NCBI GenBank assembly: GCA_040879645.1
Contig: JBBDJY010000006.1
Coordinates: 94,240 to 158,239 of the forward strand
Reading direction: 5' to 3'
Length of the DNA stretch: 64,000 bases
Source: Minisyncoccota bacterium
GTDB lineage: Bacteria; Patescibacteriota; Minisyncoccia; Phycocordibacterales; XYD1-FULL-46-19
Shown: positions 1 to 64,000 of the stretch, piece by piece
Layout: each line of letters opens with the position of its first letter
Position numbering within the stretch: position 1 is the first letter of the stretch
Made by a program: the position numbers and the translations under genes
Notes under the pieces: generated by a model
Told to the model about the DNA's origin: nothing
Database searches by the model: none
The model's input: only the letters and a program-made list of their open reading frames with translations

Positions 1-1427
1 GGGCGGATGTAAAGAAAGCTCACGACGAAGTCTATGAACTGTTTTTTGACTTGGGAGCGGGTGATGAGCAATTGGATTTTGCCACCGTCTATGCCAATGG
101 CCGGGAGGGCTTAAGTAAACTTGATCCGGCGGAAGATTTCCCGACTGATGGCCTTGGTCTGGCTCCACTTTTGGATTTAGTCTTGGCGAAAGTTCCACCG
201 GCGACGGTGGCCGTTCCGGCTGATGGCGATTTATGTGCCCAAGTTTTTAACTTAGCCTACGATAATTTTCTTGGTCGGATGGGTATTTGCCGGATCTATG
301 CCGGTAGTTTAAAAAGCGGCCAGACCGTAATCGCCAAGGATGCCGGTGGTCACTTACATTCGGGCAAAGTCAGTAAATTATTTACTTTTGAGGGTTTAGC
401 GAAAAAGCCGGTAACTGAGGCCGTGGCCGGCGATATTGTCATGGTCGCCGGTTTGCCGGATATCTACATCAGTCAGACTCTGGTGGCCAATCCGGCGACC
501 GAGGCTTGGCCGGCGATTGCTATTGATGAGCCGACTTTGTCTTTAAATATGTTGATAAACGATTCGCCTTTTGCCGGCCGGTCGGGTAAATTCTTAACCT
601 CGCGGCAAATTCGCGAACGCTTACTCCGTGAGTTGGAAGTCAATGTCGGCTTGCAAGTTGATTTTGACGGACCGGCCGGGATTAAAGTCTTGGGTCGGGG
701 CGAATTGCATTTGGCGGTGCTGTTGGAACAAATGCGACGGGAGGGCTTTGAATTGGCCGTCTCTCAACCGGAAACGATTATCAAAGAAGTGGCTGGTGTC
801 AAACAAGAACCGTTTGAAGAAGTCACGATTTTAGTTCCCGATCAATATGTCGGCGTGGTGATGGAAAAAATTGGCAATCGCAAGGGGCTTTTATTGGATA
901 TGAAAAAAGAACGGGGGCAGACGCGATTGTCTTTTCGGATGCCGACTCGTGGCTTAATCGGTTATCGCAATGAATTTATTGTCGACACTAAGGGCGAGGG
1001 GATTTTGACCAATATTTTTCAGGCTTTTGCGCCGCTGGCCGGTGTGATTAATAAGACTAAATACGGTTCAATGATTTCCATGGAAAGCGGTAAGGTTTTG
1101 GCCTTTGCTTTAGGTGGTCTGCAGGACAGGGGAACCCTCTATATTACCCCCGGGACGGAAGTCTATGAAGGGATGGTCATCGGTAATACCGCCAAGGGCG
1201 AGGATATGATTGTCAATCCGACTAAGGGTAAGCAATTAACCAATATGCGGGCTTCCGGTTCGGACGAGACAATCCAGTTGACCCCACCTTTTGATCTGAC
1301 ACTGGAACGGGCTTTGGGTTTGATGCGTGAAGATGAATATCTGGAGATAACCCCGACAGATATTCGTTTGCGGAAAAAATATCTAACCGAAAACGATCGG
1401 AAGAAATTTGCTCGACGAAAAGGTTAA
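1..1427 (+). CDS. typA: Translational GTPase TypA/BipA; the 5' end is cut off at the window edge. The frame is open from nt 3, upstream of the listed TTG at 51.
   Basis: Translation reads ...ADVKKAHDEVYELFFDLGAGDEQLDFATVYANG..., the typical TypA middle and C-terminal region. The ORF is long and the frame continues to the window start. Confidence 0.88.
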   Translation, partial: ADVKKAHDEVYELFFDLGAGDEQLDFATVYANGREGLSKLDPAEDFPTDGLGLAPLLDLVLAKVPPATVAVPADGDLCAQVFNLAYDNFLGRMGICRIYAGSLKSGQTVIAKDAGGHLHSGKVSKLFTFEGLAKKPVTEAVAGDIVMVAGLPDIYISQTLVANPATEAWPAIAIDEPTLSLNMLINDSPFAGRSGKFLTSRQIRERLLRELEVNVGLQVDFDGPAGIKVLGRGELHLAVLLEQMRREGFELAVSQPETIIKEVAGVKQEPFEEVTILVPDQYVGVVMEKIGNRKGLLLDMKKERGQTRLSFRMPTRGLIGYRNEFIVDTKGEGILTNIFQAFAPLAGVINKTKYGSMISMESGKVLAFALGGLQDRGTLYITPGTEVYEGMVIGNTAKGEDMIVNPTKGKQLTNMRASGSDETIQLTPPFDLTLERALGLMREDEYLEITPTDIRLRKKYLTENDRKKFARRKG

Positions 1428-1451
1428 AATTTGCAAAATGTACACTTTTGA

Positions 1452-1480
1452 TTGACAAACCTACTACTAGGTGCTACTAT
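1452..1480 (+). promoter_or_regulatory. Sigma70-like promoter (TTGACA, 17-nt spacer, TACTAT) followed by a leader of about 75 nt upstream of the DEAD-box helicase.
   Basis: The sequence ttgattGACAaacctactactaggtgcTACTATcaaaat is seen directly. Confidence 0.5.
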
Positions 1481-1556
1481 CAAAATACCTTATTGAATAT
1501 CGAGCTATCGTCTAGTATCGCTGTTCAAAAGCGAAATTAGACATAATCGATATTGC

Positions 1557-2783
1557 ATGAATAACTCATATCAAACCACCCGCCGAGGCGGGGGTCAGGC
1601 GACTTTTCGTCGTCAAGCCACTTCCAAACGAAGCCCTAATCGGTCTTTTCGAGGTGGAGGGGGTAATCGTTTTCGGGGCAAAAAAATCAGCCACGATAAA
1701 TTTATCAATAAAAATCCCAGTGCGCCGGTTGAAGAAAATTACGCACCGGTTCACACTTTTCGTGACTTTGGTTTTGATCGTCAATTGACCAATAACTTGG
1801 TTAAAAAGGGCTATCAAATTCCGACCAAAATCCAAGATGAGGCCATTCCGCAAATTCTGAATGGTCGGGATATTGTTGGTCTGGCCAATACCGGCTCGGG
1901 TAAGACGGCCGCTTTTGTCTTGCCAATTATTCAAAAATTAATCAAACAAAAGAATCGGGAGACCGTCTTGGTGATTACGCCGACGCGCGAATTGGCTCAG
2001 CAAATCCAGGGTGAATTCAAGCAATTTGCCGATCGCTTGCGTTTGTATTCAGTTTTATGTGTCGGCGGTTTGAATATTCGCCAACAAATCAGAGAGATTA
2101 AACGCGAACCGCAAATGATTATCGGCACGCCGGGGCGATTAAAAGACTTGTTACAACAAGGAGAATTAAATTTGCGACCGACAACCACTTTGGTCTTGGA
2201 TGAGGCCGATCGGATGTTGGATATGGGCTTTTTGCCCGATGTTAAATTTATCATTGGTAAATTGCCGGCCAAGCGTCAGTCGCTGTGCTTTAGTGCAACG
2301 ATGGTGCCGGAGATTAGCCGATTACTGGCCGACTTATTACACGAACCGGTAACCATTTCGGTTCGCAGTTTGCGTACCGCCGAACATATCGGCCAAGATG
2401 TTATCCGAGCCCAAAGTAAAGAAGAGAAACTGGCCAAATTGACCGCTCTTTTAGCCCAAGCGCATTTTACTCGCGTGTTGGTTTTTGCCGAAATGAAGTT
2501 TAGCGTCCAGCGATTAGCTGATGATTTAACCAAAGCCGGTTTTCCGGCGGTGGCGATTCATGGTAATAAGTCACAACCTCAGCGCAGTCGGGCCCTGAAC
2601 GCCTTTAAAACCGGCCAGGTCAAGATTTTGGTGGCGACCGATGTCGCCGCTCGGGGTTTGGATATTCCGGCCGTTAGTCAAGTAATTAACTTTGACCAGC
2701 CCAATACTTACGAAGAGTATATTCACCGGATTGGTCGGACCGGCCGAGCCGGCCTGTCGGGTCAGGCCTACACTTTTATTTAA
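1557..2783 (+). CDS. DEAD-box ATP-dependent RNA helicase with an N-terminal Arg/Gly-rich (RGG-like) extension.
   Basis: Motifs GSGKTAAF (I), PTRELA (Ia), LDEADRML (DEAD), FSAT (III), HRIGRTGRAG (VI). The N-terminus reads RRGGGQATFRR...RGGGGNRFRGKK. Confidence 0.9.
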   Translation: MNNSYQTTRRGGGQATFRRQATSKRSPNRSFRGGGGNRFRGKKISHDKFINKNPSAPVEENYAPVHTFRDFGFDRQLTNNLVKKGYQIPTKIQDEAIPQILNGRDIVGLANTGSGKTAAFVLPIIQKLIKQKNRETVLVITPTRELAQQIQGEFKQFADRLRLYSVLCVGGLNIRQQIREIKREPQMIIGTPGRLKDLLQQGELNLRPTTTLVLDEADRMLDMGFLPDVKFIIGKLPAKRQSLCFSATMVPEISRLLADLLHEPVTISVRSLRTAEHIGQDVIRAQSKEEKLAKLTALLAQAHFTRVLVFAEMKFSVQRLADDLTKAGFPAVAIHGNKSQPQRSRALNAFKTGQVKILVATDVAARGLDIPAVSQVINFDQPNTYEEYIHRIGRTGRAGLSGQAYTFI

Positions 2784-2830
2784 AGGCCGCTTCGCTTAGA
2801 CTGTTAGCAGAGGCAAACGATGGAGGATTA

Positions 2831-3052
2831 TTGATGAATATTTCATCAATCAAGACGGCAAATTTTTTTCCTTGGTCTTTACCGCAAACGGCGACGATTG
2901 CTTCTTCCCAAGTTTCGGAACCGGATCAGCCGGCTAGTCGGCAAAATCGCGATTGGGACGCGTTAAACATTGCCGAGCAATATGACCGGTGGGCGAAAAT
3001 CGTTTGCCCGGTCAATGCTTTGGTCGGCAGTCATTTTGATGCCCGTCGGTAG
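2831..3052 (+). CDS. Small hypothetical protein (73 aa).
   Basis: A GGAGGA Shine-Dalgarno sits 6 nt before the ATG, and a strong terminator follows immediately. Confidence 0.4.
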   Translation: MMNISSIKTANFFPWSLPQTATIASSQVSEPDQPASRQNRDWDALNIAEQYDRWAKIVCPVNALVGSHFDARR

Positions 3053-3055
3053 AGT

Positions 3056-3091
3056 CCGGGCCTTCGCTATGAGCGAAGGCCCGGTTTTTTG
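3056..3091 (+). terminator. Rho-independent terminator.
   Basis: The hairpin ccgggccttcgctatgagcgaaggcccgg is followed by tttttt. Confidence 0.8.
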
Positions 3092-3196
3092 TTATTGACG
3101 GATCCGGCCGACCGGCTTTACGGGCGGATTATTTTGGTTTAATCTTTAATTATAAGGTCAATTAGATAATTACTAAATGGGGAGTTTTGATTTCTG

Positions 3197-3925
3197 ATGA
3201 AAAAACATCTTAATCAAGTTTTACTTTCATTCATTACTGGCTTATTTGGCTGGCATGAAGCGGAAAAAATATTTGAAAAAATCCAAATTGCTTTGACGAT
3301 AGTGATGCAATTGGCTTTTATCGGTGCTTTTATCCTCGGTTTTTTTGAGCGTCAATGGGTGATGATGTTCGTTAGTGTGGTGGCCATGCTCACTATTTGG
3401 TTACCGGTGTTGGTGGCTAATCGTCGCCGAGTCCATATCCCGATAGAGTTTGAATTCTTGTTAACCGCTTTTTTGTACGGGACTTTATTTTTAGGCGAGA
3501 TTCGCGGTTTTTACACTCGGTTTTGGTGGTGGGATGCCATCTTGCACGCCGGCGCCGGTTTGGCCCTCGGTTTCCTCGGTTTTCTTATCCTCTATATTTT
3601 ACATTACAATCAACGGTTGAATTTAAGTCCAGGCTGGTTGGCTTTCTTTTCTTTTACTTTTGCCCTGGCTCTTGGGGCTTTGTGGGAAATCTTTGAGTTT
3701 AACCTGGATTCAAATTTTAGTTTGAATATGCAAAAGAGTTTACGCGACACGATGTGGGATATGGTTATGGATACCGGAGGCGCTTTCATTACTTCCGTCT
3801 CCGGTTATTTGTATTTAAAGTCTAATCGGCGCGGTGTCGGTGTTTTTGAGCATTATCTAATGGCTTATCTTAAAAAGAATTTACCGCCGGTCAAAGCAGG
3901 GGAAACCGGTCGTAATTTTGTATAG
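3197..3925 (+). CDS. Polytopic membrane protein of unknown function.
   Basis: The 242-aa ORF has about six hydrophobic helices. Confidence 0.6.
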   Translation: MKKHLNQVLLSFITGLFGWHEAEKIFEKIQIALTIVMQLAFIGAFILGFFERQWVMMFVSVVAMLTIWLPVLVANRRRVHIPIEFEFLLTAFLYGTLFLGEIRGFYTRFWWWDAILHAGAGLALGFLGFLILYILHYNQRLNLSPGWLAFFSFTFALALGALWEIFEFNLDSNFSLNMQKSLRDTMWDMVMDTGGAFITSVSGYLYLKSNRRGVGVFEHYLMAYLKKNLPPVKAGETGRNFV

Positions 3926-3926
3926 A

Positions 3927-3965
3927 AAAACCGCCCGGCCGGAAAAACGGCTTGGGCGGTTGGCC
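3927..3965. terminator. Hairpin terminator between convergent genes, used mainly by the minus-strand RlpA-like gene.
   Basis: The hairpin ccgcccggccggaaaaacggcttgggcgg has a T-run on the minus strand. Confidence 0.55.
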
Positions 3966-3978
3966 ATCGTCAAGCTGA

Positions 3979-4335
3979 TTAATTGACGATGATAACGGTT
4001 AGGGTTTCAATCCCTTTGTCTTTGAAACCAAGCCGGTCGGCTAAAGTTTCGGAGACGTCCAGATCACGATCACCGACAAAAGGTCCGCGATCCAAGACCG
4101 TGGCGGCGACGACTTGGTTGGTTTCGGGATTGATGATAATCAATTTAGTCCCGAAGGGTAGATCGGGATGGGCGACGACCGGATCTTCTCGGTGGAAGAT
4201 TTCGCCACTGGCCATTGGTCGGCCACAAAAACCCGGACCGTACCAACTGGCGGTCATCGTTTCGACTTTGACGGGGAGGCGGATTAATCCGGCCTCAAAA
4301 CCGCCGGTTAGCAAAACAAATAACAGACTGATCAT
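3979..4335 (-). CDS. RlpA-like double-psi beta-barrel (DPBB) domain protein, probably a lytic transglycosylase. The start was moved to an internal Met.
   Basis: TASWYGPGFCGRPMASGEIF is the canonical RlpA/DPBB signature. The N-terminal signal-like segment reads MISLLFVLLTGG, and GAAAGGAAG lies upstream of this ATG. Confidence 0.7.
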   Translation of the reverse strand: MISLLFVLLTGGFEAGLIRLPVKVETMTASWYGPGFCGRPMASGEIFHREDPVVAHPDLPFGTKLIIINPETNQVVAATVLDRGPFVGDRDLDVSETLADRLGFKDKGIETLTVIIVN

Positions 4336-4522
4336 TCGCTTCCTTTCGTTTGCAAACAAAGAACTGACTGGATAGACATTAATATAATTTATTAAACCTG
4401 TCAAATTTTTAAATTTTTCGCCAAAACAGTTGATAAGTTTTTTGGTTTTTAAATTAAAAACAGTGTATGATGTAAGTGATAAACTTTTTAATATTAAAGT
4501 TAGCATTTAAACAAATAGTCCT

Positions 4523-6940
4523 ATGACAAATGATGAGCAATTTATCTATTGGTTTGACCAACTGGATAACAATGATGTGGCGCGAGTTGGCGGGAAGAAT
4601 GCTTCTTTGGGCGAAATGTACCAAAAATTGGTGTCTCAAGGAATTAATTTGCCCAATGGTTTCGCCATTACCGCCGGCGCCTATTTTTATTTTTTAGAGC
4701 AAGCCGGTTTGAAGGATAAAATCAAAGAAATTTTGAGCGATTTAAATACGGCCGATATTGATAATTTAATGGAACGGGGCAAGGAAGTTCGCAAGTTGAT
4801 TTTACAGGCCGAATTACCAGCTGATTTGAGGGAGCAAATTTTTGAGGCTTATCGCGATCTGGAAAATGCCTACAATAAAAAAGATGTTGATGTTGCCGTC
4901 CGTTCTTCGGCGACAGCTGAAGATTTGCCGGATGCATCTTTTGCCGGCCAGCAAGACACTTATCTCAACGTTTCCGGCGAAGATGATTTACTGTCGGCGG
5001 TTAAGCATTGTATGGCCTCGCTTTTTACCAATCGGGCCATTTCCTATCGTCAGGACAAGGGCTTTGATCATCTGTCTATCGGTCTATCGGTCGGCGTGCA
5101 GAAAATGGTTCGAACCGACAAGGGCTCATCGGGCGTGATGTTTAGTATTGATACCGAAAGCGGTTTTCAAGATGCCGTTTTGGTTAACTCTTCTTGGGGG
5201 CTGGGTGAGAATGTGGTCCAAGGTAAAGTGACGCCGGATGAATTTTTAGTTTTTGAACCGACCTTAATGGCCGGCTTTGCGCCGATTGTTTATCGCCGTA
5301 AGGGTACGAAGAAGATTAAAATGATTTACGCCGCCGGTGGTGAGCGGACCAAAGATGTGGCGACGACGAAGAAAGAACAAGCAGCTTGGTCTTTAACTGA
5401 TGACGAAATTTTACAATTGGCCCGCTGGGCAATTCAGATTGAACGGCATTACCATCGGCCGATGGATATGGAGTGGGGCAAAGATGGCGAAACCGGCCAA
5501 TTATTTATTCTTCAGGCTCGACCGGAAACCATTCACGCCACCAAAGCGGTGACGGTTTTGGAAGAGTATAAATTGGAAGAAAGAGGTAAAGTTTTGGCCA
5601 CCGGCGCGGCGGTCGGGGCGAAAATCTCTTCCGGCCGGGCGCGAATTATCCAAAGTGTTAAAGAAATCAATAAATTTGAAGCCGGCGAAATTTTAATTAC
5701 CGATATGACTGATCCGGATTGGGAACCGATAATGAAAATCGCCGCCGGGATTATTACTAATAAAGGTGGGCGGACTTGCCACGCGGCCATTGTCTCACGC
5801 GAATTGGGGATTCCTTGTATTGTCGGTACCGGTGATGCTACTGATAAAATAACCGATGGCCAAGAAGTAACCTTGTCTTGCGCCGAGGGTGATGTTGGCC
5901 GAGTCTATGAAGGTAAAGTCGCTTTTACTCGGATTGATACCGATTTGACCGGCCTGGAAACACCGGAAACCAAAATTATGATGAATATCGGCCAGCCGGA
6001 TATCGCTTTCCGATCATCATTTATTCCCAATAGCGGTGTCGGTTTGGCCCGAGAAGAATTCATCATTATCAATCAAGTTAAAATCCACCCCTTGGCCTTG
6101 CTCCATTATGACAACTTAAAAGATACCAAAGCCAAAAAAGAAATTACCGCTTTGACTGACGGTTATGACGACAAGGGACAATATTTTGTTGATCGGTTGG
6201 CGGAAGGGGTTGGCCAGATTGCCGCCGCTTTTTATCCGAAAGATGTCATTTTGCGTTTGTCGGACTTTAAGTCCAATGAATATGCTAACTTAATCGGTGG
6301 GGCGGAATTTGAACCGACCGAATCCAATCCGATGATCGGCTGGCGTGGGGCTTCGCGTTATTATGCCGAGGAATATAAACAGGCCTTTTTATTGGAATGC
6401 CGAGCGATTAAAAAAGTCCGTGACGAAATGGGTTTGGTTAATACCAAGGTGATGGTACCGTTTTGCCGGACGCCGGAAGAAGGCCGGAAAGTTATCGGCG
6501 TCATGGCTGAAGGGGGATTAGTCCAAGGTGAAAATGGCTTGGAAATTTATATGATGTGCGAGATTCCATCCAATGTGATTTTAGCCGATGAATTTTGTGA
6601 TATTTTTGACGGCCTATCCATCGGTTCCAATGACCTGACTCAGTTGATTTTGGGCGTTGATCGTGATTCGTCTTTAGTCGCTCATATTTATGATGAGCGC
6701 AATGAGGCGGTCAAGCGGATGATTAGTCAAGTAATTAAATCGGCTAAAGCCAAGAATAAAAAAATCGGCATTTGTGGTCAGGCGCCGTCTGATTTTCCCG
6801 ACTTTGCCCAATTTTTGGTTCAGGCCGGGATTGATAGCATCTCCTTAAATCCCGATACGGTAGTCAAAACCACCTTGGCGATTTTGGAAGAAGAAAAAAC
6901 TTTGCGTTTGGCCGAAGATGGAAGTGACGACGAAAATTAA
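4523..6940 (+). CDS. ppsA: Phosphoenolpyruvate synthase (pyruvate, water dikinase).
   Basis: 805 aa, with the phosphohistidine region GGRTCHAAIVSRELGIPCIVG and a PEP-utilising C-terminal domain. Confidence 0.9.
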   Translation: MTNDEQFIYWFDQLDNNDVARVGGKNASLGEMYQKLVSQGINLPNGFAITAGAYFYFLEQAGLKDKIKEILSDLNTADIDNLMERGKEVRKLILQAELPADLREQIFEAYRDLENAYNKKDVDVAVRSSATAEDLPDASFAGQQDTYLNVSGEDDLLSAVKHCMASLFTNRAISYRQDKGFDHLSIGLSVGVQKMVRTDKGSSGVMFSIDTESGFQDAVLVNSSWGLGENVVQGKVTPDEFLVFEPTLMAGFAPIVYRRKGTKKIKMIYAAGGERTKDVATTKKEQAAWSLTDDEILQLARWAIQIERHYHRPMDMEWGKDGETGQLFILQARPETIHATKAVTVLEEYKLEERGKVLATGAAVGAKISSGRARIIQSVKEINKFEAGEILITDMTDPDWEPIMKIAAGIITNKGGRTCHAAIVSRELGIPCIVGTGDATDKITDGQEVTLSCAEGDVGRVYEGKVAFTRIDTDLTGLETPETKIMMNIGQPDIAFRSSFIPNSGVGLAREEFIIINQVKIHPLALLHYDNLKDTKAKKEITALTDGYDDKGQYFVDRLAEGVGQIAAAFYPKDVILRLSDFKSNEYANLIGGAEFEPTESNPMIGWRGASRYYAEEYKQAFLLECRAIKKVRDEMGLVNTKVMVPFCRTPEEGRKVIGVMAEGGLVQGENGLEIYMMCEIPSNVILADEFCDIFDGLSIGSNDLTQLILGVDRDSSLVAHIYDERNEAVKRMISQVIKSAKAKNKKIGICGQAPSDFPDFAQFLVQAGIDSISLNPDTVVKTTLAILEEEKTLRLAEDGSDDEN

Positions 6941-6944
6941 TTTT

Positions 6945-8171
6945 TTACTTACCATCAATGGTGGTAATCGCCAGTAGGCGTTTGTATTTTTGGTCGCGGA
7001 AATTGGCGTCCGGGGCACCGGCTTTTAGGCCGAAACAACCGAAAGCGTAAGCAATGTCGGCGATAAAAGTGTCGGTTGTTTCGCCACTCCGGTGACTGGC
7101 AATGGTTTTAATGCCGGCGGTATGAGCCAGGTTAATGGTATTAATGGTTTCGGTCAGGGTACCGATTTGATTGGGTTTAATGATTAAGGAGTTGATGCTG
7201 TCGGCCTCAATCGCTTGTTGTAAGCGGTCTTCTTTAGTGACGGTTAAATCATCACCAATAATTAAGGCATTAAATAAGTGTTTCTTTAAATTAGCAAAAG
7301 CAGTAAAGTCTTCTTCGGCAAACGGGTCTTCCAAACCAAAGAGGGAATATTGACGGAAAATATTTTGATACCAACGACTTAATTGTTCGGTCGTAAAAGT
7401 TTGATCGGCCAGTTGGTATTGACCGTCTCGGTAAAAGGAATTAGCGGCGGCGTCCAAACCGAATTTAACTCGGTCCCGGTCGGTGACGGCTTCAGTTAAT
7501 AATTCCAAGGGTAATTCGGGATCCGGATCATTAATGGCCAAGCCACCCTCATCGCCTTGGGTGAAGTCGCTTGGCGCGAAGCGTTTAGCCACCAATGTTT
7601 CCAAGTGAGCGAAGGTTTGCCGGCCAATGGCCAAGGCTTGGCGAATATCGTTGGTTTGGGGAATAACTTGATACTCTTGGATGGCACTGCCGTAAGGAGC
7701 ATGGGCGCCGCCATTGATTAAGTTCATAAATAAATGTGGTGGGGGAGCGGTCTGGTTTTGAGGAGATAATGGTTTGAGATATTGGAATAATTCTTGATTG
7801 TTTTCGCTGGCGGCGGCCCGGGCAATGGCAATACTGGCGCCAATCATCGCATTGCCACCGAGGCGACTTTTATTCTCCGTCCCGTCGGCATCAATCATCA
7901 ATTGGTCAAGTTTGTCTTGTTCGGATACTTCTTGGCCAACCAGTAAATCGGCAATCTCTTTCAAACCGGCTAAGGCTTCCGGTAAAGGTAAAGCCAGGGC
8001 TTCGCGGGCACCGGTTGAGGCGCCGGCCGGGACGAAACAATAACCCTCGGCCAAAGTGTCGGTTTTGACGGTGACCGCCAGTGTTGGTTTTTGTCGCGAA
8101 TCAAGGATTTCTTGGCCGGTGATGGAAGTGATTTTAGACATATTATTTTTCGTTAGCTTTGGGATATTCAA
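6945..8171 (-). CDS. eno: Enolase. An alternative start at 8141 (MSKITSI...) would abut the stop of the upstream gene.
   Basis: SHRSGETTDTFIADIAYA and ILDSRQKPTLAVTV are typical enolase motifs. Confidence 0.9.
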   Translation of the reverse strand: MNIPKLTKNNMSKITSITGQEILDSRQKPTLAVTVKTDTLAEGYCFVPAGASTGAREALALPLPEALAGLKEIADLLVGQEVSEQDKLDQLMIDADGTENKSRLGGNAMIGASIAIARAAASENNQELFQYLKPLSPQNQTAPPPHLFMNLINGGAHAPYGSAIQEYQVIPQTNDIRQALAIGRQTFAHLETLVAKRFAPSDFTQGDEGGLAINDPDPELPLELLTEAVTDRDRVKFGLDAAANSFYRDGQYQLADQTFTTEQLSRWYQNIFRQYSLFGLEDPFAEEDFTAFANLKKHLFNALIIGDDLTVTKEDRLQQAIEADSINSLIIKPNQIGTLTETINTINLAHTAGIKTIASHRSGETTDTFIADIAYAFGCFGLKAGAPDANFRDQKYKRLLAITTIDGK

Positions 8172-9435
8172 GTAAGAGCATTAAGTCGGAAACATTAGAT
8201 TCAATTCGACCGGTCATAATCAAGTCATTGGTCTGGCGGAAAAAGTTAAAAGAATCAATTTGTTTGAGATATTCACCAATATTTAAATTTAATTGTTCGG
8301 CCTTGGTTTTGGTTTTACTGTCAATCAAGGCGCCGGCCGCTTCAGTATTATCGTAACCATCCGAGGCGAAAGCGACAAACACTTGATTGGCTTTTAATTT
8401 TTCAAGCATCGTCAAAGCGAAAAAAGTATTGCGACCGCCCTGGCCGGTGTTTTTCGGGCCGACGATTAAGCTTAATTCGCCGGCGGCCACCAGTGCTTGG
8501 CCGGTTTTGGCTTGAGCGGTAAATAAATCGACCGCTTCGGTCATCGGCATAGTCAGATCGTTGCCGATAACGGTGGCGGTAAAACCAAGTTCCTCGGCTT
8601 TTTTTGCCATGGCGGCGGTGGCGGTATGACTGCTAGTCAGGGGAATATTGGTCACTCGTTCAAAGTATTTATTGTCTTTGGTCGTCTCTATCAGTTCAAA
8701 CTGGCCCAAATTATATCGATCAATAATCGCTTGGGCGTCGGCAACCGTGCTATTGTCGCGATAGGTGGCACCGGAAGCCACCAGTTCGTATTGTTCGCCC
8801 GGCACATCACAGAAAATCAGACCGACGACTTCGGCCGGATAAAGGGCTTCAGCCAGCCCCCCACCTTTTAAAATGGAAATATGTTTGCGGACGGTATTTA
8901 ATTCGTGGATGGTGCCACCGGTTGTTAGGAATTTTTGATAAAGGCGTTGGCCTTGTTCAGCTTCGGTTTCGGTTGGACACAGTAAACTCGAACCGCCACC
9001 GGAAACGACGACAATCACCAAATCATCTTCATCAACCTCTTTGCTTAATTCGAGAATTTTTTTGGAAGCGGCAACGTTGGCGGCCGAGGGCATCGGGTGG
9101 GTACCGACATAGGTGTCGATGATTTGGCATAAATTGTCGGCCATGCCGATGACCGTTCCTTTTTTAATCAAGCCCCCCAGGATTTGTTCCAAGGTGGCGG
9201 CCGCTTGGCAAGAGATTTTACCAAAACCAATGACAAAGATGTTTTTATAATCAGGTAAGTGGTAGGTTTTATCGCCAAAGTATAAAGTCTCGCCGTCCAA
9301 ACGGACTTTTTCTCGGATAATGGCGGGAGTGTCGATAGCTCGATAACCGGCTTCAACTATCGTTATCGCTTCCAGTCGGCGTTGGTCACCCTTAGTCAAA
9401 GTCTCGGTATTTTTGATGTAAGATTGATTGGACAT
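8143..9435 (-). CDS. Glycerate kinase, MOFRL/GckA-type glycerate 2-kinase family.
   Basis: 430 aa. The VVVSGGGSSLLC segment and overall layout resemble MOFRL-family glycerate kinases. This is recalled from memory and has not been searched. Confidence 0.55.
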   Translation of the reverse strand: MSNQSYIKNTETLTKGDQRRLEAITIVEAGYRAIDTPAIIREKVRLDGETLYFGDKTYHLPDYKNIFVIGFGKISCQAAATLEQILGGLIKKGTVIGMADNLCQIIDTYVGTHPMPSAANVAASKKILELSKEVDEDDLVIVVVSGGGSSLLCPTETEAEQGQRLYQKFLTTGGTIHELNTVRKHISILKGGGLAEALYPAEVVGLIFCDVPGEQYELVASGATYRDNSTVADAQAIIDRYNLGQFELIETTKDNKYFERVTNIPLTSSHTATAAMAKKAEELGFTATVIGNDLTMPMTEAVDLFTAQAKTGQALVAAGELSLIVGPKNTGQGGRNTFFALTMLEKLKANQVFVAFASDGYDNTEAAGALIDSKTKTKAEQLNLNIGEYLKQIDSFNFFRQTNDLIMTGRIESNVSDLMLLLEYPKANEK

Positions 9436-9436
9436 T

Positions 9437-10435
9437 TTAATTGACGATATTTGTTTGGTGGCCGCTTATAAACTCTTGGATATTACGGAGGGTTATCTCG
9501 CGAATTTCGGCTTTGGCTTCCGCTGTATTAAAAGCGATATGGGGTGTGACGATGACTTGGGGTAAATCCAATAATTCGTGGTCGGCCAAGAGAGCTTTAT
9601 AATCTTCAATCGGCGTGGCGTCATTTAAAAGCAAAGACAATTCGTCATTGAGATGTTCTTCGCCTTCCAAAACATCCAAACCGGCACCCCGGATCCGGCC
9701 ATCTTTAAGGCCCTTAAGTAAGGCGGTGGTTTCAATCAGTCCACCACGGGCGGTATTAATGATAATACTGCCGGGTTTACATTGGGAAATGTTGCCTTGG
9801 TTTAAAATGTGGCGGGTGCCGTCATTTAGAGGTAAATGGAGAGAAATAATATCAGCTTGAGCTAGCAGTTCGTTAAGATCCAAATAAGTCACACCGGTTT
9901 CGTTAATCAATTCTTGATTGGGGTGCAAGTCGCTGGCGATAACCTTCATCGCAAAGCCTCGGGCGATCCGGATGACATTGGCGCCGATATGGCCGGTGCC
10001 GATGACACCGATGGTTTTGCCGTTTAAGTCAAAACCCTCGTAGATTTTCCGATCGGTTTGACCTTCACGCCGAAGGACCTCATAGGCCTCGTTAACCTGA
10101 CGGTTTAAAGCAAAAATCAAAGCAAAAGCAAATTCGGCCACCGTCCGGGCGCCGTAAGTCGGGACATTGCAAACGGCGATATTGCGTTTTCGGGCTTCAA
10201 TCGTATCAATATGGTCAAAGCCGGTGGAACGGGTGGTAATGAGGGAAACTTTAGGTAATTTATCCAAAGTTTCGGCGGTGATCTCCGAATCAATAAACAC
10301 TGAGATAATATCGGCGTCGGAGACCGGGGCTTCGGCCGGTCGGGCCTCGTCAAAAAAGACAACTTCGTGCTCGGCCCTTAATTGGCCGAATAATTCTTTA
10401 TCTTTTTCACTGGCGCTGTAAATGGCAATCTTCAT
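9437..10435 (-). CDS. NAD-dependent D-isomer-specific 2-hydroxyacid dehydrogenase (glycerate dehydrogenase / hydroxypyruvate reductase / D-lactate dehydrogenase type).
   Basis: GVIGTGHIGANVIRIARGFAMKVIASD matches the GxGxxG(17)D pattern. The catalytic R...E...H is seen in TARGGL, DVLEGEE and TPHIAF. Confidence 0.8.
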   Translation of the reverse strand: MKIAIYSASEKDKELFGQLRAEHEVVFFDEARPAEAPVSDADIISVFIDSEITAETLDKLPKVSLITTRSTGFDHIDTIEARKRNIAVCNVPTYGARTVAEFAFALIFALNRQVNEAYEVLRREGQTDRKIYEGFDLNGKTIGVIGTGHIGANVIRIARGFAMKVIASDLHPNQELINETGVTYLDLNELLAQADIISLHLPLNDGTRHILNQGNISQCKPGSIIINTARGGLIETTALLKGLKDGRIRGAGLDVLEGEEHLNDELSLLLNDATPIEDYKALLADHELLDLPQVIVTPHIAFNTAEAKAEIREITLRNIQEFISGHQTNIVN

Positions 10436-10540
10436 AGAAAATTTTGGTTAATTGCTTAAAAAGGCGCGATTAAATCTTGGTCAAGACTGGTTTGATTATA
10501 ACGCAAAAAGATTGAAAATGGTAATTTGCCGGCTGATTGG

Positions 10541-10600
10541 TTACAACCATTGAGGTTAAACCTCCAGATTATTGAGGTTAAACCTCAATATCAGTTAGGA
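10541..10600. repeat. Two tandem copies of the palindromic repeat TTGAGGTTAAACCTC in a divergent intergenic region.
   Basis: The sequence ttgaggttaaacctccagattattgaggttaaacctcaatatc is seen directly. Confidence 0.8.
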
Positions 10601-10628
10601 GAGGCCAATCGGCGGGGGATATGCTAGT

Positions 10629-11603
10629 ATGGGCTTAATGGCTTTTGTTGATGAATTAACGATTATCGCTCGGGCGGGCGACGGCGGCGACGGCGTGGTC
10701 CGTTTTCGGCATGAAAAAAATCGCGAATTTGGCGGTCCGTCCGGCGGCGATGGCGGCCGAGGTGGTAATGTTTATATCAAAGCGGTCCGCGATGTCCATT
10801 TATTGGCCCGTTATCGAGCTCAAAAGGAATTCGTCGCCGACCGGGGCGAGGCTGGTAAAAAAGACGGTTTGACCGGGGCCGGTGGAGCGGATTTGGATAT
10901 TTTATTACCGGTCGGTTCAGTGGTTACCAATCGAGCAACCAATGAGCAATTTCGTTTGAGTCAAGAAGGTGAACGCCATTTACTGTTGGCCGGTGGCGAC
11001 GGTGGCCGGGGTAATGAGTCATTTAAGAGTTCGACCAATCAGGCTCCCCGGGAACGAACCACCGGCGAGCCGGGTGCGAGCGGCGAATTCTTTATTGAAG
11101 TGGAATTAATTGCCGATATTGGTTTAATCGGTTTACCAAGTGCCGGCAAATCTTCCTTACTTAATGCTTTAACCAAGGCTGAAGTCAGAGTCGGTGATTA
11201 TCCTTTTACCACTTTAGAGCCGAATTTGGGCGAATGTTATGGTTTTATTATCGCCGATATTCCGGGCCTGATTGAGGGCGCGGCCGATGGTCGGGGCTTG
11301 GGTCATAAATTCTTGCGTCATGTTCGCCGGACCAAGTTACTGGTGCATCTGGTTTCGGCTGAGGGGAATGACTTGGTCGGTGATTATCAAACTATTCGCC
11401 GAGAATTGGCGCGATTTGATGAAAATTTGCTGACGAAAAAAGAAATTATTGTTTTGACCAAGACTGATTTATTACCGGATCAAAAAACGATAGCGGCGGC
11501 CGTCGATAAGCTAAAAAAACTCAATCCGCAAGTGGAAGCCATTTCTTTATTGGCTGATGACTCGATCAAAAAACTGCGGGAAAAACTACTGACGTTGGTT
11601 TAA
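10629..11603 (+). CDS. obg: GTPase Obg/CgtA.
   Basis: Gly-rich Obg fold N-terminus (GDGGDGVVRF, GGDGGRGG) and the G-domain motif GLPSAGKSSLL. Confidence 0.85.
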   Translation: MGLMAFVDELTIIARAGDGGDGVVRFRHEKNREFGGPSGGDGGRGGNVYIKAVRDVHLLARYRAQKEFVADRGEAGKKDGLTGAGGADLDILLPVGSVVTNRATNEQFRLSQEGERHLLLAGGDGGRGNESFKSSTNQAPRERTTGEPGASGEFFIEVELIADIGLIGLPSAGKSSLLNALTKAEVRVGDYPFTTLEPNLGECYGFIIADIPGLIEGAADGRGLGHKFLRHVRRTKLLVHLVSAEGNDLVGDYQTIRRELARFDENLLTKKEIIVLTKTDLLPDQKTIAAAVDKLKKLNPQVEAISLLADDSIKKLREKLLTLV

Positions 11604-11764
11604 GATTAAGTTTTGACCTCAATCTTCTTTGTTAATTATTTGTCGGGAATGCTATAATAAAAAAGTGAAAACTTTCTACTTGGGCCATAAAAAGAAAATC
11701 ATTTATTGACCGAAGCCTAGAAATTAAACTTTTCAGTTTCCAATCGGGATTATATAATAATCTT

Positions 11765-12277
11765 ATGAGTAATACCATCAAAGCTTATCATGCGGCCGTA
11801 TTTTTTTGGGTTTCTGTTTTCTGGGCACTTTTCTGGGTAATTCGTTGGGGGTTATGGCAACTATCTTGGGCCATTCCAATAGACTACCAACATGTGTTCG
11901 ATATGTTTTTTAGGCCCTGGCCTTTCATTATTATTATCAGTATTCTGCTGGTTTTGTTAAAAATAATCTGGGTAAAACAATGGTCACCGATTCAATACCG
12001 GACCAGAGGGCTTACAATTACCTTCTCGTTTTCTTTGATCGCTTCATTATTTTTTATGATTCATATGTTTATGAGCGATGAATGGGAGGCTTTTTACTTC
12101 CTTTCCTTTCTTTTCCTTCACGTCCCAATATTAATAATATCCGGAGTCTTGCTTTTTGCCACAATCAAGGGCTGTTCGCCCACAGTGGCTTTCATTAGGT
12201 TCGTCCAAGTGGTTATTATCTTTTTTGTTCTTTTAACCTTCTTGATTTTGCTTTTGTCTTTACTTTCATCGCTTTAA
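11765..12277 (+). CDS. Hydrophobic membrane protein of unknown function.
   Basis: 170 aa with multiple transmembrane helices. TATAAT lies 6 nt before the ATG, a leaderless-like arrangement. Confidence 0.5.
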   Translation: MSNTIKAYHAAVFFWVSVFWALFWVIRWGLWQLSWAIPIDYQHVFDMFFRPWPFIIIISILLVLLKIIWVKQWSPIQYRTRGLTITFSFSLIASLFFMIHMFMSDEWEAFYFLSFLFLHVPILIISGVLLFATIKGCSPTVAFIRFVQVVIIFFVLLTFLILLLSLLSSL

Positions 12278-12395
12278 ACGGGATAAAAAATAATCCGGTT
12301 ATCGGTAATTATAATAGAATACGCGTAGCGCTTTCCTCGCGGCTCTGCCGCGATGACCACTAAGAAAAGTATGAAAACCGTTGGTTTTCATTATA

Positions 12396-12512
12396 AATCT
12401 CAATACCGAGGTTAAACCTCGGTATTGAAGAATAATCCTTGTTTTTTGAATATGGAGATATGGAGGTTTAACCTCGGTCTGGTATGGAGGTTTAACCTCG
12501 GTCTGGTAATTT
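12396..12512. repeat. Three copies of the CCGAGGTTAAACCTCGG palindromic family (one 27-bp palindrome plus a tandem pair), with additional hairpins nearby.
   Basis: ctcaataccgaggttaaacctcggtattgaag and atggaggtttaacctcggtctggt x2. Confidence 0.8.
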
Positions 12513-12551
12513 TTGCTTTTGAAATTTGACCGGTGGCGGTATAATAAATAA

Positions 12552-12908
12552 ATGGCAGTCAATAAAAAAATGATAATTTTAGGATTGGTTATTATTGGCA
12601 TCATCGGCTGGCTGGTGTTTAATCAGTCGCCAAATTTACCGCCGGCGGAAAGGGAGGCTTTGGTGGCTGATTACTTAAAAGTCAATCTTCGTCAATGGTC
12701 GGCGGTCTCGCCGGTTTGTCGCCAACCTTTTGCCATTTATAATTTGGAATTTACCGATAAAAATGACGGCACGGTTTTTTATGAGGACGGCTACAATGTT
12801 TATTCGGCCGACTTTACTTATCGTCTCGACCGAAACAATCAAGTTGTCATCACTCATTTTGCCGAACCTTTCCCGATTCATTTATCCGGTGAAGTTTGTC
12901 CCGATTAA
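12552..12908 (+). CDS. Small secreted or membrane-anchored hypothetical protein.
   Basis: 118 aa with an N-terminal transmembrane/signal segment. Confidence 0.5.
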   Translation: MAVNKKMIILGLVIIGIIGWLVFNQSPNLPPAEREALVADYLKVNLRQWSAVSPVCRQPFAIYNLEFTDKNDGTVFYEDGYNVYSADFTYRLDRNNQVVITHFAEPFPIHLSGEVCPD

Positions 12909-13022
12909 GTTTGGGCTGATTTTTGTTGTTAAAAGTTCACGGTGTGTATAACTTTAAAGCTTTACTTGGTTTCGAGGGTTATAATGTAGTTATTATTAGT
13001 TGGGGATTATAATAAAAAATAT

Positions 13023-13412
13023 ATGGATTCATCAATATTTCTTTCCCAAATGATCGGCATTTACCTGGTCTTGATCGGCTTGGTCTTTTTGTTCAAGCGC
13101 AAGACTTTAATGCCGGCGATGAAAGAAGTAATCCAAAGCAAGTCACTTCTTTATATCGTGGCCATGCTTGAGTTGGCTGCCGGTATTGCGATTGTCTTAA
13201 ATCACAATATCTGGGCCTGGAGCTCAGAGCTTTTGATTACTCTCTTTGGCTGGCTTTTGATTGTGGAAAGTGCCGCCTATCTCCTCTTGCCTTACAAGCG
13301 GATGGAAAAATTGGCCCTGAAGTTTAATACGCCGGCCTGGTATGGCAGTTGTGGTGCCGGAGCGGTTATTATCGGCGCTTATTTGATTGGCGTCGGTTTC
13401 GGTTTGATTTAA
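13023..13412 (+). CDS. Small membrane protein of unknown function.
   Basis: 129 aa with four hydrophobic helices. Confidence 0.5.
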   Translation: MDSSIFLSQMIGIYLVLIGLVFLFKRKTLMPAMKEVIQSKSLLYIVAMLELAAGIAIVLNHNIWAWSSELLITLFGWLLIVESAAYLLLPYKRMEKLALKFNTPAWYGSCGAGAVIIGAYLIGVGFGLI

Positions 13413-13426
13413 TCTGATTGACTGAA

Positions 13427-13459
13427 TAAAAAAACACCGGCTAAACCGGTGTTTTTTTG
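13427..13459. terminator. Bidirectional rho-independent terminator.
   Basis: aaaaaacaccggctaaaccggtgttttttt, with an A-run before and a T-run after. Confidence 0.8.
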
Positions 13460-13471
13460 GCGATAAGGGAA

Positions 13472-14773
13472 TTATTTCTTGGTGACGATTTTAATCATCT
13501 GTTCCAGTCGGCGAATATCCGCCAAGAGGCGAGAACGATCTTTATTGAATAAGGTGATGTTAAAAATACTTTTACCGCCATGTTTGGCAAAAATTGCTTT
13601 GTCACCGACTTTTTGATTGACGGTAATGGTGTTAAAAGATTTAAGGGTTTGGACTTTTTTAATGCCGGTTAAAGACATAATCCGGCCTTCATCTTTGGCA
13701 AAAATTTTCAGGACGGCAGTATGGCCTTTAACTCGCCGGAAAGGCTTCGGTCGGCGGGGAATACGGATAAAGATATCGTTGGCCGTATGATTGATACCAA
13801 AAGACAATTCATACATTTTTTGCCGGAAACCACCGATGCGTGGCCCGACTTCAATCACTTTCCAACCTTTTTCTGTTTTTAAAAGTTCAATGTGGGCGGT
13901 GATACTACGCAGACCGAGAGCGTGGACGGCCTTTAGACTTACTTCTTCGGCCGCTTTGATACTTTCTTTATTCAAGGTGGTTGGCGTCATTGTTTGATAG
14001 GCAAAAAAGTCATCAAAGCCGACGCTTTTACCGGTTTTAACCGATACCAAGGGGCAAAAATAGACTTTACCGCGAGAATTGACATAACCGTCAACCGAAT
14101 ACATATCGCCGTCAATAAATTGTTCAACCAAGATTTGAGGTTCGCCCCGGCCTTTGGCTTCTTTGTGAATCCGATTAATGCGACGCAGAATTCGTTTGAG
14201 TGATTTTTCCAATTCTTCCTGATGGAAACAAATACTGACCAAGAGTGACGAGGCTAAGCCGGACGGTTTAATTACCAGCGGAAAACCAATCTTTTTATCG
14301 ATTTCTTTCAAGGTAATCTTTTTAGCGTCGGAAACAACCATAAACTTGGGGGTGATTTTTCGGTCATAGACGCGAAAGCGCCGGCGCATGGCCAATTTAT
14401 TGGTTGACCAAGTTAAGGAGTCGCCGGTCGGGGTGCGCAGGTAGGGGATATGAGGAATTATTTTTTGGAAAAAAGGAATCATTGCTTCCGACCGACAAGT
14501 GACGGCCAGTAAGCGGTCGCGGTAAGGAGAGAGGATGTCGGTGATCGATTTTTCCGAATTGGCATCAACCATTAAAATGTCTTCAAAAACCTCCAAACCT
14601 TCTTTATCCCGAATTTGCTCATAGCCCTTACTGTCGGTCAGTAAGAGATATTTGTATTTAACCCCAACCTCTTTATTCATGGTGGCCAGACTGCGGGCCA
14701 CCGCCGGAATGACCGACCCTACCAATAAGATGGTGTCTTTTTTAACCTGATTATTCAAAGGCTTTTTTGTCAT
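13472..14773 (-). CDS. ATP-grasp domain protein (ligase of the D-Ala-D-Ala ligase / carbamoyl-phosphate synthetase fold).
   Basis: 433 aa. HIELLKTEKGWKVIEVGPRIGG and the surrounding pattern are typical of the ATP-grasp C-terminal half. Confidence 0.55.
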   Translation of the reverse strand: MTKKPLNNQVKKDTILLVGSVIPAVARSLATMNKEVGVKYKYLLLTDSKGYEQIRDKEGLEVFEDILMVDANSEKSITDILSPYRDRLLAVTCRSEAMIPFFQKIIPHIPYLRTPTGDSLTWSTNKLAMRRRFRVYDRKITPKFMVVSDAKKITLKEIDKKIGFPLVIKPSGLASSLLVSICFHQEELEKSLKRILRRINRIHKEAKGRGEPQILVEQFIDGDMYSVDGYVNSRGKVYFCPLVSVKTGKSVGFDDFFAYQTMTPTTLNKESIKAAEEVSLKAVHALGLRSITAHIELLKTEKGWKVIEVGPRIGGFRQKMYELSFGINHTANDIFIRIPRRPKPFRRVKGHTAVLKIFAKDEGRIMSLTGIKKVQTLKSFNTITVNQKVGDKAIFAKHGGKSIFNITLFNKDRSRLLADIRRLEQMIKIVTKK

Positions 14774-14947
14774 ATGACTTATTTAGCTTAAAATCAACCG
14801 AACGGACAAATAGTAGCAACCACCAAAAATTTTTCAAGCCGGATATCTCCAGTTGTGTATAACCGCTCTTGACAAAAATGTTTTCTAGTTTTTTGAGCCG
14901 CCGGCGCCAACGACTAGCAGGCGGTTGGAGACTTTTTATGTTAAAAT

Positions 14948-15682
14948 TTGATAATGAATAATACCAAAATTCTTTTGTTTGTTTTATTGATTATTCTTGC
15001 CGCTTCAGCCGGTTTGGCCTATTGGCAGTTATTGGACTCTTTTGGCCGGCAAAATCTGCCGGCCAATCAGTCGCCGGCTCTGGTCTCGATAACGATTGAT
15101 CGGCCAAATTTAATCATCGAAGGCGATTTTTTGGACCGAGTTGAATTATTGGCATTTTTAGCCGGGACGGAATCAGCCGGTGAGCCGGTCGTTTTGGGGG
15201 AAGCTCAATTAACGGGCGAGAATCGCTGGATTTTTCCGATACCGGATCGACCACTGGCGGCTCGACGAATTACCGCTCAAGGATATGCCGATGGGAGGTT
15301 GGTCGGCGAAATTTCTTTGGGGGTAAGCGGTCCCAATGAAATTTACCGGGCCTTATGGTCGGAGGGTGATTCCATTTTACTTACTTTAAATCCCGGCCAA
15401 ACCGGTTCATTTGAAAATCTGCAAATTAAATTTCGCGAAGTCTTGACCGATAACCGTTGTCCGGCTGATAGTCAATGTGTGCCTCCGGGCGAGTTTTCGC
15501 TTCTGGTAACCTTGTTGTCAGAGCGGGAAGAAGAGGAAGTTGTTTTATTTCATGACTCCGACCCTTATGCTTTCACTGATTATCTCGTTTCTCTGATTGA
15601 TATTAAACCGGCCTTTGAAAGCGATCGTGAAATTAGTAATTATCAAATCACTTTTGCCGTCAGTAAAATTAATCAACCATAG
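14948..15682 (+). CDS. Secreted hypothetical protein.
   Basis: 244 aa with the signal/anchor MIMNNTKILLFVLLIILAASAG. Confidence 0.5.
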   Translation: MIMNNTKILLFVLLIILAASAGLAYWQLLDSFGRQNLPANQSPALVSITIDRPNLIIEGDFLDRVELLAFLAGTESAGEPVVLGEAQLTGENRWIFPIPDRPLAARRITAQGYADGRLVGEISLGVSGPNEIYRALWSEGDSILLTLNPGQTGSFENLQIKFREVLTDNRCPADSQCVPPGEFSLLVTLLSEREEEEVVLFHDSDPYAFTDYLVSLIDIKPAFESDREISNYQITFAVSKINQP

Positions 15683-15912
15683 TTTTCCACACATTGGTTG
15701 AAAAAATAAGGAAAAAACGCGCATAAAAGGTATAATTAAAATACCCGGCGTTAAATCCGGATAACCGGGAAATTACTGTTATGACATTCTTGTTTCCGGT
15801 CACAATTCCTTTCTTTTTTTCTGTGCCGGCAAGTAGTTTTTAGTCGCCGTTTTGGTAATGGTTTTCGGTTTTAGTCGGATATTATGCCTAATTCCCGAAT
15901 ATTCAAATTTAA

Positions 15913-17130
15913 ATGAAACCGCGCATTCTTATGTTTGGCTGGGAGTTCCCTCCGCAAAATAGTGGCGGTCTGGGGACGGCTTGTTTTGGTATCTGTAAAG
16001 CGATGGCCAGACAACAAGTGGAGATGATTTTTGTCTTACCGCGCCGGCAACCGGTGGCCGGTAATAATCTGCCGTTGGTTTTTGCCGGTTTGGAGGAGAT
16101 TCGTTTTGAGACGGTCGATACTTTGCTTTACCCTTATGTCACCGATCAGTCTTATGCTGAACATTACCAAGATATTGAACCGGGACCTTACGGCCCAACC
16201 TTATTTGATGAAGTTATAGCCTATGGTAAACGTGCCCGATCGATTGCCCGGAAGCATTCTTTTGATATTATCCACGCTCATGATTGGCTCTCTTTTCCGG
16301 CTGGCCTAGCGGCCAAACGAATTAGCGGTAAACCGCTTATTATCCATGTTCATGCCACTGAATTTGACCGGAGTGGCGGAGCGGGTGTTAATGAAAAAGT
16401 TTATGCCATTGAACGCGAGGGAATGGAACAAGCTGATGGGATTATCGCCATCAGCCATTGGACTAAAAATATTATTATCAAGCATTACGGTATTCCCGAG
16501 GAAAAAATCAGGGTGGTTCATAACGGTATTGATTCTGATGATATTGTTTTAATCCCCGAGTCACTACATCAGCTTAAACGAGTCGGCAAAAAGATGATTC
16601 TTTTTCTTGGTCGAATTACTTTACAAAAAGGCCCGGATTACTTTTTGGCCGCCGCCGCTCGTGTTCTCGAGTTGCGCGACGATGTCTTTTTTGTTGTCGC
16701 CGGTTCCGGCGATATGGAAAGAGCGATGATCCGCCGGGCGGCGGAATTAGGGATTGCCGATCGGGTGCTTTTTGCCGGTTTCCTGCGGGGGGCCGAAGCT
16801 CAAGCGATGTATCAAGCAGCCGATTTATTTGTGATGCCGTCAGTCTCCGAGCCATTTGGTTTGACTCCGCTTGAATCATTGGTCGTCGGTACGCCGGTGT
16901 TAGTCTCCAAACAATCCGGGGTCTCGGAAGTCCTTCATCATGCGATTAAGGCTGATTTTTGGGATATTGATGAAATGACCAATAAGATGGTGGCCTTGTT
17001 GCGCGAACCGGCCTTAAGTAAAACCCTGACGGAAAATGGCCACCGGGAAGCTTTGAGTTTGACTTGGGATCGATCGGTGGCCGGTTATGTTGATTATTAC
17101 AAAACAATATTAAATAAATTAAGAAAATAA
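15913..17130 (+). CDS. GT-B glycosyltransferase, glycogen/starch-synthase-like (GT4/GT5 type).
   Basis: The N-terminus SGGLGTA resembles the KxGGL motif. The C-terminal EPFGLTPLESLVVGTPVLVS is seen, and the gene is followed by GH57 and GH15 genes. Confidence 0.7.
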   Translation: MKPRILMFGWEFPPQNSGGLGTACFGICKAMARQQVEMIFVLPRRQPVAGNNLPLVFAGLEEIRFETVDTLLYPYVTDQSYAEHYQDIEPGPYGPTLFDEVIAYGKRARSIARKHSFDIIHAHDWLSFPAGLAAKRISGKPLIIHVHATEFDRSGGAGVNEKVYAIEREGMEQADGIIAISHWTKNIIIKHYGIPEEKIRVVHNGIDSDDIVLIPESLHQLKRVGKKMILFLGRITLQKGPDYFLAAAARVLELRDDVFFVVAGSGDMERAMIRRAAELGIADRVLFAGFLRGAEAQAMYQAADLFVMPSVSEPFGLTPLESLVVGTPVLVSKQSGVSEVLHHAIKADFWDIDEMTNKMVALLREPALSKTLTENGHREALSLTWDRSVAGYVDYYKTILNKLRK

Positions 17131-17131
17131 T

Positions 17132-18358
17132 ATGGCTTCCGTTTGTTTTTATTTTCAAGTTCACCAGCCTTACCGATTAAAAAAATATCGTATTTTTGAT
17201 ATTGGTCGGGATAATGTTTATTTCAATGATGCTTCCGGTACCAATTTGGATAATAAATGGATTTTTCAAAAAGTGGCGACTAAATGTTATTTGCCAACCA
17301 ATGAAGTTTTACTTGATCTCTTAAACCGTCATCCGGAATTTAAAATCAGTTTTTCTTTATCGGGAGTTTTTTTGGAGCAAGCCGCCGAATATATGCCCCA
17401 AGTGCTTGATTCTTTCAAGCGCTTGATCGATACCGGTCGGGTGGAAATTCTGGGCGAAACTTATTATCATTCGTTGGCTTTTTTACATTCTCGGACGGAG
17501 TGGTTGCGTCAGATTATGCTTCATACTCGGCAGGTAAAAAAATTATTTGGCGTCGAACCGACGACTTTTCGCAATACTGAATTGATTTATAACAATGATA
17601 TCGCTCACATTATCGAGGGCTTGGGTTATCAAGCAATTTTACTGGAGGGAGCCGACCACATTCTTGATTGGCGCAGTCCCAATTTTCTCTATCGGCCGCG
17701 ACGGGGCAGTAAGTTAAAAATGTTGCTGAAAAATTACAAATTGTCGGACGATGTGGCTTTTCGCTTTTCGTCGCGCGATTGGAATGAATGGCCGTTGTCG
17801 GCCGAAAAATTCGCTCACTGGGTTAGTCAGGTCAACGGCAATGGCGAGGTAGTTAACCTGTTTATGGACTATGAGACTTTTGGCGAGCATCAATGGGCCG
17901 ATACCGGCATTTTTGATTTTCTTCGCCACTTGCCGGCCGAATTACTTAAGCATCCGGACAATGATTTTTTGACACCGACGGAAGCGGCCGGCCGTTTTCC
18001 GGCCCGGGGAGTTTTAGATGTTCCGGATTATGTGTCTTGGGCCGATGTTGAACGCGATTTATCAGCTTGGCGGTCCAATGATATGCAATATGACGCGCTT
18101 AATAAAATTTATGCTTTAGAGAAAGACATCATTTCTCTGGGCGATAAAAAATTAATTGATGATTGGCGTCGACTGCAAACTTCCGATCACTTTTATTATA
18201 TGTGCACCAAGTGGTTTAATGACGGCGATGTTCATAAATATTTTAATCCTTACGAATCGCCTTACGATGCCTTTATCACTTTCATGAATGTCTTAAATGA
18301 TTTACAATTAAGATTGAAGCAATTAAAAAATAATTCAGTCGTCACGAATGAACAGTAA
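17132..18358 (+). CDS. Glycoside hydrolase family 57 protein (alpha-amylase / branching enzyme / 4-alpha-glucanotransferase type).
   Basis: The N-terminal motif FQVHQPYRL is seen, in a 408-aa ORF. Confidence 0.7.
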   Translation: MASVCFYFQVHQPYRLKKYRIFDIGRDNVYFNDASGTNLDNKWIFQKVATKCYLPTNEVLLDLLNRHPEFKISFSLSGVFLEQAAEYMPQVLDSFKRLIDTGRVEILGETYYHSLAFLHSRTEWLRQIMLHTRQVKKLFGVEPTTFRNTELIYNNDIAHIIEGLGYQAILLEGADHILDWRSPNFLYRPRRGSKLKMLLKNYKLSDDVAFRFSSRDWNEWPLSAEKFAHWVSQVNGNGEVVNLFMDYETFGEHQWADTGIFDFLRHLPAELLKHPDNDFLTPTEAAGRFPARGVLDVPDYVSWADVERDLSAWRSNDMQYDALNKIYALEKDIISLGDKKLIDDWRRLQTSDHFYYMCTKWFNDGDVHKYFNPYESPYDAFITFMNVLNDLQLRLKQLKNNSVVTNEQ

Positions 18359-20354
18359 ACATCTCATTCTCAAAACTTTAACTCTCGGTAACGGCAACAT
18401 TCTGATTAACTTTGATAAGTTTGGCCAAGTCCGAGATTTTTATTATCCCTATATCGGTTTGGAAAACCATATCGGCAATCATTTACTGCACTCGATCGGT
18501 GTTTATGTTAACGGCGCCCAGTCTTGGCTTAATGACGGTTATTGGCAAATTAAAGTTGATTGCGATTCCGACACTTTCTCCGGCAAATTTACCGCTTTCA
18601 ATGAAGGCCTGGGGATCGAGTTGCGGTTTGTTGATGTTGTTTACAATGAAAAAAACATTTTTATCCGTCGAGCGATTGTCCACAATCATTCCGAAGACGA
18701 GCGGGAGATTAAAGTTTTTTTCTACCAGCAATTTGAGCTTTACGAATCACGGATGGCTCATACCGCTTATTATGACCCCGAACACAAAGCGATTATCCAC
18801 TATCGTAATAAACGAGCCTTTTTAATCGGTGGACAATTGGAAGGTCGGGATTGTTCCGACTTTACCACCGGCGTCTTTGAATCGGATGGCAAAGAGGGGA
18901 GTTATATTGATGTGACCGACGGTCAATTGGCCAAGAATCCGATTGAACACGGCCAAGTTGATTCGGTTATCGCTTTCGCCGCCAATTTCAAACCGGCCGA
19001 AGAAAAATTTCTTTATTACTGGGTCAATGTCGGCTTGTCGGTCGAGGAAGTACGGGAATTGGACAATTATATCAAACATAAAGGAGCCGGCTATTTAATC
19101 AAAACAACTCAAGATTTTTGGCATGCTTGGGTCACCCGTCGGGATTTTTCTTTTTACGGTTTGTCGTCGGAAGTCGTTTCCTTATTTAATAAGTCATTAT
19201 TCTATATTCGAGTCCATGCTGATGTCGATGGCGGGATTATCGCTTCCGGTGATTCCAGTATGCTTCATATGGGCAAGGATACTTATGCTTATGTTTGGCC
19301 ACGCGATGCCGCTTATGCTTGTCGAGCCCTGGACCAAGTTGGCGACTTTAATGTTACCGAGCGTTTTTACCAATTTTGTAATGAGGTGATTACGCCGGAT
19401 GGTTACTTTATGCATAAATACAGCCCGGATAAATCACTGGGCAGTTCTTGGCATGGTTGGTTGCAACCCAATGGTGAATTTCAATTGCCGATTCAAGAAG
19501 ACGAGACGGCGATTGTCTTAATCGTTTTATGGGATCATTACCGTTTGTCTAAAAATCTTGAATTTATTGAAGCTATTTATAATTCCTTGATTAAAAAGGC
19601 GGCTGATTTTATGGTTACTTTTCGTGATGAGGAGATGTTATTGCCCAAGCCTTCTTTCGGTTTATGGGAAGAAAAATTCGGCATTCATACCTACACCGCG
19701 GCGACGGTTTACGGGGCCTTGATTGCCGCCGCCAATTTTTCGCGCCTGTTGGGTAAAACCAAAAGCGAAAATCGTTATATCCGGGCGGCTAAGGAAATTA
19801 AGAGTGGTATTTTGCAGTATTTATACAATACCGATGAAGGAATTTTTTACAAAATGATCAATAAAAATGAAAACGGGGAAATCATTGCCGATCGGACACC
19901 GGATGTTTCTACTTTTTTCGGCTTATTCAATTTCGGGGTGTTAACCCCTGATGATCCGAAAATGATGGCGGTGGCCGAACAAATGAAGCGGGAGGCGGTG
20001 CCAAAGACCGACTTGGGCGGCTTTTGCCGGTATAAAGATGATCGTTATTATCGTCAGCCGGACAGTCGCCATTGTAATCCGTGGTTTGTGACCACTTTTT
20101 GGTACGCTCAATGGTTGATTGCCAAAGCCAAAAATGAAAAAGATTTGGCGGAGGTTAAAGAAATTTTGGCTTGGTCGGTCCGTTATGCCCAAACTTCCGG
20201 TATTTTATCCGAACAATTGGATGCGTCGAGTGGCCGGCAATTATCGGCCACCCCGCTGGTCTGGAGTCATGCCGAATTTGTTATGACCGTCGTTCAATAC
20301 TTGAATAAATTGGAAGAATTTGGTATTTGCCAAGCGGCCAATCCTATTGATTAG
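18348..20354 (+). CDS. Glycoside hydrolase family 15-like protein (glucoamylase/glucodextranase/trehalase type).
   Basis: WPRDAAY is the GH15 signature. The 668-aa ORF has an N-terminal beta-sandwich plus an (alpha/alpha)6 layout. Confidence 0.7.
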   Translation: MNSKHLILKTLTLGNGNILINFDKFGQVRDFYYPYIGLENHIGNHLLHSIGVYVNGAQSWLNDGYWQIKVDCDSDTFSGKFTAFNEGLGIELRFVDVVYNEKNIFIRRAIVHNHSEDEREIKVFFYQQFELYESRMAHTAYYDPEHKAIIHYRNKRAFLIGGQLEGRDCSDFTTGVFESDGKEGSYIDVTDGQLAKNPIEHGQVDSVIAFAANFKPAEEKFLYYWVNVGLSVEEVRELDNYIKHKGAGYLIKTTQDFWHAWVTRRDFSFYGLSSEVVSLFNKSLFYIRVHADVDGGIIASGDSSMLHMGKDTYAYVWPRDAAYACRALDQVGDFNVTERFYQFCNEVITPDGYFMHKYSPDKSLGSSWHGWLQPNGEFQLPIQEDETAIVLIVLWDHYRLSKNLEFIEAIYNSLIKKAADFMVTFRDEEMLLPKPSFGLWEEKFGIHTYTAATVYGALIAAANFSRLLGKTKSENRYIRAAKEIKSGILQYLYNTDEGIFYKMINKNENGEIIADRTPDVSTFFGLFNFGVLTPDDPKMMAVAEQMKREAVPKTDLGGFCRYKDDRYYRQPDSRHCNPWFVTTFWYAQWLIAKAKNEKDLAEVKEILAWSVRYAQTSGILSEQLDASSGRQLSATPLVWSHAEFVMTVVQYLNKLEEFGICQAANPID

Positions 20355-20418
20355 TCATTGGCGATTTTTGTTTTTGATTGTTATAATAACCGTTATTAAT
20401 AATTAATGTATTGGGACT

Positions 20419-20823
20419 ATGTCTAGCCAAAAACCTTATGTCGGCAACATTCCTGCCGAAACCGTGGATAATAGTAATTTCCGTCAAGTTATTTATACCG
20501 GGCCAAAAAGCCAATTGGTTTTAATGTCGCTTAAACCGGGTGAAGATATCGGAGCAGAAGTTCATCAAGTTGATCAATTTTTCCGGTTTGAAGCGGGTAC
20601 CGGACGAGCAATCGTTGACGGACAAGATTATGAAGTGGTTGATGGCAGCGCTCTTTTGGTGCCGGCCGGCGCTTCGCACAATGTCGAGAATACCGGTTCG
20701 GTCGACTTAAAATTCTATACCCTCTACGCACCGCCTAATCATATTGACGGTCGGATTCATCTGACGAAATCTGAGGCTGAAGCCGATACTGAAGACGAAG
20801 AGTTTGGCCATCGCTCCAGTTAA
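20419..20823 (+). CDS. Cupin-domain protein.
   Basis: 134 aa with a cupin_2-like motif pair (GAEVHQVDQ ... PAGASHNVENTG). Confidence 0.55.
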   Translation: MSSQKPYVGNIPAETVDNSNFRQVIYTGPKSQLVLMSLKPGEDIGAEVHQVDQFFRFEAGTGRAIVDGQDYEVVDGSALLVPAGASHNVENTGSVDLKFYTLYAPPNHIDGRIHLTKSEAEADTEDEEFGHRSS

Positions 20824-20970
20824 AACAAAAAAAGCTCCAAGTGTCAGCCGGTAAGAAGCCGACACTTGGAGCAGGAGCTACAGCATGGGGATGTCGTAGC
20901 TTTTCAACTATATCAGAATAGCAATAAAAAAGCAAGTTTTGGGCTTAATGGTCATTTTTGCTATAATCAA

Positions 20971-22047
20971 ATGATGGAATTTGCTTTAACTATTACTGTT
21001 TCGCTGATTATTGGTGCCGCTTTGGCCGCCTTGCTTGCTTATATTTTCTTGGCCGGCCGTCACTCTAACGGGTCGGCGACCCCGACTGAACCAAATCGGG
21101 ATTTTTTCTTACTGCAAGACCAAATCCGGCAATTAATTAAAACAGTAGATGACAAATTAGGCAGTTCAAATAAAGAGATGCAAGAGGCGGTTCGCCATCA
21201 ATTCGGCGAATCACAAAAATTAATTAGAGATATTACCGAAAAAGTGACTAAAGTTGAGGAATCCAGTCGTCAGGTTTTTACCGTTGCCGAAGCGTTGCAA
21301 AATTTGGAAAAAGTGCTCAAACACCAAAAACAACGGGGTAATCTCGGCGAGGCCGGTTTGGAACTCATTTTAAGTAATGTTTTACCACCAGGGCAATACA
21401 AAATGCAATACGCTTTTCGAGGTGGCGACCAGGTGGATGCGGTGATCATGACCAAGGAAGGGATGATACCGGTAGATGCCAAGTTTTCACTGGATAATTA
21501 CAACCGGATTATCAATGAAAATGATGATAATCGCCGAACGGAATTGGAAAAGATTTTCCGCGATGATTTGAAAAAGCGCATCAACGAAACGGCCAAATAC
21601 ATTCGGCCGGAAGAGGGGACCTTGCCGTTTGCTTTTATGTTTATTCCGGCCGAGGGGATTTATTACGATCTGTTGGTTAATGAAGTCGGAGCGATTAAAA
21701 GCAATACCCGTAGTCTGATTGATTATGCCTATCGGGATAAAAATGTCATTGTCGTTTCGCCGACGACCTTTGCCGCCTATCTCCAGTCGGTTATATATGG
21801 CTTTAGGGCGTTTAAAATTGAGGAAGGGGCCAAAGAAATCCGTCAACGAGTGGGGGAGTTAGGCAAGCATTTGGCCGCTTATGACCAATTTATGGCTAAA
21901 TTGGGCAATTCGCTTGGGACGACGGTTAATCATTACAATACCGCTCACAAGGAATTAAAGAAAATAGACAAAGACGTGGTGCGTATTAATGGCGAGAGCG
22001 CCGGGATTGAACCGGTGGTTTTGGATCGACCCCGAACGGACGACTAG
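20971..22047 (+). CDS. rmuC: DNA recombination protein RmuC. The start was moved to MMEFALT; the listed ORF starts at 20866.
   Basis: N-terminal transmembrane helix, long coiled-coil, and a C-terminal LPFAFMFIPAEGIYYDLL region. A TATAAT box ends 3 nt before the ATG. Confidence 0.65.
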   Translation: MMEFALTITVSLIIGAALAALLAYIFLAGRHSNGSATPTEPNRDFFLLQDQIRQLIKTVDDKLGSSNKEMQEAVRHQFGESQKLIRDITEKVTKVEESSRQVFTVAEALQNLEKVLKHQKQRGNLGEAGLELILSNVLPPGQYKMQYAFRGGDQVDAVIMTKEGMIPVDAKFSLDNYNRIINENDDNRRTELEKIFRDDLKKRINETAKYIRPEEGTLPFAFMFIPAEGIYYDLLVNEVGAIKSNTRSLIDYAYRDKNVIVVSPTTFAAYLQSVIYGFRAFKIEEGAKEIRQRVGELGKHLAAYDQFMAKLGNSLGTTVNHYNTAHKELKKIDKDVVRINGESAGIEPVVLDRPRTDD

Positions 22048-22048
22048 T

Positions 22049-22090
22049 CGTATTTTGTCAAGGTGTCACCTTGACAAAATACTATTCGGT
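22049..22090 (+). terminator. Perfect 16-bp inverted-repeat hairpin after rmuC; a terminator, or possibly a protein-binding site.
   Basis: gtattttgtcaaggtg / tcaccttgacaaaatac. Confidence 0.55.
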
Positions 22091-22147
22091 GGATGAATAA
22101 TCGGTATAATCTTGCCTAAAAGCTCATTTTATGTATAATAATCTTGT

Positions 22148-22480
22148 ATGACATTCGCCATTATTGAAACTGGAGGTAAGCAATACAAGGTCGCCGAAGG
22201 GGAGACCCTGAAGGTGGAAAAATTGCCGGCCCCGGAAAAAGGTCAGACCATCACCTTTGATAAGGTGCTTTTGATTGATGACGGTAAGGAAACCAAAATC
22301 GGTGATCCTTATTTGGCGGGCGTGACGGTTACCGCCGATTGGCTACAAACCGGCCGGAGTAAAAAAGTCACGGTGTTGAAATTCAAGAATAAAATTCGCT
22401 ATAAAAAAGTCTATGGCCACCGCCAACCCTTTACTGAAGTCAAAATTGCCGGTCTAAAAACTAAAACCGCTAAAAATTAA
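22148..22480 (+). CDS. rplU: 50S ribosomal protein L21.
   Basis: MTFAIIETGGKQYKV..., 110 aa. Confidence 0.9.
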   Translation: MTFAIIETGGKQYKVAEGETLKVEKLPAPEKGQTITFDKVLLIDDGKETKIGDPYLAGVTVTADWLQTGRSKKVTVLKFKNKIRYKKVYGHRQPFTEVKIAGLKTKTAKN

Positions 22481-22481
22481 A

Positions 22482-22506
22482 AACCCCGGAAAACCGGGGT
22501 TTTTAA
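22482..22506 (+). terminator. Rho-independent terminator after rplU.
   Basis: ccccggaaaaccgggg followed by ttttt. Confidence 0.85.
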
Positions 22507-22562
22507 TTAGTCCAATACCGAGGTTAAACCTCGGTATTGGAGGTTAAACCTCGGTATTGGAT
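22507..22562. repeat. Two tandem copies of the CCGAGGTTAAACCTCGGTATTGG palindromic repeat.
   Basis: ccaataccgaggttaaacctcggtattgg aggttaaacctcggtattgg. Confidence 0.85.
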
Positions 22563-22592
22563 TTGCAGCAATCCCGGCTTTCCCCGGCTATT

Positions 22593-23201
22593 TTAATGGC
22601 GGTTTTTAAGGGCATCATCCAAGGTGCGATAGTCGGAATATTCAAGTTCGGTACCGGTGGAGAGACCGCGACCAAGGAGGGAGATTTTGAAATTAAGGTC
22701 GCGCGCTAATTCGGCTAATTCGCTTCGCAGGTATTCGGCGGTGGCATCACCTGAATCGGAGACGGCCAGAGCGATAATCACTTCTTGCGGTTTAAGTTTT
22801 TTGAGGCCGGCTTTTAATTCGGTCAAACGAATCCTTTGTCCCGGTTTTTTTTCTAAAACCGGAATCAGGCCACCTAAGACAAAAAACAAACCGGCGTAGA
22901 CATCGGTCTTGCGAATTGTTTCCAAATCGGCATCTTTCTCGACAATCATTAAACTGTGTTTATCTCGGCTCTGATCGGAACAAAGATTACAAATTGTTTG
23001 ATTGTTGCCAGTGAAATAACGGTAGCATTGCCGGCACTGGCCGGTGTGGACACGCAACTGGCTAATAGTTTCGGCTAAACGTCGGACATTTTCCGGATTA
23101 TCTCTGAGGAGATGATAAACAAACCGGCGTGCTTGACGCGGACCGATACCCGGAAAGCGGATAAACATCGCGGTTAATTTTTCGATGAGATTATCCGTCA
23201 T
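22593..23201 (-). CDS. recR: Recombination protein RecR. The start was moved to MTDNLIEKL; the listed ORF extends to 23360.
   Basis: N-terminal HhH region (FIRFPGIGPRQARRF), a Cys4 zinc finger (CRQC...CNLC) and a Toprim domain. The gene abuts the dnaB stop. Confidence 0.85.
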   Translation of the reverse strand: MTDNLIEKLTAMFIRFPGIGPRQARRFVYHLLRDNPENVRRLAETISQLRVHTGQCRQCYRYFTGNNQTICNLCSDQSRDKHSLMIVEKDADLETIRKTDVYAGLFFVLGGLIPVLEKKPGQRIRLTELKAGLKKLKPQEVIIALAVSDSGDATAEYLRSELAELARDLNFKISLLGRGLSTGTELEYSDYRTLDDALKNRH

Positions 23202-23202
23202 A

Positions 23203-24567
23203 TCAGAAAGAACCGAAATCACCCTTTTCAATGGTATTAAAGCTGACTTTTTGTTCGTCAAAATACAGCTCAATCTTACCGACCGGTCCGTTACGGTGTT
23301 TTTCGACCAAGATCTCCACAATGTTTTTCTTTTCCGTCGAATCATCATATTTATCTTCACGATGGATAAACATCACGACGTCGGCGTCTTGCTCAATTGA
23401 TCCCGAATCACGAAGGTCGGATAAGCGCGGCCGGCCACCGCGGGCCTCAACCGCCCGGGATAATTGCGACAGGGCAATGACCGGCACTTCCAATTCGCGG
23501 GCCAAGCCCTTAAGTGAGCGAGAAATTTCGGTAACCATTTGGACCATAGAATCGGATGAGCGCTGAGGAGTCATTAATTGCAGATAGTCAACGATAATTA
23601 AACCGAGATTATGTTCGGCTTTAAGTCGACGGGCGACCGCCTTCATCTTCATAATATTATTGGACGGTTCGTCATCAATAAAGATTGGTGCTTTAGACAG
23701 TGAATCCAGGGCATCACGAATACGGGAAAATTCATCATCCGCCGAGATTTTACCGGTACGCAATTTCCAAGAATTAACCCGGGCCTCGGCGGCGATGATC
23801 CGATCCACTAATTGTTGAGTACTCATTTCCAGAGAGAAAATAGCCGTACTGATATTTTGCCGGCAAGCAACGTTCCGGACAATATCCAGGGCTAGCGAAG
23901 TCTTACCGACGGACGGCCGGGCGGCGAGAATAATCAAGTCGGATTTTTGAAAACCGGCTAAGAGATTATCCAAATCGCGAAAACCACTCGGAATGCCGCG
24001 AATCCCTTCTTTTGATTTATTCAGTTTATCAAAGCGGTCCCAAGCATCGGCTAAAGTGTCTTTAATATTGGTAAAAGTCTTTTTGGTAAAATTAGTTAGG
24101 GCAAAAATAATTTTTTCGGCTTGATCCAAAGTGGAATCCAAGTCCTCGGATTCGTTGTAGCCAAGTTCTAGGATATTATCAGCCGATTCAATCAATTTAC
24201 GCAAGGAAGCTTTTTTAGCCACTAATTCGGCGTAATATTTAATATTGGAAGCGGTTGGTACAGCGTTGGTTAATTCGGACAGATAACTGGCCCCGCCGGC
24301 TTGTTCCAATTTTTTTTGATTTTTGAGAAAAGAGTTTAAAGATACCAAGTCTATCGGTTCATGCTTTTCATTCAAGGCCAACATCGCTTGAAAAATGGTT
24401 CGATGTTTAAAACTGTAAAAAGAAGCCGGGATAACGGAGTCTCCGATTTCGTAAATGGAATCGGGTTTGAGCATAATTGCACCCAAAAGCGCCTGTTCAG
24501 CACCGAGATCTTGAGGCGGGATTTTTAGGGGACTTTTTTGAAATGGTTTTTCCGTATAGGTGGGCAT
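23203..24567 (-). CDS. dnaB: Replicative DNA helicase DnaB.
   Basis: 454 aa. Walker A ARPSVGKTSLAL, an N-terminal DnaB domain and a RecA-like C-terminal domain. Confidence 0.9.
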   Translation of the reverse strand: MPTYTEKPFQKSPLKIPPQDLGAEQALLGAIMLKPDSIYEIGDSVIPASFYSFKHRTIFQAMLALNEKHEPIDLVSLNSFLKNQKKLEQAGGASYLSELTNAVPTASNIKYYAELVAKKASLRKLIESADNILELGYNESEDLDSTLDQAEKIIFALTNFTKKTFTNIKDTLADAWDRFDKLNKSKEGIRGIPSGFRDLDNLLAGFQKSDLIILAARPSVGKTSLALDIVRNVACRQNISTAIFSLEMSTQQLVDRIIAAEARVNSWKLRTGKISADDEFSRIRDALDSLSKAPIFIDDEPSNNIMKMKAVARRLKAEHNLGLIIVDYLQLMTPQRSSDSMVQMVTEISRSLKGLARELEVPVIALSQLSRAVEARGGRPRLSDLRDSGSIEQDADVVMFIHREDKYDDSTEKKNIVEILVEKHRNGPVGKIELYFDEQKVSFNTIEKGDFGSF

Positions 24568-24707
24568 CTAAAGATTGTAACATAAAGCCCTAATCGGCCG
24601 ATGAGTAAAAACGGCTAAAAATAGTCAAACCGAATCAATTCGGGTAATAAGTGTGGACAACTCAAATGAGATTTTTTAATAGTCAGTGGCTTAGGCTTAC
24701 GGCCGGG

Positions 24708-26102
24708 CTAGGTAGGCAAAATCATTTCCAGGGATTTAGGCAAGAGAATTGGGCCGGTTGGCGTGTCTTTGACGATCAGGCCGGTTTTGGCGATTTCTGC
24801 CCGCAGGCGGTCGGCTTCGGCCCAGTCGGTGTTTTCTCGGGCCTGTTCTCTTTTTTGTATCAGTTCTTTTACTTCTTTGCTTGGTTCGGGGGTGTTGATT
24901 TCATCAAGACCCAAACCAAGATAATGGTCAAGGTTAAGGAGGGTTTCGCACTTGTCGGCAACTGATAATTGCTCGTCGGCAATTAACTGCCAGAGGATAG
25001 GCAGGGCTTGCGGGGTATTAAGGTCATCAGCCAACACGGCTTGGTATTTTTGCCGGTAAGCATCATTAACTTGCCCGCCGGCGGTATGGTTGTTTTCTAT
25101 CAAGAAATGGGCCAATTTAAGCAGGGCGACTTCAGCGCCGGCCAGCGCCGCCAGTGAAAAATTTATTTTTTGTCGGTAATGGGCGCCAAGATAAAGATAG
25201 CGTAAAGCTAGGGGATGATGACCTTTTTCTTTGATATCGTCCAAGGTTAGAAAATTACCGGCCGATTTGGCCATTTTTGCTTCACCGGTAACAACGAAAG
25301 CGTTATGGAGCCAATAGTTGGCCAGCGGTTTGCCGGTAACCGCTTCGGCTTGAGCTCGTTCATTAATGTGGTGGATGGGGATATGATCGGCCCCACCGGT
25401 GTGAATATCAAAGGTCTCGCCGAGATATTTCATACTCATGGCCGAACATTCAATATGCCAACCGGGAAAGCCGGTACCAAAAGGCGAGGGCCATTCTTGT
25501 TCCCGTTTGTCGGCCGGTTGGGAAAATTTCCATAAAGCAAAATCCCGGGGGTTTTTCTTTTCCGGATTTCTTTTAATTCGGCTTGATTTTGTTGATTTTT
25601 CGGTGACTGGATTCTCGTAATCAGGGTATTGGCCGGTGTCAAAATAAAGACCGTCACTTATTTGATAGGCGAGACCTTTGGCCAGGAGTTTTTCAATCAA
25701 GGCGATTTGTTCGGCAATATGGTCGGTGGCTTTGGGAAAGGAATATTCAGCAATCTTGATATTTAAGGCGGTCAAGTCTTTAAAAAATAACTCACTATAC
25801 TCGGCGCTCAAAGCGGCCGCGGTTTTTTTCTCCCGACGAGCGGCGACTTCCACTTTATCTTCACCATCATCACCGTCATCGGTTAAATGCCCGACGTCGG
25901 TGATATTAATGAGGTGCTTGACGGTAAAACCTTCAGTGACAAAAAGGCGATGAAGAGTATCGGCAAAAACATATGAACGCAGATTGCCGATATGGGCCGG
26001 ATAGTAAACCGTCGGTCCGCAAGTATAAATACCGACGGTTTTTGGTTTTAAGGGCGTGAATTCACGGCGAGTGCCACTTAAGGTATCAAATAATTCAATC
26101 AT
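24708..26102 (-). CDS. cysS: Cysteinyl-tRNA synthetase.
   Basis: TCGPTVYYPAHIGN (HIGH) and KMAKS (KMSKS), 464 aa. Confidence 0.85.
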   Translation of the reverse strand: MIELFDTLSGTRREFTPLKPKTVGIYTCGPTVYYPAHIGNLRSYVFADTLHRLFVTEGFTVKHLINITDVGHLTDDGDDGEDKVEVAARREKKTAAALSAEYSELFFKDLTALNIKIAEYSFPKATDHIAEQIALIEKLLAKGLAYQISDGLYFDTGQYPDYENPVTEKSTKSSRIKRNPEKKNPRDFALWKFSQPADKREQEWPSPFGTGFPGWHIECSAMSMKYLGETFDIHTGGADHIPIHHINERAQAEAVTGKPLANYWLHNAFVVTGEAKMAKSAGNFLTLDDIKEKGHHPLALRYLYLGAHYRQKINFSLAALAGAEVALLKLAHFLIENNHTAGGQVNDAYRQKYQAVLADDLNTPQALPILWQLIADEQLSVADKCETLLNLDHYLGLGLDEINTPEPSKEVKELIQKREQARENTDWAEADRLRAEIAKTGLIVKDTPTGPILLPKSLEMILPT

Positions 26103-26135
26103 TGGCTTTAGAATATCATAAGGTTGGTTCGGTTG

Positions 26136-26978
26136 CTACCGGTAAAAAATTATCAGCCAAACCATAATGATTAAAATAAATAGACCAAGACCAAAGAACC
26201 TTTGTCGGCGGCGGAAAGTCCTGTCGGTGGTAATGAGTAAAATTATCTCGTTTTGGTATTTAAGGGTTAGACTCAAGCGTTTAAGAGCCGATAGGGCTTT
26301 TTGCAGAGCCAGAAAGCGTCGTTTAATCAGCAGGCCGTTTTGTTCACGTGGGCCAAAAAAATGTAAACAAGCCGGAATCAAACGGCGAATGGTCGGTTCG
26401 TGGACATTGATGAGTTTTTGCCGGGAGTTAATGTCCTGACGATTTTTTTTCAAATGGGTCAGTCTGGCCGATACCGGTTGACGGTGGAGTAATTTTAATT
26501 TTTGATCTTCCGCCTTTATTTCTTTGAGTAGGGATAAGTAAAGGTCGTTTAAAATACCGCCCAAGATAAATCCGGCCGGGGAGTCTCGACCGATAATCGG
26601 TTGTTTCCGCCTATTTGCCGGTTGGAAAATTCGACTGAATTCGGCCAAAGCGGCGATTGGTCGGTCGTGCAGGGTAACGATTAATTTCGATCCGATAATA
26701 AAGCGGACAATTGTCACTGAATCGGTCTTTTGGTCAGCAAAAGAAGAAGCGGGCCAAGGTAAAGCCAAATAACCATAATCGTCAATGGTAAAAAATTCCG
26801 CACCGGTTTCAACCGGAGGAGTGTTCATGGCGAGTCGAGCTTTAATTTTATCAGGCAATTTATATTGGCCGGCCAGTTTTTCCACATCGGTCATTGACGG
26901 TCTTTCCAGGTCAAGCCAAATAATACCATTTTGTTTTAATTGTCGGATCACACGAGTGGAAATTAAAATTAGCAACAA
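26136..26978 (-). CDS. Hypothetical protein with a CorA-like N-terminal domain and a single C-terminal transmembrane helix. It lacks the GMN motif and a second transmembrane helix, so it may be truncated.
   Basis: 280 aa, C-terminus FFGLGLFILIIMVWLIIFYR. The resemblance to CorA is weak and by eye only. Confidence 0.3.
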   Translation of the reverse strand: MLLILISTRVIRQLKQNGIIWLDLERPSMTDVEKLAGQYKLPDKIKARLAMNTPPVETGAEFFTIDDYGYLALPWPASSFADQKTDSVTIVRFIIGSKLIVTLHDRPIAALAEFSRIFQPANRRKQPIIGRDSPAGFILGGILNDLYLSLLKEIKAEDQKLKLLHRQPVSARLTHLKKNRQDINSRQKLINVHEPTIRRLIPACLHFFGPREQNGLLIKRRFLALQKALSALKRLSLTLKYQNEIILLITTDRTFRRRQRFFGLGLFILIIMVWLIIFYR

Positions 26979-27072
26979 GCGGAACGATTTAAGTATAGAG
27001 GGAATTTAATTTTTTGTATATTGTCGGTCGCTTTAATTTGACGACCAACCGGTCGTTTGCGATAATAACAAA

Positions 27073-28308
27073 ATGAGACGCTTAATGGTTTTCCTGATTA
27101 CTTTGTCTGTTTTTATCGTCGGCTGGGGCGGCGCTTTTTTTGTCGGTACTTATTACGGTTATACCAATCGTCCGGCGATTGAAAGCGTTACCGCTTTATA
27201 TAATAAAGAAGAAGATAAACCGCCGACCGTTGATTTTTCGGTTTTTTGGGAAGCTTGGAAGGTGCTGGATGAAAAGTATGTTGACACCAATTCAGATAAT
27301 CGACCGGCGGTAACTGATGAGCAAAAGGTCTGGGGAGCGATTCAGGGCTTAACCCAATCCTTGGGTGATCCTTATACCGTCTTTTTGCCACCGGAAGAAA
27401 AAAAGCAATTTGAAGACGATATTGCCGGTAATTTTAGCGGCGTGGGGATGGAAATCGGCATTCGTGACGGCCAGTTGACGGTGGTGGCTCCGTTGCCAAA
27501 TACACCGGCCAAAAAAGCCGGGATTTTGGCCGGTGACCGGATCATCAAGATCGACGGTGAAGAAACCACTAAAATGAATGTTAATGAAGCAGTGAAAAAC
27601 ATTCGTGGCCCGAAGGGAGAGCCGGTTACTCTGACTATCAAGCGAGGGGAGTCCACTGAAGAATTAAGTATCACCATTGTTCGAGATGATATTCAGATCC
27701 CGACCATTGATACCGAGTTATTAGCCGAGGGAATCTTTGTTATCCGGTTGTATAATTTTTCCGCTCCGGCCCCTGATCTGTTTCGTAAGGGTCTGGAAGA
27801 ATTTATTGACTCGGGAGCGAATAAATTAATTTTGGATCTGCGGGGTAATCCGGGTGGTTATTTGGAGGCAGCGATTCATATTTCCAGCTGGTTCTTACCG
27901 GACGACAAAACGGTGGTAGTGGAGAAAAAAGGACAAGTGGACAAGGAAACGGTTCATAAAAGTTACGGTTTTGATGTCTTTACCGATCAACTGAAAATGG
28001 TTGTCTTGATCGACCAAGGGAGCGCCTCGGCTTCGGAAATTGTCGCCGGCGCTTTGCGGGGAAATGGAGCGGCCACTTTAATCGGTCAAAAAACTTTCGG
28101 CAAGGGCTCGGTTCAAGAATTAGTCTCCTTATCCGGCGATACCTCACTTAAGGTGACGGTTGCCCGTTGGTATACGCCGGACGGTCACTCGATTTCGGCT
28201 GACGGCTTGGAGCCGGATATCGTCGTTGATTGGACGGAAGAGGATGCTCAAGCCGGTCGTGATCCGCAATTAAGCCGAGCCATCGATTATTTAACCACCG
28301 GCCGGTAG
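27073..28308 (+). CDS. Carboxyl-terminal processing protease (S41, Ctp/Prc family) with a PDZ domain.
   Basis: N-terminal transmembrane anchor, PDZ segment GDRIIKIDGEET, and the S41 motifs GQKTFGKGSVQ and LIDQGSASASE. Confidence 0.85.
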   Translation: MRRLMVFLITLSVFIVGWGGAFFVGTYYGYTNRPAIESVTALYNKEEDKPPTVDFSVFWEAWKVLDEKYVDTNSDNRPAVTDEQKVWGAIQGLTQSLGDPYTVFLPPEEKKQFEDDIAGNFSGVGMEIGIRDGQLTVVAPLPNTPAKKAGILAGDRIIKIDGEETTKMNVNEAVKNIRGPKGEPVTLTIKRGESTEELSITIVRDDIQIPTIDTELLAEGIFVIRLYNFSAPAPDLFRKGLEEFIDSGANKLILDLRGNPGGYLEAAIHISSWFLPDDKTVVVEKKGQVDKETVHKSYGFDVFTDQLKMVVLIDQGSASASEIVAGALRGNGAATLIGQKTFGKGSVQELVSLSGDTSLKVTVARWYTPDGHSISADGLEPDIVVDWTEEDAQAGRDPQLSRAIDYLTTGR

Positions 28309-28374
28309 TTGGCCCGTTGTCTGGACAAGAGGCGTTTTTTGGTGTAAATTAGATTTAAAGTAAGATAAATAAAT

Positions 28375-28869
28375 ATGGCAACAACAAAAGTTATTTTATT
28401 AGAAAGTGTCCCTAAATTAGGCGCTCGGTTTGAAACCAAGGCCGTGGCTTCCGGTTATGCCCGTAATTTCCTATTACCGCAAAAAAAGGCGGTTTTGGCC
28501 ACCGAGGCTAATTTAGCCGGTCTGAATGACCGACAGGCAAGGGTTAAGCAAGATTTAGCGGTTCAGGCTGAATTATTTAAGAAAGAAATTGAGCGCTTTC
28601 GTGATATCGTGGTAACCATTTCGATGCCGGCCAATGAAGAAGGGGGATTGTATCAAGCCGTCCACGAAAACGATATCGTCGAGGCCTTGTCTCGAGAGCA
28701 TAAATTAGTTATTGATCCGTCTTGGCTAAAGTTACCAACGGTTGTGAAGAAAGTCGGCGATTACGACATTTTGATTGCACCGGCGGGCTCGTCCGACCGG
28801 GTCATCCGGGCGGGGGAGGAAGCTCCGGCTGAGACCGCCCAAATTAAATTGACAGTTGTCGCTAAATAA
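28375..28869 (+). CDS. rplI: 50S ribosomal protein L9.
   Basis: MATTKVILLESVPKLG...GYARNFLLP. Confidence 0.85.
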   Translation: MATTKVILLESVPKLGARFETKAVASGYARNFLLPQKKAVLATEANLAGLNDRQARVKQDLAVQAELFKKEIERFRDIVVTISMPANEEGGLYQAVHENDIVEALSREHKLVIDPSWLKLPTVVKKVGDYDILIAPAGSSDRVIRAGEEAPAETAQIKLTVVAK

Positions 28870-28877
28870 ACAAAATA

Positions 28878-28918
28878 AAAAAACCGACCAGCAACCCCGG
28901 TCGGGTTTTTTTTTTTTT
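28878..28918. terminator. Bidirectional rho-independent terminator between rplI and rpmA.
   Basis: aaaaaaaccgaccagcaaccccggtcgggtttttttttt. Confidence 0.8.
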
Positions 28919-28919
28919 T

Positions 28920-29204
28920 TTACTTATCTTTTTTGACGACATTGGCCACTTTATAGACTCGCTTATTACCGTCAAAACGCATTTTTTTCTTGGTGGTGAA
29001 TTTTACCAAGCCGGGTTCTCGAGTATAGAGAGTGTGGTCGCGACCGACACTGACATTAACTCCCGGTAAGATTTTGGTCCCACGCTGGCGAACGATAATC
29101 GCTCCGGCCTTGGCTTCCTGGCCGTCATAAAGTTTAGTGCCAAGATATTTAGGATTGGAATCTCTTAAGTTTTTAGCGGATCCACCCGCTTTACGATGTG
29201 CCAT
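28920..29204 (-). CDS. rpmA: 50S ribosomal protein L27.
   Basis: [22 protein letters not shown]...IIVRQRGTK...GRDHTLY. Confidence 0.9.
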
Positions 29205-29917
29205 AAGGAAATACTTACTGTTAAATTTATTATTGCCAGTATAGTGGAGATTGACAAAAAAATCAAGGCCTACCCCGGTAGGCGAGGGGAGAGGGCGTCC
29301 GGCTTAAAGCCCCCTACCCCCTTTCACTTAATTTTGAGGCCGATTCTAAGATTCGGTGATTTAGTCGGAATTTACCACCGGTATCTGGACCTGTTGTTAA
29401 GGATAAAAAAGTAAAATTTTTAGCTTTTATTTAAAATTTACCAAAATTACACGGTGAAAATTTTGACCGGTTAAGGGTTGGATTTATCAAGTAAATCAGC
29501 TAATCAAAATCAGCTAAATAGGACTCCTAATTAATCATTGGCAATAAAGGGTGACATTGCACCAAGAAGGGCCTCAGAGAGGAAAATAGAGGTACTAGGG
29601 TACCACTCGATTGACTAACCGAGGCCCGTTGGTCGCTACCGGTGAGCGACTTTGCGGACCGGCTTCAATTAAAAGGAGAGAGTCGGATCGTTTATATTAT
29701 AATGTCGCATAATATACATTTTGCGCGGTATTAATCTAAAACCCACTCCCCGGCCGATAATTTATTTTTTCCAACCCGATTCGCCGGTCTCTCTTTTTAT
29801 TACTTTTTCTTTTGTTTCTCCCATGCTCCCTTCTCCGCTCCGTCTTAAGATAGTTTTTTATCAATTGGCTTGTTTAAAAATAAAAAATATCCACTTCTCC
29901 ACCGGAATATTTTTTAG

Positions 29918-29947
29918 TTGACAGAATTTGATATAATTAGTAGTATT
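29918..29947 (+). promoter_or_regulatory. Strong sigma70-like promoter (TTGACA, 17-nt spacer, TAGTAT; a perfect TATAAT also lies at 29932-29937) driving the small RNA.
   Basis: agTTGACAgaatttgatataattagTAGTATtaggggg. Confidence 0.55.
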
Positions 29948-29953
29948 AGGGGG

Positions 29954-30118
29954 TGCAGAGTTCGGTCCCATCCCTCTTCTCGGACGAGGGTGCAATCCGC
30001 CACGGGATAAACTGTCCTCTATGGATGGTAAAGAAACCAGCCGATAGGTCAGAGTTCACCGGACTCTGCACGCCAATCCTCTCCCCTGCGCTTACAAGTT
30101 GCCGGGGAGTTTTTTTAT
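29954..30118 (+). ncRNA. Unclassified small structured RNA of about 120 nt plus an intrinsic terminator. Its architecture is riboswitch-like, or it is a standalone sRNA.
   Basis: A 13-bp closing helix pairs GUGCAGAGUUCGG (29954-29966) with CCGGACUCUGCAC (30060-30072). Internal hairpins are present, plus an alternative local hairpin that re-uses the 3' strand. The terminator ctcccc...ggggag + UUUUUUU lies at 30082-30117. No ORF is present. Confidence 0.5.
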
Positions 30119-30293
30119 ACAAAAAATATTTAGGGCGGTTTTTAAGCTCACCAGATTCCCTCCCCATTCTTGACGAATAAAAATAATAGTGTTAGTAATT
30201 TATTAGGAAGAACGTTAAAAACTTGGGTCTGTCTGCCGTAGGCAGGCCCGCTGGCAAAAATCGCGACTTTTTGTCGCCGAAGAGGAGACTACT

Positions 30294-30893
30294 ATGAGTG
30301 ATATTACTCTCGATGTCGGCCTCGCTTACAAGCTTAAGCAGGCACTATCTCGCAACAGTATTCCCGACGTTGCCGACCTTGATTGGTTGGCGACGGGCGA
30401 TAACATCGCCAAGATGCGTCGGGTGCGACTCGGCCACGCCGAGATCACCGACCCGGAGCACGTCATCGACTGCGATGATGCCGATCCGTTTATTCTGAAC
30501 AACTGGAAGTTCGAGGAACACCGCAAGGGCGGCGCGTTCAAGTGGAACGCCGCCGACGTGGCGCTTCACCTCGACAAGGGGCAACAGAACGGCAAGTGGA
30601 TCGAGGGCAACAAGCTCCGCAAGGAGCTGGCAGACAAAACCGTCTTGAACGCCAATGTCCTCGACTACCTGCTTGCCCATCCACACCTCATTCCCGAGGA
30701 ATGGAAGGGAAAGATGGTCTTCTTTTGGGGTACGATCTACCGCGACCGGTTCGGCGACCTCTACGTCCGTTACCTCCACTGGCTCGGCGACAGGTGGCGC
30801 TGGAACACCGGCTGGCTTGGCGACGTTTGGTACGACTACAACCCCGCCGCGATTTCCGCCGGTCTGCCGACCGATAGGCTTGATTATCGGTAG
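30294..30893 (+). CDS. Hypothetical protein with a Trp-rich C-terminus, in a high-GC, foreign-looking gene.
   Basis: 199-aa ORF at about 60% GC against a background of about 45%. Many overlapping alternate-frame ORFs on both strands are typical GC-rich artefacts. A terminator follows at 30998-31019. Confidence 0.55.
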   Translation: MSDITLDVGLAYKLKQALSRNSIPDVADLDWLATGDNIAKMRRVRLGHAEITDPEHVIDCDDADPFILNNWKFEEHRKGGAFKWNAADVALHLDKGQQNGKWIEGNKLRKELADKTVLNANVLDYLLAHPHLIPEEWKGKMVFFWGTIYRDRFGDLYVRYLHWLGDRWRWNTGWLGDVWYDYNPAAISAGLPTDRLDYR

Positions 30894-30997
30894 TCATTAT
30901 CGGCCGATTGAACTTGGCCCGACATCATTTTGGTGTTGGGCTATTTTTTTGTCGATGTTTAATATAAAAAGAGTCGGGGTGATTTGCAAACTAAAAA

Positions 30998-31019
30998 AGC
31001 CCCCAAGCGGGGCTTTTTT
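30998..31019. terminator. Bidirectional terminator.
   Basis: aaaaaagcccccaagcggggctttttta. Confidence 0.75.
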
Positions 31020-31053
31020 AGTAGGGATCTCATTCAAACGAGTTGAGACGAGA

Positions 31054-31527
31054 TCAAGCGTCTAAAGCGATTTTTTTACTCCAACACGGTCGGCTGGCGT
31101 TCCAGTGTCTGGTCCCTTCATTTTCAAGTAACCAGAGAGCGTAACCAACATTACCTTCTAGGGTGTAGATATCGAAACCTAATTCAGCGCTTTTGTCTTG
31201 ATGGAATGTTTCGTTGATTTGGAAGAGCCCGACATCTTTCGGATTTACCAGACCGCGCAAGGGCTGTCCGGTCCGCTCGTCATATTGACGGTCGGTGCTT
31301 TCACAAAAAGCGATTGAAGTGGTCAGACGGGCGTCTAAGCCGCGTCTCAAGCTCTCCAACTCAACATATTCCGAGACAGTTAGTTCGGAAACTATGGCTG
31401 TTTGGGTTTCATCTAAGTTGCTATCGGGCGTTGGTCCGATCGCGACCGTGGGGGTAAAATTCGCAAAGGTTATGAGGCTTGCAAAGCCTATTTGGACGAT
31501 ACGTAAAATAAGCTGGCAATAAAAAAA
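31054..31527 (-). CDS. Lytic transglycosylase-like (SLT/Rpf-type lysozyme-fold) protein. The open frame extends to a stop at 31528 with no ATG/GTG/TTG before a TTG at 31359.
   Basis: IAFCESTDRQ...GLFQINETFH is an SLT-type motif. The upstream in-frame translation ...ILRIVQIGFASLITFANFTPTVAIGPTPDS looks like a signal peptide plus linker. Confidence 0.5.
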   Translation of the reverse strand, partial: FFYCQLILRIVQIGFASLITFANFTPTVAIGPTPDSNLDETQTAIVSELTVSEYVELESLRRGLDARLTTSIAFCESTDRQYDERTGQPLRGLVNPKDVGLFQINETFHQDKSAELGFDIYTLEGNVGYALWLLENEGTRHWNASRPCWSKKIALDA

Positions 31528-31682
31528 CTAAGTATTAACCCTAGTTTCCTTATCTGATTTGTTTTCAACTTAATGTTACAGTCAACCACGCATTCTCTGT
31601 AACGTCAACATTGTAATATGGTGGGAAATAAAAGTCAAGGGGTAAAATAGTATGGTAAAGTATGGTTTAAAATAAGGGTATT

Positions 31683-31958
31683 TTAGCCTTTTGGCCACAA
31701 TGAAATTACTTTCTGCCACAGGCTCATTAAATAGTCACCAAGAGCGGTTAGTGGTCCATAAGCGTAAGTGAACCACCAGTTTTTGACCGTGGCCAGGGCG
31801 CTTTTAACCATTTCCCAAGCAAAAGTAAAATTAGTACGCATGGTTTCTGAATCCAGCAGGCCTCGGAGGTCAATTTTAAGGATAGATAGGATAATAATGG
31901 TAAAAATAATTAAGCTTAAAAGCTTAATCAAGCCTGATTGTTTGTGGCCGGAAGTCAT
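31683..31958 (-). CDS. Small membrane protein, hypothetical.
   Basis: 91 aa with one transmembrane helix. Confidence 0.4.
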   Translation of the reverse strand: MTSGHKQSGLIKLLSLIIFTIIILSILKIDLRGLLDSETMRTNFTFAWEMVKSALATVKNWWFTYAYGPLTALGDYLMSLWQKVISLWPKG

Positions 31959-31984
31959 ATTACCTATTATAACTCACAATTCAA

Positions 31985-33277
31985 TTAAAGATAAGATAAA
32001 GGATTTAATTTACCGTTAAAGCCGGATAAGGGTAAGCGATAGACGGCACCGGCACAGGATTTGCTTTTTAATTCGGTAATGCCATCGGTTACTCGGACGG
32101 CGGAAGTTACCAGTACTTCAAAATGTAAGTGCGGACCGGTGGTATAGCCGGAATTGCCGGTATAGGCGATTTCTTGACCGGCCTTGACGGCATCGCCTTC
32201 CTTAAGCGGTGTATGCGATAGATGAGCGTATAGGGTTGAGAGGCCGTTAGCATGCTCCAGCAACAACCATTTACCGTAAGACGCCCCCGGGCAGACGCGA
32301 TCGGTGTCGTCAATCCCGGTCACTCGCCCGTCGGCGACGGCGTAAGTCGGCGTGCCGACACTGGCCGCTAAGTCAATGCCACTATGACCTTTACCGCTAT
32401 AAACTTGAGGGTTTTGCGTCGCAAATGGCGTGTTGCCGAAATATTGGGTAATCCGGACTTCTTTTAACGGCCACCTTAAAACACCACTACCCGGACTGGG
32501 TAAAGAGCTCGGATCAATCACCACTCTGATTTGTTCTTCAATCCGTCTAATTTCCGCCTCAATTTGCTTCTTCTGCTCCAGCCGTTTGGCTAATTGTTGT
32601 TGGTAAGTACTTTCTTCATTTCGGGTTGAAGTTAATAAAGCGTTTTGTTGTGTCCGTTCGCGATCAACAATCGATTTCTGGCTGGCCAAACGGTTCTGGA
32701 GCGTACTCAATTCCTGCCGTTCCCGTTCTTCTTCAGTCATCCGGATGGCCATGGCCACTTGGTGATCTTGTAAGGCCAGAAGATTACTTTTCATTTCTTC
32801 TTGCAGGCGTTCCAGGGCGTTGGTTTCTTGCAAAAAATCGGATAGTGAATTATGAGTTAAAAAAATCTCAACGATATTATCGGTATTGATTAAATTTATT
32901 TTTTTTATTGCTTCAGCCATTACCATTCGCCGATTAGTGATTTCTTTTTCTGTGTCGGCAATTTCTAAGTTTAATTTTTCAAGCGTTAATTCAGTCGTTT
33001 GGATTTCTTTGGTCGTCAGATTAATATCGGCTGATAATTTTTGGCGGGTTAAATCGATTCGCTCTATTTCTGTTTGTAAGGTATTGGCTTTACTTTTAAC
33101 TTGCGACAATCGTTGACTGTATTCGGCAATCTCTTTTTCAATTTGTTGGATTTCACTGCTATGACTTTGAATTTCCTTTTTCAGGTTTTCCACATTACCA
33201 ACAACCGGTACCGGTTTGCCGGCTAAAGCGAGGAATAAACAAAAAAGCAAGACAATGATTTGCGGGTTCTTTTTCAT
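31985..33277 (-). CDS. M23 (LytM) family peptidase with a long N-terminal coiled-coil (EnvC-like). The start was moved to MKKNPQ, which gives an ATGA overlap with the gltX stop.
   Basis: Signal peptide MKKNPQIIVLLFCLFLALAG, a Q/E/L-rich coiled-coil, and the M23 motifs GHSGIDLAASVGTPTYAVADGRV and YAHLSH. Confidence 0.8.
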   Translation of the reverse strand: MKKNPQIIVLLFCLFLALAGKPVPVVGNVENLKKEIQSHSSEIQQIEKEIAEYSQRLSQVKSKANTLQTEIERIDLTRQKLSADINLTTKEIQTTELTLEKLNLEIADTEKEITNRRMVMAEAIKKINLINTDNIVEIFLTHNSLSDFLQETNALERLQEEMKSNLLALQDHQVAMAIRMTEEERERQELSTLQNRLASQKSIVDRERTQQNALLTSTRNEESTYQQQLAKRLEQKKQIEAEIRRIEEQIRVVIDPSSLPSPGSGVLRWPLKEVRITQYFGNTPFATQNPQVYSGKGHSGIDLAASVGTPTYAVADGRVTGIDDTDRVCPGASYGKWLLLEHANGLSTLYAHLSHTPLKEGDAVKAGQEIAYTGNSGYTTGPHLHFEVLVTSAVRVTDGITELKSKSCAGAVYRLPLSGFNGKLNPLSYL

Positions 33278-34605
33278 AGGGTTAAAGCGTAACTTATCCG
33301 AGACAAGGTCTCTTCCTTGCCGATAATGGCGGCCACGGTAAAAGGGTCGGGTGATTTTTCTCGGCCGGTTAAAGCGACTCGGAGTGGCCATAAGACTTCT
33401 CCGCGACCATTGGCGGTGGCAAAATCCCATAGCTTGTCTTTAATCACTTCCGCCGTGAAATCATCTTTATCAATCTGATCAATTATCTCCTTGGTTTGAG
33501 CCAGATATTTTGCCGGGCCGAGCATTTCTTTAGCTAAACCGGGTGGCGAAAAGTAAAAGTCATATTCGCCTTCTTCGGCTAATCTCCGGATGTCGTTAAA
33601 GACGGTAATGCGTTCGGTGATGAGCGGAATGATTTGGCGCAACCGCTCGTCGCTATAGGTTGGCCGGGTAAAAATATTTTCCGGTAATTGATTCTTGATT
33701 TGAGTGAATAGTTCGTCGGCCGGCAAGCGTTTGATTTGCTCGCGATTAAACCAATCTAATTTATCTTGATTAAAGACCGCTCCACTTTTTTGAATACCGT
33801 CCAGAGAAAAAAGTTTAGTCAATTCAGTCAAAGTAAAAATTTCTTGATTAGTCCCCTCCTTGCCTGCTTGGGCCGACCAGCCTAGGCTTGCCAAAAAATT
33901 AATCATCGCCTCCGGCAAATAACCTTGTTCGCGGTATTGGCGAAGGTCAACCGCCCCATGGCGCTTGGATAATTTTGAGCGGTCCGGAGCCAAGATAAGC
34001 GGAATATGAGCGTAAGCCACTGTCGGTTTAATCTCATCGGCGACGGCCAGGGCTTCGGTAATTAAGATTTGGCGGGGGGTGTTAGAAATATGGTCTTCGC
34101 CGCGAATAATGTGAGTAATGCCCAGTTCTCGATCATCAATGACCGAAGCCAAATGATAGAGTGGGCGGTTTTCGTCTTTAGCGATGACAAAATCACCCAA
34201 GTCACTGGTATCAAATTCAATATTACCACGGATAAGATCGGTAAACCGGATTAAGCGATTGGGATTTTTAAAGCGAATCACCGGTTCCCGTCCCCCCTCA
34301 TCGGTCGAGACATAGGCTTGGCCGCCGGCCAGTAATTGTTTTAAATATCGGCGATAAATATCGGTTCGTTCCGATTGTTTGATTTCTTGGTCAAAAGAAA
34401 GACCGAGCCAAGCTAAGCCACTTTTGATACTTTCTTCATATTCCGGTCGAGAGCGTTCGTTGTCGGTGTCGTCGATACGCAAAATGATCCGACCGTTTTG
34501 CTTGGCGGTAAAAAGATAATTAAATAAGGCCGTCCGGGCGCCGCCTAAGTGCAAATTTCCGGTCGGACTGGGGGCAAAACGGGTAATGATTGATTCAGTC
34601 TTCAT
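33274..34605 (-). CDS. gltX: Glutamyl-tRNA synthetase.
   Basis: PSPTGNLHLGGARTALFNYL (HIGH-type) and KLSKR (KMSKS), 443 aa. Confidence 0.85.
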   Translation of the reverse strand: MKTESIITRFAPSPTGNLHLGGARTALFNYLFTAKQNGRIILRIDDTDNERSRPEYEESIKSGLAWLGLSFDQEIKQSERTDIYRRYLKQLLAGGQAYVSTDEGGREPVIRFKNPNRLIRFTDLIRGNIEFDTSDLGDFVIAKDENRPLYHLASVIDDRELGITHIIRGEDHISNTPRQILITEALAVADEIKPTVAYAHIPLILAPDRSKLSKRHGAVDLRQYREQGYLPEAMINFLASLGWSAQAGKEGTNQEIFTLTELTKLFSLDGIQKSGAVFNQDKLDWFNREQIKRLPADELFTQIKNQLPENIFTRPTYSDERLRQIIPLITERITVFNDIRRLAEEGEYDFYFSPPGLAKEMLGPAKYLAQTKEIIDQIDKDDFTAEVIKDKLWDFATANGRGEVLWPLRVALTGREKSPDPFTVAAIIGKEETLSRISYALTL

Positions 34606-35722
34606 GGCTTAAGGCAATATTAACGATTTCTTCGGCAATCAATCGGCCGGCTGTCGGTCGGGCAAAAGTTTTGGCGCCCTCGACCATTTCCTTAGCCAGG
34701 GTCGGGGTAGCAAAAAATCGTTCAATTTCCGACCATAAAACCGAAGCCGATAAATTATTTTCTTCAATCACCCAAGCACCGCCGGAACGGGCATAAGTAA
34801 AGGCATTACTGCGTTGGTCGTGACTGACTGTCTCGGGAATGGGGATGATGATAGCTGGCACTTGCCAATAAGCGATTTCAAAAATCACCGAACCGGCGCG
34901 GGTAATAATCAAACCGGCGGCCCCGGCGGCCATCCTCAAAGCCAGGTCGTCTAATTGGTCGAAAGGCTTGTAATAAGCACGATTTTCATTATCAGCCAGA
35001 ATAACTTGGCTACGATTTTTGATTTCGTTGAAATGTTTGGGGCCGGTTTGGTGGATGACGCTGTAATTATTCAATAAACGGGGCAGAATCTCTAAAATCG
35101 TCTCATTGATTTTACCGGCTCCCAAGGATCCGCCCAAGACCAAAATCACCGGTCGGTCTTCGGGTAATTCTAAAAATTTATGCGCTCCCTTCTTGACCGG
35201 ATGGAGAATACCTTCCCGCAAAGGATTGCCGGTAACCGCCGTTTTTTCCTCCGGAAAGTAGCCGGCCGCTTCCGGGTAAGAAACGGCTATTCGTTTGGCA
35301 AATTTTGCCGACCAGCGATTAGTCCGTCCCGGTCGCGAATCAGATTCGTGGATAAAAACCGGAATACGGAGAAGACGAGCCGCCCATAAGGCCGGCAGGC
35401 TGGCATAACCACCTTTACTGAAAACGACGTCGGGATAAAGCCAGAACATTTTCCAAGTGGCGATAATAATCCCGGCGATCAGTTTAAAGGGGTCAATCAG
35501 ATTTTGCCAAGCAAAGTAGCGCCTTAATTTTCCCGACGGGGCCGAAACAAAAATGATGTCATTGGCTAAAAGCAAATCTCGATCATAGGGCCGGTCGGAC
35601 ATAAAATATAATTTGGCCCGAACCAATTTTTTAGCAAAAACGATATTGTTGATTTCTTGAGCGACGGCGATTAGCGGATAGAAATGTCCGCCGGTCCCTC
35701 CGCCGGTTAACAGGATCTTCAT
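34595..35722 (-). CDS. murG: UDP-GlcNAc:lipid I GlcNAc transferase MurG.
   Basis: ILLTGGGTGGHFYP N-terminal motif, GT28 layout, 375 aa. Confidence 0.85.
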   Translation of the reverse strand: MKILLTGGGTGGHFYPLIAVAQEINNIVFAKKLVRAKLYFMSDRPYDRDLLLANDIIFVSAPSGKLRRYFAWQNLIDPFKLIAGIIIATWKMFWLYPDVVFSKGGYASLPALWAARLLRIPVFIHESDSRPGRTNRWSAKFAKRIAVSYPEAAGYFPEEKTAVTGNPLREGILHPVKKGAHKFLELPEDRPVILVLGGSLGAGKINETILEILPRLLNNYSVIHQTGPKHFNEIKNRSQVILADNENRAYYKPFDQLDDLALRMAAGAAGLIITRAGSVIFEIAYWQVPAIIIPIPETVSHDQRSNAFTYARSGGAWVIEENNLSASVLWSEIERFFATPTLAKEMVEGAKTFARPTAGRLIAEEIVNIALSHED

Positions 35723-35739
35723 TGTCTTTTGAGTTATAC

Positions 35740-36840
35740 TTAAGCGCTTTTTTCGGCGATATTTCTAATAATCCCTGACTCCAATAAAGCAAACAAAAGA
35801 GCGGTACCGCCCTGGCTGAAGAAAATGAGCGGTATTCCCGTTAAAGGAAAAACAGCAATCATGGCGCCGATATTAATAAACGATTGCGATATAACTAGTA
35901 TAACAAGACCGACGGCCAATAGTCTACCGAAGACATTGGCCGCTCGACTGGCAATTTTTAAGCCCCAGAGAGCATAAAAGATAAATGACATAATGATTAA
36001 ACCGGCACCAATCAAACCAAACTCTTCGGCGGCGACCGAAAAAATGGAGTCACCAATCGGTTGGGGTAAGAAACTGAACTTTTGCACACTTTGGCCGAAG
36101 CCTCGGCCGGTAATCCCGCCTGAACCGATAGCAATCAATGATTGGTTGATTTGATAAGATGAGCCGAGTAAATCACTGTTGGGATTTAAGTAAGTGAGCA
36201 TTCGCTCCATAATATAAGGTCGACTGACGATTAGTCCTCCGATTAAAAGAAGTGAGAATAGACCGATTAGGATAAAATGCCGCCATTTACCACCGGCCAC
36301 CAGAAACATTGCCGCGCCGGTGGTGATAATGACGATGATCGTGCCGGTGTCTTTTTGCAAAGCCAAAATGCCGGTTGCCAGCCCGATTAAAACCAAAAGC
36401 GGGACTAGGCCGTATTTGATGGTTTGGACCTGATATTTAAAAGCCGTCAACCAAGCGGCGGCGTAAATAACAAAAGCAAATTTTAATAATTCAGCCGGTT
36501 GGAAAGACAATCCACCAATAATAAGCCAGCGCCGGGCGCCGCCGGCTTCCAAGCCGAGGCCCGGGATAAAGGTTAACAGACTGACAAAAATGGCCGTCAT
36601 AAATAAAATTAAAGCGTATTTACGCCAAAAATTAAACGGCACTTTACTGACCGCAAAAAAGAGTCCCAAGCCACCGATTAAAATAATAAATTGCTTGACG
36701 GCAATTAAAACAAAATGCGGGAAATCTTGGCTGGCCTGTCCCAAAACGGCAGAGAGAAAAACAATATAACCCAAAGTCGCCATTATTAAGACAACAACGG
36801 TAAAGGCCTGTCTGATTTTATTTTTTCTAACTTTGGGCAT
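35740..36840 (-). CDS. ftsW: FtsW/RodA/SpoVE (SEDS) family protein.
   Basis: 366 aa with about ten transmembrane helices, positioned between mraY and murG. Confidence 0.75.
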   Translation of the reverse strand: MPKVRKNKIRQAFTVVVLIMATLGYIVFLSAVLGQASQDFPHFVLIAVKQFIILIGGLGLFFAVSKVPFNFWRKYALILFMTAIFVSLLTFIPGLGLEAGGARRWLIIGGLSFQPAELLKFAFVIYAAAWLTAFKYQVQTIKYGLVPLLVLIGLATGILALQKDTGTIIVIITTGAAMFLVAGGKWRHFILIGLFSLLLIGGLIVSRPYIMERMLTYLNPNSDLLGSSYQINQSLIAIGSGGITGRGFGQSVQKFSFLPQPIGDSIFSVAAEEFGLIGAGLIIMSFIFYALWGLKIASRAANVFGRLLAVGLVILVISQSFINIGAMIAVFPLTGIPLIFFSQGGTALLFALLESGIIRNIAEKSA

Positions 36841-36901
36841 AATAATTAATCTTCTCCCGACTTAAGATTAAATAATGTTGTCGATTTTGCGGTCAATCGA
36901 C

Positions 36902-37960
36902 TTACTTGCTTAATAAAACCAAAATCATACCGACAATGGCGGCGATAACACTGATCACCCAATAACGCATTACCACTTTGTAAGCCGGCCAGCCAATCGA
37001 TTCAAAGTGATGATGCAGTGGGGCGACATTAAAGACTTTTTTACCGTGACGCAAGCGTTTGGAAGTTAATTGGATAATGACCGACAATGACGTGGCCAAA
37101 AGCGGTAAGGCGATAATCGGTAGGAAAATTACCGAATCGGTCAAGAAAGCGATGACGGTCAAAGTGGTCGTCAAGCCGAGGATGCCCGTTTCTGACATAT
37201 AAAAACGAGCCGGCGGGATATTAAACCACAAAAAAGCCAAAGTTCCACCGGCCAAAACGGCGGAGAGAGCGGCAATATCAATTTGATTTTGGAAAAAAGC
37301 GATACCGGCATAGGCGGTAAAAATAATCGCCATCACTCCCCCGGCCAAGCCGTCCAAGCCGTCAATGACGCTACTTGAGAATAAACTGAGCATAACCAGA
37401 ATAAATAAAGGGATTAACCAAATGCCAAGAAAAAGCTCTCCACCCCAGGGAATGGTAATGGTCGCTACGCCTAATTTACTGTAAAACCACCAACCGCCAA
37501 CAAGGCCAATACCCGACACGACTAATAAGCGATAACGAAAAGGCAGGCCGCCGGAAATGAATTTGCCATCGCCTTTAATTTGCATTATGTCGTCAATTAA
37601 GCCTAAGCCGGCGGCGGTGATCAAGGTAAATAAAGGCAACCAAGTCTGATTTCGGCTTAAAAAATTAAGTTTGGTCGTAATATCATTCGGCCAGATTTGG
37701 GCGATGAGCCAGAATAAAAAGACCGTCAACAGGGCACTGGCCCAAATAACAATACCACCCATTCGCGGTGTGCCAACCTCTTTTTCTTTATGTAAGCGAT
37801 CAAAAATCGGCGTCGCTCGCCCATCAGGGGCTTGTTTGCCGGAACGCTTTTTCCATAGTTTGTATTTATAAAGATAATGAGTCAGAAACGGCGTGGCCGC
37901 CATCCCGATAAAAAAAGCGGTCGTCGTCGGAATAAAAACTTTGAGAACGTCGATAAACAT
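36902..37960 (-). CDS. mraY: Phospho-N-acetylmuramoyl-pentapeptide transferase MraY.
   Basis: 352 aa polytopic protein with DD/IDGLDGLAGG motifs. Confidence 0.85.
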   Translation of the reverse strand: MFIDVLKVFIPTTTAFFIGMAATPFLTHYLYKYKLWKKRSGKQAPDGRATPIFDRLHKEKEVGTPRMGGIVIWASALLTVFLFWLIAQIWPNDITTKLNFLSRNQTWLPLFTLITAAGLGLIDDIMQIKGDGKFISGGLPFRYRLLVVSGIGLVGGWWFYSKLGVATITIPWGGELFLGIWLIPLFILVMLSLFSSSVIDGLDGLAGGVMAIIFTAYAGIAFFQNQIDIAALSAVLAGGTLAFLWFNIPPARFYMSETGILGLTTTLTVIAFLTDSVIFLPIIALPLLATSLSVIIQLTSKRLRHGKKVFNVAPLHHHFESIGWPAYKVVMRYWVISVIAAIVGMILVLLSK

Positions 37961-37972
37961 ATTGATTATTAA

Positions 37973-38950
37973 TTACTTAACTACCCTGCCTACCGCCTGC
38001 CTGCCGGTAGGCAGGGTAGGTAGGGCAGGCGTCAGGTAGGATTGATATTCAATCGTGGCTTGCACCAAGGCGATAATATCGGCAAAGCGATAATCTCGGG
38101 TGGAAGCTAGGGCGACCGCCACATATGGTCGGCCCAGACCGGCATCAAAAACGACGGCTAAATTACCGCCGGCATTATCGGTAAAACCGGTTTTGGAAGC
38201 CAGTAGGCCGGCAATGTTCGTCACGGATTTATTAGTATTGTGACCGGTATAATTTTCACCATCAATGGTTTGACGCTTAATCATCGGTTCGCGAGTCGGG
38301 GCGAGTAAGGCCGGATATTCCGTCAGGGTATAACGGAATAATTTTGCCACATCAACGGCGGTACTATACGATCCGCCATAAGGCCCGCCGACATCCAAGC
38401 CGGTCGGATTGATAAAATAAGAATTAGCTAAACCAATCTCCTCGGCTAGACGGTTCATCGCCAAAACAAAATCTTCTCCGGTTTTTTGTTTGTAAGTGGC
38501 CGCGATGGCATTGGCGGCGCCATTAGAAGAGGTGACCAAAGAAAAATCCAACAAATCACTTAAATACCACCGGCCCTGGCCGAGGCCGGCATTACTGCCC
38601 TGGCGGAGAGAAATATCATCAACGGTGACAATGGTCTCACTGTCCAATTTATTGACCGCCGTTATTGCCGACATTATTTTGGTGATAGAAGCCAGAGGTA
38701 ATAACTTATCCTCATTCTTAGCAAAAATTATTTCACCACTTTCTAAGTCCATGACGATCACCGCTTCGGCCGCCAAGATTAGGTCGCTAAACGGATCGTG
38801 GGGCGGTGGTTGATTGACCGCCACGATACTGGCCGCCAATTGATTATGAGCTTCGGCCCAAGGCAAAAGATAAATACCACCGCTTAAGACGGCGAGCATG
38901 GTTCCGGCGATAATCAGTCTATTGGTTAATTGGGGATTCGGTTTTTTCAT
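37973..38950 (-). CDS. D-alanyl-D-alanine carboxypeptidase (S11, PBP5/6-like).
   Basis: Signal peptide and the SxxK motif ASITKIMSA, 325 aa. Confidence 0.75.
   Translation of the reverse strand: MKKPNPQLTNRLIIAGTMLAVLSGGIYLLPWAEAHNQLAASIVAVNQPPPHDPFSDLILAAEAVIVMDLESGEIIFAKNEDKLLPLASITKIMSAITAVNKLDSETIVTVDDISLRQGSNAGLGQGRWYLSDLLDFSLVTSSNGAANAIAATYKQKTGEDFVLAMNRLAEEIGLANSYFINPTGLDVGGPYGGSYSTAVDVAKLFRYTLTEYPALLAPTREPMIKRQTIDGENYTGHNTNKSVTNIAGLLASKTGFTDNAGGNLAVVFDAGLGRPYVAVALASTRDYRFADIIALVQATIEYQSYLTPALPTLPTGRQAVGRVVK
37981..38019. repeat. 14-bp perfect inverted repeat embedded in the 3' end of the carboxypeptidase gene, immediately upstream of mraY.
   Basis: ctaccctgcctacc gcctgcctgcc ggtaggcagggtag. 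Confidence 0.6.
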
Positions 38951-39476
38951 TTTCTTTAATTAAAAAATCAGCTAATTCTTGCTTGATACTTTCAAATTCC
39001 GGCAAGGCCGATAATTCGGTAATACCCAGATGAGACAAAAGGTCAAAGGTCGGCCGATAAAGATAAGAACGGGCATCATGGGGGTTACTGACCCGCTCAA
39101 TTAATCCCCTGACTGTTAAGTGGCGCAAAATAAAAGATGAATTAACTCCCCGGATATAATCAATATCAGCTCGGGCGACCGGCGAGCGGTATAAGATAAT
39201 GGTTAGAGTTTCCAGCGCTGCTTTACCTAAATCTTCCGATAATTCATCTTTGATTATCTTTTCAATCAAGTCGGCTGCTTCCGGGGCTGTTGCCATCATC
39301 ACTTGGTCGTCTTTTTCCATTAAGGTTATTCCTCGATTTTTTAGTCGGTCTTTTAATTCATTTAAACCGGCCTGAACGGTATTTGCCGGGATATCCAAAA
39401 CCTTGGCCAACCGATCAAAAGACACCGGTTCGGAACGGTGGAATAAAATTGCTTCAATTTTTGCCGGAATATCCAT
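38919..39476 (-). CDS. scpB: Segregation and condensation protein B. The start is probably MDIPAKIEAILF; the listed ORF extends to 39569, overlapping scpA.
   Basis: The IEAILF motif and two winged-helix repeats. Confidence 0.65.
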   Translation of the reverse strand: MDIPAKIEAILFHRSEPVSFDRLAKVLDIPANTVQAGLNELKDRLKNRGITLMEKDDQVMMATAPEAADLIEKIIKDELSEDLGKAALETLTIILYRSPVARADIDYIRGVNSSFILRHLTVRGLIERVSNPHDARSYLYRPTFDLLSHLGITELSALPEFESIKQELADFLIKENEKTESPINQ

Positions 39477-39516
39477 ATTTTCTATAGTATATAGCCATTT
39501 TTCGCCTTGTCCAAGT

Positions 39517-40248
39517 TTAATCGTAACGGGGTAAACCAACCTGACTGGTTTCCATCTCAATGTCGGCAAAAGGTCGATTTTGATCGGCAGTTAAGATACC
39601 TTGTCTGACTAATTCCAATAAGCCGAGAAAGTTAACAATCACTTCGATTTTTTCTGACCGTTCGCGGTCGACCAAATCCTTGAATTTAAGCCGGAGGGAG
39701 GATTGGATTCTTTTGGTTAAGTGGTCTATCACCGCTTCCAGGCTGATTGTTTTTCTAATGACCGCTTGGGGTCGAATTTCAGTCTTTGGCAGATTGGCAA
39801 TCACTTTTTGTCCGGCTTGGACAATATTTTCCATTGAGACATCCGCTCCCGGGGCAAAGATTGTCTCCATCCTTCTTTTTTCTTGACGCGGAAAAAGTGG
39901 CCGACGACCAAAGTGGTGTTTAATCTTTTCACTTAAAGTTTTAAAGCGACGATAAATAACCAATCGCCTCTCCAGCTCTTCAATATCCCCGGTTTCTTCC
40001 TCGGTTCGTTCCAAGGTCGGTAGTAAGGATAGAGATTTAATAAACACCAGAGTCGAGCCGATAACTAAAAAATCAGCCACATCTTTTTTCGGTAAATGAT
40101 GTTGACCGGCAAGATAGTTAAGATAATCATCGGCCACCTTGGCCAAGGATATTTCATTGATATGGAGTTTTTTCCTTTCGACTAATTGCAAGAGTAAATC
40201 CAACGGACCCTCGAAATTTTCGGATTTGACAACAAAATGGGAAGACAT
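39517..40248 (-). CDS. scpA: Segregation and condensation protein A.
   Basis: 243 aa, LLQLVERKKLHINEISLAKVADDYL (ScpA N-terminus). Confidence 0.7.
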   Translation of the reverse strand: MSSHFVVKSENFEGPLDLLLQLVERKKLHINEISLAKVADDYLNYLAGQHHLPKKDVADFLVIGSTLVFIKSLSLLPTLERTEEETGDIEELERRLVIYRRFKTLSEKIKHHFGRRPLFPRQEKRRMETIFAPGADVSMENIVQAGQKVIANLPKTEIRPQAVIRKTISLEAVIDHLTKRIQSSLRLKFKDLVDRERSEKIEVIVNFLGLLELVRQGILTADQNRPFADIEMETSQVGLPRYD

Positions 40249-40315
40249 ATCACTTTATTATACCGTTTTTACTGATAAAAAAAAGCTCCGCTGATAGTAA
40301 TCAACGGAAACTTAA

Positions 40316-40403
40316 GTGGGGCCGGATGAACCGACAGAAAGGAGGTTCTCTGATTCCCGAGATAGGCCCGGAAATCAATCGTTTATGAGACTCATCCGGC
40401 CCC
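40316..40403. other. 88-nt element closed by a perfect 12-bp inverted repeat (GGGGCCGGATGA...TCATCCGGCCCC), lying between aspS and scpA.
   Basis: Seen directly. The interior contains GAAAGGAGG / CCTCCTTTC and CCCGGAAA. Confidence 0.4.
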
Positions 40404-40465
40404 GAAAAAATAGCGTGATTCAATTTTTTATCTAGATTGATTATATAACGCTAAACTTAACAGTG

Positions 40466-41899
40466 TCAATTGTTTTTATTTTGTTTTGGCGATTTGATTT
40501 GAAGGTGTAATTCGGCTAATTGCTCGGCGGTTAATTCTTTTGGTGCTTTCATCACGGCCGTGCCCCCGCCACGGGTCATCGGAAAGGCTTGAACTTCGCG
40601 CAATTCGGTCGCGCCGGTTAAATTCATCAGACTGCGATCAACGCCGACCGCGATGCCACCATGAGGCGGAACGCCGAAACTAAAGGCCTCCAGCATATGA
40701 CCGATTCGCTCGGCGGTTTCTTCCTCACTGTAACCCATCACTTTATAAGTAGCGGCCAAGATTTCCGGCCGATGGGCGCGGATACTGCCACCGGCCGATT
40801 CAAAACCGTTACAAACCAAGTCGTATTGAGTGGTTAAAATCTTTTCAATATTTTCGCCTTTAAGCAACCAGTCCAAATGTTCGGTCTTGGGCATCGAAAA
40901 GGGATTGTGGGTAAAAGTCCACTTGCCATTATCGGTTTTTTCAAAAAAAGGAAAATCAATCACCCAGGCATAGGCCAAAATACCGGCTTCTTTATCTTCT
41001 TTTGTCCGCAGATCAAATTTATCCGCTCCATATTTAGCCATTGATTCGGCATAAGTAAGGCGTGGGAAGGGTTTTTCTTTAATGATGAGACCCATCTTTT
41101 CAACGGCGGTGGTAATCATCTCTTCAACTGTTTGCAAAACATCTTCTTGGTTGACAAAAGACATTTCCAAGTCAATTTGCGTATGTTCAAAACCCCGATC
41201 GGCTCGTAAGTCTTCGTCACGAATCGCCCGGGCCAGTTGGAAATAGCGTTCAAATCCCCCGGCCATTAAAAGTTGTTTGTATTGTTGAGGTGATTGAGGC
41301 AGAGCATAAAATTTTCCCGGTTGCAGGCGGGACGGGACGACAAAATCCCGTGAACCTTCCGGTGTTGATTCGGTTAAAAGCGGAGTTTCAATCTCAACGA
41401 AGTCATTGGCGTAAAGGTAATCACGGCAATAACGGACAAAATCACTGCGCCGACGGATATTTTTTTGCATCCGGTCGGTGCGTAAATCCAAATAGCGGTA
41501 CTTTAAGCGAACGGCTTCATCAATATTTGCACTATCGGCATCAACGGCAAAAGGTGGGGTCTTGGATTGGTTTAAAACCGAAATAGCGGTAATCTCTAAT
41601 TCCAAATTACCGTTTAATTCGTCGGCTTTAACCATCTTTTCCGGTCGCTTATTAACTTGTCCGGTTATTTCCACCACCCACTCGGAACGTAATTCGCTTG
41701 CCGCTTCGTGGGCCTCGCTATGATTCGGTAAAGCGACCATCTGTACTCGGCCGCTTTCGTCGCGTAAGTCAAGAAAAATCAACTTGCCGTGATCTCGCCG
41801 GCCGTGAATAAAGCCGGCCACTTTTACTTCGTTGCCGATCTGATTTTCCAATTCACTGATTTTTATTCGTTTGGACATAGGTAATTGTTTTTTTATCAC
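40466..41899 (-). CDS. aspS: Aspartyl-tRNA synthetase, a short form without the GAD insertion (archaeal/eukaryal-like length).
   Basis: 477 aa, an OB-fold N-terminus and class II motifs (FRDE, GGSIR, GLDR). Confidence 0.85.
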   Translation of the reverse strand: MIKKQLPMSKRIKISELENQIGNEVKVAGFIHGRRDHGKLIFLDLRDESGRVQMVALPNHSEAHEAASELRSEWVVEITGQVNKRPEKMVKADELNGNLELEITAISVLNQSKTPPFAVDADSANIDEAVRLKYRYLDLRTDRMQKNIRRRSDFVRYCRDYLYANDFVEIETPLLTESTPEGSRDFVVPSRLQPGKFYALPQSPQQYKQLLMAGGFERYFQLARAIRDEDLRADRGFEHTQIDLEMSFVNQEDVLQTVEEMITTAVEKMGLIIKEKPFPRLTYAESMAKYGADKFDLRTKEDKEAGILAYAWVIDFPFFEKTDNGKWTFTHNPFSMPKTEHLDWLLKGENIEKILTTQYDLVCNGFESAGGSIRAHRPEILAATYKVMGYSEEETAERIGHMLEAFSFGVPPHGGIAVGVDRSLMNLTGATELREVQAFPMTRGGGTAVMKAPKELTAEQLAELHLQIKSPKQNKNN

Positions 41900-41966
41900 T
41901 CAATCCTACCATGTCGGCCCTGAGCCGGCAACGGCAGTAAAAAGCCACCGACAATGCCGGTGGCTC

Positions 41967-42215
41967 CTAGTGTGGCCGCAGTTCGTAAAAATCAGCAGCT
42001 GAATCGTGGTAAGTGGTTGCCGTCTCGTCTTTGGATCCCCGACCATTTGCCGATCGGTAATAACTTTGGCCGGCAAAACAAACGAGCTCCAATTCAACGT
42101 CAAAACGTCGGCAGTGTAAGCGGATATGTCCGTTGGTGGCGGAGACAACCACACACTGGTCAATAAGAATTTGGCGTTTGGTCAGATAAACATCCTGACC
42201 GACTTTGAGGATCAT
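41967..42215 (-). CDS. Small hypothetical protein (82 aa). The start was moved to the ATG that follows the GAAAGGAGGT Shine-Dalgarno; the listed ORF starts at a GTG inside that Shine-Dalgarno.
   Basis: GAGAAAGGAGGTCTG ATG. Confidence 0.4.
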   Translation of the reverse strand: MILKVGQDVYLTKRQILIDQCVVVSATNGHIRLHCRRFDVELELVCFAGQSYYRSANGRGSKDETATTYHDSAADFYELRPH

Positions 42216-42293
42216 CAGACCTCCTTTCTCCCCCACTCAATGTCTTCAGTTAATTTACTACCAACCTCTTAATTAGGCAAGGGCGGTTTTATT

Positions 42294-44078
42294 TTATTGA
42301 TGCAAACCGATTTGCAATTCGTAAAGCTGACGATATTTTCCCCCAGCTAGTTTCATTAATTCTTCATGACTTCCCCGCTCGGTAATGCGGCCCTCATCAA
42401 AAACCAAGATCAAATCGGCTTTGCGGACGGTGGAAATCCGGTGAGCGATAATAAAAGTCGTCCGATCCTTCATTAACTTATTCAATGACTTTTGAATAAT
42501 TTCTTCCGAGCGAGCGTCCAGGGCGGAAGTCGGCTCGTCAAGAATAAGGATTTTTGGTCGACGCAAAACCGCTCGGGCGATGGCCACCCTTTGTTTTTGA
42601 CCGACCGAGAGCTTAACTCCCCTTTCGCCGACCAATTGTTTCCATTTTTTCGGGAATTTTTCGATAAAAGTTAAGGCATGGGCCTCTTTAGCCGATTGTT
42701 CAATTTCAGCAAAAGAGGCATTTGGATTGCCATAAGCAATGTTACTTTTAATCGTATCGTTAAACAAAGTTACTTCTTGGGGGACAATACCCAAATGCGA
42801 TCGCAAAATTTTAAGCGGTAGTCGTTTTATATTATGACCATCAATTAAAACCTGACCTTTTTGGGCAAAGTAATAGCCGGACAAAAGATCAATCAAAGTG
42901 CTTTTGCCCACACCCGATTCCCCGACCAGCGCCACCACTTGGCCGGCTTGAACGGAAAAAGATATGCCTTCCAAAACCGGCTTGCCGGCTTCATAGCGAA
43001 AAAAGACATTCTTAAATTCTACATCTCCACGAATATCGTTAATTTTAAGAGCATTTTTTGGTTGATAAGTTTCCGAACGGGTATTTAAAATTTTTTCTAC
43101 GGCCGAGATGTCTAAAATGCCGGTCTGAATCATTCGCCACATCTGCATCAAACTGGTAAAAGGGGCAAAGAGCATCGCCAAATAACTATTGAAGGCAATC
43201 AATTCACCAATGGTCATACTGCCGGCCAAAACTAAACGAATAGACCAAGCAAAAACAATGACCTGCAAAACAATAACGACTAGACCCCGAACCAAGTCTA
43301 AGGACTGCCAAATTTTGTCCATAACAAACCAATGAGGAAAAATATTTTGCACGAAGCGTTTGTTAATCTTTTTTTGTTCGGTATCTTCCGTTACCGCTTG
43401 CTTGACAGTTTGGGCATTATTGATGACATCGTAAGTATCACCATAAGATTGCCCCCAACCCTTAATCAATTTTTTCTGCCAATCAGCACTGTCGCGAATA
43501 AAGAGCCAAGCGATAGAAACATAAAAGAGAACCATTCCGGTGGCGATTAAAGCCAAAATCGGATTAATGCTGATCAAAAAAGAGATAGCGACAAATATTG
43601 TCAAAAATTGCGGGCCCAAACTACCAAGAACGCGGTCACTGATCAATTCAAAACCACCGCCGGCATTGGAAATTTTAGAATGAACTTCGCCGATCTTGCG
43701 CTTTTTGTGAAAAGACAGAGGTAATTCAAGCAACTTGGCATAGCTCTTACTCTGATAGTCAAAACGGGCGTGGAAAGAAATAACTGAACGCAATAAGGTC
43801 AAGCGATATTCAATGGCCATAACCACCAATTGGATGATGACTAAAATAAGGATAAAGACGACATAAGTCGGAATAGCCCGACCGGTGATATTGATCGTCT
43901 CGGGGGTAATGATAGTGTCAAATAACCGACCGGTGATATAGGGTACGGCCCCGTTGCCAATCGCCGAAATAATACCAAATATCAAAACTAAAATTGCCGA
44001 ACGCCGGTGTTGCGCCAAAAAGTCTATGATGACGGCCGTTGCTGTCCGCCAATGGCTAAATTTTACTTTACTGGCCAT
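42294..44078 (-). CDS. ABC transporter, fused permease/ATPase (exporter type, MsbA-like).
   Basis: Six transmembrane helices followed by a nucleotide-binding domain with GESGVGKSTL, LSVGQKQRVAIARA and ILILDEPTSALD. Confidence 0.85.
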   Translation of the reverse strand: MASKVKFSHWRTATAVIIDFLAQHRRSAILVLIFGIISAIGNGAVPYITGRLFDTIITPETINITGRAIPTYVVFILILVIIQLVVMAIEYRLTLLRSVISFHARFDYQSKSYAKLLELPLSFHKKRKIGEVHSKISNAGGGFELISDRVLGSLGPQFLTIFVAISFLISINPILALIATGMVLFYVSIAWLFIRDSADWQKKLIKGWGQSYGDTYDVINNAQTVKQAVTEDTEQKKINKRFVQNIFPHWFVMDKIWQSLDLVRGLVVIVLQVIVFAWSIRLVLAGSMTIGELIAFNSYLAMLFAPFTSLMQMWRMIQTGILDISAVEKILNTRSETYQPKNALKINDIRGDVEFKNVFFRYEAGKPVLEGISFSVQAGQVVALVGESGVGKSTLIDLLSGYYFAQKGQVLIDGHNIKRLPLKILRSHLGIVPQEVTLFNDTIKSNIAYGNPNASFAEIEQSAKEAHALTFIEKFPKKWKQLVGERGVKLSVGQKQRVAIARAVLRRPKILILDEPTSALDARSEEIIQKSLNKLMKDRTTFIIAHRISTVRKADLILVFDEGRITERGSHEELMKLAGGKYRQLYELQIGLHQ

Positions 44079-44117
44079 AAGGCAGTAAGATAAAGAAGAA
44101 GATTACTTGTTAATTGG

Positions 44118-45128
44118 TTAAAGTGTCAGACCGACTCTTTCTTTAACCGTCATCATTTTAAGGCGAGCCCGATCGCCGGCCACCTCGGCACCGTTCTTTA
44201 GGATTTGGATAGCAGTGGTGGCATCATTTGTAATATCAGCTCGCTTTTCGCGAAGAGGTGCCAAATATTTATTCATATTCTCAATTAATATCTCTTTTGA
44301 TTCTTTGTAGCCCAGACCACCTTGTTCATAGCGTTTTCGGATATCAGCCAAATCATCGGTGGAAAACAATTTGTGCAAAGCAAAGACAGCATCGGTATTC
44401 GGGTCTTTCGGTTCAGTGGTTTCTTTGGAATCGGTGACGATTTTCATTACCGCTTGGCGAATGTCATCTTCACCGGCAAATAGCGGAATGGTATTGTTGT
44501 AACTCTTACTCATCTTTCGGCCATCGATACCGGTAATTGTTTCCACTTCGGACATTAAGTATTCTTCTGGTCGTCGGAAAGTCTCACCAAAGATGCGATT
44601 GAATTTCTCGGCCGTATCCCGGGCGTATTCCACATGTTGTTTTTGATCTTGGCCGACCGGGACGATATCGGTATCGTAAAGCAAGATATCGGCCGCCATC
44701 AGCATCGGATAGTCAAAAGTCCCGACATTAATCTCTTTATTTTTGGCCGCCGCGTCTTTATAGGCATGGGCGCGCATTAGATAAGGCATAGTGGTCAGAC
44801 AATTAAAGATCCAAGCCAATTCGGTGTGAGCCGGCACGTCCGATTGACGAAAAAGCGTCACCTTACTCGGGTCAAGACCGATAGCCAAATAGTCAAAGAC
44901 TAAATCCAAAATATCGGCCCGCAAAGCCGACGGATCGTGGACGGTGGTCAAAGCGTGCAGGTCGGCCACCATAATCAGGGTATCGTAATCTTCTTGCATA
45001 TCAACAAATTGCTTCATCGCCCCGAAATAATTGCCAATATGCGGACGCCCCGTCGGCTTAACCCCGGATAATAAGATTTTTTTACGATTGCTTGTCATAG
45101 ATTTTGATTTTACCACTGATTCAGGCAA
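44118..45128 (-). CDS. trpS: Tryptophanyl-tRNA synthetase.
   Basis: GVKPTGRPHIGNY (HIGH) and KMSKS, 336 aa. Confidence 0.85.
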   Translation of the reverse strand: MPESVVKSKSMTSNRKKILLSGVKPTGRPHIGNYFGAMKQFVDMQEDYDTLIMVADLHALTTVHDPSALRADILDLVFDYLAIGLDPSKVTLFRQSDVPAHTELAWIFNCLTTMPYLMRAHAYKDAAAKNKEINVGTFDYPMLMAADILLYDTDIVPVGQDQKQHVEYARDTAEKFNRIFGETFRRPEEYLMSEVETITGIDGRKMSKSYNNTIPLFAGEDDIRQAVMKIVTDSKETTEPKDPNTDAVFALHKLFSTDDLADIRKRYEQGGLGYKESKEILIENMNKYLAPLREKRADITNDATTAIQILKNGAEVAGDRARLKMMTVKERVGLTL

Positions 45129-45136
45129 GTTTCAAT

Positions 45137-45385
45137 TTAATCAAGCCGGCGATAAGTTTTTTCGTTTCTTATTCCAATCTCTCTAATTAGATTTAGGCCT
45201 TTTGACTTTTCAAAGACTAAGCGATATTTGCCGATTCGAACTCGGTAAAGACTTTTAGCACCAGCCAGTTTCTTTACCGCCAATAACTTTAGGTCGTTGA
45301 TTTCAATCAGAAAGACAATTGCCTTGATCTGCTCTCGATCTCTAGGGCTCTTTTTTTGGAACAGCTTTTCGATTTTATCCATCAA
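45137..45385 (-). CDS. RelE/ParE-family toxin (type II toxin-antitoxin).
   Basis: 82 aa, ...YRVRIGKYRLVFEKSKGLNLIREIGIRNE..Y, with the RelE/ParE C-terminal pattern. Confidence 0.6.
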   Translation of the reverse strand: MMDKIEKLFQKKSPRDREQIKAIVFLIEINDLKLLAVKKLAGAKSLYRVRIGKYRLVFEKSKGLNLIREIGIRNEKTYRRLD

Positions 45386-45617
45386 TCTTTTTTATAATCC
45401 TCAAGAGGTCTTTGGCTGGTAGTCCCCGACCTTGATTATCGCGCTCGGCCGAAAAGACAATCGTCTCCTCCAGTTGATCAATGTCCACCGGCCTGATTGT
45501 TAGGCTATCATCTTGCCACTTGAGGGCGAAATGAGAGGTCTTGAATTTTCCTCGCCAAGCCTTCGGCAAAGTGATTTGGCCTTTACTGGTCGTCTTTTGA
45601 ATACTTTTATTAACCAT
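45375..45617 (-). CDS. AbrB/MazE-type (SpoVT/AbrB fold) antitoxin.
   Basis: 80 aa with a KGQITLPKAWR swapped-hairpin motif. It overlaps the toxin gene by 11 nt. Confidence 0.6.
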   Translation of the reverse strand: MVNKSIQKTTSKGQITLPKAWRGKFKTSHFALKWQDDSLTIRPVDIDQLEETIVFSAERDNQGRGLPAKDLLRIIKKIDG

Positions 45618-45849
45618 GGTTTTTTATCATAAATTAAGTAATTCCTACTTTCTTACTAGTGTAGTGAAAATGTAAGAATAAGTCAAATTTCTAAACTGGT
45701 TACAGAGGTAAATTCCTTATTTCATTTTCTTCGCTTAGCTAGTCAAATAATTTTTGATTCATTGACATTTATAATATCTTTAACCATACTAAAAACAGGT
45801 AAACGGTGCTGATTGTCGGCACCTTGTCAAAAAAAGGAGGAATTGGGTC

Positions 45850-46737
45850 ATGAAGATCCACTCTGTTGGAATCGGGCTTATGCTCGTTGTTTTGCTCTTG
45901 GCCTACTCGGCCGAGGCGCAACGCAATCGCAACAAACTGCTGGGTGACGGTCGGGAGGTGGCCGCTCAGACTGGGGCCAACCCCCAGTCACAAGTGGAGC
46001 TCATCTCCATCCCCGCGGACCCGTCGAAACCGACCTTCTACGTCACCGTGGAAGAGCCGTTTGTGATGGCGGCCCAAGACATCACTTCCGGCGGTGGCAT
46101 CACGCCTGGCGCGCCGGAACAGTCTTACTTCATCTCCAACTGGTTAATCGCCACTCAGATGCACCATCCTCAAGCGATTAGCCCATCGGCCCCACTGAGC
46201 GAAAAGCTGGGTTATGGCATGGCCGCCCAGCTCACCAGTGTCTTGACCCGGATCGGCAATCTGGCCGTGATTGATTACCCCACTTATCGCGATAATCCGG
46301 GTCGTTATCCTGAGATTTTCGTCATTCGGGGTACAGTCACCGAGTTCACCGAGACCGATGGTCTGGATGAACAGAAGAAGGGTTTCGATACCAAAATCGC
46401 TGGCCGGGTACTCTCGATTATTGGCGGCGGACGCGGATTGGGCCAGGCTGGCAATCTCATCTCCAGCGCTAATGTTGGCCAGAAGAAGATCATCACCAAC
46501 CGAACCGGTGTGGTCGGCTTGGATATCCAGCTAATTCAAACGGCGACCGGCCGGGTGATGCGCTCGACCCCTTGCCAGGGAACCTTCACCACCCAAAGCG
46601 CCACGGAGATCCAACATGGTTTAGGCTTCAGCGAAAGCCAGTCCGAATACCAAGCTTCGGCTTTAAACCAAGCCAGTCGGGCGGCTTTGAACCAAGCCGC
46701 GACCGAAATTTGGCAAGCTCTGGCAACCACGCGATGA
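45850..46737 (+). CDS. Secreted protein of unknown function, possibly a CsgG-like periplasmic assembly component (weak resemblance), in a GC-rich islet.
   Basis: Signal peptide MKIHSVGIGLMLVVLLLAYSAEA, about 58% GC. AGGAGG lies upstream. Confidence 0.55.
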   Translation: MKIHSVGIGLMLVVLLLAYSAEAQRNRNKLLGDGREVAAQTGANPQSQVELISIPADPSKPTFYVTVEEPFVMAAQDITSGGGITPGAPEQSYFISNWLIATQMHHPQAISPSAPLSEKLGYGMAAQLTSVLTRIGNLAVIDYPTYRDNPGRYPEIFVIRGTVTEFTETDGLDEQKKGFDTKIAGRVLSIIGGGRGLGQAGNLISSANVGQKKIITNRTGVVGLDIQLIQTATGRVMRSTPCQGTFTTQSATEIQHGLGFSESQSEYQASALNQASRAALNQAATEIWQALATTR

Positions 46738-46823
46738 CCAATCCTCCATTTCTTGACTGTTCGTTAATTCCCGTTCAATCTCTTAGGATTTGGACGGGAA
46801 TTTTTCTGTAAATAAAAAAACAA

Positions 46824-46857
46824 ACCTGTTCCATTCGCTAAAAGGAATGGAACAGGT
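46824..46857. terminator. 12-bp stem terminator between convergent genes.
   Basis: acctgttccatt...aatggaacaggt flanked by an A-run and a T-run. Confidence 0.75.
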
Positions 46858-46874
46858 CTTTGGAGACAAGATAG

Positions 46875-47258
46875 TCAATTGACCAAAGCGGTCTCTGGCG
46901 TTGACAATTCGTCTGACAATTCGAGACTCTTCGCGTCGAAGATGGTCCACTCCCTAGTGGTCCCGGCTTCGAGATAAACGTCGAAACGGGCGCTCCAGTC
47001 GCCAGTGAAAGACACCACCCGGAGGTCATACCAACCCGGCGGCAATCCGCGGACATCGTAGTAGGAGTTTGGCGCTAGCGTCGCCGGTAACCGATTTGTG
47101 CCCCAAGTCGTGGAAGAAGAAGAGACGACGTTGACCTCTACGAGGTAATGCGAGCTGATGTTTTTGACCCGGAGGGTCGCCGTATAGGGATCTAGTGGAC
47201 AACCGGAGAGACCAACCAGACAGAGAACAATCACCACTAAAAACAAGTATCGAGACAT
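46875..47258 (-). CDS. Small lipoprotein-like secreted protein. The start is the ATG after the cassette's Shine-Dalgarno; the listed ORF starts at a GTG inside that Shine-Dalgarno.
   Basis: MSRYLFLVVIVLCLVGLSGC (lipobox-like), about 55% GC. Confidence 0.55.
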   Translation of the reverse strand: MSRYLFLVVIVLCLVGLSGCPLDPYTATLRVKNISSHYLVEVNVVSSSSTTWGTNRLPATLAPNSYYDVRGLPPGWYDLRVVSFTGDWSARFDVYLEAGTTREWTIFDAKSLELSDELSTPETALVN

Positions 47259-47322
47259 CAGATTCACCTCCTTTCGAAGACCAAGTTTTCTCCGGAATCT
47301 GCTCCGGAAGATTATCTACCCG
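47259..47322 (-). promoter_or_regulatory. Conserved 5' leader cassette, copy A: a -10-like TAGATAAT, a 7-bp hairpin, then AAAACTTGGTCTTCGAAAGGAGGTGA.
   Basis: Shared with the cassettes at 51393-51465 and 61068-61135. Confidence 0.6.
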
Positions 47323-47366
47323 AAGTGTGCTCTGGTGTCGATTTATTGTCAATGGGTAGATAAATT

Positions 47367-48149
47367 TCATTTTATTAAATCATTCCAGAAACTAAGGCGA
47401 TTCTCTTCATAACCATTTTTCCACGAAAGGGGAATAATAAAATCTTTCTCCCATTCCCGATAATCGCCGAAAAAAGTTTTTGCAAATAGGTCTTGATAGT
47501 GCTTCATCTTCTCCTCAAGATTGGAGCTTTGGATATATTTTTGAAAAATTGAGAGAAATTCCGGATCATTTTGCTCAAAATATCTTACGGCCATCTTCTC
47601 ACCCCGCCATGGGATATCGCGGAAAGCGAAGTAGGCAGTAGTAAGTTCCATCACACTGTAAAGTAGACGGAACTCCAGGGCTTTATGGTAGAGCGAATCA
47701 GGGGCCTGATAATAACGAGAATTGGCGATAAAGTTATAATTTATTTTAAGCCAAAAATTTGTTTTCTCGGTTTTCAGAATATTTTGAGAAAGAGGGTTTT
47801 GAACGATCTTGTTTCTAAACATCGTCAATAGGTTGTCGGGATCATATTCAATCTTCCCTTTCATTAACCACTCGGCAAACATTCCCTCAAAATCATTCGC
47901 GGAGACTTCTTGCTTGGTCTGTAATTTATGGATGAAATCAACGTCAAAGAAAAAAATATCAGCAAACCGACCCTCAACCGTGGTATAAACAGACTTGAGA
48001 TCTTCATCATTTTTGTCCAACAAAACAATCAGATCAATGTCGCTTGAAGGATTAAGTTGCGAGGCGGTGGTGCCGGTAGTAAATATACCTCTTACTCGCG
48101 ATGAGGATTTTAATTTCTCCACTAATTTTGTCAGTGATGGATATTTCAT
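47367..48149 (-). CDS. Pol-beta-fold nucleotidyltransferase with a C-terminal helical domain (aminoglycoside/lincosamide nucleotidyltransferase-like).
   Basis: GIFTTGTTASQLNPSSDIDLIVLL nucleotidyltransferase motif, 260 aa. Confidence 0.55.
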   Translation of the reverse strand: MKYPSLTKLVEKLKSSSRVRGIFTTGTTASQLNPSSDIDLIVLLDKNDEDLKSVYTTVEGRFADIFFFDVDFIHKLQTKQEVSANDFEGMFAEWLMKGKIEYDPDNLLTMFRNKIVQNPLSQNILKTEKTNFWLKINYNFIANSRYYQAPDSLYHKALEFRLLYSVMELTTAYFAFRDIPWRGEKMAVRYFEQNDPEFLSIFQKYIQSSNLEEKMKHYQDLFAKTFFGDYREWEKDFIIPLSWKNGYEENRLSFWNDLIK

Positions 48150-48153
48150 AAAA

Positions 48154-48684
48154 TTACAATTTTTTACTCATTCCGATGATAATTTCGCCCTCATCTCCTT
48201 CCTCGCGCATAAACTCCTTGTATCCCAGTCTTTCGTACAGTTTGACCGCATTGATATTTGTTTCTTCAACCCCTAGAGTCACCTCTTTAAATTTGCGAGC
48301 CCGCGCCTCATCAGTGATAATTTTTACCAAATAAGAACCGATCCCTATCCCCCTTGATTCTTGTCGAACTCTAGCGTGATGCAGGTGCGCTTTGGCCTTC
48401 CCATCAGCATAAAACGTCTTGTCCATTCTGAAAACTAATTGAATTGTTCCGACAATCTTTCCCTTCAATCTGGCGCCATAAATGATTCTGTTTCCGACCG
48501 CCGCGTCTCCGATGTCTTTTTTGATGTCGGTTTTTATTTTAATTTTACGATTAGAATCCGCTTCCGGATAGAGTGAAATTATATCCTCCGAGTTGGTTAT
48601 TGTGAAAATCTCCAGATCTTTCATCTTACTTATAACCATAGCAAATGTTATAACGCTAAACAAATCAGGTTTCGATGCCCGCAC
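48154..48684 (-). CDS. GNAT family N-acetyltransferase.
   Basis: QESRGIGIGSYLV (motif A) ... NINAVKLYERLGY, 176 aa. Confidence 0.7.
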   Translation of the reverse strand: MRASKPDLFSVITFAMVISKMKDLEIFTITNSEDIISLYPEADSNRKIKIKTDIKKDIGDAAVGNRIIYGARLKGKIVGTIQLVFRMDKTFYADGKAKAHLHHARVRQESRGIGIGSYLVKIITDEARARKFKEVTLGVEETNINAVKLYERLGYKEFMREEGDEGEIIIGMSKKL

Positions 48685-48716
48685 TTTTCTTGTAGAGATA
48701 GAGAATGCCAGTATTT

Positions 48717-50402
48717 TCAGGCGTTGTTTTTAGGCACGTTTTTAGGTTTGTTCGTAAAGGCGGAATAATCAGCCACGCGAGTCAGTGACCCTTCGGCCAA
48801 GATGTAAGTGGAGTCAAGTTTAGCCCGCTCGAGAAAGTAGCGGTCATGTGAGACAAGAATGACCGTTCCGGTGTAAGTTGACAGGGTCTTTTCCAAGGCA
48901 AAAAGGGCAGCCAAGTCCAGGTGATTGGTCGGTTCATCAAGAATTAATGTATTCACCGACCGAGCGGAGAAGATGGCCAGAAGCAGGCGAGCTCGCTCGC
49001 CGGGACTTAGAGTCCCAACCAATTGCTTGACGCGGCTTTTATCAAAGCCAAACTTGGCCAGTTTGGCATAGGACTCTTGGCGACCCAATTTCGCTTGCTT
49101 CATCACACACTCAAGTAATGACAAATCTCGAGGCAAAGTTTCGTGTTCTTGCATCAAATTACCAACTTTAACGCCGGAACCGAGCTTGACCTCGCCGGCC
49201 AGCGGTGGCAGTTTGCCGGTAATTGTCTTGAGTAGAGTTGACTTGCCCGAACCGTTCAAACCAATGATTCCCAGACGATTGCCGTAGGAAATGTCCAAAG
49301 ATAACGGACCAACACGAAAGCCATCAGGGTAACCGGCAACCACGTCACTCAAAGACAAATGGCGCCGACCGGGGCCGGTTTTTGCCTCAAGCGGAATGGC
49401 AAAATCATCGGACTCAAACGGCTTTTCAATTTTCTCCATCTGGCCAATCCGCTTCTCAATCACTTTGGCGGCCCGGGCCGATTGTCCGGCCCGTTCACGC
49501 TTGAAACCCTTGAGCAGCTTGTCTCCATCGCTCCCCTGCCAGTGTGACCCTTTTTCTGATGATTGGCGTTTTTTCCTAGCGGTTTCGGTTAGGCGCTTAA
49601 CCTCTTTTTGCTGGAGGGTGTATTCGGTCTCTTGCCTGGCATTTTCTTTGGCCAATCTGGCCAAATAATCGCTGTAGGTACCACCAGAGACAATCAGGGT
49701 TTGCTGGCGAGAGTCTAGCCGGAAAATCTTTTTGGTCGTCCGGTCAAGAAATTGCCGATCATGAGAGACGACAATGCAAGTCGCCGAAATTTGCCGGATG
49801 AATTCCTCAAGCCAAATGAGAGCTGGTAAATCAAGATTATTGGTTGGTTCGTCAAGTAGAAGTAAATCAACCCCCCGGAGAAGAACTCCGGCCAAGGCCA
49901 CTTTGCTCTTCTGTCCGCTACTCAAGGCCGTCAACGGCTTATCAATATCGTCCTCGGTTAAACCAAATCCGGAAATGATTGCCTTCAACCTGAAGGTAAA
50001 AGTATAACCATCTAAACGCAAGTACTCTTCGTGTAGCTGATTATACTTTTGGGCCTGATCGGGTTGGTGAAGATCTGGCGACAAGTTCTCCAGTTCCTTT
50101 TCAATCTTGTCGATGCCGAGTAAAGCTCGAAGATGCTCGCCGACCGTTTCCTCTCCGGTCAAGCTCGTGTCTTGGGGCAAATAGCCGAGGCGAAGATCTT
50201 TCGCCAGCTTAATTTCACCACCATCAAGTTCTTCCAGACCGGCAATGATTTTAAGCAAAGTGGTCTTGCCGGACCCATTGTCTCCGACTAGGGCCACCTT
50301 GTCCCCTTCTTCCACCAAGAAAGAAACATCAGCCAACAAAGTCAGTGAGCCGTAGTTCTTGTGGATGTTTTTAGCTTGAATCATGCTCATATCTCCTTCC
50401 AC
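48717..50402 (-). CDS. ABC-F family ATPase (two nucleotide-binding domains, no transmembrane domain; EttA/Uup or ARE type).
   Basis: GDNGSGKTT + LSGGQKSKVALAG, then GLNGSGKST + LSPGERARL, with a charged linker; 561 aa. Confidence 0.85.
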   Translation of the reverse strand: MEGDMSMIQAKNIHKNYGSLTLLADVSFLVEEGDKVALVGDNGSGKTTLLKIIAGLEELDGGEIKLAKDLRLGYLPQDTSLTGEETVGEHLRALLGIDKIEKELENLSPDLHQPDQAQKYNQLHEEYLRLDGYTFTFRLKAIISGFGLTEDDIDKPLTALSSGQKSKVALAGVLLRGVDLLLLDEPTNNLDLPALIWLEEFIRQISATCIVVSHDRQFLDRTTKKIFRLDSRQQTLIVSGGTYSDYLARLAKENARQETEYTLQQKEVKRLTETARKKRQSSEKGSHWQGSDGDKLLKGFKRERAGQSARAAKVIEKRIGQMEKIEKPFESDDFAIPLEAKTGPGRRHLSLSDVVAGYPDGFRVGPLSLDISYGNRLGIIGLNGSGKSTLLKTITGKLPPLAGEVKLGSGVKVGNLMQEHETLPRDLSLLECVMKQAKLGRQESYAKLAKFGFDKSRVKQLVGTLSPGERARLLLAIFSARSVNTLILDEPTNHLDLAALFALEKTLSTYTGTVILVSHDRYFLERAKLDSTYILAEGSLTRVADYSAFTNKPKNVPKNNA

Positions 50403-51031
50403 TTAACCGCAATAAGATTATTATCTTCTTTCCAAGGCTTAGACATTGCTTTGATAAAAGTTTTTCGACCAACTTTCCGATTTTTAATTGGTGGCAATCC
50501 CGGATCATGGAAAGTAATATTATTATCTTCTATTGCCGTGATTAGAACCAAATGACTGGCATATCCTTTCTTTCTTTCCAAAACGTAAGGGTTAATTGAT
50601 ATCATAACCAAAAAGCCGTCATAGAAATACCTCTCAATATCACTGATAGAAATTTTTTTATTTATTAATTTAATTAAGGGATTCTTGATCAATTTCCGGG
50701 CTTGTATCTGTTCATTATCTAAATCAGAATATTTTTCTTGAACTTCAAAAACCTCTTTGCTCCAAATTTGGGCTAAATATTTTTTTCCTTGGCGAACAAA
50801 CTTTTTATAGTCGAGATTTTCAATATTAACCACCTCAAATCCCAGATTGGCTAAATATAGTAATCCTTGACTCTGCCAAGTCCATTGTTTCGGCTTATGA
50901 CCAATCAGGGGATCTAATATGTGATAGGGATAATTTTTATTCGGCAAATAATATTTTAAAACCATCCGCCAGCAAGCTGGCAAGCAACGAGTGTCATCTT
51001 TAGTATTTTTGTAAAAAGGAATATTAAGCAT
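50387..51031 (-). CDS. Standalone peptidase C39-like (papain-fold, bacteriocin-processing type) domain protein. The start is probably MLNIPFY; the listed ORF runs to 51076 through a terminator.
   Basis: DTRCLPACWRMVLKYY (catalytic Cys motif) and SHLVLITAIEDNNITFHDPG (His motif). Confidence 0.5.
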   Translation of the reverse strand: MLNIPFYKNTKDDTRCLPACWRMVLKYYLPNKNYPYHILDPLIGHKPKQWTWQSQGLLYLANLGFEVVNIENLDYKKFVRQGKKYLAQIWSKEVFEVQEKYSDLDNEQIQARKLIKNPLIKLINKKISISDIERYFYDGFLVMISINPYVLERKKGYASHLVLITAIEDNNITFHDPGLPPIKNRKVGRKTFIKAMSKPWKEDNNLIAVKWKEI

Positions 51032-51063
51032 AATTTTTATTAGGATAACACATAAATAAAATA

Positions 51064-51095
51064 GGCGGCAGGTCATGACCTGCCGCCAAGTGTCT
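51064..51095 (-). terminator. Rho-independent terminator after the Gly-rich micro-ORF.
   Basis: ggcggcaggtcatgacctgccgcc plus a T-rich run on the minus strand. Confidence 0.75.
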
Positions 51096-51112
51096 GACAG
51101 GGATTACTTCTT

Positions 51113-51181
51113 CCTGCCACCACCACCTCCGCCGCAACCACCACCGTTGTGATTACCGCCGTTGCCGGACATACTAACACC
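51113..51181 (-). CDS. 22-aa Gly-rich, Cys-containing micro-ORF, MSGNGGNHNGGGCGGGGGGRKK, with a strong Shine-Dalgarno. An in-frame 28-aa form starts at MRGGVS.
   Basis: GAGAGGAGGTGTTAGT ATG. Terminator immediately downstream. It is co-transcribed with the 61-aa ORF from the leader cassette. Confidence 0.35.
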
Positions 51182-51206
51182 TCCTCTCATATGGATTTTT
51201 TGCCTG

Positions 51207-51392
51207 CTACTTCTCAAGTGGCAAACGAATGCCCAAGGGTGAAAAGGAAGGATAACTAGTATTATATCTCTTCCTCCTATCCTTACTCCTCCTCCGCTCA
51301 GGGATTTTTGGGTCAGGATAGTTGAACCAAGGATTTTGTTGGCTTGAGGTTGAGTCAGAGGAAAATCCTGGCACTAGTTCTTCCGGGATCAT
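51207..51392 (-). CDS. 61-aa hypothetical peptide MIPEELVPGFSSDSTSSQQNPWFNYPDPKIPERRRSKDRRKRYNTSYPSFSPLGIRLPLEK.
   Basis: The ATG lies 9 nt after the cassette's AGGAGGTGA. The listed ORF starts at a GTG in that Shine-Dalgarno. Confidence 0.4.
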   Translation of the reverse strand: MIPEELVPGFSSDSTSSQQNPWFNYPDPKIPERRRSKDRRKRYNTSYPSFSPLGIRLPLEK

Positions 51393-51465
51393 AATGATGT
51401 TCTCACCTCCTTTCAAAGATCAGTTCTTCCCGGAACCCATTTTCCGGGAAATCTAATATCAGTCT
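51393..51465 (-). promoter_or_regulatory. Conserved 5' leader cassette, copy B: TATTAGAT, a 9-bp hairpin TTCCCGGAA/TTCCGGGAA, then ...CTTTGAAAGGAGGTGA.
   Basis: Seen directly; compare copies A and C. Confidence 0.6.
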
Positions 51466-51476
51466 AACCCGATGTC

Positions 51477-51500
51477 TTTTGTTGGCAATAGCCGACAAAC
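51477..51500. promoter_or_regulatory. 20-bp imperfect palindrome TTGTTGGCAATAGCCGACAA (operator-like), copy B.
   Basis: Identical core at 59810-59829 and 61149-61168. Confidence 0.5.
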
Positions 51501-51592
51501 TGAAATAAAAATCAAGCCAAAATCCCCTTTATTTAAAATGTATTTTCTCCTCCGCAAAAAATTTCTCTGATTCTGTCGGCCGGTGACAACAC

Positions 51593-53269
51593 TTACTCTC
51601 CTGCTTGCTTTATTTCCTCTCGATTAGCCGAGGCGGCATCAGGTAATTCAAGGGTAAAAGTGGAGCCCTGGTCCTTGCCGGGCGAATTGGCGATAATTTG
51701 TCCTTGATGGGCTTCAATGATTTGTTTGGCGACAAACATTCCCAGACCGGTACCTTTGACATTTATCTTCCCCTCATCATCAGCCCGAACAAATTTTTGA
51801 AACAGTTTTTCAATTTCCTCCGCTTCCAAACCGACACCGGTGTCGGTGACATCAATCCTCACCTTTCCATCACCGGACTTAACCGCTACCTTTACCGAAC
51901 CGGCCGGCGTGTACTTAATCGCATTGTCGATAACATTGGAAATTACCTGACCGATTTTACCACTGTCGCCATAAACCAAGTACTCACCCTTGTCAGCCGT
52001 AAAGGATAATTTGATTTTCTGATTCTTGGCTGTCGCTTCGTATTCTTTAAGAACTTGTTCGGTTAAGTTCTTAAGATCAAATTCAGTCAATTCATATTTC
52101 ATCTTGCCCAATTCAATTCGCGTGATATTAAGAAAATCTTCAATCACCCGGACCAATTTCTGGCTGGATTCAAATACAATATCAACCTTTTCCTTTATTT
52201 TTTTCGGTACTTTTCCAAATGACCCTTCCAAAATCATTGATGAATACCCCTTGATGGCGGTCAACGGTGCCCGCAACTGATGCGAAGCGATAGAAACAAA
52301 TTCGGTCTTTTGTTTGTCCAATTCTTTCAATTTTTCATTAGCCCCAAACAAAGCTTTATTGACCTCTCTTAATTCTCCAGCCAATTTTTCAATGTGCTCT
52401 CTTTGTTTTATTTCCCGACGAACACTACGAATTAAATAAATGCCGAATATAAGTATTGATACAAAAATTAACGAATCCACCGCTCTTTCTATGATAGTGT
52501 TTGATCTAAATATTTGAGAAAAAATTATAATCCACAAAACTATTATAACTGCCTCAGTCACTATTATTTTAATATTAAAAAGTTCATATTTAGTAATTGC
52601 ATAGGCGGTTATCCCCATAAAAATTAGTGCATAAATAGAAATCAGGGGTAAAAATATTCCATTTCCGTAGATTATTATTGGAAGTAAGATTGTCCCAATA
52701 AGCAATAATAGCATCAGTGATATTCCGATTAAAATTAAAATGGATTGATATTGTCTGACTCCACTGTACTCTATTGTTTTTTTAAATAGAAAATATATGG
52801 CCAAGACACTAAACAAGGTAGATATAATCGCAAATGGAATTATTCCTAATCCAGCAATGGGATTTCCGCTATTATCTGTGGTATGGGTAAAGGCATAAGG
52901 AGATATATTTATAATTGCCATTACCGCAGTAAGAAGTAAAATTAAAACAAAATTACGTTGCGACATCATTATTTTATGACTTGGTATTGTATGGGCAAAT
53001 AGAAGGAACAAGGCGCTCATTAATGCCGCGAACATTATGCTAAGACGATGAAAGAAAATAGCTAATGATTCTATTTCTGGTAGTCCGGCTATATATCCTG
53101 ACCATAACCAAAACAATATAAAAATACTTAGCAATGAAAAAATTATATTGGTAGCACTTTTTTTATTACTGTAATAAATAGTAAAAATCAGTACGATTGA
53201 TCCTATCGACACTCCAGCAAGAAAAAATAACTCTAATTCACTTACTATATTAGAAAAAATTTCAATCAT
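51593..53269 (-). CDS. Sensor histidine kinase with a 7-transmembrane N-terminal domain; no response regulator is adjacent.
   Basis: HisKA region VSIASHQLRAPLTAIKGY, HATPase_c region DTGVGLEAEE...GTGLGMFVAKQII, 558 aa. Confidence 0.85.
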   Translation of the reverse strand: MIEIFSNIVSELELFFLAGVSIGSIVLIFTIYYSNKKSATNIIFSLLSIFILFWLWSGYIAGLPEIESLAIFFHRLSIMFAALMSALFLLFAHTIPSHKIMMSQRNFVLILLLTAVMAIINISPYAFTHTTDNSGNPIAGLGIIPFAIISTLFSVLAIYFLFKKTIEYSGVRQYQSILILIGISLMLLLLIGTILLPIIIYGNGIFLPLISIYALIFMGITAYAITKYELFNIKIIVTEAVIIVLWIIIFSQIFRSNTIIERAVDSLIFVSILIFGIYLIRSVRREIKQREHIEKLAGELREVNKALFGANEKLKELDKQKTEFVSIASHQLRAPLTAIKGYSSMILEGSFGKVPKKIKEKVDIVFESSQKLVRVIEDFLNITRIELGKMKYELTEFDLKNLTEQVLKEYEATAKNQKIKLSFTADKGEYLVYGDSGKIGQVISNVIDNAIKYTPAGSVKVAVKSGDGKVRIDVTDTGVGLEAEEIEKLFQKFVRADDEGKINVKGTGLGMFVAKQIIEAHQGQIIANSPGKDQGSTFTLELPDAASANREEIKQAGE

Positions 53270-54330
53270 CTGTAATTTATTTTAGGTAATAACTTTGTCG
53301 ATTTAGCTGAAGGCTCTCCGTCATATCCTATGCGCAGGATCGTTGTGATAATCCCATTTAATCTACAAATTGACTCTATCCCATGATAAGCCGTCTTAAT
53401 TTCATTATTGTCTTTTTCCGTAAATACCTGTGAAGCGGTTTTTTCTTCAACGGCTTGGTGAAAGAATAATAACCCACTGTTTAATTGTACTGACAAATTA
53501 TTTTTTGTTGCCGCTAACCAAATTGATTGGACTTGTCTCCCAACGTCAATAAAAGATTTACTATCTTTTAACTTAGCGCTAATAATACACAGCCCGGCAC
53601 AAGCGGAATGTGTCTCCTTATTTTCTGCGGCAATTTTTTTAGCGATGCCTAGTTTAAGCGCCAAAGACATAATTGGCCAATATTTAAGTAATCGCATCAA
53701 TAGTCTTTTGCCGAAGCTTAATTCCAGTGTATGGATTAATAGTCCCCCACCTCTTAACTTTTCTTCATTTTTATTCCAAACCAATTCTTTAAAAAAAAGT
53801 CTGTTTAAAAATTTATTTTCAAACATTATTCTTTCACCGACTGATAAATATTTAGCGATTTCGTCTATACTCGTTCGATTATAGATAAAATTAACATTTA
53901 CTTGATTATTAAAATTTATATATTTTTTTAAATCTGAAACAACGTTTTCCGTGATTGCCTCTTTGGCGTAAGGTTTTCGATTAGAGGCCCGCTTATGCAA
54001 ATAACTGTATAAAGGGCTTAATTTAACCGAGTCATCGTCTATTAACTCTATCGAAGCCGTTAATTTGGGCTCATTTTGATTAGGAAATATTTTTACAATA
54101 GCTTTTAAGTTGTGCTTGGTCGAAGCAATGGCAATATTTTCAATCAAGGCCCCATGAGCGATATAGGTTCCTCGATTTCGGACGTTTAGAACCGCGTGAT
54201 CTTTTTCCGGCTGAGCAAATATATTAATGGTGTTATCTTTTATTTCAAAGTACCAAGGCTGAGAATTTCCTCCCGATGGAGCATCGTAACTATCAGCCAG
54301 TATTTTTTCTATTATCACCTGATTAACCAT
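53266..54330 (-). CDS. Nitroreductase-family flavoprotein, enlarged (354 aa; tandem or SagB-like dehydrogenase type).
   Basis: PSGGNSQPWYF signature near the N-terminus. The length exceeds simple nitroreductases of about 200 aa. Confidence 0.6.
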   Translation of the reverse strand: MVNQVIIEKILADSYDAPSGGNSQPWYFEIKDNTINIFAQPEKDHAVLNVRNRGTYIAHGALIENIAIASTKHNLKAIVKIFPNQNEPKLTASIELIDDDSVKLSPLYSYLHKRASNRKPYAKEAITENVVSDLKKYINFNNQVNVNFIYNRTSIDEIAKYLSVGERIMFENKFLNRLFFKELVWNKNEEKLRGGGLLIHTLELSFGKRLLMRLLKYWPIMSLALKLGIAKKIAAENKETHSACAGLCIISAKLKDSKSFIDVGRQVQSIWLAATKNNLSVQLNSGLLFFHQAVEEKTASQVFTEKDNNEIKTAYHGIESICRLNGIITTILRIGYDGEPSAKSTKLLPKINYR

Positions 54331-54337
54331 AGTTTTA

Positions 54338-55378
54338 TTATATCAAATTTTCATTAAAACCACTCTCTTTAATCCCGGTCGCCTTTATTATTTTAGCCAC
54401 CCCTTTTTGCCAAGTGGCAATCGGGGTGATTTTAAGTCGAGGAATATCCGGCACTTGTTCATCAACCATATATCTAAATTCTCCGGCGGTCAGAAGAGAT
54501 CCAATTAGTAATCCTTCGGCGGTTAACAGGTTGGAAAATTTGGTTAAATCCTCGATGTTTTCTATCTTTTCAGTTTTCAGATAGTGTTGTAAAGTTTTTG
54601 TGGTTATTTGCCCGGAGACATACAACTTTTTTGTAAGCTCTATCAATTTGTCCATATCTAACCAGTAGGTTGGGAATTTATAGGAATAAAAAGATCGGTC
54701 AACATTTAATTTTTTATTGGGAGGCAGGCCTAAAGTTTCTTCGGCGGCAATAAAAGGCATGGCGGTTACTTTCCCATTTTTATTCAGGGCAATCACTTTA
54801 TTTTGGATATCACCCCTGACGATAGCGGTAACATATTCAAAGGTATTGATGTCTTCAGAATAATCAGCTATAAATTGCGCCTGCATCAGGGCGAAACATA
54901 TAGCGGTAAATTTATGTTTAGTTGAGTTTTTTTTGTTTATAAAACACGGATGAACCCCACACATTCTGGAGTCAGAATACACTTTAGACCATAGATTCTT
55001 ATTTGACCAATTCATTTTGTCGCACAGTAACTTAGGTACCGGCTGATTTTTATATTTATACAATTCTATTTCTCCAATCCCGGTAAATAATCCATCCCCG
55101 GGAACCATGCGCACACTCAACCATTCTTCGGTTTCTTTACCGTACCGGGCCCGGGCAAGATAGATAACAGCCTTATCGTCATATTTATCAAATAATTCCC
55201 GTGCCCCATATTTTTTGTATGAACCTCTGGCCAAGGCCAGGATTTTATACAGGCTTTTATCTAACCACTTTTTGTTATTTAAGTCTTTGGCACGGTAAAT
55301 CTCAAATTCTGCTTCAGCTGTAGAATAAACAGCTAAGGGTTTGGGTAATTTAAGCAGTGTCTCTGATATATTATTCAT
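54338..55378 (-). CDS. Hypothetical protein (346 aa) with a possible acyltransferase-like fold (very weak LuxI/FeeM/FemX-like impression).
   Basis: No clear motif was found. It is tightly packed inside the operon. Confidence 0.4.
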   Translation of the reverse strand: MNNISETLLKLPKPLAVYSTAEAEFEIYRAKDLNNKKWLDKSLYKILALARGSYKKYGARELFDKYDDKAVIYLARARYGKETEEWLSVRMVPGDGLFTGIGEIELYKYKNQPVPKLLCDKMNWSNKNLWSKVYSDSRMCGVHPCFINKKNSTKHKFTAICFALMQAQFIADYSEDINTFEYVTAIVRGDIQNKVIALNKNGKVTAMPFIAAEETLGLPPNKKLNVDRSFYSYKFPTYWLDMDKLIELTKKLYVSGQITTKTLQHYLKTEKIENIEDLTKFSNLLTAEGLLIGSLLTAGEFRYMVDEQVPDIPRLKITPIATWQKGVAKIIKATGIKESGFNENLI

Positions 55379-55383
55379 TGTAA

Positions 55384-56505
55384 TTAAATGTCCAATAGAT
55401 TGTTTAATTGCTTAAGGGTTTTTTGCCTTTGTTTTATGGCGTCTTTTTTTTGAAAATCAGAATCTAAAGTTGAAATCGGACTAAAGACATATTTGCCAGA
55501 CTTAAGATGATCAGTTGTTAAAATCATTTTGACAGTCATTGCTAATATTGATCCGGACATTACCGCCGCAATCCCTAATTGAGGTACATGGTTAATCGTT
55601 TGACCAATTGCTATGAGTGACTTTTGTAGATCTTCTTCCATAAATTCTGTTCCGATAATTTTAGAAGAAAGTTTACTCCAGGCTTTCGGGTCTTTATGGC
55701 GCAATAATGCCAGCCCGATATTTTTTGGTAAACTTACTCGGCCGTGGAAAATCGGGTATTTAGGGTCTCTATCATATCTTTCGATGTCTAAGATAATACC
55801 ATTGCCATTATCGGTCGCCATTAAAACGGGGATTTTCTTTTGTCTTGCTTTTTGCCTTATCCTCACTTTCATCATCAAATTATCCATCTCATCAATTAAG
55901 ATGTCGACGGCCGATAAAAAATTATCAATATTTTTCTCAGTTACTCCTTGGCGGAATATCTTTATGTCAGCGTAGGGGTTATTTTGATAGATATATTCGG
56001 CTGTTCTTTCTGCTTTATTCTGGCCAATATCGAGAAAATCAAAATGGAGCCGGTTTAGGTTGGTGCCAGAAATCTTGTCTCCATCCGCGATTTTCAAGTG
56101 TTTGGCAATACCGGACATCGAAAGAACCATGGCGGCATGACTACCAACGCTTAATCCGGCAATGGCAATTGTCGCATTATATAATTTATCTTGAGCAATA
56201 CTTGATACGACTTCTTTATTGCGAGCGGTTCTTAATTCCTGATGAAGGTCTTCCGGTAAATAGGAGACTAAAGTTTTGTTCCAAGGAAAATAAAACCAAG
56301 TTCCAGGCTTTGTTTGTTTTTTATTGTTTGGAAGATTTTTTATGAATTGTTTAAATTTGGGATCGTTTTTCGATTTTACTTTCTTTAGCGGATTTCTGAC
56401 TTGATAAAGCTCATAGATCAAATCGTCATATTTATCAATTTTTTTAGATATTTCATGAGAATTCTCAAATTTTTTTAGATTTAAAACTCGAATTGGTTTT
56501 TTCAT
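55384..56505 (-). CDS. ThiF/MoeB/E1-like adenylyltransferase with an N-terminal extension of about 105 aa.
   Basis: Rossmann/E1 signature IAIAGLSVGSHAAMVL...IADGDKISGTNLNRL, 373 aa. Confidence 0.7.
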   Translation of the reverse strand: MKKPIRVLNLKKFENSHEISKKIDKYDDLIYELYQVRNPLKKVKSKNDPKFKQFIKNLPNNKKQTKPGTWFYFPWNKTLVSYLPEDLHQELRTARNKEVVSSIAQDKLYNATIAIAGLSVGSHAAMVLSMSGIAKHLKIADGDKISGTNLNRLHFDFLDIGQNKAERTAEYIYQNNPYADIKIFRQGVTEKNIDNFLSAVDILIDEMDNLMMKVRIRQKARQKKIPVLMATDNGNGIILDIERYDRDPKYPIFHGRVSLPKNIGLALLRHKDPKAWSKLSSKIIGTEFMEEDLQKSLIAIGQTINHVPQLGIAAVMSGSILAMTVKMILTTDHLKSGKYVFSPISTLDSDFQKKDAIKQRQKTLKQLNNLLDI

Positions 56506-56515
56506 GGATCCTTAA

Positions 56516-57625
56516 CTACTTTCTTAAATCGGCAATATATTTGTTTTTATAAGAACTTGTTTTGGATGCATCTATGTTTTTTTGGAAAATAATTTTTTTA
56601 TTTTTTAAAAAATTGAGAGTTTCGTTTATTTCGGCTTCTTTCTTCTTTACTTTATTATCAATAAAAATTTCAACCAGATCTCTATCATTGTTGGTTTTAA
56701 TATAAACCATAAATTGGTCGGTAAATTTAAGTAACGAATCTATAATTTTTGTTTTAGATGTCAGAATACCCTGGACTTTAATTAAATCATCACTCCGGTT
56801 TATTATTTCAAATTCCTTCAACGATCCATTCCGGTTATATTTTACATTATCCAAAATATCCCCCGTTTTATATCGGATTATCGGTGTGGCCAGATTATAT
56901 AAATCAGTGACAACTAAATGTTTTAAGTTTTTAATTTCTATCGCTTCAACATATATACCATTGCTTATGACGGTTATTTTTTGAGGATCATCTTTTTTTG
57001 ATACCCCAATCGCCGGGCACTCGGTTAGGCCAAAGTGATTAATGACTTCAATCCCATACCTTTTAAATGTATCGGTATAGCTGTCTAAAAGTCTCTCGCC
57101 GGCGACAATTATCTTTTTGGGGAAATATCTTGATTTTTTTTCTTGTGCCAACAAGTTAAGTAAACTGATGGCATAACTGGGGACCGAAAGCCAAACATTT
57201 GGCCTGATCTTTTTTATTGCTTCTATCATCTTATCTTTAGGATAAGTGTTAGGGGCGCCTAGCGGTATTACCGAAATGTCCATTTTTTGGCAGGCCTTTT
57301 CGTACATACTCCCCGGCACATAATTACCATAGGCAAAAAGGTTTAAGACGATATCGTCTTTTGCTACTCCTGATTTTTTAAGCGATTTAATGGCCCGACT
57401 GATAAAGTGATGAACCGCTTGTTTTGAGTAAAAAACATATAAAGGGAGCCCGGTTGACCCGCTGGTAACCCGTAACTCTAAAAAAGATTTAGGCGTCTTA
57501 AATTTTTTAATTACGTTTTTATTACTGACTGGTACCTCGCTCCAGGTTTTTATTTTTGAGCCCCGATGAAAATTACGTAATATGTCTTGTTGTCGTATTT
57601 TTAGCGATGATTTGTTGTTTTTCAT
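56516..57625 (-). CDS. Adenylate-forming enzyme of the PaaK / coenzyme F390 synthetase / CapK-like family (ANL superfamily).
   Basis: VTSGSTGLPLYVFYS (A3-like), HFGLTECP (A5-like) and YKTGDIL (A8-like). Confidence 0.65.
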   Translation of the reverse strand: MKNNKSSLKIRQQDILRNFHRGSKIKTWSEVPVSNKNVIKKFKTPKSFLELRVTSGSTGLPLYVFYSKQAVHHFISRAIKSLKKSGVAKDDIVLNLFAYGNYVPGSMYEKACQKMDISVIPLGAPNTYPKDKMIEAIKKIRPNVWLSVPSYAISLLNLLAQEKKSRYFPKKIIVAGERLLDSYTDTFKRYGIEVINHFGLTECPAIGVSKKDDPQKITVISNGIYVEAIEIKNLKHLVVTDLYNLATPIIRYKTGDILDNVKYNRNGSLKEFEIINRSDDLIKVQGILTSKTKIIDSLLKFTDQFMVYIKTNNDRDLVEIFIDNKVKKKEAEINETLNFLKNKKIIFQKNIDASKTSSYKNKYIADLRK

Positions 57626-57636
57626 AGAGGAAGAAT

Positions 57637-58044
57637 TTAAACTACATAAAATTTTTCTTCAACCTCGGCCCTTATCTCGCCTCTTATTTTATATTTTCGA
57701 GAATAATTTGTTTTTGAGATAAGAATTCTTTTTAAATTTTTATTTTGAAAAATTTTACCAAATGGTTCATTGGGATTATGAGTGGCCCAATCATTAACAA
57801 ATTTGTTTTTTTTAAGTTTGTTAGTGGCTTGGCATAGGATTTTATCATTTTTTAAAAAGGCAATTTCTCGAAAGATAAAATCTTCGGTTATTTTTTGTTT
57901 TAATAGTTTGAACTCGACATCAGGAATATTTTTTTCAATATATAAAGTTGTTGATAAGGTAATATCATTTAATAATTCGAAAAACCACGGTGCCTCTTTT
58001 TTATTCATTCCAGCAAAAAAGCGATGCAAAAAAATAGCTTTCAT
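57637..58044 (-). CDS. Hypothetical 135-aa protein.
   Basis: ORF in the operon. It is preceded by a 19-aa micro-ORF (58063-58122, MEKYLIKKSYLDMTLLGEK) with an AAAGGTGG Shine-Dalgarno. Confidence 0.4.
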   Translation of the reverse strand: MKAIFLHRFFAGMNKKEAPWFFELLNDITLSTTLYIEKNIPDVEFKLLKQKITEDFIFREIAFLKNDKILCQATNKLKKNKFVNDWATHNPNEPFGKIFQNKNLKRILISKTNYSRKYKIRGEIRAEVEEKFYVV

Positions 58045-58247
58045 TATTTTATAGATTAAATTTTACTTTTCGCCAAGTAAAGTCATATCCAAATAGGACT
58101 TTTTAATCAAGTATTTTTCCATTCTTTCCACCTTTTAATAATATGACATTTTTTATCATACCACGGTTTAATTTATAAAGAAAGATTGATCAATTAAACT
58201 TAAATCCAAAAACTGTTTTTTATTTAACAATTAAAACCGAGATATCA

Positions 58248-59399
58248 TCAGGTCTCTTTTCCGATAGCTTGACTGATGTTGTGATATCCGTCTTGTTGTA
58301 ATAATTTAACCAAACCTTGGTTAATCTGGCTAATTGTTTGTGGTCCGTTAAAAATCATACCGGTAATCATTTGCAAAAGAGAAGCACCGGCTTTTATTTT
58401 TTTATAGGCATCAGTGGCATTAAATATCCCACCGACTCCGATGATGATAAATCTATCCCCGGCTTTTTTATAGAGATAAGAGATTTGCTGATTGGCTAAA
58501 TCTTCGACGGCTTTTCCCGATAGCCCGCCATTTTCCGCTGGCAATGTTTCCTTAATTTTTGCTTGGATGTTTTTATTGGTCTTATCTTTAACTAAATTGG
58601 AACAAATAAAACCACTGATGTTATACTCTTTCCCCAATTCAATAATTTCATCTAATTTGTTTGCCGGCAAATTATCCGGTGGCAATTTTATAAAAATCGG
58701 TTTTGACCAAGTGGCTATCGGAGAATGTTCTGTGGCCAGGGCCGTAAGTAGTTTTTTGAGAGAAGATGGATTGGCAAAAGGTTCTCCGCCAAAAGTATTC
58801 GGGCAACTGATATTGATAGTATAATAATCGCCAACCTTGGCTGCCAAAAAATAACGGTAAGCCGACAGATAATCGGCAACGCCGGCATCGGTCTCGATTG
58901 TCTTTTTGCTATTGGTTTTGGCTAAACTAACACCGACCGGAAAAGCAAATTTTTTGACCTTAAGGCGATGGCTGATAACTTTTGCCCCGTCATTTTTAAG
59001 GCCATAGTAAACCAGTAAACTTTTAGATTTTGGTAAACGCCAAAGACGAGGTTTGGGATTTCCTTCGCAAGGTTCACCGGTGACCGAACCACCTTCCATA
59101 AAACCAAAACCAACGAAGGGTAAAATATCTGCCAATTCTATATTTTTATCAAAACCGGCCGATAAGCCAACCGGGTTTTTAAATTTGATCCCCAAAATAT
59201 TTTGTTCCAGTGTCGGATGTGAATATCCGAAACATAATCTCACTATGAATCTGGTGATTTGGAATTGGCCCAGAAATTTACCAATTTCATTAAATCTATC
59301 GTGAACCTCTTCCGGATTATGTCGAAATAAAATTGGCTTTAACAAAAAACGATACTTCCAGGCAATTATAGTATTTCTAAATTTTATTAATGTTTCCAT
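58248..59399 (-). CDS. pyrD: Dihydroorotate dehydrogenase, class 2 (quinone-type) fold.
   Basis: FKNPVGLSAGFDKN, GFGFMEGGSVTGEPCEGNPKPRLWRL, INISCPNT, GGLSGKA, IIGVGGI...AGASLLQ align with the recalled E. coli PyrD. Confidence 0.85.
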   Translation of the reverse strand: METLIKFRNTIIAWKYRFLLKPILFRHNPEEVHDRFNEIGKFLGQFQITRFIVRLCFGYSHPTLEQNILGIKFKNPVGLSAGFDKNIELADILPFVGFGFMEGGSVTGEPCEGNPKPRLWRLPKSKSLLVYYGLKNDGAKVISHRLKVKKFAFPVGVSLAKTNSKKTIETDAGVADYLSAYRYFLAAKVGDYYTINISCPNTFGGEPFANPSSLKKLLTALATEHSPIATWSKPIFIKLPPDNLPANKLDEIIELGKEYNISGFICSNLVKDKTNKNIQAKIKETLPAENGGLSGKAVEDLANQQISYLYKKAGDRFIIIGVGGIFNATDAYKKIKAGASLLQMITGMIFNGPQTISQINQGLVKLLQQDGYHNISQAIGKET

Positions 59400-59520
59400 C
59401 TATTGGTGCACCTTATTAATTTGAACTGTAGCACATTTTAAAAAGAAAAGTAAAATATTAAAATTAGTCTCCCGAGGCCAAAAAACCACTCCATTTTTAT
59501 GGTTCTTAAGACAAGTCAAA

Positions 59521-59545
59521 AAAACGCCTGTTTAGGCGAGGATTT
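59521..59545 (-). terminator. Small hairpin plus T-run after the GreA-C-like gene.
   Basis: cgcctaaacaggcg followed by ttttttt on the minus strand. Confidence 0.5.
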
Positions 59546-59783
59546 TTTCAACTTTGATTACCACTTGGCGATCTCGAATCACTCCTGGTTTTTCTTCACC
59601 CGCCTGCATTTCAAGCAGAAGTGAAGCCAAGGGAGCATCGCTCGCAATTTTACCTTCGGCGATATCGGTTTGGCCAAGGCCGACAATGGTCCAAGTTTGG
59701 GACTGACCGTTAACCGTGACGGCTATTCGGTTGCCAATCTGGACTTTTGGCGCTTTTTGTTCATGGATTTCTTTGGTTTCCAT
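59532..59783 (-). CDS. GreA/GreB C-terminal (FKBP-like) domain-only protein of 84 aa. The start was moved to METKEIH; the listed TTG start lies inside the operator palindrome.
   Basis: RIAVTVNGQSQTWTIVG..ADIAEGKIASDAPLASLLLEMQAGEE resembles the GreA C-terminal domain. Confidence 0.45.
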   Translation of the reverse strand: METKEIHEQKAPKVQIGNRIAVTVNGQSQTWTIVGLGQTDIAEGKIASDAPLASLLLEMQAGEEKPGVIRDRQVVIKVEKILA

Positions 59784-59807
59784 TAAGGTGATAATAGGCC
59801 CCCGGCC

Positions 59808-59915
59808 AATTGTTGGCAATAGCCGACAAAATGACTTTGATTTTAGTCAAAAATATCCTTGGTTTGCAATCTTTGCCGGCTAAGAGAGAGAATTTCACCG
59901 GTTTTGTTGGGGCTG
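59808..59915. repeat. Repeated regulatory module of about 110 bp, copy D. It contains the palindrome TTGTTGGCAATAGCCGACAA and a TTGACT box.
   Basis: 64 nt are identical to 61147-61209, followed by a similar tail (..ccgrttttgttgggg..). Confidence 0.8.
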
Positions 59916-59936
59916 GATGACAAATCAAGACAATTT

Positions 59937-60485
59937 TTATTTTATATATAGAAAATGTAAAATATGCCAATTTTTGATCTTGTCCTGCCTGGTTAATCCC
60001 TGACCAATATCTTCTGAAGAAAAATAAGGCGGAATGGATAACAATGAGAGTGATTCATCCCGCGAATAAAATGACATTTTTCCTCTTCTTTCCGTCACCC
60101 AGCCATCATTAGGGCCAAATAAAGTAAAATAAAGAAAACCGGATTCGTCCAATGACCGGAAGGCCGTTTTAATTATTCGCGCAATCTCTTGTTTATCGGT
60201 GATAAAAGGTAAAACATTAGCCATTATGATGCCGTCATATTTCTGATTAAAAACAAAATCCTGAATGTTTTTATTTTCAATTCGCCAATAACCATCCTCT
60301 GCTATTTCTTTAAAATTTTTTTGGGCTTGAATCAGCGCTCCCTCGTCTACATCTACTAAAGTTACCTGATATCCGTATTTTAGAAAATCCATTGCTTGCC
60401 GACCATCACCGCCACCCAGGTCAATTAATTGACCGTCAGCTTTTAATAACTTCTCATTTTTTAATTTTTTAAATAAAGGAATCAT
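59937..60485 (-). CDS. Class I SAM-dependent methyltransferase (TehB-like).
   Basis: LIDLGGGDGRQA (motif I), VTLVDVDE, 182 aa. Confidence 0.7.
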   Translation of the reverse strand: MIPLFKKLKNEKLLKADGQLIDLGGGDGRQAMDFLKYGYQVTLVDVDEGALIQAQKNFKEIAEDGYWRIENKNIQDFVFNQKYDGIIMANVLPFITDKQEIARIIKTAFRSLDESGFLYFTLFGPNDGWVTERRGKMSFYSRDESLSLLSIPPYFSSEDIGQGLTRQDKIKNWHILHFLYIK

Positions 60486-60587
60486 AAAATTATTTTAATA
60501 TTTATATTAATTTTAAAACATTAACAAAAAAATCGCGCAATTACCACAGTAACTGCGCGATCCAAGTCTTGGTCACAGAATAGGTAA

Positions 60588-61067
60588 TCAGGTGCAATTG
60601 ACAGTGCCATTGCAATCGTAGTCAGGGGAGCAATCTAACCCACAGCCAACTCGCCCAGATATAGCTCCTTCCTTCGCCCATCCCCAATTGTCAGAGATGA
60701 GAACAGGATCAAGATGTTTCTTGACAGCCTTAATGGTCCGAAGGATACAATCACGGTCTGATACCGAGTCACGTTCTGTCTTAGGAACGTGGTGAATGAA
60801 AACACCAAATTCCCTCTGACAAAATTCTGCGTAGTCTCGCGTGAATAAAATGAAAGAATGCCACCCCTCATCAATAATTGAAGGCGGGGCAATGCTCTCA
60901 TTTTCTTGCTGAGTCAGCCACAGAAATGTTAAGGTATCCCTGAACAATTCCTCGGCTTCTTCCATTGGAAGGCAGAGGTTCCGTGAAAGACGGCTCACTA
61001 CTCCATGGTTATCGTAGTGAAGAACGTCTTCAAGAGAAGCCTTGTTCTCTGTTTGTTGCAAAGTCAT
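60588..61067 (-). CDS. Hypothetical protein with a DUF1399/GRDP-like motif and a Cys-rich C-terminal tail. The start is the ATG after the cassette's Shine-Dalgarno.
   Basis: IIDEGWHSFILFTRDYAEFCQREFG fits a W-H...L....Y...C...[FY]-G pattern, recalled from memory. The tail reads GCGLDCSPDYDCNGTVNCT. Codon usage is more GC-rich than the neighbours. Confidence 0.5.
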   Translation of the reverse strand: MTLQQTENKASLEDVLHYDNHGVVSRLSRNLCLPMEEAEELFRDTLTFLWLTQQENESIAPPSIIDEGWHSFILFTRDYAEFCQREFGVFIHHVPKTERDSVSDRDCILRTIKAVKKHLDPVLISDNWGWAKEGAISGRVGCGLDCSPDYDCNGTVNCT

Positions 61068-61135
61068 ATAATCACCTCCTTTCAAAGACCAAGTTTTTCT
61101 TTGGACCTATTTCCAAAGAATCTAATATCACCTTA
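61068..61135 (-). promoter_or_regulatory. Conserved 5' leader cassette, copy C: TATTAGAT, a 7-bp hairpin CTTTGGA/TCCAAAG, then AAAAACTTGGTCTTTGAAAGGAGGTGA.
   Basis: Seen directly. Confidence 0.6.
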
Positions 61136-61146
61136 CTGAAAAAAAG

Positions 61147-61255
61147 AATTGTTGGCAATAGCCGACAAAATGACTTTGATTTTAGTCAAAAATATCCTTG
61201 GTTTGCAATATCTTTCGATTTCAGGTGGAAATTTTGCCGATTTTGTTGGGGAGAT
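61147..61255. repeat. Repeated regulatory module of about 110 bp, copy C (palindrome at 61149-61168), lying between divergent genes.
   Basis: See copy D. Confidence 0.8.
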
Positions 61256-61316
61256 TAAACAATCCATTCGTCGCCAAAATATGCAATGGATATTGTTTGT
61301 GAGATAATAAATATCT

Positions 61317-62198
61317 ATGAGATTAGATATCATTGTCAATAAACAGGCAAATTTCTATTTTTTTGCCCAAAATCTTTCCGAATGGCATTTCAGTAATCGA
61401 AAAGATTACAATACTTTATGGCGTAAAGAATTAGGAAAATTTTCAGATGATGAAGAATTAGCCATTAAACATCTAAAAAAGATTCATCTGCGGTATTCGT
61501 TTGGTAAATCATATTTAGGACGTCACTTTTTTCTTGAAGAAAATCCTTGGTTTTTTTTAAAGACGAGAATGGCTCAAGAAGACTTTATTACACTTAAAAA
61601 TATTTTCTCTTTATTGGAAGATAAGTTTAATCTTTTTTGGAGTAAAGAAGCGCCATTGCTTTTAGCGTGGCAAAAAGAATTAGCCAATAAAGCAGATGAT
61701 CACCTAATGATAGAAAATATCATTGAATTACTGAAAATAATTTTCAATACTAATCCTTCAACGTCTGAAGTGGCGATAAACCTATTGCCGTCTTCCCCTG
61801 TCCATACCGGAGGCGGAGCAAATATTGACAGTAAAAATATAACTTTAGAAATTTCTCGATACCCCAAGCAAGGCACCAATCACGCTATGAGTCTTATTTG
61901 GCATGAAATTATCCATCTATGTTTCCAAGAACAGTATTTCTCCGCGCTAGTGTCAGAAAAATTGCCAAACGATAGACAAAAAGCTGATTTGATAAATGAA
62001 ATTGCTATCAGGTCTTTATTTCCTAGGGGTATTTTAGGGATAAGATTATTCAAAGAGGAGTCTAGGCGTAAATTAATAGAAGAAACTAATCCGGAACAAA
62101 CAGTTAAAATTATTGACCTGGCAAAAGAGTATGTGGACGATAAAAAGTCCTTTGATAATACATATATAGAGAAAATTTTGGAGATTTTAAAAATATAA
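61317..62198 (+). CDS. Hypothetical HExxH protein (putative zinc metallopeptidase).
   Basis: WHEIIH motif, 293 aa. Confidence 0.45.
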   Translation: MRLDIIVNKQANFYFFAQNLSEWHFSNRKDYNTLWRKELGKFSDDEELAIKHLKKIHLRYSFGKSYLGRHFFLEENPWFFLKTRMAQEDFITLKNIFSLLEDKFNLFWSKEAPLLLAWQKELANKADDHLMIENIIELLKIIFNTNPSTSEVAINLLPSSPVHTGGGANIDSKNITLEISRYPKQGTNHAMSLIWHEIIHLCFQEQYFSALVSEKLPNDRQKADLINEIAIRSLFPRGILGIRLFKEESRRKLIEETNPEQTVKIIDLAKEYVDDKKSFDNTYIEKILEILKI

Positions 62199-62272
62199 AA
62201 AGTGGCCAGCTATGAAGTGTTTGGTCACATATTTGCCTAATATTTTTTGAGGTATATTATTAGCAGTAATTT

Positions 62273-62980
62273 ATGGAGAAAAAAGAGAAAAAACATATTA
62301 AATTAAAGACGGGAAAGGGAGATAAAACTATCGATGTTTTTTTTGGCACCGGATTTGTAAACAAAAAAACTATTGGAATGATTAAAATTGGGGTACAAAA
62401 AGCTTTCAAATTCTTTAATCAAGTTGAAAAAGTTAATTTCAGGATAGACCTTGTCTCATCTAGATCGGAATTTGACAAAAAAATCGGTTTTAAGACTGAG
62501 GATTGGTTTATTGGAAATTCATTTGGGAATAAGTTTATGATATTTAGTCCCGAGACGATAGAAAAAGAGACTAGTCATAAAAAAAATGAATTTATTCCCC
62601 TCATAGCGCATGAAACCGCCCACATTTTGCATAAAAAAATTAATCCTAATTTTAGTCACTGGATGAGTGAAGGTATTGCTCAAAATATTGCCGAGCAAAA
62701 AACAAAAAAAGATATAAAACCCGAGAACATAAAACATTTTTTAGAGCATAATTTATTCCAAAATTCTGATTATAGAGAGTTCATCTCTCATCAGGGTTAT
62801 GAAATTTCGAATAAATTGACCAAGTTTTTTATTGATCATTATAGTAAAAAACAAGTCATGGACTTATTGAAAATAAAATACAGTTCCTCACCTGTTGTGA
62901 TTGAAAAAAAGTTTTGTGATAGATTAAGAATCGACAAGAATCATTTGATTCTTGCGGTTAAAAATATCTTGAAGGATTAA
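62273..62980 (+). CDS. Putative zincin-like metallopeptidase (HExxH + E).
   Basis: IAHETAHILHK...SEGIAQ, 235 aa. Confidence 0.5.
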   Translation: MEKKEKKHIKLKTGKGDKTIDVFFGTGFVNKKTIGMIKIGVQKAFKFFNQVEKVNFRIDLVSSRSEFDKKIGFKTEDWFIGNSFGNKFMIFSPETIEKETSHKKNEFIPLIAHETAHILHKKINPNFSHWMSEGIAQNIAEQKTKKDIKPENIKHFLEHNLFQNSDYREFISHQGYEISNKLTKFFIDHYSKKQVMDLLKIKYSSSPVVIEKKFCDRLRIDKNHLILAVKNILKD

Positions 62981-63045
62981 ATAAAAGGTCCGAGAGATTA
63001 CATCTCCCGGACCTGGTTCGTTCTGTCTGTCTACGGCTTGAAACA

Positions 63046-63115
63046 GCCGCCACCCAGGTCAATCAATTGACCGTCAGCTTTTAATAACTTCTCATTTTTT
63101 AAATAAAGGAATCAT
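63046..63115. repeat. Duplicated fragment of about 70 bp, copying the 5' end and start region of the methyltransferase gene at 60409-60490.
   Basis: gccgccacccaggtcaat(c/t)aattgaccgtcagcttttaataacttctcatttttt...aaataaaggaatcat. Confidence 0.8.
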
Positions 63116-63130
63116 TGATAAGATATATTT

Positions 63131-63724
63131 ATGAATAAGAGTATCGCTTACATTGGGGGGATGTTTGAAAGCAAGAAAGATAATCTTTTTTTAGATATTC
63201 AACAAAAACTTAGTGGTAAGTGTTATTTTATTGATATTTATCCGAACAACCAATTTGGTGCTTATTCTTTTTATACCGAAATAAAGAGAACAAGTAAACT
63301 CTTAGGAGAAATCCGGCCTGATTTAATTATCGCCCACAGTCTTGGTGCCTATATTGCGATGAATCTTAACATAAAGTGTCCACTCGTATTATTAGACCCA
63401 TCTTTAAGTGTTGACGATATAATTTTACCAAACATCAACGAAGGAAGGTATTTTGACGGAACGCATACCCTTAATTTGTCTCAAGAATTTTTAGAATCCT
63501 TGAAAACCTGCCCCTCGGTTGAAATATTATCAAAAAATTTGAAACATAATAATGTTTTTATCTTCGGGGCCGGCCAAGGCGGTTTTAAAATTGCCGAACG
63601 TTATCATAAACAAATTCATAATTCCAACTATTTTTTTCTCCCCAAAGCCGATCATGATTTTTCAAGGAAATCTGACCGGAAAAAAATACTAACCGTGATA
63701 CAAAAACAGCTCGGCTTTACTTAG
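63131..63724 (+). CDS. Alpha/beta hydrolase-fold protein (esterase-like).
   Basis: IIAHSLGAYIAMNL nucleophile elbow and a late HD, 197 aa. Confidence 0.55.
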   Translation: MNKSIAYIGGMFESKKDNLFLDIQQKLSGKCYFIDIYPNNQFGAYSFYTEIKRTSKLLGEIRPDLIIAHSLGAYIAMNLNIKCPLVLLDPSLSVDDIILPNINEGRYFDGTHTLNLSQEFLESLKTCPSVEILSKNLKHNNVFIFGAGQGGFKIAERYHKQIHNSNYFFLPKADHDFSRKSDRKKILTVIQKQLGFT

Positions 63725-64000
63725 CCGAGCTGTGAAGCATGTACTGACACAGAGTCTGAGTGATGGGTAAATCAGTAAGCTCTTCAATCCAAATCCAGTG
63801 CCCTTTGTTTTGTAGTCTATTGCCGAAACAAACTGCATTTTCCCTAAAATTTGAGTAGGGGTCAAAAAGTGGTAAAATTGATTAAACTTTAAGATATTTC
63901 ATGTCTATAGATATTACCGTAAAAATAGATAACAAAAGAGATCTTTCATTAATCAAAGATTTTTTCTTTAAAACGTCAACTCATCATTTCAAAGAGAGAA

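Follow-up and report, generated by a model that had tools for sequence, protein, structure and literature searches.

The closest described relatives of the repeats analyzed here are the REP/BIME elements with their TnpA-REP transposases (RAYT; the 'REPtron' of E. coli, Stenotrophomonas and Marinomonas) and the REPIN-RAYT systems of Pseudomonas, which likewise consist of dispersed short palindromes that fold as single-strand hairpins (PMC3337134, PMC6006769). A GTAG/CGTC-type head is essential for the enzymes of this kind studied so far (PMC8266576). None of the published REP/RAYT surveys that we searched covers Patescibacteria. A Y1 HUH transposase, action on single-stranded DNA and recognition of subterminal hairpins also characterize the IS200/IS605 insertion sequences (IS608, ISDra2) and their miniature derivatives and, by analogy, may apply to the present repeats. 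Rickettsia palindromic elements (RPEs) were reportedly described by Ogata et al. in 2000 as palindromic repeats located in frame in protein-coding genes; they are 100-150 bp long and confined to Rickettsia and relatives, and we know of no transposase associated with them. RPEs have been reviewed (PMC10969869). Finally, the Y1 genes of TnpA-Y1 subclass 2.6 (Bacteroidetes) and of class 3 resemble the genes described below in being flanked by non-canonical secondary structures that are copied elsewhere in the genome, but they come from other phyla and involve other structures (the class 3 foot is CnGA), and in-frame spread into housekeeping genes is not reported for them (PMC6006769).

The 64-kb stretch of DNA analyzed here (the window) contains seven palindromes which, with a probability of roughly 0.8, are non-autonomous REP/REPIN-like hairpin elements belonging to a large Patescibacterial family that is tied to a class 2 (RAYT-type) Y1 HUH transposase. 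All seven cores match GAGGTTWAACCTC exactly (Table 1). The original prediction placed seven copies in four intergenic loci, mostly as tandem pairs and in part extended to longer perfect palindromes, past the rplU terminator and in the divergent dehydrogenase/obg region, and stated that they are not CRISPR repeats; all of this holds, with doublets in three of the four loci. The core given there as GAGGTT-WAA-AACCTC has to be corrected to the 13-bp palindrome GAGGTT-W-AACCTC, and the inventory, accurate for the seven cores, overlooked an eighth hairpin that has the same architecture but a different core. When up to two mismatches were tolerated, a scan of the window still returned the same seven cores, and with the centre base also left free, it yielded a single additional weak match, at 41383; hence the window lacks decayed or near-miss copies at these settings. 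Shuffled versions of the window contained 1.3 cores on average, and seven were reached in none of 100 shuffles. The start-to-start spacing within the doublets is 22, 24 and 20 bp, in the order of Table 1, and each of them is a direct tandem duplication whose two copies share the centre base, the units 12459-12482 and 12483-12506 showing 100% identity. The segment 12396-12512 lies within a gap of 274 nt that precedes an ORF of 118 aa. The seven cores all fall within 12 kb.

Table 1. Hairpin repeats in the 64-kb window, with predicted folding of the single strand (dG in kcal/mol)
Feature	Position	Strand	Cores	Context	Folding as ssDNA
Direct doublet, 22-bp unit	10549..10590	.	10552-10564, 10574-10586	Between divergent 2-hydroxyacid dehydrogenase gene (9437-10435, minus) and obg (10629-11603, plus)	One long hairpin, single A.A mismatch; dG -12.4, z -5.8
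Single hairpin repeat, 29-bp perfect palindrome TCAATACCGAGGTTAAACCTCGGTATTGA	12400..12428	.	12408-12420		dG -13.5, z -8.6
Direct doublet of 24-bp units TATGGAGGTTTAACCTCGGTCTGG	12459..12506	.	12463-12475, 12487-12499	46 nt upstream of ORF 12552-12908	
Eighth hairpin, second dialect, 33-bp perfect palindrome GTATTTTGTCAAGGTGTCACCTTGACAAAATAC	22050..22082	.	AAGGTGTCACCTT	Between rmuC (ends 22047) and rplU (starts 22148)	
Direct doublet, 31-bp palindrome (22511-22541) plus second copy of 20-bp unit GAGGTTAAACCTCGGTATTG	22511..22559	.	22520-22532, 22540-22552	Between convergent rplU (ends 22480) and recR (ends 22593), past rplU terminator-like hairpin	dG -21.9, z -9.0

A local coincidence, named in the original prediction as the outcome that would speak against it, is clearly contradicted by further copies, which were found in other genomes. 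A search for core doublets in a 596-Gb sequence collection, with loci taken as 8-kb segments, yielded 94 loci in 49 species-representative genomes, 37 of which are labelled Patescibacteria and represent many classes, compared with a chance expectation of ~0.02 by our own estimate; the doublet pattern had no matches in viral contigs. The seven window palindromes are members of a family whose small hairpin repeats are distributed over the ultra-small Patescibacteria (CPR); we found no description of this family in the literature. The presence of the same 13-nt core in many classes distinguishes this family from classical REPs, which are species-specific (PMC6006769). An 8-kb locus usually contains one cluster, and in H51-bin228_1 the core sits in a genome-specific longer repeat of ~160 bp with at least 16 copies.

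The flanks of the copies differ in sequence and yet extend the palindrome, which implies that the hairpin is what is conserved. The doublets, which are frequent as in REP/REPIN, fold as single-stranded DNA into one long hairpin; judged by the centre base, inverted doublets prevail over direct ones (82 vs 16), and one doublet (L095) combines C and G centres, whereas the window doublets are direct, unlike the inverted REPIN type. The core sequence varies by lineage within a shared architecture, xAGG-N5-CCTx, so that distinct "dialects" can be recognized, the main one in the window being G-AGG-TTWAA-CCT-C and the second A-AGG-TGTCA-CCT-T. The common feature of the family is therefore a single-strand hairpin with an upper stem xAGG/CCTx', five central bases and a lower stem that is free to vary if paired. 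In contrast to REPs, the apical stem and loop rather than the foot are conserved, the stems are perfect where that of the E. coli REP is bulged, and the 5' GTAG/GTGG guide tetranucleotide is missing; no conserved GTAG/CGTC-type tetranucleotide was found at the stem foot.

The 6-1-6 form of the palindrome, the doublet spacing of about two helical turns, the exact conservation of the core across classes and within orthologous genes, and the location of some copies in promoter regions (e.g., those of obg and ORF 12552) would also fit duplex sites bound by a dimeric protein conserved in Patescibacteria, whether a global transcription factor or a nucleoid or segregation protein. This possibility appears very unlikely. 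The five central bases of the other dialects are not self-complementary, which argues for a single-strand hairpin over a duplex site, and the variable flanks covary such that the hairpin is kept. Furthermore, no recurrent neighbor gene family was detected at the core loci, the intergenic copies show no preference for any gene-pair orientation (38 co-directional, 10 convergent, 9 divergent), about one third of the doublets are in-frame insertions in housekeeping ORFs, and the link to Y1 transposases is strong. Among the three readings put forward in the original prediction, the global-regulator site is not supported, given the copies in long housekeeping ORFs and the lack of a promoter or terminator preference, whereas REP-like elements and targets of a REP-associated transposase gained support from the dispersal of the core and from the IS200/RAYT-like Y1 genes that it flanks.

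Alternatively, the hairpins could act mainly as RNA, being kept as terminators, mRNA 3' stabilizers or protein-bound stem-loops. The predicted hairpins are very stable, the 22511-22559 doublet lies between convergent genes, the 12400-12428 singlet scores as terminator-like on the minus strand, and classical REPs stabilize upstream mRNA (PMC3337134). We nevertheless consider this explanation improbable because the copies are devoid of U tracts, rplU has its own canonical terminator hairpin (22481-22505), many copies reside within coding regions or upstream of genes, and both the transposase association and the filled and empty sites described below would be left unexplained. An RNA-level role would be consistent with some copies having been co-opted and thus does not exclude the REP-like interpretation.

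A gene of the Pfam Y1_Tnp family is located nearby in 7 of the 94 loci, adjoining or between cores in L023, L092, L031 and L034 and farther off in L072, L010 and L076. The core brackets the gene in L023, L092 and L034 and flanks it on one side in L031 (our summary count gave four bracketed genes, the locus listing three plus the one-sided L031); in L092 and L023, several doublets flank the gene. The RAYT/IS200-like gene proposed in the original prediction as an object of search was thus found beside the core in other genomes but not in the window (tblastn, E<=0.01; 40 ORFs compared with Pfam). The second-dialect core AAGGTGTCACCTT also flanks RAYT-like genes, in L104 and L130. The encoded proteins, of ~220-230 aa, contain the invariant motifs LM.NH.H (HUH) and Y...NP. 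Their sole NCBIfam match is NF047646, REP-associated tyrosine transposase, with scores of 22-67 bits that are far below the curated 80-bit cut-off for RAYTs. The AF2 model (pLDDT 92) has as its top PDB match 4ER8, the E. coli RAYT bound to a REP hairpin (E 3e-5), followed by the TnpA proteins of IS608 and ISDra2, and some homologues are named RayT by JGI.

When the protein was used as the query of an independent search, 80 homologues were recovered, and in 56 of these, an xAGG-N5-CCTx hairpin adjoins the gene (within -200 to +300 nt). Hairpins are present on both sides in 34 of the 68 evaluable loci; a set of 35 two-sided loci was compiled with no minimum flank length, and in 29 of them the core upstream of the gene equals the downstream one or its reverse complement, with inverted orientation in 19 and the same orientation in 10. 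Near the gene there are 98 hairpins per 41.8 kb, compared with 9 per 201 kb beyond 1 kb. Related proteins have related cores, and, as in REP-RAYT, a Y1 HUH gene (HuH and Y...NP) is flanked by cognate hairpins of a type specific to the transposase lineage.

These hairpins could instead be the ends of true multi-copy IS200/IS605-type insertion sequences, the dispersed singlets and doublets being MITE-like derivatives or solo ends, with no domesticated single-copy RAYT involved; we regard this as possible but doubtful. In the GAGGTTSAACCTC clade (L169-L176), one hairpin 15-40 nt upstream and another 5-15 nt downstream closely enclose the gene; the two mostly point the same way, and this compact hairpin-gene-hairpin unit resembles the IS200 left and right ends. 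IS200/IS605 proteins also provide the second-best fold matches. The 10 two-sided loci with same-orientation hairpins, the direct doublets in the window and the many homologues on 1-2 kb contigs, as for repeated elements, point in the same direction. However, Y...NP is the signature of class 2 (TnpA-REP) rather than the Y....Q of class 1 IS200 (PMC6006769), the top fold match is a RAYT and not IS608, the only NCBIfam model matched is that of RAYTs, inverted pairs of flanking hairpins outnumber direct ones, and several doublets can flank one gene, as with RAYTs. In addition, no TnpB partner was seen, unlike in IS200/IS605, and two identical gene copies were never seen, in a count that covers loci rather than per-genome copy number.

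Unlike strictly extragenic REPs, ~32% of the doublets lie inside long ORFs, in frame in housekeeping genes such as those for TsaD, GuaA, DnaE, TopA and Mfd; long ORFs are nevertheless depleted of copies (32% of clusters vs 68% of sequence). The intragenic copies are insertions, not products of point mutation. At the same site in TsaD, proteins that are 79-81% identical contain dialect 1 (L040, L097), dialect 2 (L179) or a short, empty site (L181). The in-frame position in essential genes of reduced-genome, host-dependent bacteria and the addition of a peptide where a loop tolerates it (disorder is predicted for the TsaD insert, pLDDT <50) recall the RPEs. The present elements differ from these in their doublet form (30-46 bp), their 13-nt core and their association with a candidate Y1 transposase. 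In TsaD orthologues that are only 48% identical, the 26 core bases of the insertions are unchanged, which, instead of selfish spread, could reflect a host function kept by selection. A short exact motif in both genic and intergenic DNA, with frequent inverted pairs and several host genes involved in genome maintenance (TopA, DnaE, Mfd), might also be a DNA uptake sequence maintained via biased uptake in natural transformation, and CPR bacteria carry competence genes. This appears extremely unlikely, given the low density (7 per 64 kb, confined to 12 kb, where uptake sequences occur about once per kb), the origin of intragenic copies by insertion, and the existence of many dialects that exclude one another and are each linked to a separate transposase.

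The genome-specific longer repeats, the lack of a recurrent neighbor, the depletion in long ORFs and the filled and empty TsaD sites are features that mobile or selfish elements typically show. By analogy with the TnpA-REP of E. coli, Stenotrophomonas and Marinomonas and with IS608, a transposase encoded elsewhere in the genome would, probably at replication forks, bind the hairpin into which single-stranded DNA folds, read the apical stem and loop, cut nearby via the catalytic tyrosine and rejoin the strand, so that single hairpins or doublets would be copied or moved in trans. A doublet, which is probably the mobile unit, would be the remnant of a hairpin-gene-hairpin arrangement after loss of the gene. 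The absence of a transposase gene from the window, the missing GTAG head, the multi-class core, the unchanged TsaD cores and the direct window doublets count against the REP-like reading. Under that reading, the window copies most likely reside passively in intergenic DNA that tolerates them; the three doublets would have arisen through local tandem duplication, and any influence on the ends or stability of transcripts would be a by-product. Hairpin insertions were also seen inside the transposase gene itself, as known for REP insertions within the tnpA-REP genes of subclasses 2.4 and 2.8 (PMC6006769).

Searches of the window with and without mismatches recovered the seven palindromes of the original prediction exactly where it had placed them, each with the 13-bp core GAGGTTWAACCTC, and both of the extended palindromes that it had quoted are present (table). 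When up to two mismatches were allowed, the same seven cores and no others were returned, and freeing the centre base added only one weak match, so the window contains no decayed copies. Shuffled versions of the window contained 1.3 cores on average, and none of 100 shuffles reached seven. The list of copies was sound as far as it went but omitted an eighth hairpin, which was detected in a scan for the more general pattern xAGG-N5-CCTx and brings the window to eight hairpins of 13-33 bp. The additional hairpin represents a second dialect (lineage-specific core type) of the same hairpin family; its core, AAGGTGTCACCTT, also flanks RAYT-like transposase genes in two loci from elsewhere (L104 and L130).

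Hairpins and other repeats located in the window (coordinates in nucleotides of the window)
Feature	Position	Sequence	Remark
Main-dialect core	start 10552	GAGGTTWAACCTC	exact
Main-dialect core	start 10574	GAGGTTWAACCTC	exact
Main-dialect core	start 12408	GAGGTTWAACCTC	exact
Main-dialect core	start 12463	GAGGTTWAACCTC	exact
Main-dialect core	start 12487	GAGGTTWAACCTC	exact
Main-dialect core	start 22520	GAGGTTWAACCTC	exact
Main-dialect core	start 22540	GAGGTTWAACCTC	exact
Extended palindrome	12400-12428
Extended palindrome	22511-22541
Repeat unit	12459-12506		duplicated exactly
Eighth hairpin	22050-22082	GTATTTTGTCAAGGTGTCACCTTGACAAAATAC	33-bp perfect palindrome, core AAGGTGTCACCTT, between rmuC and rplU
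Weak match	41383		two mismatches, centre base freed
Intergenic gap	12278-12551		274 nt, 5' of a small ORF
GC-rich stretch	about 12322-12360		inside the gap
Terminator-like hairpin	12371-12391		minus strand, inside the gap
105-nt direct repeat	51477-51581, 59808-59912, 61147-61251		last two copies 85% identical
56-nt repeat pair	60409-60464, 63047-63102		98% identity
26-nt motif	47264, 51403, 61072	TCACCTCCTTTC...	reverse complement of a ribosome-binding region

Every copy in the window is intergenic. The main-dialect cores are found between the divergent genes for a 2-hydroxyacid dehydrogenase and obg, in the gap 5' of the small ORF, and between the convergent genes rplU and recR; the named neighbours had been guessed correctly from the sequence. 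The Obg protein of the window matches P0241 at 100% identity, a protein encoded on a 161-kb contig of a Candidatus Paceibacterota metagenome-assembled genome (phylum Minisyncoccota, part of the CPR or Patescibacteria); its nearest relatives are at most 69% identical to it. All five hairpin loci are confined to 12.1 kb of the 64 kb (p ~0.005 under uniform placement, by a rough calculation), and a Logan contig that extends the window by about 2.5 kb contains no hairpin in the added sequence. Three of the four main-core loci contain doublets, that is, two adjacent cores, each of which is a direct tandem duplication. The gap holds a single core and one doublet together with the GC-rich stretch and the terminator-like hairpin, and a small unannotated transcript from this region is possible; no Rfam family matched the gap or any other part of the window, and no tRNA was found across the whole window.

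The palindromes are not a local coincidence. In a scan of 596 Gb of genomes, one for each species, for pairs of cores 4-20 nt apart, we identified 94 doublet loci in 49 assemblies, compared with a chance expectation of ~0.02 by our own estimate; together with the window, these loci contain 217 W-centred cores. Altogether 37 of the 49 assemblies are labelled as Patescibacteria and belong to many classes that share the identical 13-nt core (Saccharibacteria, Paceibacterota, and Yanofsky-, Kaiser-, Campbell-, Lipton-, Sung-, Jorgensen- and Daviesbacteria), four are labelled just 'bacterium', and eight carry database labels of other phyla. The non-CPR labels of metagenome-assembled genomes (MAGs) with core doublets (loci L011, L019, L022, L024, L029, L052, L042, L057, L079, L075 and L093) are Gammaproteobacteria, Bathyarchaeia, Prevotellaceae, Bacteroidetes, Spirochaetes, Omnitrophota, Planctomycetia and Saprospirales. 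Either CPR contigs were mis-binned in these cases or the core truly extends beyond the CPR. A TPR protein of the Spirochaetes MAG has the core within a 15-bp tandem coding repeat, (EVKPQ)n. The doublet pattern had no match among 2.9 million viral contigs, and a phage origin was accordingly rejected. In full-text searches, which did not cover all journals, the motif string occurred in no paper, and neither RAYT nor REPIN was ever linked with Patescibacteria.

In some genomes, the doublet forms the centre of a longer genome-specific repeat, namely one of ~160 bp with at least 16 copies in H51-bin228_1 and one of 110-230 bp in a Campbellbacteria MAG; the loci concerned are L027-L094 of JBBTVI01 (H51-bin228_1) and those of PCTS01. 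Several doublets lie at contig ends, which suggests that the repeats break assemblies.

Several other repeat classes were rejected. At most two to four copies are adjacent, 2-20 nt apart, the loci are dispersed, and no cas or tas genes were found near hairpin copies, which excludes both a CRISPR array, in agreement with the original prediction, and a TIGR array, in which regular repeats and spacers with box C/D motifs lie beside tas genes (PMC12045711). An integron attC site was dismissed by reasoning, since GTT-N-AAC fits the R-box trivially, cassette arrays and an integrase are missing, and the length is wrong. Nor does a DNA uptake sequence fit, because the density of the core is too low and its dialects are too many; density, the insertion evidence and the transposase link described below led us to reject both this possibility and a parS-like site.

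The conserved entity is the hairpin: the flanks vary between copies and yet prolong the palindrome around a fixed core. When doublets are classified by the centre base, 82 in other genomes are inverted and 16 direct, so the 84% inverted there compare with three of three direct in the window. Inverted doublets fold into one long perfect single-strand hairpin, and those of locus L092 pair perfectly; the direct doublets of the window fold alike with a single A.A or T.T mismatch (dG -9.5 to -21.9 kcal/mol, z -4 to -9), and single-stranded folds of the repeats give z -4 to -10. One doublet (L095) has C and G centres, which implies that the centre base is free.

All-against-all clustering of the 505 ORFs adjoining the motif loci revealed one recurrent small family, Pfam Y1_Tnp (IS200-like transposase), and beyond this Y1 gene and ordinary housekeeping genes there was no recurrent neighbour or regulon, so a conserved neighbouring gene of another kind was rejected. 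Y1_Tnp homologues are present in seven of the 94 motif-seeded loci. The gene lies between two doublets in L092, is surrounded by eight cores in L023, one of them in frame within the gene (4444-4456 of that locus), and is flanked on both sides by cores in L034, whereas in L031 only one side is marked, by a doublet 193 nt downstream. The encoded proteins share the motifs YH.YNRG, LM.NH.H (HUH) and Y...NP, the last of which distinguishes the REP-associated enzymes of class 2 from the IS200 enzymes of class 1, which have Y....Q (PMC6006769). Their sole NCBIfam match, below the curated cut-off, is NF047646, REP-associated tyrosine transposase. The best PDB fold for an AF2 model (pLDDT 92.3) is 4ER8 (E 3e-5, TM 0.65 on the target), the RAYT of E. 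coli in complex with a REP hairpin, followed by the IS608 and ISDra2 transposases; 4ER8 is visible just by fold search, and a RAYT-like profile run against PDB sequences gave only marginal matches to ISDra2 TnpA (E 0.12). The family comprises at least 1182 protein clusters, some of them named RayT by JGI. In the window, tblastn found no Y1 gene, nor was there one among the 40 of 64 window ORFs scanned with Pfam. The suggestion of a REP-associated transposase is supported by related genomes, where the gene is flanked by hairpins; the copies of the window, which has no such gene, would be substrates of an enzyme working in trans, or they are relics.

An independent search was seeded with the Y1 protein alignment, not with the motif, against metagenome contigs, and the best 80 of 486 relatives were kept. 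The exact core GAGGTTNAACCTC occurs at only five of these 80; a perfect xAGG-N5-CCTx' hairpin, with its stem lengthened by additional paired bases, lies in the interval from -200 to +300 nt around the gene in 56 of them. Hairpins are present on both sides in 34 of 68 evaluable loci, and their density is 98 per 41.8 kb beside the genes versus 9 per 201 kb at distances above 1 kb. Cores vary by locus (AAGGTTCAACCTT, AAGGCGAGGCCTT, TAGGCAAGACCTA, GAGGCGACGCCTC and many more), and related transposases tend towards related cores. Genes of the GAGGTT-N-AACCTC dialect (L169-L176 and L023) contain their own core once or twice in frame, at conserved positions, where it is read as EVEP or EVQP around residue 66 and as GSTS around residue 164; internal in-frame repeat copies have been reported for some tnpA-REP subclasses (PMC6006769).

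In a close variant of our explanation, the gene and its hairpins would constitute a genuine insertion sequence of the IS200 type, and the doublets would be miniature elements derived from it. IS200/IS605 elements have a class-1 transposase and, at both ends, subterminal hairpins of like orientation, and exist in several identical copies. The Pfam match agrees with this, and the GAGGTTSAACCTC clade of Y1 genes, which also has one or two conserved internal cores in frame, looks IS-like. Among the 35 two-sided loci obtained with no lower limit on flank length, the cores on the two sides of the gene are identical, and thus in the same orientation, in ten, as that variant would have it, but they are reverse complements in 19 (in the rest, they are at most two mismatches apart in five and different in one), and the tyrosine motif is Y...NP.

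The family as a whole is depleted in genes but far from excluded: of 110 clusters in the 94 loci, 65 are outside ORFs, 10 in short doubtful ORFs and 35 (32%) in long ORFs (200 aa or more), although such ORFs account for 68% of the sequence. Those host ORFs that were checked proved to be ordinary housekeeping genes (GMP synthase, TsaD, tRNA-guanine transglycosylase, enolase, topoisomerase I, DNA polymerase III alpha and Mfd). At 34 long-ORF sites, the core is always in stop-free frames and read as EVKP, GLTS or R(F/L)NL. When the proteins are aligned with solved structures, the doublet appears as 15 extra residues in TsaD and 12 in GuaA, and an AF2 model of TsaD (mean pLDDT 88.9) places the insert in a loop that lacks structure and has a pLDDT below 50. 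Across 120 homologues this loop, located between GGPEISKLA and KLPRP, ranges from ~6 to 35 residues. Among TsaD proteins 79-81% identical, the site is occupied by the window dialect in L040 and L097 and by a doublet of a different dialect (AAGGACTCTCCTT then AAGGAAAGTCCTT) in L179, and it is short and empty in L181. In Patescibacteria, this loop appears to be a hot spot at which palindromes insert in frame. At least three palindrome types were seen in it (tsaD genes of L040, L097, L030, L095, L179, L180 and L181).

Three orthologous pairs (79%, 80% and 61% overall nucleotide identity) retain 26 of 26 core bases unchanged, with a diverged spacer in two. Selection, enzyme-driven conversion and reinsertion at a hot spot are all candidate explanations for this constancy in genes diverged to 48% protein identity.

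The other function initially proposed, a duplex operator of a global regulator, is unlikely. Many copies are in-frame insertions, the intergenic ones show no preference for promoters or terminators (38 co-directional, 10 convergent and 9 divergent gene pairs), the centres are non-palindromic in sister dialects, and the tie to the transposase is strong. Some copies may act at the RNA level, as terminators or stabilisers, but such a role does not account for the family as a whole.

We conclude that the palindromes of the window belong to a family of REP/REPIN-like repeats and that this family serves a class-2 Y1 HUH transposase or is served by it. By analogy with the studied enzymes, the transposase would bind the folded single strand, cleave it via its tyrosine and transfer the strand (PMC3337134, PMC8266576, PMC6006769). 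Like REPs, which are short palindromic hairpin repeats of ~20-40 nt with many dispersed copies, these elements are short dispersed hairpins, and in related genomes a class-2 Y1 gene (HuH and Y...NP) is flanked by its cognate repeats; the inverted doublets that form one long hairpin resemble REPINs or BIMEs, from which the direct, singly mismatched doublets of the window depart. There are also differences from REP/RAYT systems: REPs are specific to a species or narrow lineage, whereas this core recurs unchanged in the 37 Patescibacteria-labelled assemblies, and REPs lie predominantly outside genes, a pattern that these repeats follow only in part, being depleted in long ORFs but not strictly extragenic, with 32% of clusters there. 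Furthermore, the hairpin of REPs has a conserved tetranucleotide as a guide at its 5' foot, GTAG/GTGG or CGTC (PMC6006769, PMC8266576), whereas the GTAG-type head is absent from this family, no such tetranucleotide being conserved at the stem foot of 231 distinct copies in a fixed register or relative to the stem end. In-frame insertion into protein-coding genes, including essential ones, recalls the Rickettsia palindromic elements in behaviour only; those differ in lineage and in size, at 100-150 bp compared to 30-46 bp here.

To our knowledge, REP/RAYT systems have been studied almost exclusively in Proteobacteria, and those published surveys that could be searched do not extend to Patescibacteria. 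If our reading is correct, even the smallest, most streamlined bacterial genomes hold diversified hairpin repeats served by a single-strand DNA transposase, and the simple common grammar xAGG-N5-CCTx with its many dialects would offer a natural system for the study of GTAG-free hairpin reading by HUH enzymes. In-frame entry into essential genes would then account for some of the additional loops that CPR proteins often show, and would be a cause of broken assemblies and misleading alignments, and Y1 enzymes with short, predictable hairpin targets would be of interest as single-strand DNA tools. A bolder proposal, which we regard as rather improbable, is that hairpins and enzyme form an old, vertically persistent partnership across Patescibacteria on which the host now depends. 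The 13-nt cores would then be kept invariant by selection or enzyme-driven conversion, even in essential genes such as tsaD, despite the divergence of its proteins to 48% identity, and the doublets would be more than selfish passengers, with a genome-wide function such as marking sites of single-strand DNA processing at replication, or tuning of expression or of protein loops.

The window also contains three sets of direct repeats unrelated to the hairpins, of 105, 56 and 26 nt (table), which probably mark common 5' regions of paralogous genes.

Follow-up and report, generated by a model that had tools for sequence, protein, structure and literature searches.

A candidate stand-alone small non-coding RNA gene beside a dif-like site in a Paceibacterota chromosome

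Introduction

The 64-kb stretch of DNA analysed here (the window) carries at positions 29918-30118 a promoter, a compact RNA fold and a terminator, in that order on the + strand and next to a GC-rich gene. The locus raises the question of whether it represents a gene for a free-standing RNA, the regulatory leader of the gene downstream, a housekeeping RNA in disguise or debris of mobile DNA. A first-pass annotation, made from the letters alone, had described a discrete structured non-coding unit bounded by a promoter and a terminator, and our promoter, fold and terminator analyses confirm this description. As regards its nature, our leading, although tentative, reading is that of a stand-alone, lineage-specific gene for a small non-coding RNA of about 165 nt.

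Genomic context of the locus

The neighbours of the locus are core genes, encoding an S41 peptidase, L9, L27, an M23 peptidase, GltX and CysS, and further core genes code for DnaB, RecR, MurG, FtsW, MraY, ScpA and ScpB. The product of ORF199, the gene downstream of the candidate RNA, matches a hypothetical protein from a Candidatus Paceibacterota MAG at 100% identity. The core-gene neighbours and the ORF199 match together indicate that the window derives from the chromosome of a candidate-phyla-radiation (CPR) bacterium. Its G+C content is about 44%, with the exception of positions 52000-64000 (G+C 0.30-0.39, versus about 0.44 elsewhere), where a run of - strand genes is found and which may represent a compositionally distinct island.

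A Shine-Dalgarno (SD)-like motif is present in only 6/43 ATG-started ORFs. A TATAAT box can be observed 7-10 nt before the ATG of many ORFs (e.g. 11765, 13023, 31958(-), 40248(-), 54330(-) and 61317), which suggests that the mRNAs are mostly leaderless. Both GC-rich genes without a Pfam family, namely ORF199 and the gene at 45850-46737, have strong SDs, consistent with a foreign origin. The earlier placement of the RNA on a small islet beside a GC-rich foreign gene thus holds, in that the DNA is lineage-specific and ORF199 is both GC-rich and SD-led in a genome where this is the exception.

Promoter and terminator

Four features make up the unit:

29918 to 29946, + strand: sigma-70-type promoter TTGACA (29918-29923), 17 nt, TAGTAT (29941-29946), 10/12 matches
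29950 to 30074, + strand: structured core, a four-way junction of cloverleaf-like topology, the same in the MFE and centroid structures, z = -4.09
30075 to 30080, + strand: linker AAUCCU between the closing helix P1 and the terminator, single-stranded by its unpaired probabilities
30081 to 30116, + strand: intrinsic terminator, hairpin CUCCCC..GGGGAG (30081-30109) followed by T7 (30110-30116), about -14.7 kcal/mol

The promoter is the one previously proposed, and represents the top + strand site within 29-31 kb. In the whole window, fifteen + strand sites show at least 10/12 matches, of which only that at 29918-29946 is followed by a terminator 60-300 nt downstream. The overlapping TATAAT that had also been pointed out is present at 29932-29937, but is located only 8 nt from the -35 hexamer and is irrelevant as a -10 element. 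Judged by the promoter spacing, transcription would start at G29952/29953, that is, at the first bases of the closing helix. The intrinsic terminator had likewise been recognized correctly, and its hairpin is present at every co-transcriptional step, in all transcript lengths of at least 160 nt.

The rarity of this arrangement was assessed with a home-made joint scan of the whole 64-kb window for promoters with at least 10/12 matches and a hairpin/T-run terminator 60-300 nt downstream. Two such pairs were identified, the RNA at 29918-30116 and a - strand unit at 40469-40284, against 0.1 per strand expected from dinucleotide shuffles, which places the RNA unit beyond chance.

Coding potential

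The earlier statement that no ORF overlaps the RNA is not literally correct, as mechanically derived ORFs of 73 aa (- strand) and 75 aa (+ strand) do so, the former of which was called by the gene caller of one assembly. Neither ORF has a Pfam match, and comparison of both against 5.8 and 1.8 billion proteins revealed no real homologue, the only matches being the same locus and a tandem-repeat artefact. A protein-coding reading was rejected on the grounds that both Pfam matches and credible homologues are absent. These pseudo-ORFs furthermore served as probes for miscalled relatives of the RNA.

Fold of the RNA

The structured core comprises 125 nt of the unit of about 165 nt. The closing helix postulated in the first-pass annotation is recovered in the computed fold as P1, in which 29953-29966 pairs with 30058-30071 (14 bp, including one U-G pair), and which continues past a G.G mismatch by two further pairs to 29950/30074. 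The P1 pair probabilities are ~1, and an inverted-repeat scan describes its arms as 17 nt in length and 88% complementary. The internal stem-loops postulated alongside it correspond to three computed hairpins, H1 (29969-29992), H2 (29995-30008; loop GCCACG) and H3 (30012-30052; loop UAAAGA). The minimum free energy of 29948-30118 is -71.3 kcal/mol (z = -4.09), with 0/200 shuffles equally stable, and the + strand fold is ~7 kcal/mol more stable than that of the - strand.

Positions 30072-80, which include the mismatched G30072, are mostly unpaired (probability at least 0.8) and form the sole long exposed segment of the molecule. The linker AAUCCU begins a C/U-rich stretch, AAUCCUCUCCCC, and may provide an interaction surface.

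Comparison with known RNA classes

No Rfam 15 family matched at the gathering threshold in the whole window. The Rfam/Infernal scan that had been suggested as a check gave no family match even at E<=10, where permissive filters applied to 1.1 kb and to 178 nt returned chance matches only (RT-14: 20 bits; ncS037: 15 bits; NsiR1: 12 bits). None of the RNase P, tmRNA, SRP, 6S, tRNA and riboswitch models reached E = 10 on the 178-nt stretch, and ARAGORN reported nothing on the RNA.

These results bear on the idea that the molecule is a housekeeping RNA in disguise, such as a drastically reduced RNase P RNA, or a tmRNA, SRP, 6S or tRNA-like RNA of a reduced-genome CPR bacterium. Its 5′ and 3′ ends pair as they do in stable RNAs, its GGGG 5′ end, GCCA 3′ end and UUCA-containing hairpin are faintly reminiscent of tRNA and tmRNA, and about 20/30 positions resemble the 3′ region of E. 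coli M1 RNA in the alignment of the first-pass annotation, which we checked by eye. A housekeeping RNA would, however, be expected at the syntenic location in relatives, where it is absent, and the tRNA, tmRNA and tRNA-like options were rejected on the negative ARAGORN and covariance model results.

The resemblance to RNase P merits closer comparison, since it had been raised from the outset for the P4/3′ region. As in bacterial RNase P RNA (RF00010/RF00011), the two ends of the molecule meet in a terminal helix, and a short stretch of the candidate is ~65% identical to the E. coli 3′ region. Bacterial RNase P RNA is, however, ~330-400 nt in length, in contrast to the 125 nt of the candidate, which in addition lacks the partner for the P4 pseudoknot and other conserved regions and is not syntenically conserved. 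A CR-I (GAGGAAAGUCC-like) sequence is absent from 29950-30074, so that the putative CR-V (ACAGAACCCGGCUUA-like) stretch at 30033-30048 has no CR-I/P4 partner and is instead buried in H3, pairing locally as its 3′ half. Furthermore, no RNase P model, whether bacterial A/B, archaeal or type T, matched at E<=10. The resemblance is thus superficial, and we regard a housekeeping RNA as very improbable.

The downstream gene and its leader

The next ORF begins 176 nt beyond the RNA, as had been stated, and is preceded by elements of its own:

30170 to 30198, + strand: ORF199's own promoter TTGACG, 17 nt, TAGTAA, at the family's usual distance from the gene
30216 to 30293, + strand: truncated copy of the ORF199-family leader, model R2 57 bits, E about 1e-10 to 1e-13
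30294 to 30893, + strand: ORF199, GC-rich and SD-led, by its homologue loci the gene of a DGR-type variable (target) protein, here as a solo copy

ORF199 has 1542 homologues, all Patescibacteria-like and sharing 55-79% identity, and the synteny of the window is found in 0/80 of the homologue loci that were fetched. Homologous loci contain a second copy of the final ~123 nt of the gene about 440 nt downstream, with the mismatches located almost exclusively at adenines of this downstream copy (TR; 18/18 in L009, 20/20 in L010, 9/9 in L006 and 18/18 in L034), and the TR is followed by genes for Avd and a YADD reverse transcriptase (RT). Adenine-confined mismatches, Avd and RT together constitute a DGR signature, identifying ORF199 as a DGR variable protein. 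Among the ORF199-family loci, RT is found in 28/81 and Avd in 32/81. Many of the loci are full cassettes comprising target, TR, Avd (on the opposite strand) and RT, with tandem targets in L013 and L033.

No TR, Avd or RT belonging to ORF199 of the window was found within the 64 kb, and its product carries a 10-residue C-terminal extension; the gene is a solo or remote DGR target. Comparison of an ORF199 model against the PDB with Foldseek yielded nothing significant. Strong RNA structure is predicted within the coding region, at 30360-30479 (z = -6.7) and 30600-30719 (z = -5.1) in 120-nt windows. The possibility that the candidate is itself a DGR template repeat RNA was rejected, as an adenine-tolerant scan of both of its strands against the window gave 0 matches.

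Alignment of the upstream regions of the family revealed a conserved promoter and a structured leader of ~125 nt. Model R2, a covariance model built from six of these leaders, matches the + strand directly before the ATG in about 50/81 loci, and an independent MAFFT alignment of 36 leaders shows double compensatory changes in 12/17 predicted pairs of the leader P1 helix. A conserved U-G pair points to a function of the leader as RNA on the + strand. The leader contains a long hairpin that hardly varies (UGCCAUAGCAGAAAG...CUUUCUGCUAUGGCA), a small one with covariation and a GCGAC/GUCGC hairpin, and base pairing is possible between its 5′ GUCU and the AGAC within the ribosome-binding site GGAGACU. 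Full copies are found at L003:3871-4003, L165:388-520 and L002:2173-2304. Rfam 15 holds no corresponding family and returned miRNA-hairpin noise only. In the window, the leader has undergone deletion of the 45-nt P1 hairpin and reduction of P2 to a mini-hairpin. With its own promoter and the family leader at the usual spacing, ORF199 is regulated by its own element.

The candidate is not a diverged copy of this leader. The two lie side by side in one orientation, a long G+C-rich hairpin dominates each of them, and their P1 helices are loosely similar (GUAGCAGA / UCUGCUACGGCAAAC against GUGCAGAG / CUCUGCACGCCAAUC). When model R2 was run on 29200-31100 with filters off, however, the candidate scored at best 0.8 bits, compared to the 57 bits of the true, truncated leader at 30216-30293.

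A further alternative, raised in the first-pass annotation as a riboswitch, is that of a cis-acting leader whose structured domain would respond to a ligand or factor and thereby govern read-through of the terminator into the DGR gene 176 nt downstream. Promoter, structured domain, terminator and ORF do occur in this order on one strand, the progression from promoter through a multi-helix junction closed by P1 to an intrinsic terminator is that of transcription-terminating riboswitches, and an upstream element could conceivably replace the P1 hairpin missing from ORF199's normal leader. The switch itself, however, is not borne out. The alternative hairpin proposed earlier (CAGAGU/ACUCUG; 30050-55/30063-68) exists, but forcing it changes the energy from -56.8 to -42.3 kcal/mol, a cost of 14.5 kcal/mol, and neither conformer shares nucleotides with the terminator. 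The terminator is thus independent of both P1 and the alternative hairpin, and no part of the fold competes with it as an antiterminator would. No known riboswitch model matches, the element is found upstream of 0/80 homologues of the downstream gene, and that gene retains its own promoter and leader. A terminator-controlling riboswitch was thus rejected, and the cis-acting reading as a whole appears improbable.

Search for relatives of the RNA

Both blastn and nhmmer searches for the RNA were negative. A single-sequence covariance model of the candidate (model R1), run over all 165 fetched loci, gave no match, whether in the 80 ORF199 loci (up to 4 kb upstream), the four syntenic or closest loci (L162-L165) or the 80 metagenome L9 loci. 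BLAST against phages and plasmids was likewise negative, and three exact 21-22-mers of the RNA are absent from viral contigs. The only match is a contig from the same strain with 99.9% identity, and the RNA is present as one copy in the 64-kb window.

The first-pass annotation had taken missing conservation in related genomes as evidence against the RNA. It is indeed missing in the syntenic relatives L162 and L163, which are, however, distant, with L9 identities of only 56% and 45%, respectively. The nearest L9 in 5.8 billion proteins is 56% identical, a metagenome search with L9 revealed relatives only at <=42% identity, and no other genome is represented in the 90%-identity clusters to which L27, L9, the S41 peptidase and the 91-aa ORF belong. 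With no homologue of the RNA and so sparsely sampled a lineage, covariation analysis is impossible at present. As such, the novel sRNA that the first-pass annotation had offered as one option stands as the best remaining reading, but draws no support from conservation, with the nearest L9 only 56% identical.

The dif-like site and its neighbourhood

A further feature lies 220 nt upstream of the RNA:

29702 to 29729, - strand: dif-like Xer site ACCGCGCAAAATGTATATTATGCGACAT, 21/28 identical to E. coli dif

This 28-mer is unique in the window and is the best match in the 64 kb to a presumed dif consensus. Its central TGTATA is identical to that of E. coli dif, GGTGCGCATAATGTATATTATGTTAAAT (PMC3025954). 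The cumulative GC skew shows a plateau and turn at 29-36 kb, coincident with the dif-like site, which has moreover been retained in L162 (about 3579-3606) and in L163 (about 7888-7915). We conclude that 29702-29729 is the likely dif site of the chromosome, located at the replication terminus.

In L162 and L163, the two nearest genomes, the gene order S41, L9, L27(-), variable stretch, ORF150(-), ORF91(-) and M23(-) is retained. In the interval between L27 and ORF150, a dif-like island of ~20 nt is the only part common to the window, L162 and L163, with the DNA flanking dif on both sides completely different among the three. To the right of dif, L163 has ~40 nt, the window has the candidate RNA and the DGR target module, and L162, the closest relative, has an unrelated near-perfect hairpin of 24-28 bp (L162:3743-3830; z = -9.4 for 3700-3900), followed by a bidirectional terminator. 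The L162 hairpin was rejected as a positional analogue of the RNA, as it has no promoter and no sequence similarity. To the left of dif, the window lacks the ORF140/129 gene of both relatives. This gene codes for a membrane protein of 129-140 aa that carries a Cys-rich motif, YHLPWC...NCPG, at its C-terminus. In the window, its place between L27 and dif is taken by 490 nt of non-coding DNA, which include a G+C-rich structured segment at 29560-29679 (z = -4.0 and -2.7 on the - and + strands, respectively).

This variability is among the arguments for the main rival of an RNA gene, according to which the segment is a non-functional relic, i.e. debris of mobile or recombined DNA beside dif (a MITE-like palindrome or the remnant of an Xer-exploiting element), whose promoter-RNA-terminator appearance arose by chance from inverted-repeat arms and AT-rich flanks. 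The segment is missing in both syntenic relatives, lies beside the dif-like site in a region that differs fully in three genomes and faces an unrelated, promoterless hairpin at the equivalent position in L162. In formal terms, the arms of P1 make up a 17-nt terminal inverted repeat around 91 nt, and the neighbouring DGR target gene appears decayed, with a truncated leader and no TR or RT. A mobile origin is, however, not favoured by the single copy in 64 kb, and no target-site duplication was seen. A second dif-like junction, the mark of an integrative element exploiting Xer recombination (IMEX), was rejected, as matches to the candidate half-site at 30129-30139 are no more frequent than chance predicts (32 observed versus 32.5 expected); no second full dif-like site was found in the window. 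An IMEX-type origin of the region is nevertheless an attractive idea. Finally, chance would rarely place a 10/12 promoter, a start on the opening base of the helix and a U7 terminator in such exact succession. We deem a relic rather unlikely, although it is to be taken seriously.

A second structured unit in the window

The other pair returned by the joint scan forms a unit of comparable layout:

40280 to 40469, - strand: second promoter-terminator structured unit, TTGACA-17-TATAAT promoter with 12/12 matches, z = -6.7

It has a closing helix (GGGGCCGGAUGAG / UUCAUCCGGCCCC), a 12-bp apical hairpin and a U8 terminator, and matches nothing in Rfam at E<=10. Its large internal loop holds AACCUCCUUUCUG, which resembles the 16S rRNA 3′ tail, and is predicted to form a -25.8 kcal/mol duplex (10 + 6 bp) over the SD and start codon of the ORF at 46875-47267(-). 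The presence of this second unit suggests that sRNA genes of this architecture are a feature of this genome.

Possible mode of action and targets

If the candidate is a stand-alone RNA gene, the near-consensus sigma-70 promoter would start transcription at about 29952, and the first 14-16 nt of the transcript would pair with 30058-30074, closing the compact four-way junction with its three hairpins. The short C/U-rich single strand, running from AAUCCU into CUCCCC, would come next, and the intrinsic terminator would complete the RNA. Since helices would lock its two ends, a stable, trans-acting RNA is to be expected, in which the C/U-rich linker and the hairpin loops may pair with purine-rich (SD-like) mRNA sites; alternatively, the RNA may serve as a protein-binding scaffold. 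Such a gene was probably acquired, or arose, only recently in the hypervariable DNA between dif and the horizontally mobile DGR gene.

Target predictions within the window were largely uninformative. The longest perfect complementarity to the RNA is 12 nt, which is at chance level, whole-RNA target prediction with duplexfold gave no meaningful result, and the comparison of the linker with translation-initiation regions was not specific, with ORF199 unremarkable. Ranking by linker duplex placed obg and an Asp/Asn-tRNA synthetase-like gene (40466-41899) at the top. An anti-SD mode would have few targets, given that only 6/43 genes have an SD motif.

In several respects the candidate resembles stand-alone bacterial sRNAs that are encoded in trans and end in a Rho-independent terminator. 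Like them, it carries a sigma-70 promoter of its own, is 100-200 nt long and closes with a terminal hairpin and U tract; it is likewise intergenic in variable or acquired DNA and exposes a C/U-rich stretch. The RsaE/RoxS sRNAs of the Firmicutes are C/U-rich and target SD sequences. The candidate differs from trans-encoded sRNAs in being without a homologue, conserved seed or identified target, and from seed-type sRNAs in its unusual four-way junction closed by a 16-bp helix. Its host genome is moreover largely SD-less or leaderless.

A variant of the RNA gene reading, to which we give only a small chance, is that this four-way junction with locked ends defines a new class of structured RNA restricted to an almost unsampled Paceibacterota lineage, with a function tied to its neighbourhood. 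It could then be a stable RNA partner or regulator of the orphaned DGR gene, whose regulatory hairpin has been deleted, or the cargo of a dif-targeting mobile module.

Implications

To our knowledge, almost nothing is established about regulatory RNAs in CPR bacteria, and the stand-alone small RNA gene tentatively favoured here would, if verified, provide a useful first example of an sRNA gene in this group. The analysis of its surroundings furthermore locates a putative dif site, and with it the replication terminus, on a chromosome of the Paceibacterota, and presents the DNA adjacent to dif as a hot spot of turnover in this lineage. The gene that had been described as foreign is identified as a member of a widespread CPR family of DGR variable proteins, for which a conserved structured leader RNA was found that shows covariation and has no Rfam entry.

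Follow-up and report, generated by a model that had tools for sequence, protein, structure and literature searches.

A GC-rich Patescibacterial gene assigned by homology to a DGR variable-protein family, here probably as an orphaned copy

The gene at positions 30294-30893 of the window, which is the whole 64-kb stretch of DNA analyzed in this work, has a GC content of 0.583 (0.605, 0.375 and 0.770 at the first, second and third codon positions), against 0.430 for the window as a whole. The locus therefore raises two questions: what kind of protein does such a gene encode, and why does its composition depart from that of its flanks? The first-pass annotation regarded it as a foreign gene for a protein of unknown function, within a small horizontally acquired unit that might derive from a phage or plasmid. 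We find instead that the protein belongs to a family of targets of diversity-generating retroelements (DGRs), and that its composition is a property of the family.

Composition and surroundings of the gene

The contrast in GC content stands on recalculation. Among 600-bp stretches of the 64 kb (standard deviation 0.054), GC is highest, at 0.588, in the one that starts at 30311, and local GC is 0.59-0.60 within the gene but back to 0.43-0.49 within about 150 nt on either side. Codon usage was rightly described as aberrant, because the GC3 of 0.770 compares with 0.29-0.54 in the other window ORFs of at least 150 aa, with one exception (45850-46737, at 0.67). The 199-aa product is indeed rich in tryptophan, with 11 Trp residues (5.5%) in the translation, six of which are within the last 55 residues. 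The reported nest of overlapping ORFs on both strands is present and, as had been supposed, spurious: across 70 family members an open antisense -1 frame covers 74% of the gene, and in synonymous-codon shuffles it covers 75%.

The terminators that had been described on both sides were also found. The RNA 5' of the gene ends in a hairpin and U-run, and downstream of the gene a hairpin with T-run (30915-30953) is followed by a perfect hairpin between an A-run and a T-run (30990-31022). The lytic transglycosylase named as a neighbor fares less well. A match exists, but it is below threshold (SLT_3, E = 0.012, 16.5 bits versus a cut-off of 27).

The upstream RNA is a structured RNA candidate of about 125-170 nt in the interval 29918-30118 (+), with a minimum free energy of -71.3 kcal/mol and z = -3.6. 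Its long closing stem pairs 29950-29966 with 30058-30074, and it lies between a strong promoter-like site, TTGACA-17-TAGTAT (29918-29946), and the hairpin and U-run terminator. Rfam searches of the interval return nothing even at E<=1, nor does ARAGORN detect a tRNA or tmRNA there. Rfam gave no credible match for the upstream RNA, for the leader discussed below or for the 3' flank; matches to SorY and RNAI are far below the gathering scores.

Other parts of the window are also unusual in composition. The ORF at 45850-46737 (+) is a second GC-rich ORF (295 aa, GC 0.571, GC3 0.666), with a sub-threshold CsgG match only. Within a low-GC block at about 50400-64000 (about 0.26-0.40, versus about 0.45 upstream) are genes for a 7TM histidine kinase, a ThiF-like enzyme, an AMP-binding enzyme, a dihydroorotate dehydrogenase and a protein that has a weak nitroreductase-like match, as well as several ORFs that have no family. 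This block is a better candidate for an acquired or accessory region than is the gene at 30294-30893. At about 29000-38000, cumulative GC skew peaks and the genes switch from mostly the + strand upstream to mostly the - strand downstream, a convergence as at a replication terminus. The gene at 30294-30893 is located at this orientation switch.

A large protein family linked to DGRs

The 199-aa protein is identical to MEX0918720.1, a GenBank MAG protein annotated as "hypothetical protein WDZ85_02015" of Candidatus Paceibacterota. Searches of Pfam, NCBIfam and PHROGs and of PDB sequences with a profile returned nothing, in keeping with the earlier remark that the product has no recognizable motif. 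Homologs are nevertheless numerous. At E<=0.01 there are 1,542, all from Patescibacteria-type MAGs and none of them named; they are typically about 190 aa long and 55-79% identical. An exhaustive profile search produced 4,270 representatives of 50%-identity clusters, and matching stretches are present in GTDB species genomes in 349 cases. The 90% cluster of the window protein has a single member.

The conserved core corresponds to profile positions of about 50-188. Some proteins carry the core in tandem, and in many relatives the N-terminus is replaced. In the family alignment, the first approximately 145 residues are strongly conserved and are followed by FFWGTIYRxxxGxLxVRYLxWxGxRWxWxxxWLxxxWxxxxPAA, which is interspersed with hypervariable columns. 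The family thus consists of small proteins with neither a signal peptide nor a TM segment, with a core of about 135 aa and a variable region (VR) that occupies the last 41 or so codons.

The AlphaFold model of the window protein has a pLDDT of 90.5. Residues 1-50 are predicted to form a three-helix N-terminal region, and residues of about 52-148 the first half of the conserved core. The modeled order of secondary-structure elements is beta-alpha-alpha-beta-beta-beta-beta, which appears compatible with a CTLD. In Foldseek searches at E<1, the model matched no structure in PDB or BFVD.

Patescibacteria carry DGRs in unusual abundance, with soluble targets that lack domains, and the genomic contexts of the relatives connect this family to them. 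Related loci are labeled L001-L087, and the counts below are over 84 loci for linkage, 83 for GC content, 85 for the leader and 70 that were informative. The nearest relative of the window protein (P0002, at locus L086; 79% amino acid identity) is encoded by a gene that is followed by bAvd and a reverse transcriptase (RT). The window protein is 77% identical to the product of the L006 gene and 55% identical to that of the L003 gene, and both of these loci have a template repeat (TR), Avd and RT. At L003, the homolog is directly followed by bAvd, which is on the opposite strand, and by an RVT_1 reverse transcriptase. The last 123 nt of this gene are repeated 466 nt downstream with 80% identity (VR 6458-6580, TR 6924-7046), and 24-25 of the mismatches are at TR adenines. 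A downstream repeat with mismatches at adenines is the signature of a DGR, in which the target gene carries the VR and the repeat is the TR.

The same arrangement recurs in the family. The cassette VP(+) - TR(+) - avd(-) - RT(+) is found in 32 of 84 related loci, and in linked loci Avd starts about 445-550 nt after the stop codon of the target gene. A TR with almost purely adenine mismatches is present in about 37 loci (for example, adenine/other mismatches of 15/0 in L011, 20/0 in L073 and 18/0 in L059). In linked loci, the accessory proteins match the Avd model NF033474. The RT of relatives contains LGNLTSQ, which we take to be the DGR-type [LIV]GxxxSQ motif. One DGR clade, clade 2, is restricted to Patescibacteria, is found in cellular genomes, and has targets without recognizable TM or other domains (Roux et al. 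2021, PMC8144416).

Homology to genes linked to TR, Avd and RT therefore makes it almost certain that the window protein is a member of this Patescibacterial family of DGR targets. The description "protein of unknown function" can accordingly be replaced, because the kind of protein is identifiable as a DGR variable (target) protein. Features of the window copy are as follows; P1, P2 and P3 are the hairpins of the family's 5' leader.

30170-30198 (+): putative promoter, TTGACG-17 nt-TAGTAA, recognized by eye about 95 nt before the ATG
30222-30293 (+): remnant of the 5' leader, from alignment with relatives; about 55-75 nt of P1/P2 are deleted
within 30222-30293 (+): stub of the P1 hairpin in the leader remnant, TCTGCCGTAG and GCAGG
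30247-30256 (+): CCCGCTGGCA motif of the leader remnant
30263-30277 (+): hairpin P3 of the leader remnant, GCGAC-TTTTT-GTCGC
30282-30287 (+): SD of the leader remnant, GAGGAG
30294-30893 (+): CDS with ATG start, DGR variable-protein family member of 199 aa
30294-30737 (+): non-variable part of the protein, from the AlphaFold model, profile search and alignments
30738-30860 (+): VR, codons 149-189, YRDRFGDLYVRYLHWLGDRWRWNTGWLGDVWYDYNPAAISA, from alternating invariant and variable alignment columns
30861-30893 (+): window-specific C-terminal tail, GLPTDRLDYR and stop, which replaces the "...AS-stop" (GCAAGTTGA) ending of the family
30915-30953 (+): intrinsic-terminator-like hairpin and T-run, ending the gene's transcript
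30990-31022 (no strand): perfect 14-bp hairpin between A-run and T-run, a bidirectional terminator common to the convergent gene at 31054-31359 (-)

The promoter-like site was not flagged by a consensus scan, and its -10 hexamer is without the T at position 6. Promoters of the TTGACA type are present in relatives at the equivalent position, and relatives also have a terminator at the same relative position as that at 30915-30953.

An adenine-specific footprint in the window VR

The VR of the window copy has the organization expected from the family alignment, with invariant scaffold residues (W, R, L, Y and G) interleaved with hypervariable positions. It also contains an internal 33-nt repeat (30738-30758 / 30771-30791). 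Because the TRs available for comparison come from other genomes (L006 and L086) and are not cognate, the differences reported here are relative to the TRs of relatives. Positions 30739-30858 differ from the L006 TR at 23 of 120 nt, and 15 of 31 TR adenines are affected, as opposed to 8 of the remaining 89 bases (Fisher p = 8.7e-6). A similar bias is seen with the L086 TR, from which the window VR differs at 16 of 30 adenines and 12 of 88 other positions (p = 3.3e-5). In the alignment, all but one of the 14 variable codons have kept C as their last base (NNC). It is therefore very probable that the window VR was shaped in the past by adenine mutagenesis.

The route to such a footprint is shown by the relatives and by established DGR biology. 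A TR located about 330-360 nt downstream of the target gene is transcribed, and the adjacent RT and Avd copy the TR RNA into cDNA, with misincorporation opposite template adenines. The cDNA then replaces the VR, so that codons of the AAC type are rewritten. Scaffold codons free of adenine, namely TGG (Trp), CGN (Arg), CTC (Leu) and GGC (Gly), remain unchanged, and such an adenine-free scaffold could produce the Trp-rich C-terminus and part of the GC richness. Because TGG has no adenine and is not mutable by a DGR, the abundance of Trp in the tail of the protein would be explained.

Decoupled copy or remote target?

Within the 64 kb, the window copy lacks the partners that accompany its closest relatives. 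Neither a TR nor a second copy of 30294-30960 is present in the 64-kb window, which is part of a 161-kb contig (blastn, word size 7), and searches for RT and Avd in the window with the L003 proteins produced chance matches only (tblastn, E>5). Nucleotide homology to the closest relatives (81-83%) extends only from 30244 to 30859 (blastn), and its 3' limit coincides with that of the VR/TR homology. Beyond this point, the conserved GCAAGTTGA(ACTC) ending and the CTTNGG-loop hairpins of the family are absent from the window. In place of the hairpin-rich flank are an unrelated 10-residue tail, modeled with pLDDT <50 for residues 191-199, and a different 3' UTR.

The gene itself still appears to be constrained. 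Over the 145 N-terminal non-variable codons, comparison with L086 (P0002) gives dN 0.078 and dS 0.58 (dN/dS about 0.13). The ORF is intact, and these values indicate purifying selection on the window gene. The explanation that we judge best, and probably correct, is that the gene is a DGR-family target in the form of an orphan copy that has been decoupled from its DGR and whose VR is frozen. Such a copy would retain the VR footprint while having no TR, Avd or RT in the 64 kb and having lost its 3' flank and most of its leader. It is probably expressed as a binding protein of fixed specificity.

Copies without a neighboring DGR are not peculiar to this genome. Among 70 informative family loci, 38 have no DGR within 10 kb (L001, L002, L007, L008, L010, L019, L020, L023 and about 30 more). 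At L072, an unlinked copy (9896-10468) lies 7 kb from a DGR (16900-19500) that has its own target. The VR of the unlinked copy is 72% identical to the TR of this nearby DGR and has many non-adenine mismatches. Because the L072 copy does not fit the neighboring TR, true orphan variable-protein genes exist, and decoupled copies appear to be common in the family.

The absence of a DGR nearby does not by itself mean that a target is inactive. Remote targets can be diversified by DGRs acting in trans (PMC5758913), and a DGR (TR, Avd and RT) located elsewhere in the genome might still rewrite 30738-30860. The intact ORF under purifying selection, the NNC form of the variable codons and the adenine-specific footprint all accord with such continued activity. 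Moreover, the 3' motif of the family is kept about as often in unlinked loci (13 of 34) as in linked loci (18 of 37), so that being unlinked is not sufficient evidence of inactivity. However, the window copy has lost the conserved sequence directly 3' of the VR, and in characterized DGRs the IMH and a hairpin, which retrohoming requires, are located there. Its leader hairpin has been lost as well, and the orphan at L072 provides a precedent for true decoupling. Also, none of the best 120 homologs of the L006 RT can be assigned to the MAG of the window, although the NCBI matches among them, other than P0283, have no accessions. This one RT candidate, P0283 (MEX0916972.1), is on GCA_040879605.1; its accession precedes that of the window protein by about 1,750, and it appears to belong to another MAG. 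Active diversification from a remote DGR is thus possible but rather unlikely, and current decoupling of the window copy is somewhat favored.

The 3' flanks of relatives have features of their own. In L006:10565-10640, L003:6583-6660, L034, L046 and L062, CTTNGG is repeated directly after the "...GCAAGT-stop" ending. The repeats fold into short hairpins whose loops are of the CUUG or UUCG type, and a terminator comes next; both linked and unlinked loci conserve this arrangement. The CTTNGG hairpins may correspond to the hairpin/cruciform element for target recognition in other DGRs.

The GC excess is a trait of the family

The high GC content that distinguishes the window gene is shared by its relatives. 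The target gene is richer in GC than its flanks in 81 of 83 loci (mean 0.561 versus 0.460, Wilcoxon p = 9e-15), and the excess is seen across hosts from 0.31 to 0.60 GC. For example, target genes have a GC content of 0.579 in a host of 0.313, and of 0.60-0.62 in hosts of 0.55. The excess begins about 50 nt into the CDS, amounts to +0.09 in the non-variable part and +0.19 in the VR, and falls to zero at the stop codon. This profile does not differ between DGR-linked and unlinked loci. In the same cassettes, RT (0.438) and Avd (0.431) have host-like GC, and two more distant Patescibacterial target types (L072:16912-17592 and L085:4517-5170) show the same contrast. The shift consists mainly of a gain of C-ending codons, with C3 at 0.40 in target genes and 0.24 in host ORFs. 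Thus, the GC excess is a family-wide preference for C-ending codons that is confined to the CDS, and it is no sign that the gene was recently acquired, came from a phage or is chimeric.

A recently acquired foreign gene or mini-island, whether from a phage, a plasmid or another donor, would owe its GC content to a GC-rich donor. The gene's GC content, 15 points above that of the window, invites this reading, as do the different genomic neighborhoods in which family members reside and the position of the gene at a GC-skew peak with converging genes. Terminus-like regions of this kind often collect insertions. However, the excess occurs in 81 of 83 loci, in hosts of 0.31 and of 0.60 GC alike, is limited to the CDS and is absent from RT and Avd. 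Neither a GC-rich donor clade at near-zero dS nor donor-like composition of the flanking bases is seen. Its sharp boundaries at the CDS argue against gene conversion or an island. Furthermore, dS to the nearest relatives is 0.6-0.9 while GC3 is unchanged in hosts of 31% and 43% GC, which speaks for active maintenance of the composition. Calibration of dS against flanking orthologs found no usable orthologs common to the window and related loci.

Hallmarks of mobility are likewise missing from the window, which has no tRNA, no att-like repeats flanking the gene, no integrase and no PHROG match. These absences, and the occurrence of the clade in cellular genomes (PMC8144416), speak against the suggested phage or plasmid origin. 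What survives of the proposed horizontally acquired unit is that the unit occurs in different contexts in different genomes; a recently acquired island is not indicated, and we consider a foreign origin of the GC excess improbable.

An assembly chimera, in which a fragment from a GC-rich organism was mis-joined into a low-GC contig, had been named as a result that would overturn the earlier annotation. Composition does change sharply, assembly is known to suffer from DGR repeats, and 14 related contigs break off no more than 3 kb beyond the gene, but a chimera is very unlikely, to the point of being negligible: GC-rich coding sequences in low-GC flanks recur in dozens of independent assemblies, including the closed chromosomes OY969413.1, OY968788.1 and OY969557.1, the composition boundaries coincide with start and stop codons, and promoter, SD and terminator are in place.

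Several causes of the preference for C-ending codons were considered. Adenine avoidance, or off-target mutagenesis by the DGR, is rejected because A3 and T3 are depleted equally outside the VR (0.56x and 0.62x), whereas C3 is 1.67x. An overlapping antisense gene that constrains synonymous sites is also rejected because the antisense frames match the synonymous-shuffle null. The openness of the +3 frame is 0.42, versus 0.32 for the null. Translational selection for high expression is unsupported, as a ribosomal protein gene of the window, rplI, has a GC3 of 0.47. Our best guess is that the excess results from codon-level or mRNA-level selection that is specific to target genes.

A conserved RNA leader upstream of target genes

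Most family members are preceded by a leader that consists, in order, of hairpin P1, hairpin P2, the sequence CCCRCUGGCA, hairpin P3 and the SD. P1 is a long hairpin (UUUGCCRUAGCAG...CUGCUAYGGCAAA), P2 is a hairpin of variable sequence and P3 is GCGAC...GUCGC. When 24 examples are aligned with MAFFT, pairing in the two P1 helices reaches 95-96%, with compensatory changes, versus 38-46% for the whole structure when partners are slid. P2 and P3 fold in nearly every example despite differing sequences. A conserved U-G pair favors an RNA structure on the coding strand.

A covariance model of P1 and P2 detects the motif ahead of the gene in about 52 of the 85 loci, both linked and unlinked, and also before the different target type in L085. 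Intact leaders are present, for example, at L006:9883-10000, L002:5863-5990, L003:5874-6000 and L086:400-517. The leader motif has no matching Rfam family. The model has no match in the 64-kb window.

Additional copies of the leader motif occur at L015:10728-10806, downstream of the target gene, and at L020:6006-6088, 4 kb upstream of the gene. The copy downstream of the L015 gene suggests a second, tandem target gene.

Comparison with known systems

DGRs of the CPR were reportedly a subject of Paul et al. in 2017. The analyzed system is no new kind, but a Patescibacterial DGR variable protein that is probably orphaned here. It belongs to the same family as the clade 2 variable proteins of Patescibacteria/CPR (PMC8144416), with 47-79% identity to proteins linked to TR, Avd and RT. 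Like these proteins, it has a C-terminal VR, for which relatives show adenine-specific TR/VR differences, and it is small and without a TM segment, signal peptide or known domain (PMC8144416; Wu et al. 2018, PMC5758913). The window copy differs from them in having no TR, Avd or RT in 64 kb, no conserved 3' flank and no 5' leader hairpin, and in ending with a non-homologous tail of 10 residues.

The C-type lectin-fold targets Mtd (Bordetella phage BPP-1), TvpA (Treponema denticola), archaeal AvpA and Thermus TaqVP are alike in having a C-terminal VR in which scaffold and variable positions alternate. The modeled order of secondary-structure elements in the window protein appears compatible with their CTLD. 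However, sequence similarity to these proteins is not detectable, and the window gene has neither a lipoprotein signal nor a phage-tail context. The VR motif of the family, WGTxYRxxxGxLxVRxLxWxGxRWxW...WL...W...PAA, differs from the usual CLec VR consensus. Remote DGR targets in Treponema, Legionella and Trichodesmium (PMC5758913; PMC8867640) resemble the window gene in that the gene bearing the VR is away from the RT. Those targets have a matching TR elsewhere in the genome, whereas the window copy has none in 64 kb and its 3' cis elements are not conserved.

We found no published description of the CDS-limited GC3 enrichment or of the three-hairpin leader of Patescibacterial DGR targets. It is tentatively proposed that the target genes form a class characterized by CDS-limited enrichment of C-ending codons, by the three-hairpin leader and by the location of about half of the copies more than 10 kb from a DGR.

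Conclusions

For annotation, a "hypothetical protein" that is conspicuous by its composition can now carry the label of a DGR variable-protein family member, and its striking GC anomaly is no reason to assume recent horizontal transfer or misassembly. The codon composition of target genes, their structured leader and the existence of DGR-less copies provide handles on the expression and continued diversification of these targets. If the proposed class is real, the DGR-less copies, some of which demonstrably misfit the nearest TR, would mean either that trans-diversification is widespread in CPR genomes or that frozen binders of fixed specificity have been domesticated repeatedly. In that case, the window copy would illustrate the frozen state, with its leader and its 3' homing elements both lost.

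Follow-up and report, generated by a model that had tools for sequence, protein, structure and literature searches.

Why would three unrelated genes carry nearly the same leader? The question is raised by three minus-strand genes in a 64,000-nucleotide stretch of DNA (the window), for which a common 5′ cassette had been predicted. The cassette is present in all three, with a near-invariant tract of 25–26 nt ending in AGGAGGTGA and a different hairpin 5′ of each tract. The three proteins show no similarity to one another. The cassette is larger than its tract and hairpin, however, as the original prediction had overlooked a conserved promoter block and a weak second hairpin that may mask the Shine-Dalgarno (SD) site. 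Altogether, a module of about 110 bases, consisting of promoter, hairpin and ribosome-binding site, is reused 5′ of several unrelated small genes of a tiny uncultured bacterium (Candidatus Paceibacterota). We consider it rather probable that every site forms a self-contained small expression unit, with this one promoter-leader module, of the ompA/aprE kind, as its basis. To our knowledge, there is almost no experimental information on the promoters, leaders and translation signals of the Candidate Phyla Radiation (CPR) bacteria.

The elements of the module are arranged in the order −35 block, −10 element of the TAGACT type, predicted transcription start, hairpin (HP1), A-rich linker, the tract UGRUCUUYGAAAGGAGGUGA, ATG, small gene, and terminator (Table 1). 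The promoter has a sigma-70-type −35 element (TTGMCA), which is part of a conserved stretch of about 20 nt and is followed by a spacer of 16–17 nt and the −10 element. HP1 contains 7–10 base pairs, with its sequence free and its pairing preserved, and is connected to the tract by a linker of 3–5 nt. In the copies of the module, the start codon is located 4–10 nt 3′ of the GGTGA of the tract. The distances in the window are 4, 5 and 10 nt, rather than the 4–9 nt first given. The downstream ATGs are the true starts, as had been proposed, and the NCBI gene models of 159 and 127 residues agree with them. The genes of the cassette are followed by predicted intrinsic terminators.

Table 1. Features of the module in the window (HP1, first hairpin; HP2, candidate second hairpin; promoters and transcription starts are predicted)
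Feature	Position	Strand	Description
Site 1 promoter	47324..47352	-	−35 TTGACA 47347-47352, 17-nt spacer, weak −10 CACACT 47324-47329; aligns with other copies
Site 1 start	near A47317, inside TAGAT box 47314-47318	-	from −35/−10 alignment
Site 1 HP1	47290..47309	-	UUCCGGAG-CAGA-UUCCGGAG, 8 bp including 2 G-U
Site 1 linker and conserved tract	47264..47289	-	AAAACTTGGTCTTCGAAAGGAGGTGA
Site 1 candidate SD-masking HP2	47266-47281	-	GUCUUC-GAAA-GGAGGU
Site 1 gene	46875..47258	-	predicted lipoprotein, 127 aa, ATG at 47258; P0014 100% identical at 127 aa
Site 1 terminator-like hairpin and T run	46822..46859	-	closes unit; intrinsic-terminator type
Site 2 promoter	51461..51498	-	20-mer TTGTCGGCTATTGCCAACAA 51479-51498 with −35 TTGCCA 51483-51488, 16-nt spacer, −10 TAGACT 51461-51466
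Site 2 start	near A51454	-	from promoter alignment
Site 2 HP1	51427..51450	-	UUCCCGGAA-AAUGGG-UUCCGGGAA, 9 bp
Site 2 tract	51403..51428	-	AAGAACTGATCTTTGAAAGGAGGTGA
Site 2 candidate HP2	51405-51420	-	AUCUUU-GAAA-GGAGGU
Site 2 unit	51064..51392	-	61-aa ORF 51207-51392; terminator 51064-51087
Site 2 second ORF	51104-51172	-	within site 2 unit; 22 aa, Gly-rich, own strong SD
Site 3 promoter	61130..61168	-	20-mer TTGTCGGCTATTGCCAACAA 61149-61168 with −35 TTGCCA 61153-61158, 17-nt spacer, −10 TAAGGT 61130-61135
Site 3 start	near A61123	-	from promoter alignment
Site 3 HP1	61097..61120	-	UUCUUUGGA-AAUAGG-UCCAAAGAA, 9 bp
Site 3 tract	61072..61097	-	AAAACTTGGTCTTTGAAAGGAGGTGA
Site 3 candidate HP2	61074-61089	-	GUCUUU-GAAA-GGAGGU
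Site 3 gene	60588..61067	-	159-aa UCP032817-like protein (PF27765), Cys-rich C-terminal tail
Site 3 terminator-like hairpin	60530..60563	-	closes unit; intrinsic-terminator type
Fourth copy, promoter block only	59791..59829	-	20-mer TTGTCGGCTATTGCCAACAA 59810-59829; TTGCCA, 17 nt, TATTAT; without HP1 and tract
Upstream 105-nt repeat	61147..61251	-	shared with 59808-59912 (85% identity) and 51477-51581 (61%); motif GCCRACAAAA recurs

The near identity of the tract is well above chance. A search with CTTTGAAAGGAGGTGA, allowing up to two mismatches, gives three matches, compared to 0.04 expected, and none of 100 shuffles reaches three. A covariance model searched against the window finds only the three sites, with scores of 74.5, 71.6 and 40.6 bits, and the next best score is 11 bits. 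Between copies, 20–25 of the 25 tract positions are identical in all pairs, compared to only 4–13 of 23 in the hairpin. The predicted lipoprotein of site 1 has no firm match in Pfam.

The module is also portable. Three more full copies are found in other CPR contigs (L001, L002/L003 and L018b), each of them 5′ of another unrelated small ORF, which brings the total to six full copies. These come from four sources of sequence (the window, L001, L002/L003 and L018), and the six small genes that follow them are unrelated. The copies in L001 and L002/L003 were matched by an exact-pattern scan, with no hairpin in the pattern. Both have a hairpin of 8–10 bp with a new sequence, ending directly 5′ of AAA(A)CTTGG, and a sigma-70-like promoter upstream. 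The chance of each such placement is about 0.02, by arithmetic from the density of HP1-sized hairpin ends across the window (about 0.0037 positions per nt). The pattern demanded 1–2 bases between AACT and GR, and the scan of the public collections covered variants other than those of the site 2 type; about 0.14 chance matches are expected in GTDB (21 fixed and 2 two-fold positions, uniform base composition). The copy in L018b was matched by the covariance model, at 39.4 bits. In addition, the layout of promoter, hairpin, AAA and extended SD site is kept in orthologues of two window genes, L017 (protein 53% identical) and L018a (71%), where the tract has diverged. When the seven products are compared all against all by BLASTP, every E-value is at least 0.4.

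No copy of the module is present in about 64 kb of sequence from the more distant relatives L023, L025, L027 and L028, which have CsgG-like orthologues (56–67% identity), and this suggests that the full module is restricted to a narrow clade. Contig L022, from the same organism, gives nothing further beyond the window. In viral contigs, GRTCTTYGAAAGGAGGTGA matches nine stretches, eight of them from one related phage group and none with an adjoining hairpin. These matches are not counted as copies, because their number is about that expected by chance, based on a rough estimate of the collection size. A search of the window against Rfam release 15 gives no match at the gathering thresholds, and up to an E-value of 10 the matches are at chance level. 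The only sub-threshold overlap is with Plastid-rpl20 (27 bits, threshold 53, E = 2.5).

The box TAGATAAT or TATTAGAT, previously taken as the −10 element, is probably the start region instead, with the predicted −10 element about 15 nt further upstream. This placement (TTGMCA, 16–17 nt, and a TAGACT-like −10) is based on the alignment with the copies of other genomes, in which the −35 and −10 elements are homologous and have a fixed spacing. Judging from the sequence, the A of the TAGAT box is the probable start of the transcript. A −10 element at the box first named (or at GATATT in sites 2 and 3) would put the start within the 5′ arm of HP1, which would be shortened. Sites 1 and 3 have weak −10 elements (CACACT and TAAGGT), which are below the threshold of the promoter scan. 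By the promoter alignment, the predicted start is about 3–8 nt from HP1 in the window copies, L002 and L018b. The 20-mer upstream of sites 2 and 3 recurs in a fourth copy of the promoter block, where an ATG at 59783 is only 7 nt past the −10 element, and the gene for a GreA C-terminal-domain protein at this position looks leaderless as a result.

The pairing of HP1 argues for a structure selected at the RNA level, as had been proposed. In an alignment of only six sequences, fitted to the structure by the model, 98% of the cells are paired and seven of the nine pairs are changed on both sides. This is matched by none of 500 shuffles, and slid controls are 53–68% paired. The hairpins of sites 2 and 3, both 24 nt long, differ on both sides in four of nine pairs. 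Moreover, G-U pairs are present, and the sense fold is at least as good as the antisense fold in all eight cases (summed energies −76.5 versus −64.7 kcal/mol). The folds of the whole leaders are no more stable than those of shuffles (z from +1.05 to −1.98), and inspection by eye finds no consistent complementarity between the HP1 loops and the tract for a pseudoknot.

With its last 12 nt, GAAAGGAGGUGA, the tract is perfectly complementary to the canonical 16S rRNA 3′ tail, from which the tail of this organism may differ, and GAAAGGAGGTGA is found in all six full copies, with the complementarity again reckoned against the canonical tail. The original prediction had named beforehand the possibility that the motif is simply the generic SD context of most genes. 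This is ruled out, because only 3 of the 61 ORFs of at least 120 residues in the window reach a complementarity of at least 8 nt, even with the start chosen to maximise it, and GGAGGTG occurs six times in the 64 kb. Two of these three ORFs are cassette genes, and the window is otherwise SD-poor. The anti-SD motif is reported in just 48% of Parcubacteria 16S genes (PMC9297842).

The tract may also fold on itself (RUCUUY-GAAA-GGAGGU, with a predicted GAAA loop), and this second hairpin, HP2, would mask the SD site. HP2 is predicted in seven of the eight leaders. Of the energies computed for it at 10, 25 and 37 °C, those at 37 °C are weak (−1.1 to −6.6 kcal/mol), and those at 10 °C lie between −5.8 and −12 kcal/mol. 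The predicted pairing partners of the SD site vary between copies.

Two alternatives concern the sequence as DNA. The hairpin could be a palindrome, serving as the operator for a dimeric regulator over the transcription start. It does adjoin or overlap the predicted start, sites 2 and 3 have its outer bases TTC...GAA in common, with L018b sharing them in part, and there is a histidine kinase gene nearby. However, the palindrome has a different sequence in every copy, even inside one genome, its stem and loop lengths vary, and it is about 9 nt downstream of the predicted start in L001 and about 20 nt in the orthologue L017, with its diverged tract. Only the sense strand tolerates G-T pairs, and the folds of the antisense strand are weaker. 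An operator is hardly credible. It is very improbable as well that the shared sequence is the functionless remnant of a miniature mobile element or of a local segmental duplication. The window copies are clustered within 14 kb, 62 identical nt are found upstream of two of the genes, and the module has differing genomic contexts on other contigs, all of which speaks for such an origin. On the other hand, there was no sign of a transposase, of terminal inverted repeats or of target duplications, all copies are oriented alike, and the tract of each is a ribosome-binding site 4–10 nt from a start codon. Conserved blocks alternate with blocks at random level, and the hairpin keeps its pairs while its sequence is free, which is the pattern of selection and not of recent copying.

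Other alternatives concern the tract as RNA. Rather than stabilising the message, the leader could be a translational switch, in which HP2 shuts the SD site and temperature or a trans-acting factor opens it, controlling a small-protein regulon in an SD-poor genome. We regard this as possible, though not likely. The 8 nt 5′ of the SD site (UGRUCUUY) are as strongly conserved as the site itself, which would be explained by their pairing to an invariant partner. The two variable positions of HP2 alternate only among pairing bases, a compensatory change from U-A to C-G is found on both sides in L018a, and half or more of the pairs are G-U, with the predicted stability rising on cooling from 37 to 10 °C. 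Strong SD sites are limited to a handful of genes, and the selective use of such rare sites has a precedent in the Bacteroidia (PMC9976891, PMC7797042). In comparison, HP2 is missing in L017 and is outside the minimum-energy fold of some of the full leaders, the compensatory event is a single one, and no candidate regulator has been identified. A switch would also be compatible with the stabilising leader, not exclusive of it. In a further reading, which we consider unlikely, the tract would single out its genes for a selective mode of translation. The few small-protein genes with a perfect 12–13 nt SD site, held shut by the conserved hairpin, would depend for their translation on a particular state of the ribosome or on a particular condition, by a logic that resembles the bS21/anti-SD occlusion of the Bacteroidia and is undescribed in the CPR. 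The tract can also be read as a six-codon upstream ORF, (T/C/A)TG GTC TTT GAA AGG AGG TGA (MVFERR-stop), the stop codon of which overlaps the SD site, for leader-peptide control or translational coupling. Its first codon is TTG, CTG or ATG in six copies (ATG in L018b), and the other two changes replace Val by Ile and one Phe codon by another. The first codon weighs little, because any base before TG gives a nominal start, and HP2 explains these substitutions equally. Moreover, the ORF has no ribosome-binding site of its own ahead of the NTG and begins 4–6 nt past a stable hairpin, and its frame and start are lost in the L018a and L017 leaders, which retain the hairpin layout. Such an ORF is quite improbable. 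A riboswitch was rejected, as the HP1 stem and loop sequences are free and the only conserved sequence is the SD site with its masking arm, with no ligand-binding core. The tract contains CUU UGA and in this respect recalls the frameshift site of RF2 (prfB), a likeness judged coincidental, because there is no SD-like element upstream of it.

The stabilising leader is the reading that we prefer. By analogy with ompA, the leader may have a stabilising and high-expression role, and the module probably prolongs the life of its messages and ensures their good translation, in a genome that lacks such a site before most of its genes. HP1 would guard the 5′ end against 5′-end-dependent decay of the RppH, RNase J or RNase E type. 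The very strong SD site would attract ribosomes, which would also protect the message, and HP2 may set or condition the access to this site. If the module acts through mRNA stabilisation only, the solution is ordinary and the lineage alone is unusual. The module is also a compact, conserved promoter-leader that could be tried as a part for expression. It marks a group of small and probably abundant proteins of CPR organisms, and it gives access to the question of whether SD pairing is used selectively by CPR ribosomes.

In the neighbourhood of the sites, the case for a RiPP or bacteriocin cluster is weakened, as pyrD encodes a genuine quinone-dependent dihydroorotate dehydrogenase. A ThiF and nitroreductase-like pair resembles a split Rv1355c-type protein.

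The leaders of ompA and papA in E. coli and of aprE in Bacillus subtilis have a hairpin at or near the 5′ end, a single-stranded stretch and a good ribosome-binding site, with structure more important than sequence. In aprE, the stem-loop and ribosome binding both contribute. The module is similar to these leaders in its predicted near-5′ hairpin and good ribosome-binding site, and in the conservation of pairing rather than sequence. In contrast to them, the hairpin is coupled to a near-invariant 20-nt tract, and promoter and leader recur together 5′ of unrelated genes in several CPR genomes; the module is not homologous to these leaders in sequence. The STAB-SD of Bacillus thuringiensis cryIIIA, proposed to stabilise the mRNA through binding of the 30S subunit, is located at a long distance 5′ of the start codon and is not known to initiate translation. 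Its core GAAAGGAGG is shared with the 5′ leader of the module and is complementary to the (canonical) 16S 3′ end. The SD site of the module is a working ribosome-binding site, however, because the ATG is 4–10 nt after GGTGA and the distance typical of STAB-SD is not observed. For 5′ hairpins and strong ribosome-binding sites as mRNA stabilisers, precedents are given in the review PMC3997798 and the works it cites (ompA, papA, aprE and STAB-SD).

Putative mobile promoters are highly similar upstream regions before non-homologous genes, within a genome and across genera, with a cut-off of at least 80% identity over 50–100 nt (Matus-Garcia, Nijveen and van Passel 2012, PMC3488235). The downstream genes of the module are likewise non-homologous. 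In comparison, pairs of full modules are 44–74% identical over about 100 nt, under this cut-off, and it is functional blocks that are conserved in them, in a mosaic. The upstream block of site 3 and the fourth copy (85% over 105 nt) is the only one that would pass. As predicted, HP2 would resemble the fourU RNA thermometers in its U-rich arm, weak pairs including G-U, short hairpin and strongly temperature-dependent predicted stability. It differs from them in that the genes are not of heat-shock or virulence function and one orthologue has no HP2. The genomes of the Bacteroidia are largely SD-free, with an extended SD site in very few genes, and rpsU is autoregulated there through bS21-free ribosomes (PMC9976891, PMC7797042). 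The present genome is also SD-poor with few extended sites, although it belongs to another lineage and, unlike rpsU, the genes of the module encode small secreted proteins or proteins of uncharacterised function.

A conserved tract is present on the minus strand ahead of three genes in the window, encoding a 127-aa lipoprotein (46875-47258), a 61-aa ORF (51207-51392) and a 159-aa Cys-tail protein (60588-61067) (to be referred to as sites 1, 2 and 3), and a hairpin (HP1) precedes it in each case, as the original prediction had described. A search of the window with CTTTGAAAGGAGGTGA, allowing up to two mismatches, gives three matches where 0.04 are expected, and none of 100 shuffles reaches three. 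Across the window, hairpins of this size end with a frequency of about 0.0037 positions per nt. HP1 has the same length at sites 2 and 3, with both bases differing in four of the nine pairs. The distance from GGTGA to the ATG is 5, 10 and 4 nt at sites 1, 2 and 3, respectively. These downstream ATGs had been proposed as the true starts, and the NCBI gene models for the 159-aa and 127-aa products begin at them. Both products show 100% identity to hypothetical proteins from a Candidatus Paceibacterota metagenome-assembled genome (locus-tag prefix WDZ85), where they are encoded on a 161-kb contig. The products of the three genes have no similarity to each other, also in agreement with the earlier description.

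Positions of the cassette elements at the three sites, and of one promoter lacking the cassette leader
Feature	Position	Strand	Description
Conserved tract, site 1	47264-47289	-	sequence reading
Conserved tract, site 2	51403-51428	-	sequence reading
Conserved tract, site 3	61072-61097	-	sequence reading
HP1, site 1	47290-47309	-	8 bp, directly ahead of tract
HP1, site 2	51427-51450	-	9 bp, directly ahead of tract
HP1, site 3	61097-61120	-	9 bp, directly ahead of tract
Predicted promoter, site 1	aligned position	-	TTGACA, 17 nt, CACACT
Predicted promoter, site 2	TTGCCA of the 20-mer	-	TTGCCA, 16 nt, TAGACT; detected by promoter scan
Predicted promoter, site 3	TTGCCA of the 20-mer	-	TTGCCA, 17 nt, TAAGGT
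Predicted promoter without cassette leader	59819-59791	-	-35 from the 20-mer: TTGCCA, 17 nt, TATTAT; ATG 7 nt past -10

The module extends beyond this description, with a conserved promoter block located further upstream. A 20-mer, TTGTCGGCTATTGCCAACAA, is common to sites 2 and 3, and a third copy is found at 59810-59829. The 20-mer is embedded in a 105-nt repeat, for which the copies at 59808-59912 and 61147-61251 show 85% identity and that at 51477-51581 shows 61%. The adenine of the 'TAGAT'-type box just ahead of HP1 is the seventh base downstream of the assigned -10 at all three sites. The box had been interpreted as the -10 itself. Because of this position it is more likely the start region, which we infer from the promoter alignment, and the predicted -10 sits further upstream. 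The predicted 5' ends of the mRNAs are at about 47317, 51454 and 61123, which would leave about 3-8 nt ahead of HP1.

In the 105-nt repeat, 62 nt are identical between the copies at 59808-59912 and 61147-61251. Each promoter region carries about three copies of the motif GCCRACAAAA, one of them inverted, together with a small palindrome, TGACT-N8-AGTCA, and these motifs may be a transcription-factor site. The third 20-mer copy lies ahead of a gene (59532-59783, minus strand) for an 83-aa protein consisting solely of the GreA/GreB C-terminal domain, and the positions of its promoter and ATG suggest a probable leaderless mRNA.

The exact pattern AACT-N(1-2)-GRTCTTYGAAAGGAGGTGA, with the hairpin left out, was scanned against GTDB, with each species represented by one genome. 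Chance alone would give about 0.14 matches at uniform base composition (our own arithmetic). The single match found is in L001, a MAG that is labelled as Candidatus Saccharibacteria. The same pattern finds one sequence in the JGI metagenomes, on two contigs (L002 and L003). The hairpins have new sequences in L001 (UGCUAAUCG...CGGUUAGCA) and L002 (UCUUCGAG...CUCGAGGG), both ending directly before AAA(A)CTTGG, and sigma-70-like promoters are located upstream (TTGACA, 18 nt, TATACT and TGGACA, 16 nt, TAGACT, respectively). When the window is searched with a covariance model derived from sites 2 and 3, the three sites are the only matches (74.5, 71.6 and 40.6 bits; next best, 11 bits). Among the fetched loci, it gives 44.4 bits for L001, 40.1 bits for L002 and 39.4 bits for a new copy, L018b. 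This copy precedes a 59-aa ORF, on a contig that also carries an orthologue of the lipoprotein from site 1 (71% identity). L018b and L002 share about 90% identity in their promoters, which align with the window 20-mer, -35 and -10, with fixed spacing.

The original prediction had proposed to look for further copies of the tract with a hairpin in the genome; such copies are present in other contigs (L001, L002/L003 and L018b). The portability that it had suggested is borne out by six full copies, in the window and in other contigs, located ahead of six mutually unrelated small ORFs (59-159 aa). Terminator-like hairpins are found downstream of most of these ORFs. No copy of the module was found in about 64 kb examined from more distant relatives, and a Logan assembly of the same organism (L022, from SRR27977663) repeats the window with nothing further. 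In L001, GGCTATTGCCAAC lies inside the CDS of the 95-aa cassette gene (3875-3887, plus strand); its 13 nt are identical to those at the center of the promoter 20-mer in the window, a match that may be due to chance.

When the six full copies are aligned, HP1 has 98% of its cells paired and both sides change in seven of its nine pairs, figures that lean towards structure because the alignment is small and structure-fitted. The observed pairing and covariation scores are reached by none of 500 shuffles, and only 53-68% of cells are paired when the partners are shifted by 1-3 columns. HP1 includes G-U pairs, and in none of the eight hairpins is folding poorer on the sense strand than on the antisense strand (sums of -76.5 vs -64.7 kcal/mol). 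RNA on the strand of the gene is therefore favoured over a DNA palindrome, and the selected RNA structure proposed earlier is supported by these observations. Pairwise identity is 20-25 of 25 positions for the tract in every pair of copies, and 4-13 of 23 for the hairpin. Constraint acts on sequence in the tract and on pairing alone in the hairpin.

Two orthologous genes have leaders with a diverged tract. The first, in L017, belongs to an orthologue of the Cys-tail protein (53% identity) and consists of TTGACA, 17 nt, TAGTAT, a 7-bp hairpin (UGCUGGU...ACCAGCA) and AAAUCUACACAGAAAGGAGGUGA. In the second, that of the lipoprotein orthologue (L018a), TTGACC, 17 nt, TATCTT are followed by a hairpin of 5-6 bp and by AAAUCGAUCCUCAGAAAGGGGGUGA. 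Promoter, hairpin, A-run and extended Shine-Dalgarno site thus retain their layout, and the 8-13 nt ahead of that site drift.

AGGAGG and GGAGGTG occur only 12 and 6 times in the window. With starts picked to maximise the match, complementarity of at least 8 nt to AGAAAGGAGGTGATC is found for only 3 of the 61 ORFs with 120 aa or more. Two of these are the long cassette genes, with 12 and 13 nt, and the third is a CsgG-like gene, with 8 nt. The window is poor in Shine-Dalgarno sites, and on this count the motif is not the generic Shine-Dalgarno context of the window, an explanation that had been raised against the module. About half of 16S genes in Parcubacteria are reported to have no detectable anti-SD motif (PMC9297842). 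As a perfect 12-nt complement of the canonical 16S rRNA tail, the tract argues for such a tail in this organism; the tail ...UCACCUCCUUUC, if present, would fit a 12-nt Shine-Dalgarno duplex.

Another rare strong Shine-Dalgarno site (GAGAAAGGAGGTCTGATG; 42213-42240, minus strand) precedes a small ORF downstream of a 594-aa gene, without the cassette hairpin. An analogous leader (45762-45850, plus strand), not homologous to the cassette, precedes the CsgG-like lipoprotein gene, with a TTGACA promoter, a hairpin (45805-45823), an A-run and GGAGG. This hairpin covaries with the L018 orthologue (2780-2860, minus strand), with two pairs changed on both sides, and is also kept in a distant relative (L023, 9890-10003).

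The Cys-tail protein (60588-61067, minus strand) belongs to PF27765 (UCP032817-like), a family with the near-invariant core motif DEGWHxFILFTRDYAxFCxxxFGxFIHHVP and a variable Cys-rich C-terminal tail. A neighboring methyltransferase gene is kept in L017 and L015. The methyltransferase gene at 59937-60485 has its 5' end duplicated about 2.6 kb away. The repeat 60409-60485/63047-63115 has 56 nt at 98% identity and an adjoining 25 nt at 76% (families D7 and D15). Behind the 61-aa ORF comes a 22-aa Gly-rich ORF, MSGNGGNHNGGGCGGGGGGRKK (51104-51172, minus strand), for which a separate strong Shine-Dalgarno site (GAGAGGAGGTG) is present. A strong terminator (51064-51087, minus strand) follows it, and genes for a C39-like peptidase and an ABC-F-type ATPase lie just downstream. 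A ThiF-family protein and an Acg-type FMN nitroreductase-like protein (53266-54330 and 55384-56505, minus strand) each match one half of the Rv1355c family model. The pair resembles an Rv1355c-type fusion that has been split in two, and a 346-aa ORF without family match separates the two genes. Short palindromic repeat families on GAGGTTAAACCTC, partly tandem, are located at 10549-10592, 12401-12506 and 22513-22561 (D3, D5 and D13). No tRNA and no other Rfam family was found at threshold in the 64-kb window.

The tract can be folded as RUCUUY-GAAA-GGAGGU (HP2), a predicted hairpin that would mask the Shine-Dalgarno site. Only two positions of HP2 are variable, and the changes (G-U to A-U and U-G to C-G) keep the pairing with a fixed partner. 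In L018a, GGAGG is changed to GGGGG in the site and UCUUC to UCCUC in the opposite arm, a compensatory change of U-A to C-G. The segment UGRUCUUY is strictly conserved ahead of the Shine-Dalgarno site. HP2 is a weak hairpin by its computed energies, which are between -1.1 and -6.6 kcal/mol at 37 °C and between -5.8 and -12 kcal/mol at 10 °C. It is missing from the minimum-energy fold of some full leaders and is absent from the L017 leader. It is likely but unproven as a real structure. HP2 could exert some control, and a translational switch centered on it was considered.

The HP2 substitutions are likewise conservative in the codons of a possible upstream mini-ORF of six codons, NTG GTC TTT GAA AGG AGG TGA. 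However, this mini-ORF lacks a ribosome-binding site ahead of it, and its frame and start are lost in L018a and L017. It is disfavored, and so are two other readings, a DNA operator and the remnant of a mobile element. The arguments against these three are that the strands differ in folding, that the hairpin is free in sequence, that the module keeps a fixed position at gene starts and that orthologues have lost the mini-ORF. A reused promoter-leader module ahead of short monocistronic units is the best-supported reading. The anatomy of this module and its covariation are observed directly. HP1, close to the 5' end, would protect the mRNA, and the downstream gene would be served by a ribosome-binding site that is very strong and partly masked.

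Rfam has no family matching the module. Established mRNA stabilizers include 5' stem-loops and strong ribosome-binding sites, with ompA, papA, aprE, STAB-SD and hbs as examples (PMC3997798, PMC5737220). By analogy, the module may act as do leaders of the ompA/aprE type, of which it is a candidate member. Strictly speaking it is not a STAB-SD, since the cassette site is the working ribosome-binding site. Compared with putative mobile promoters (PMC3488235), the whole module falls below the 80% identity rule, but the concept fits.
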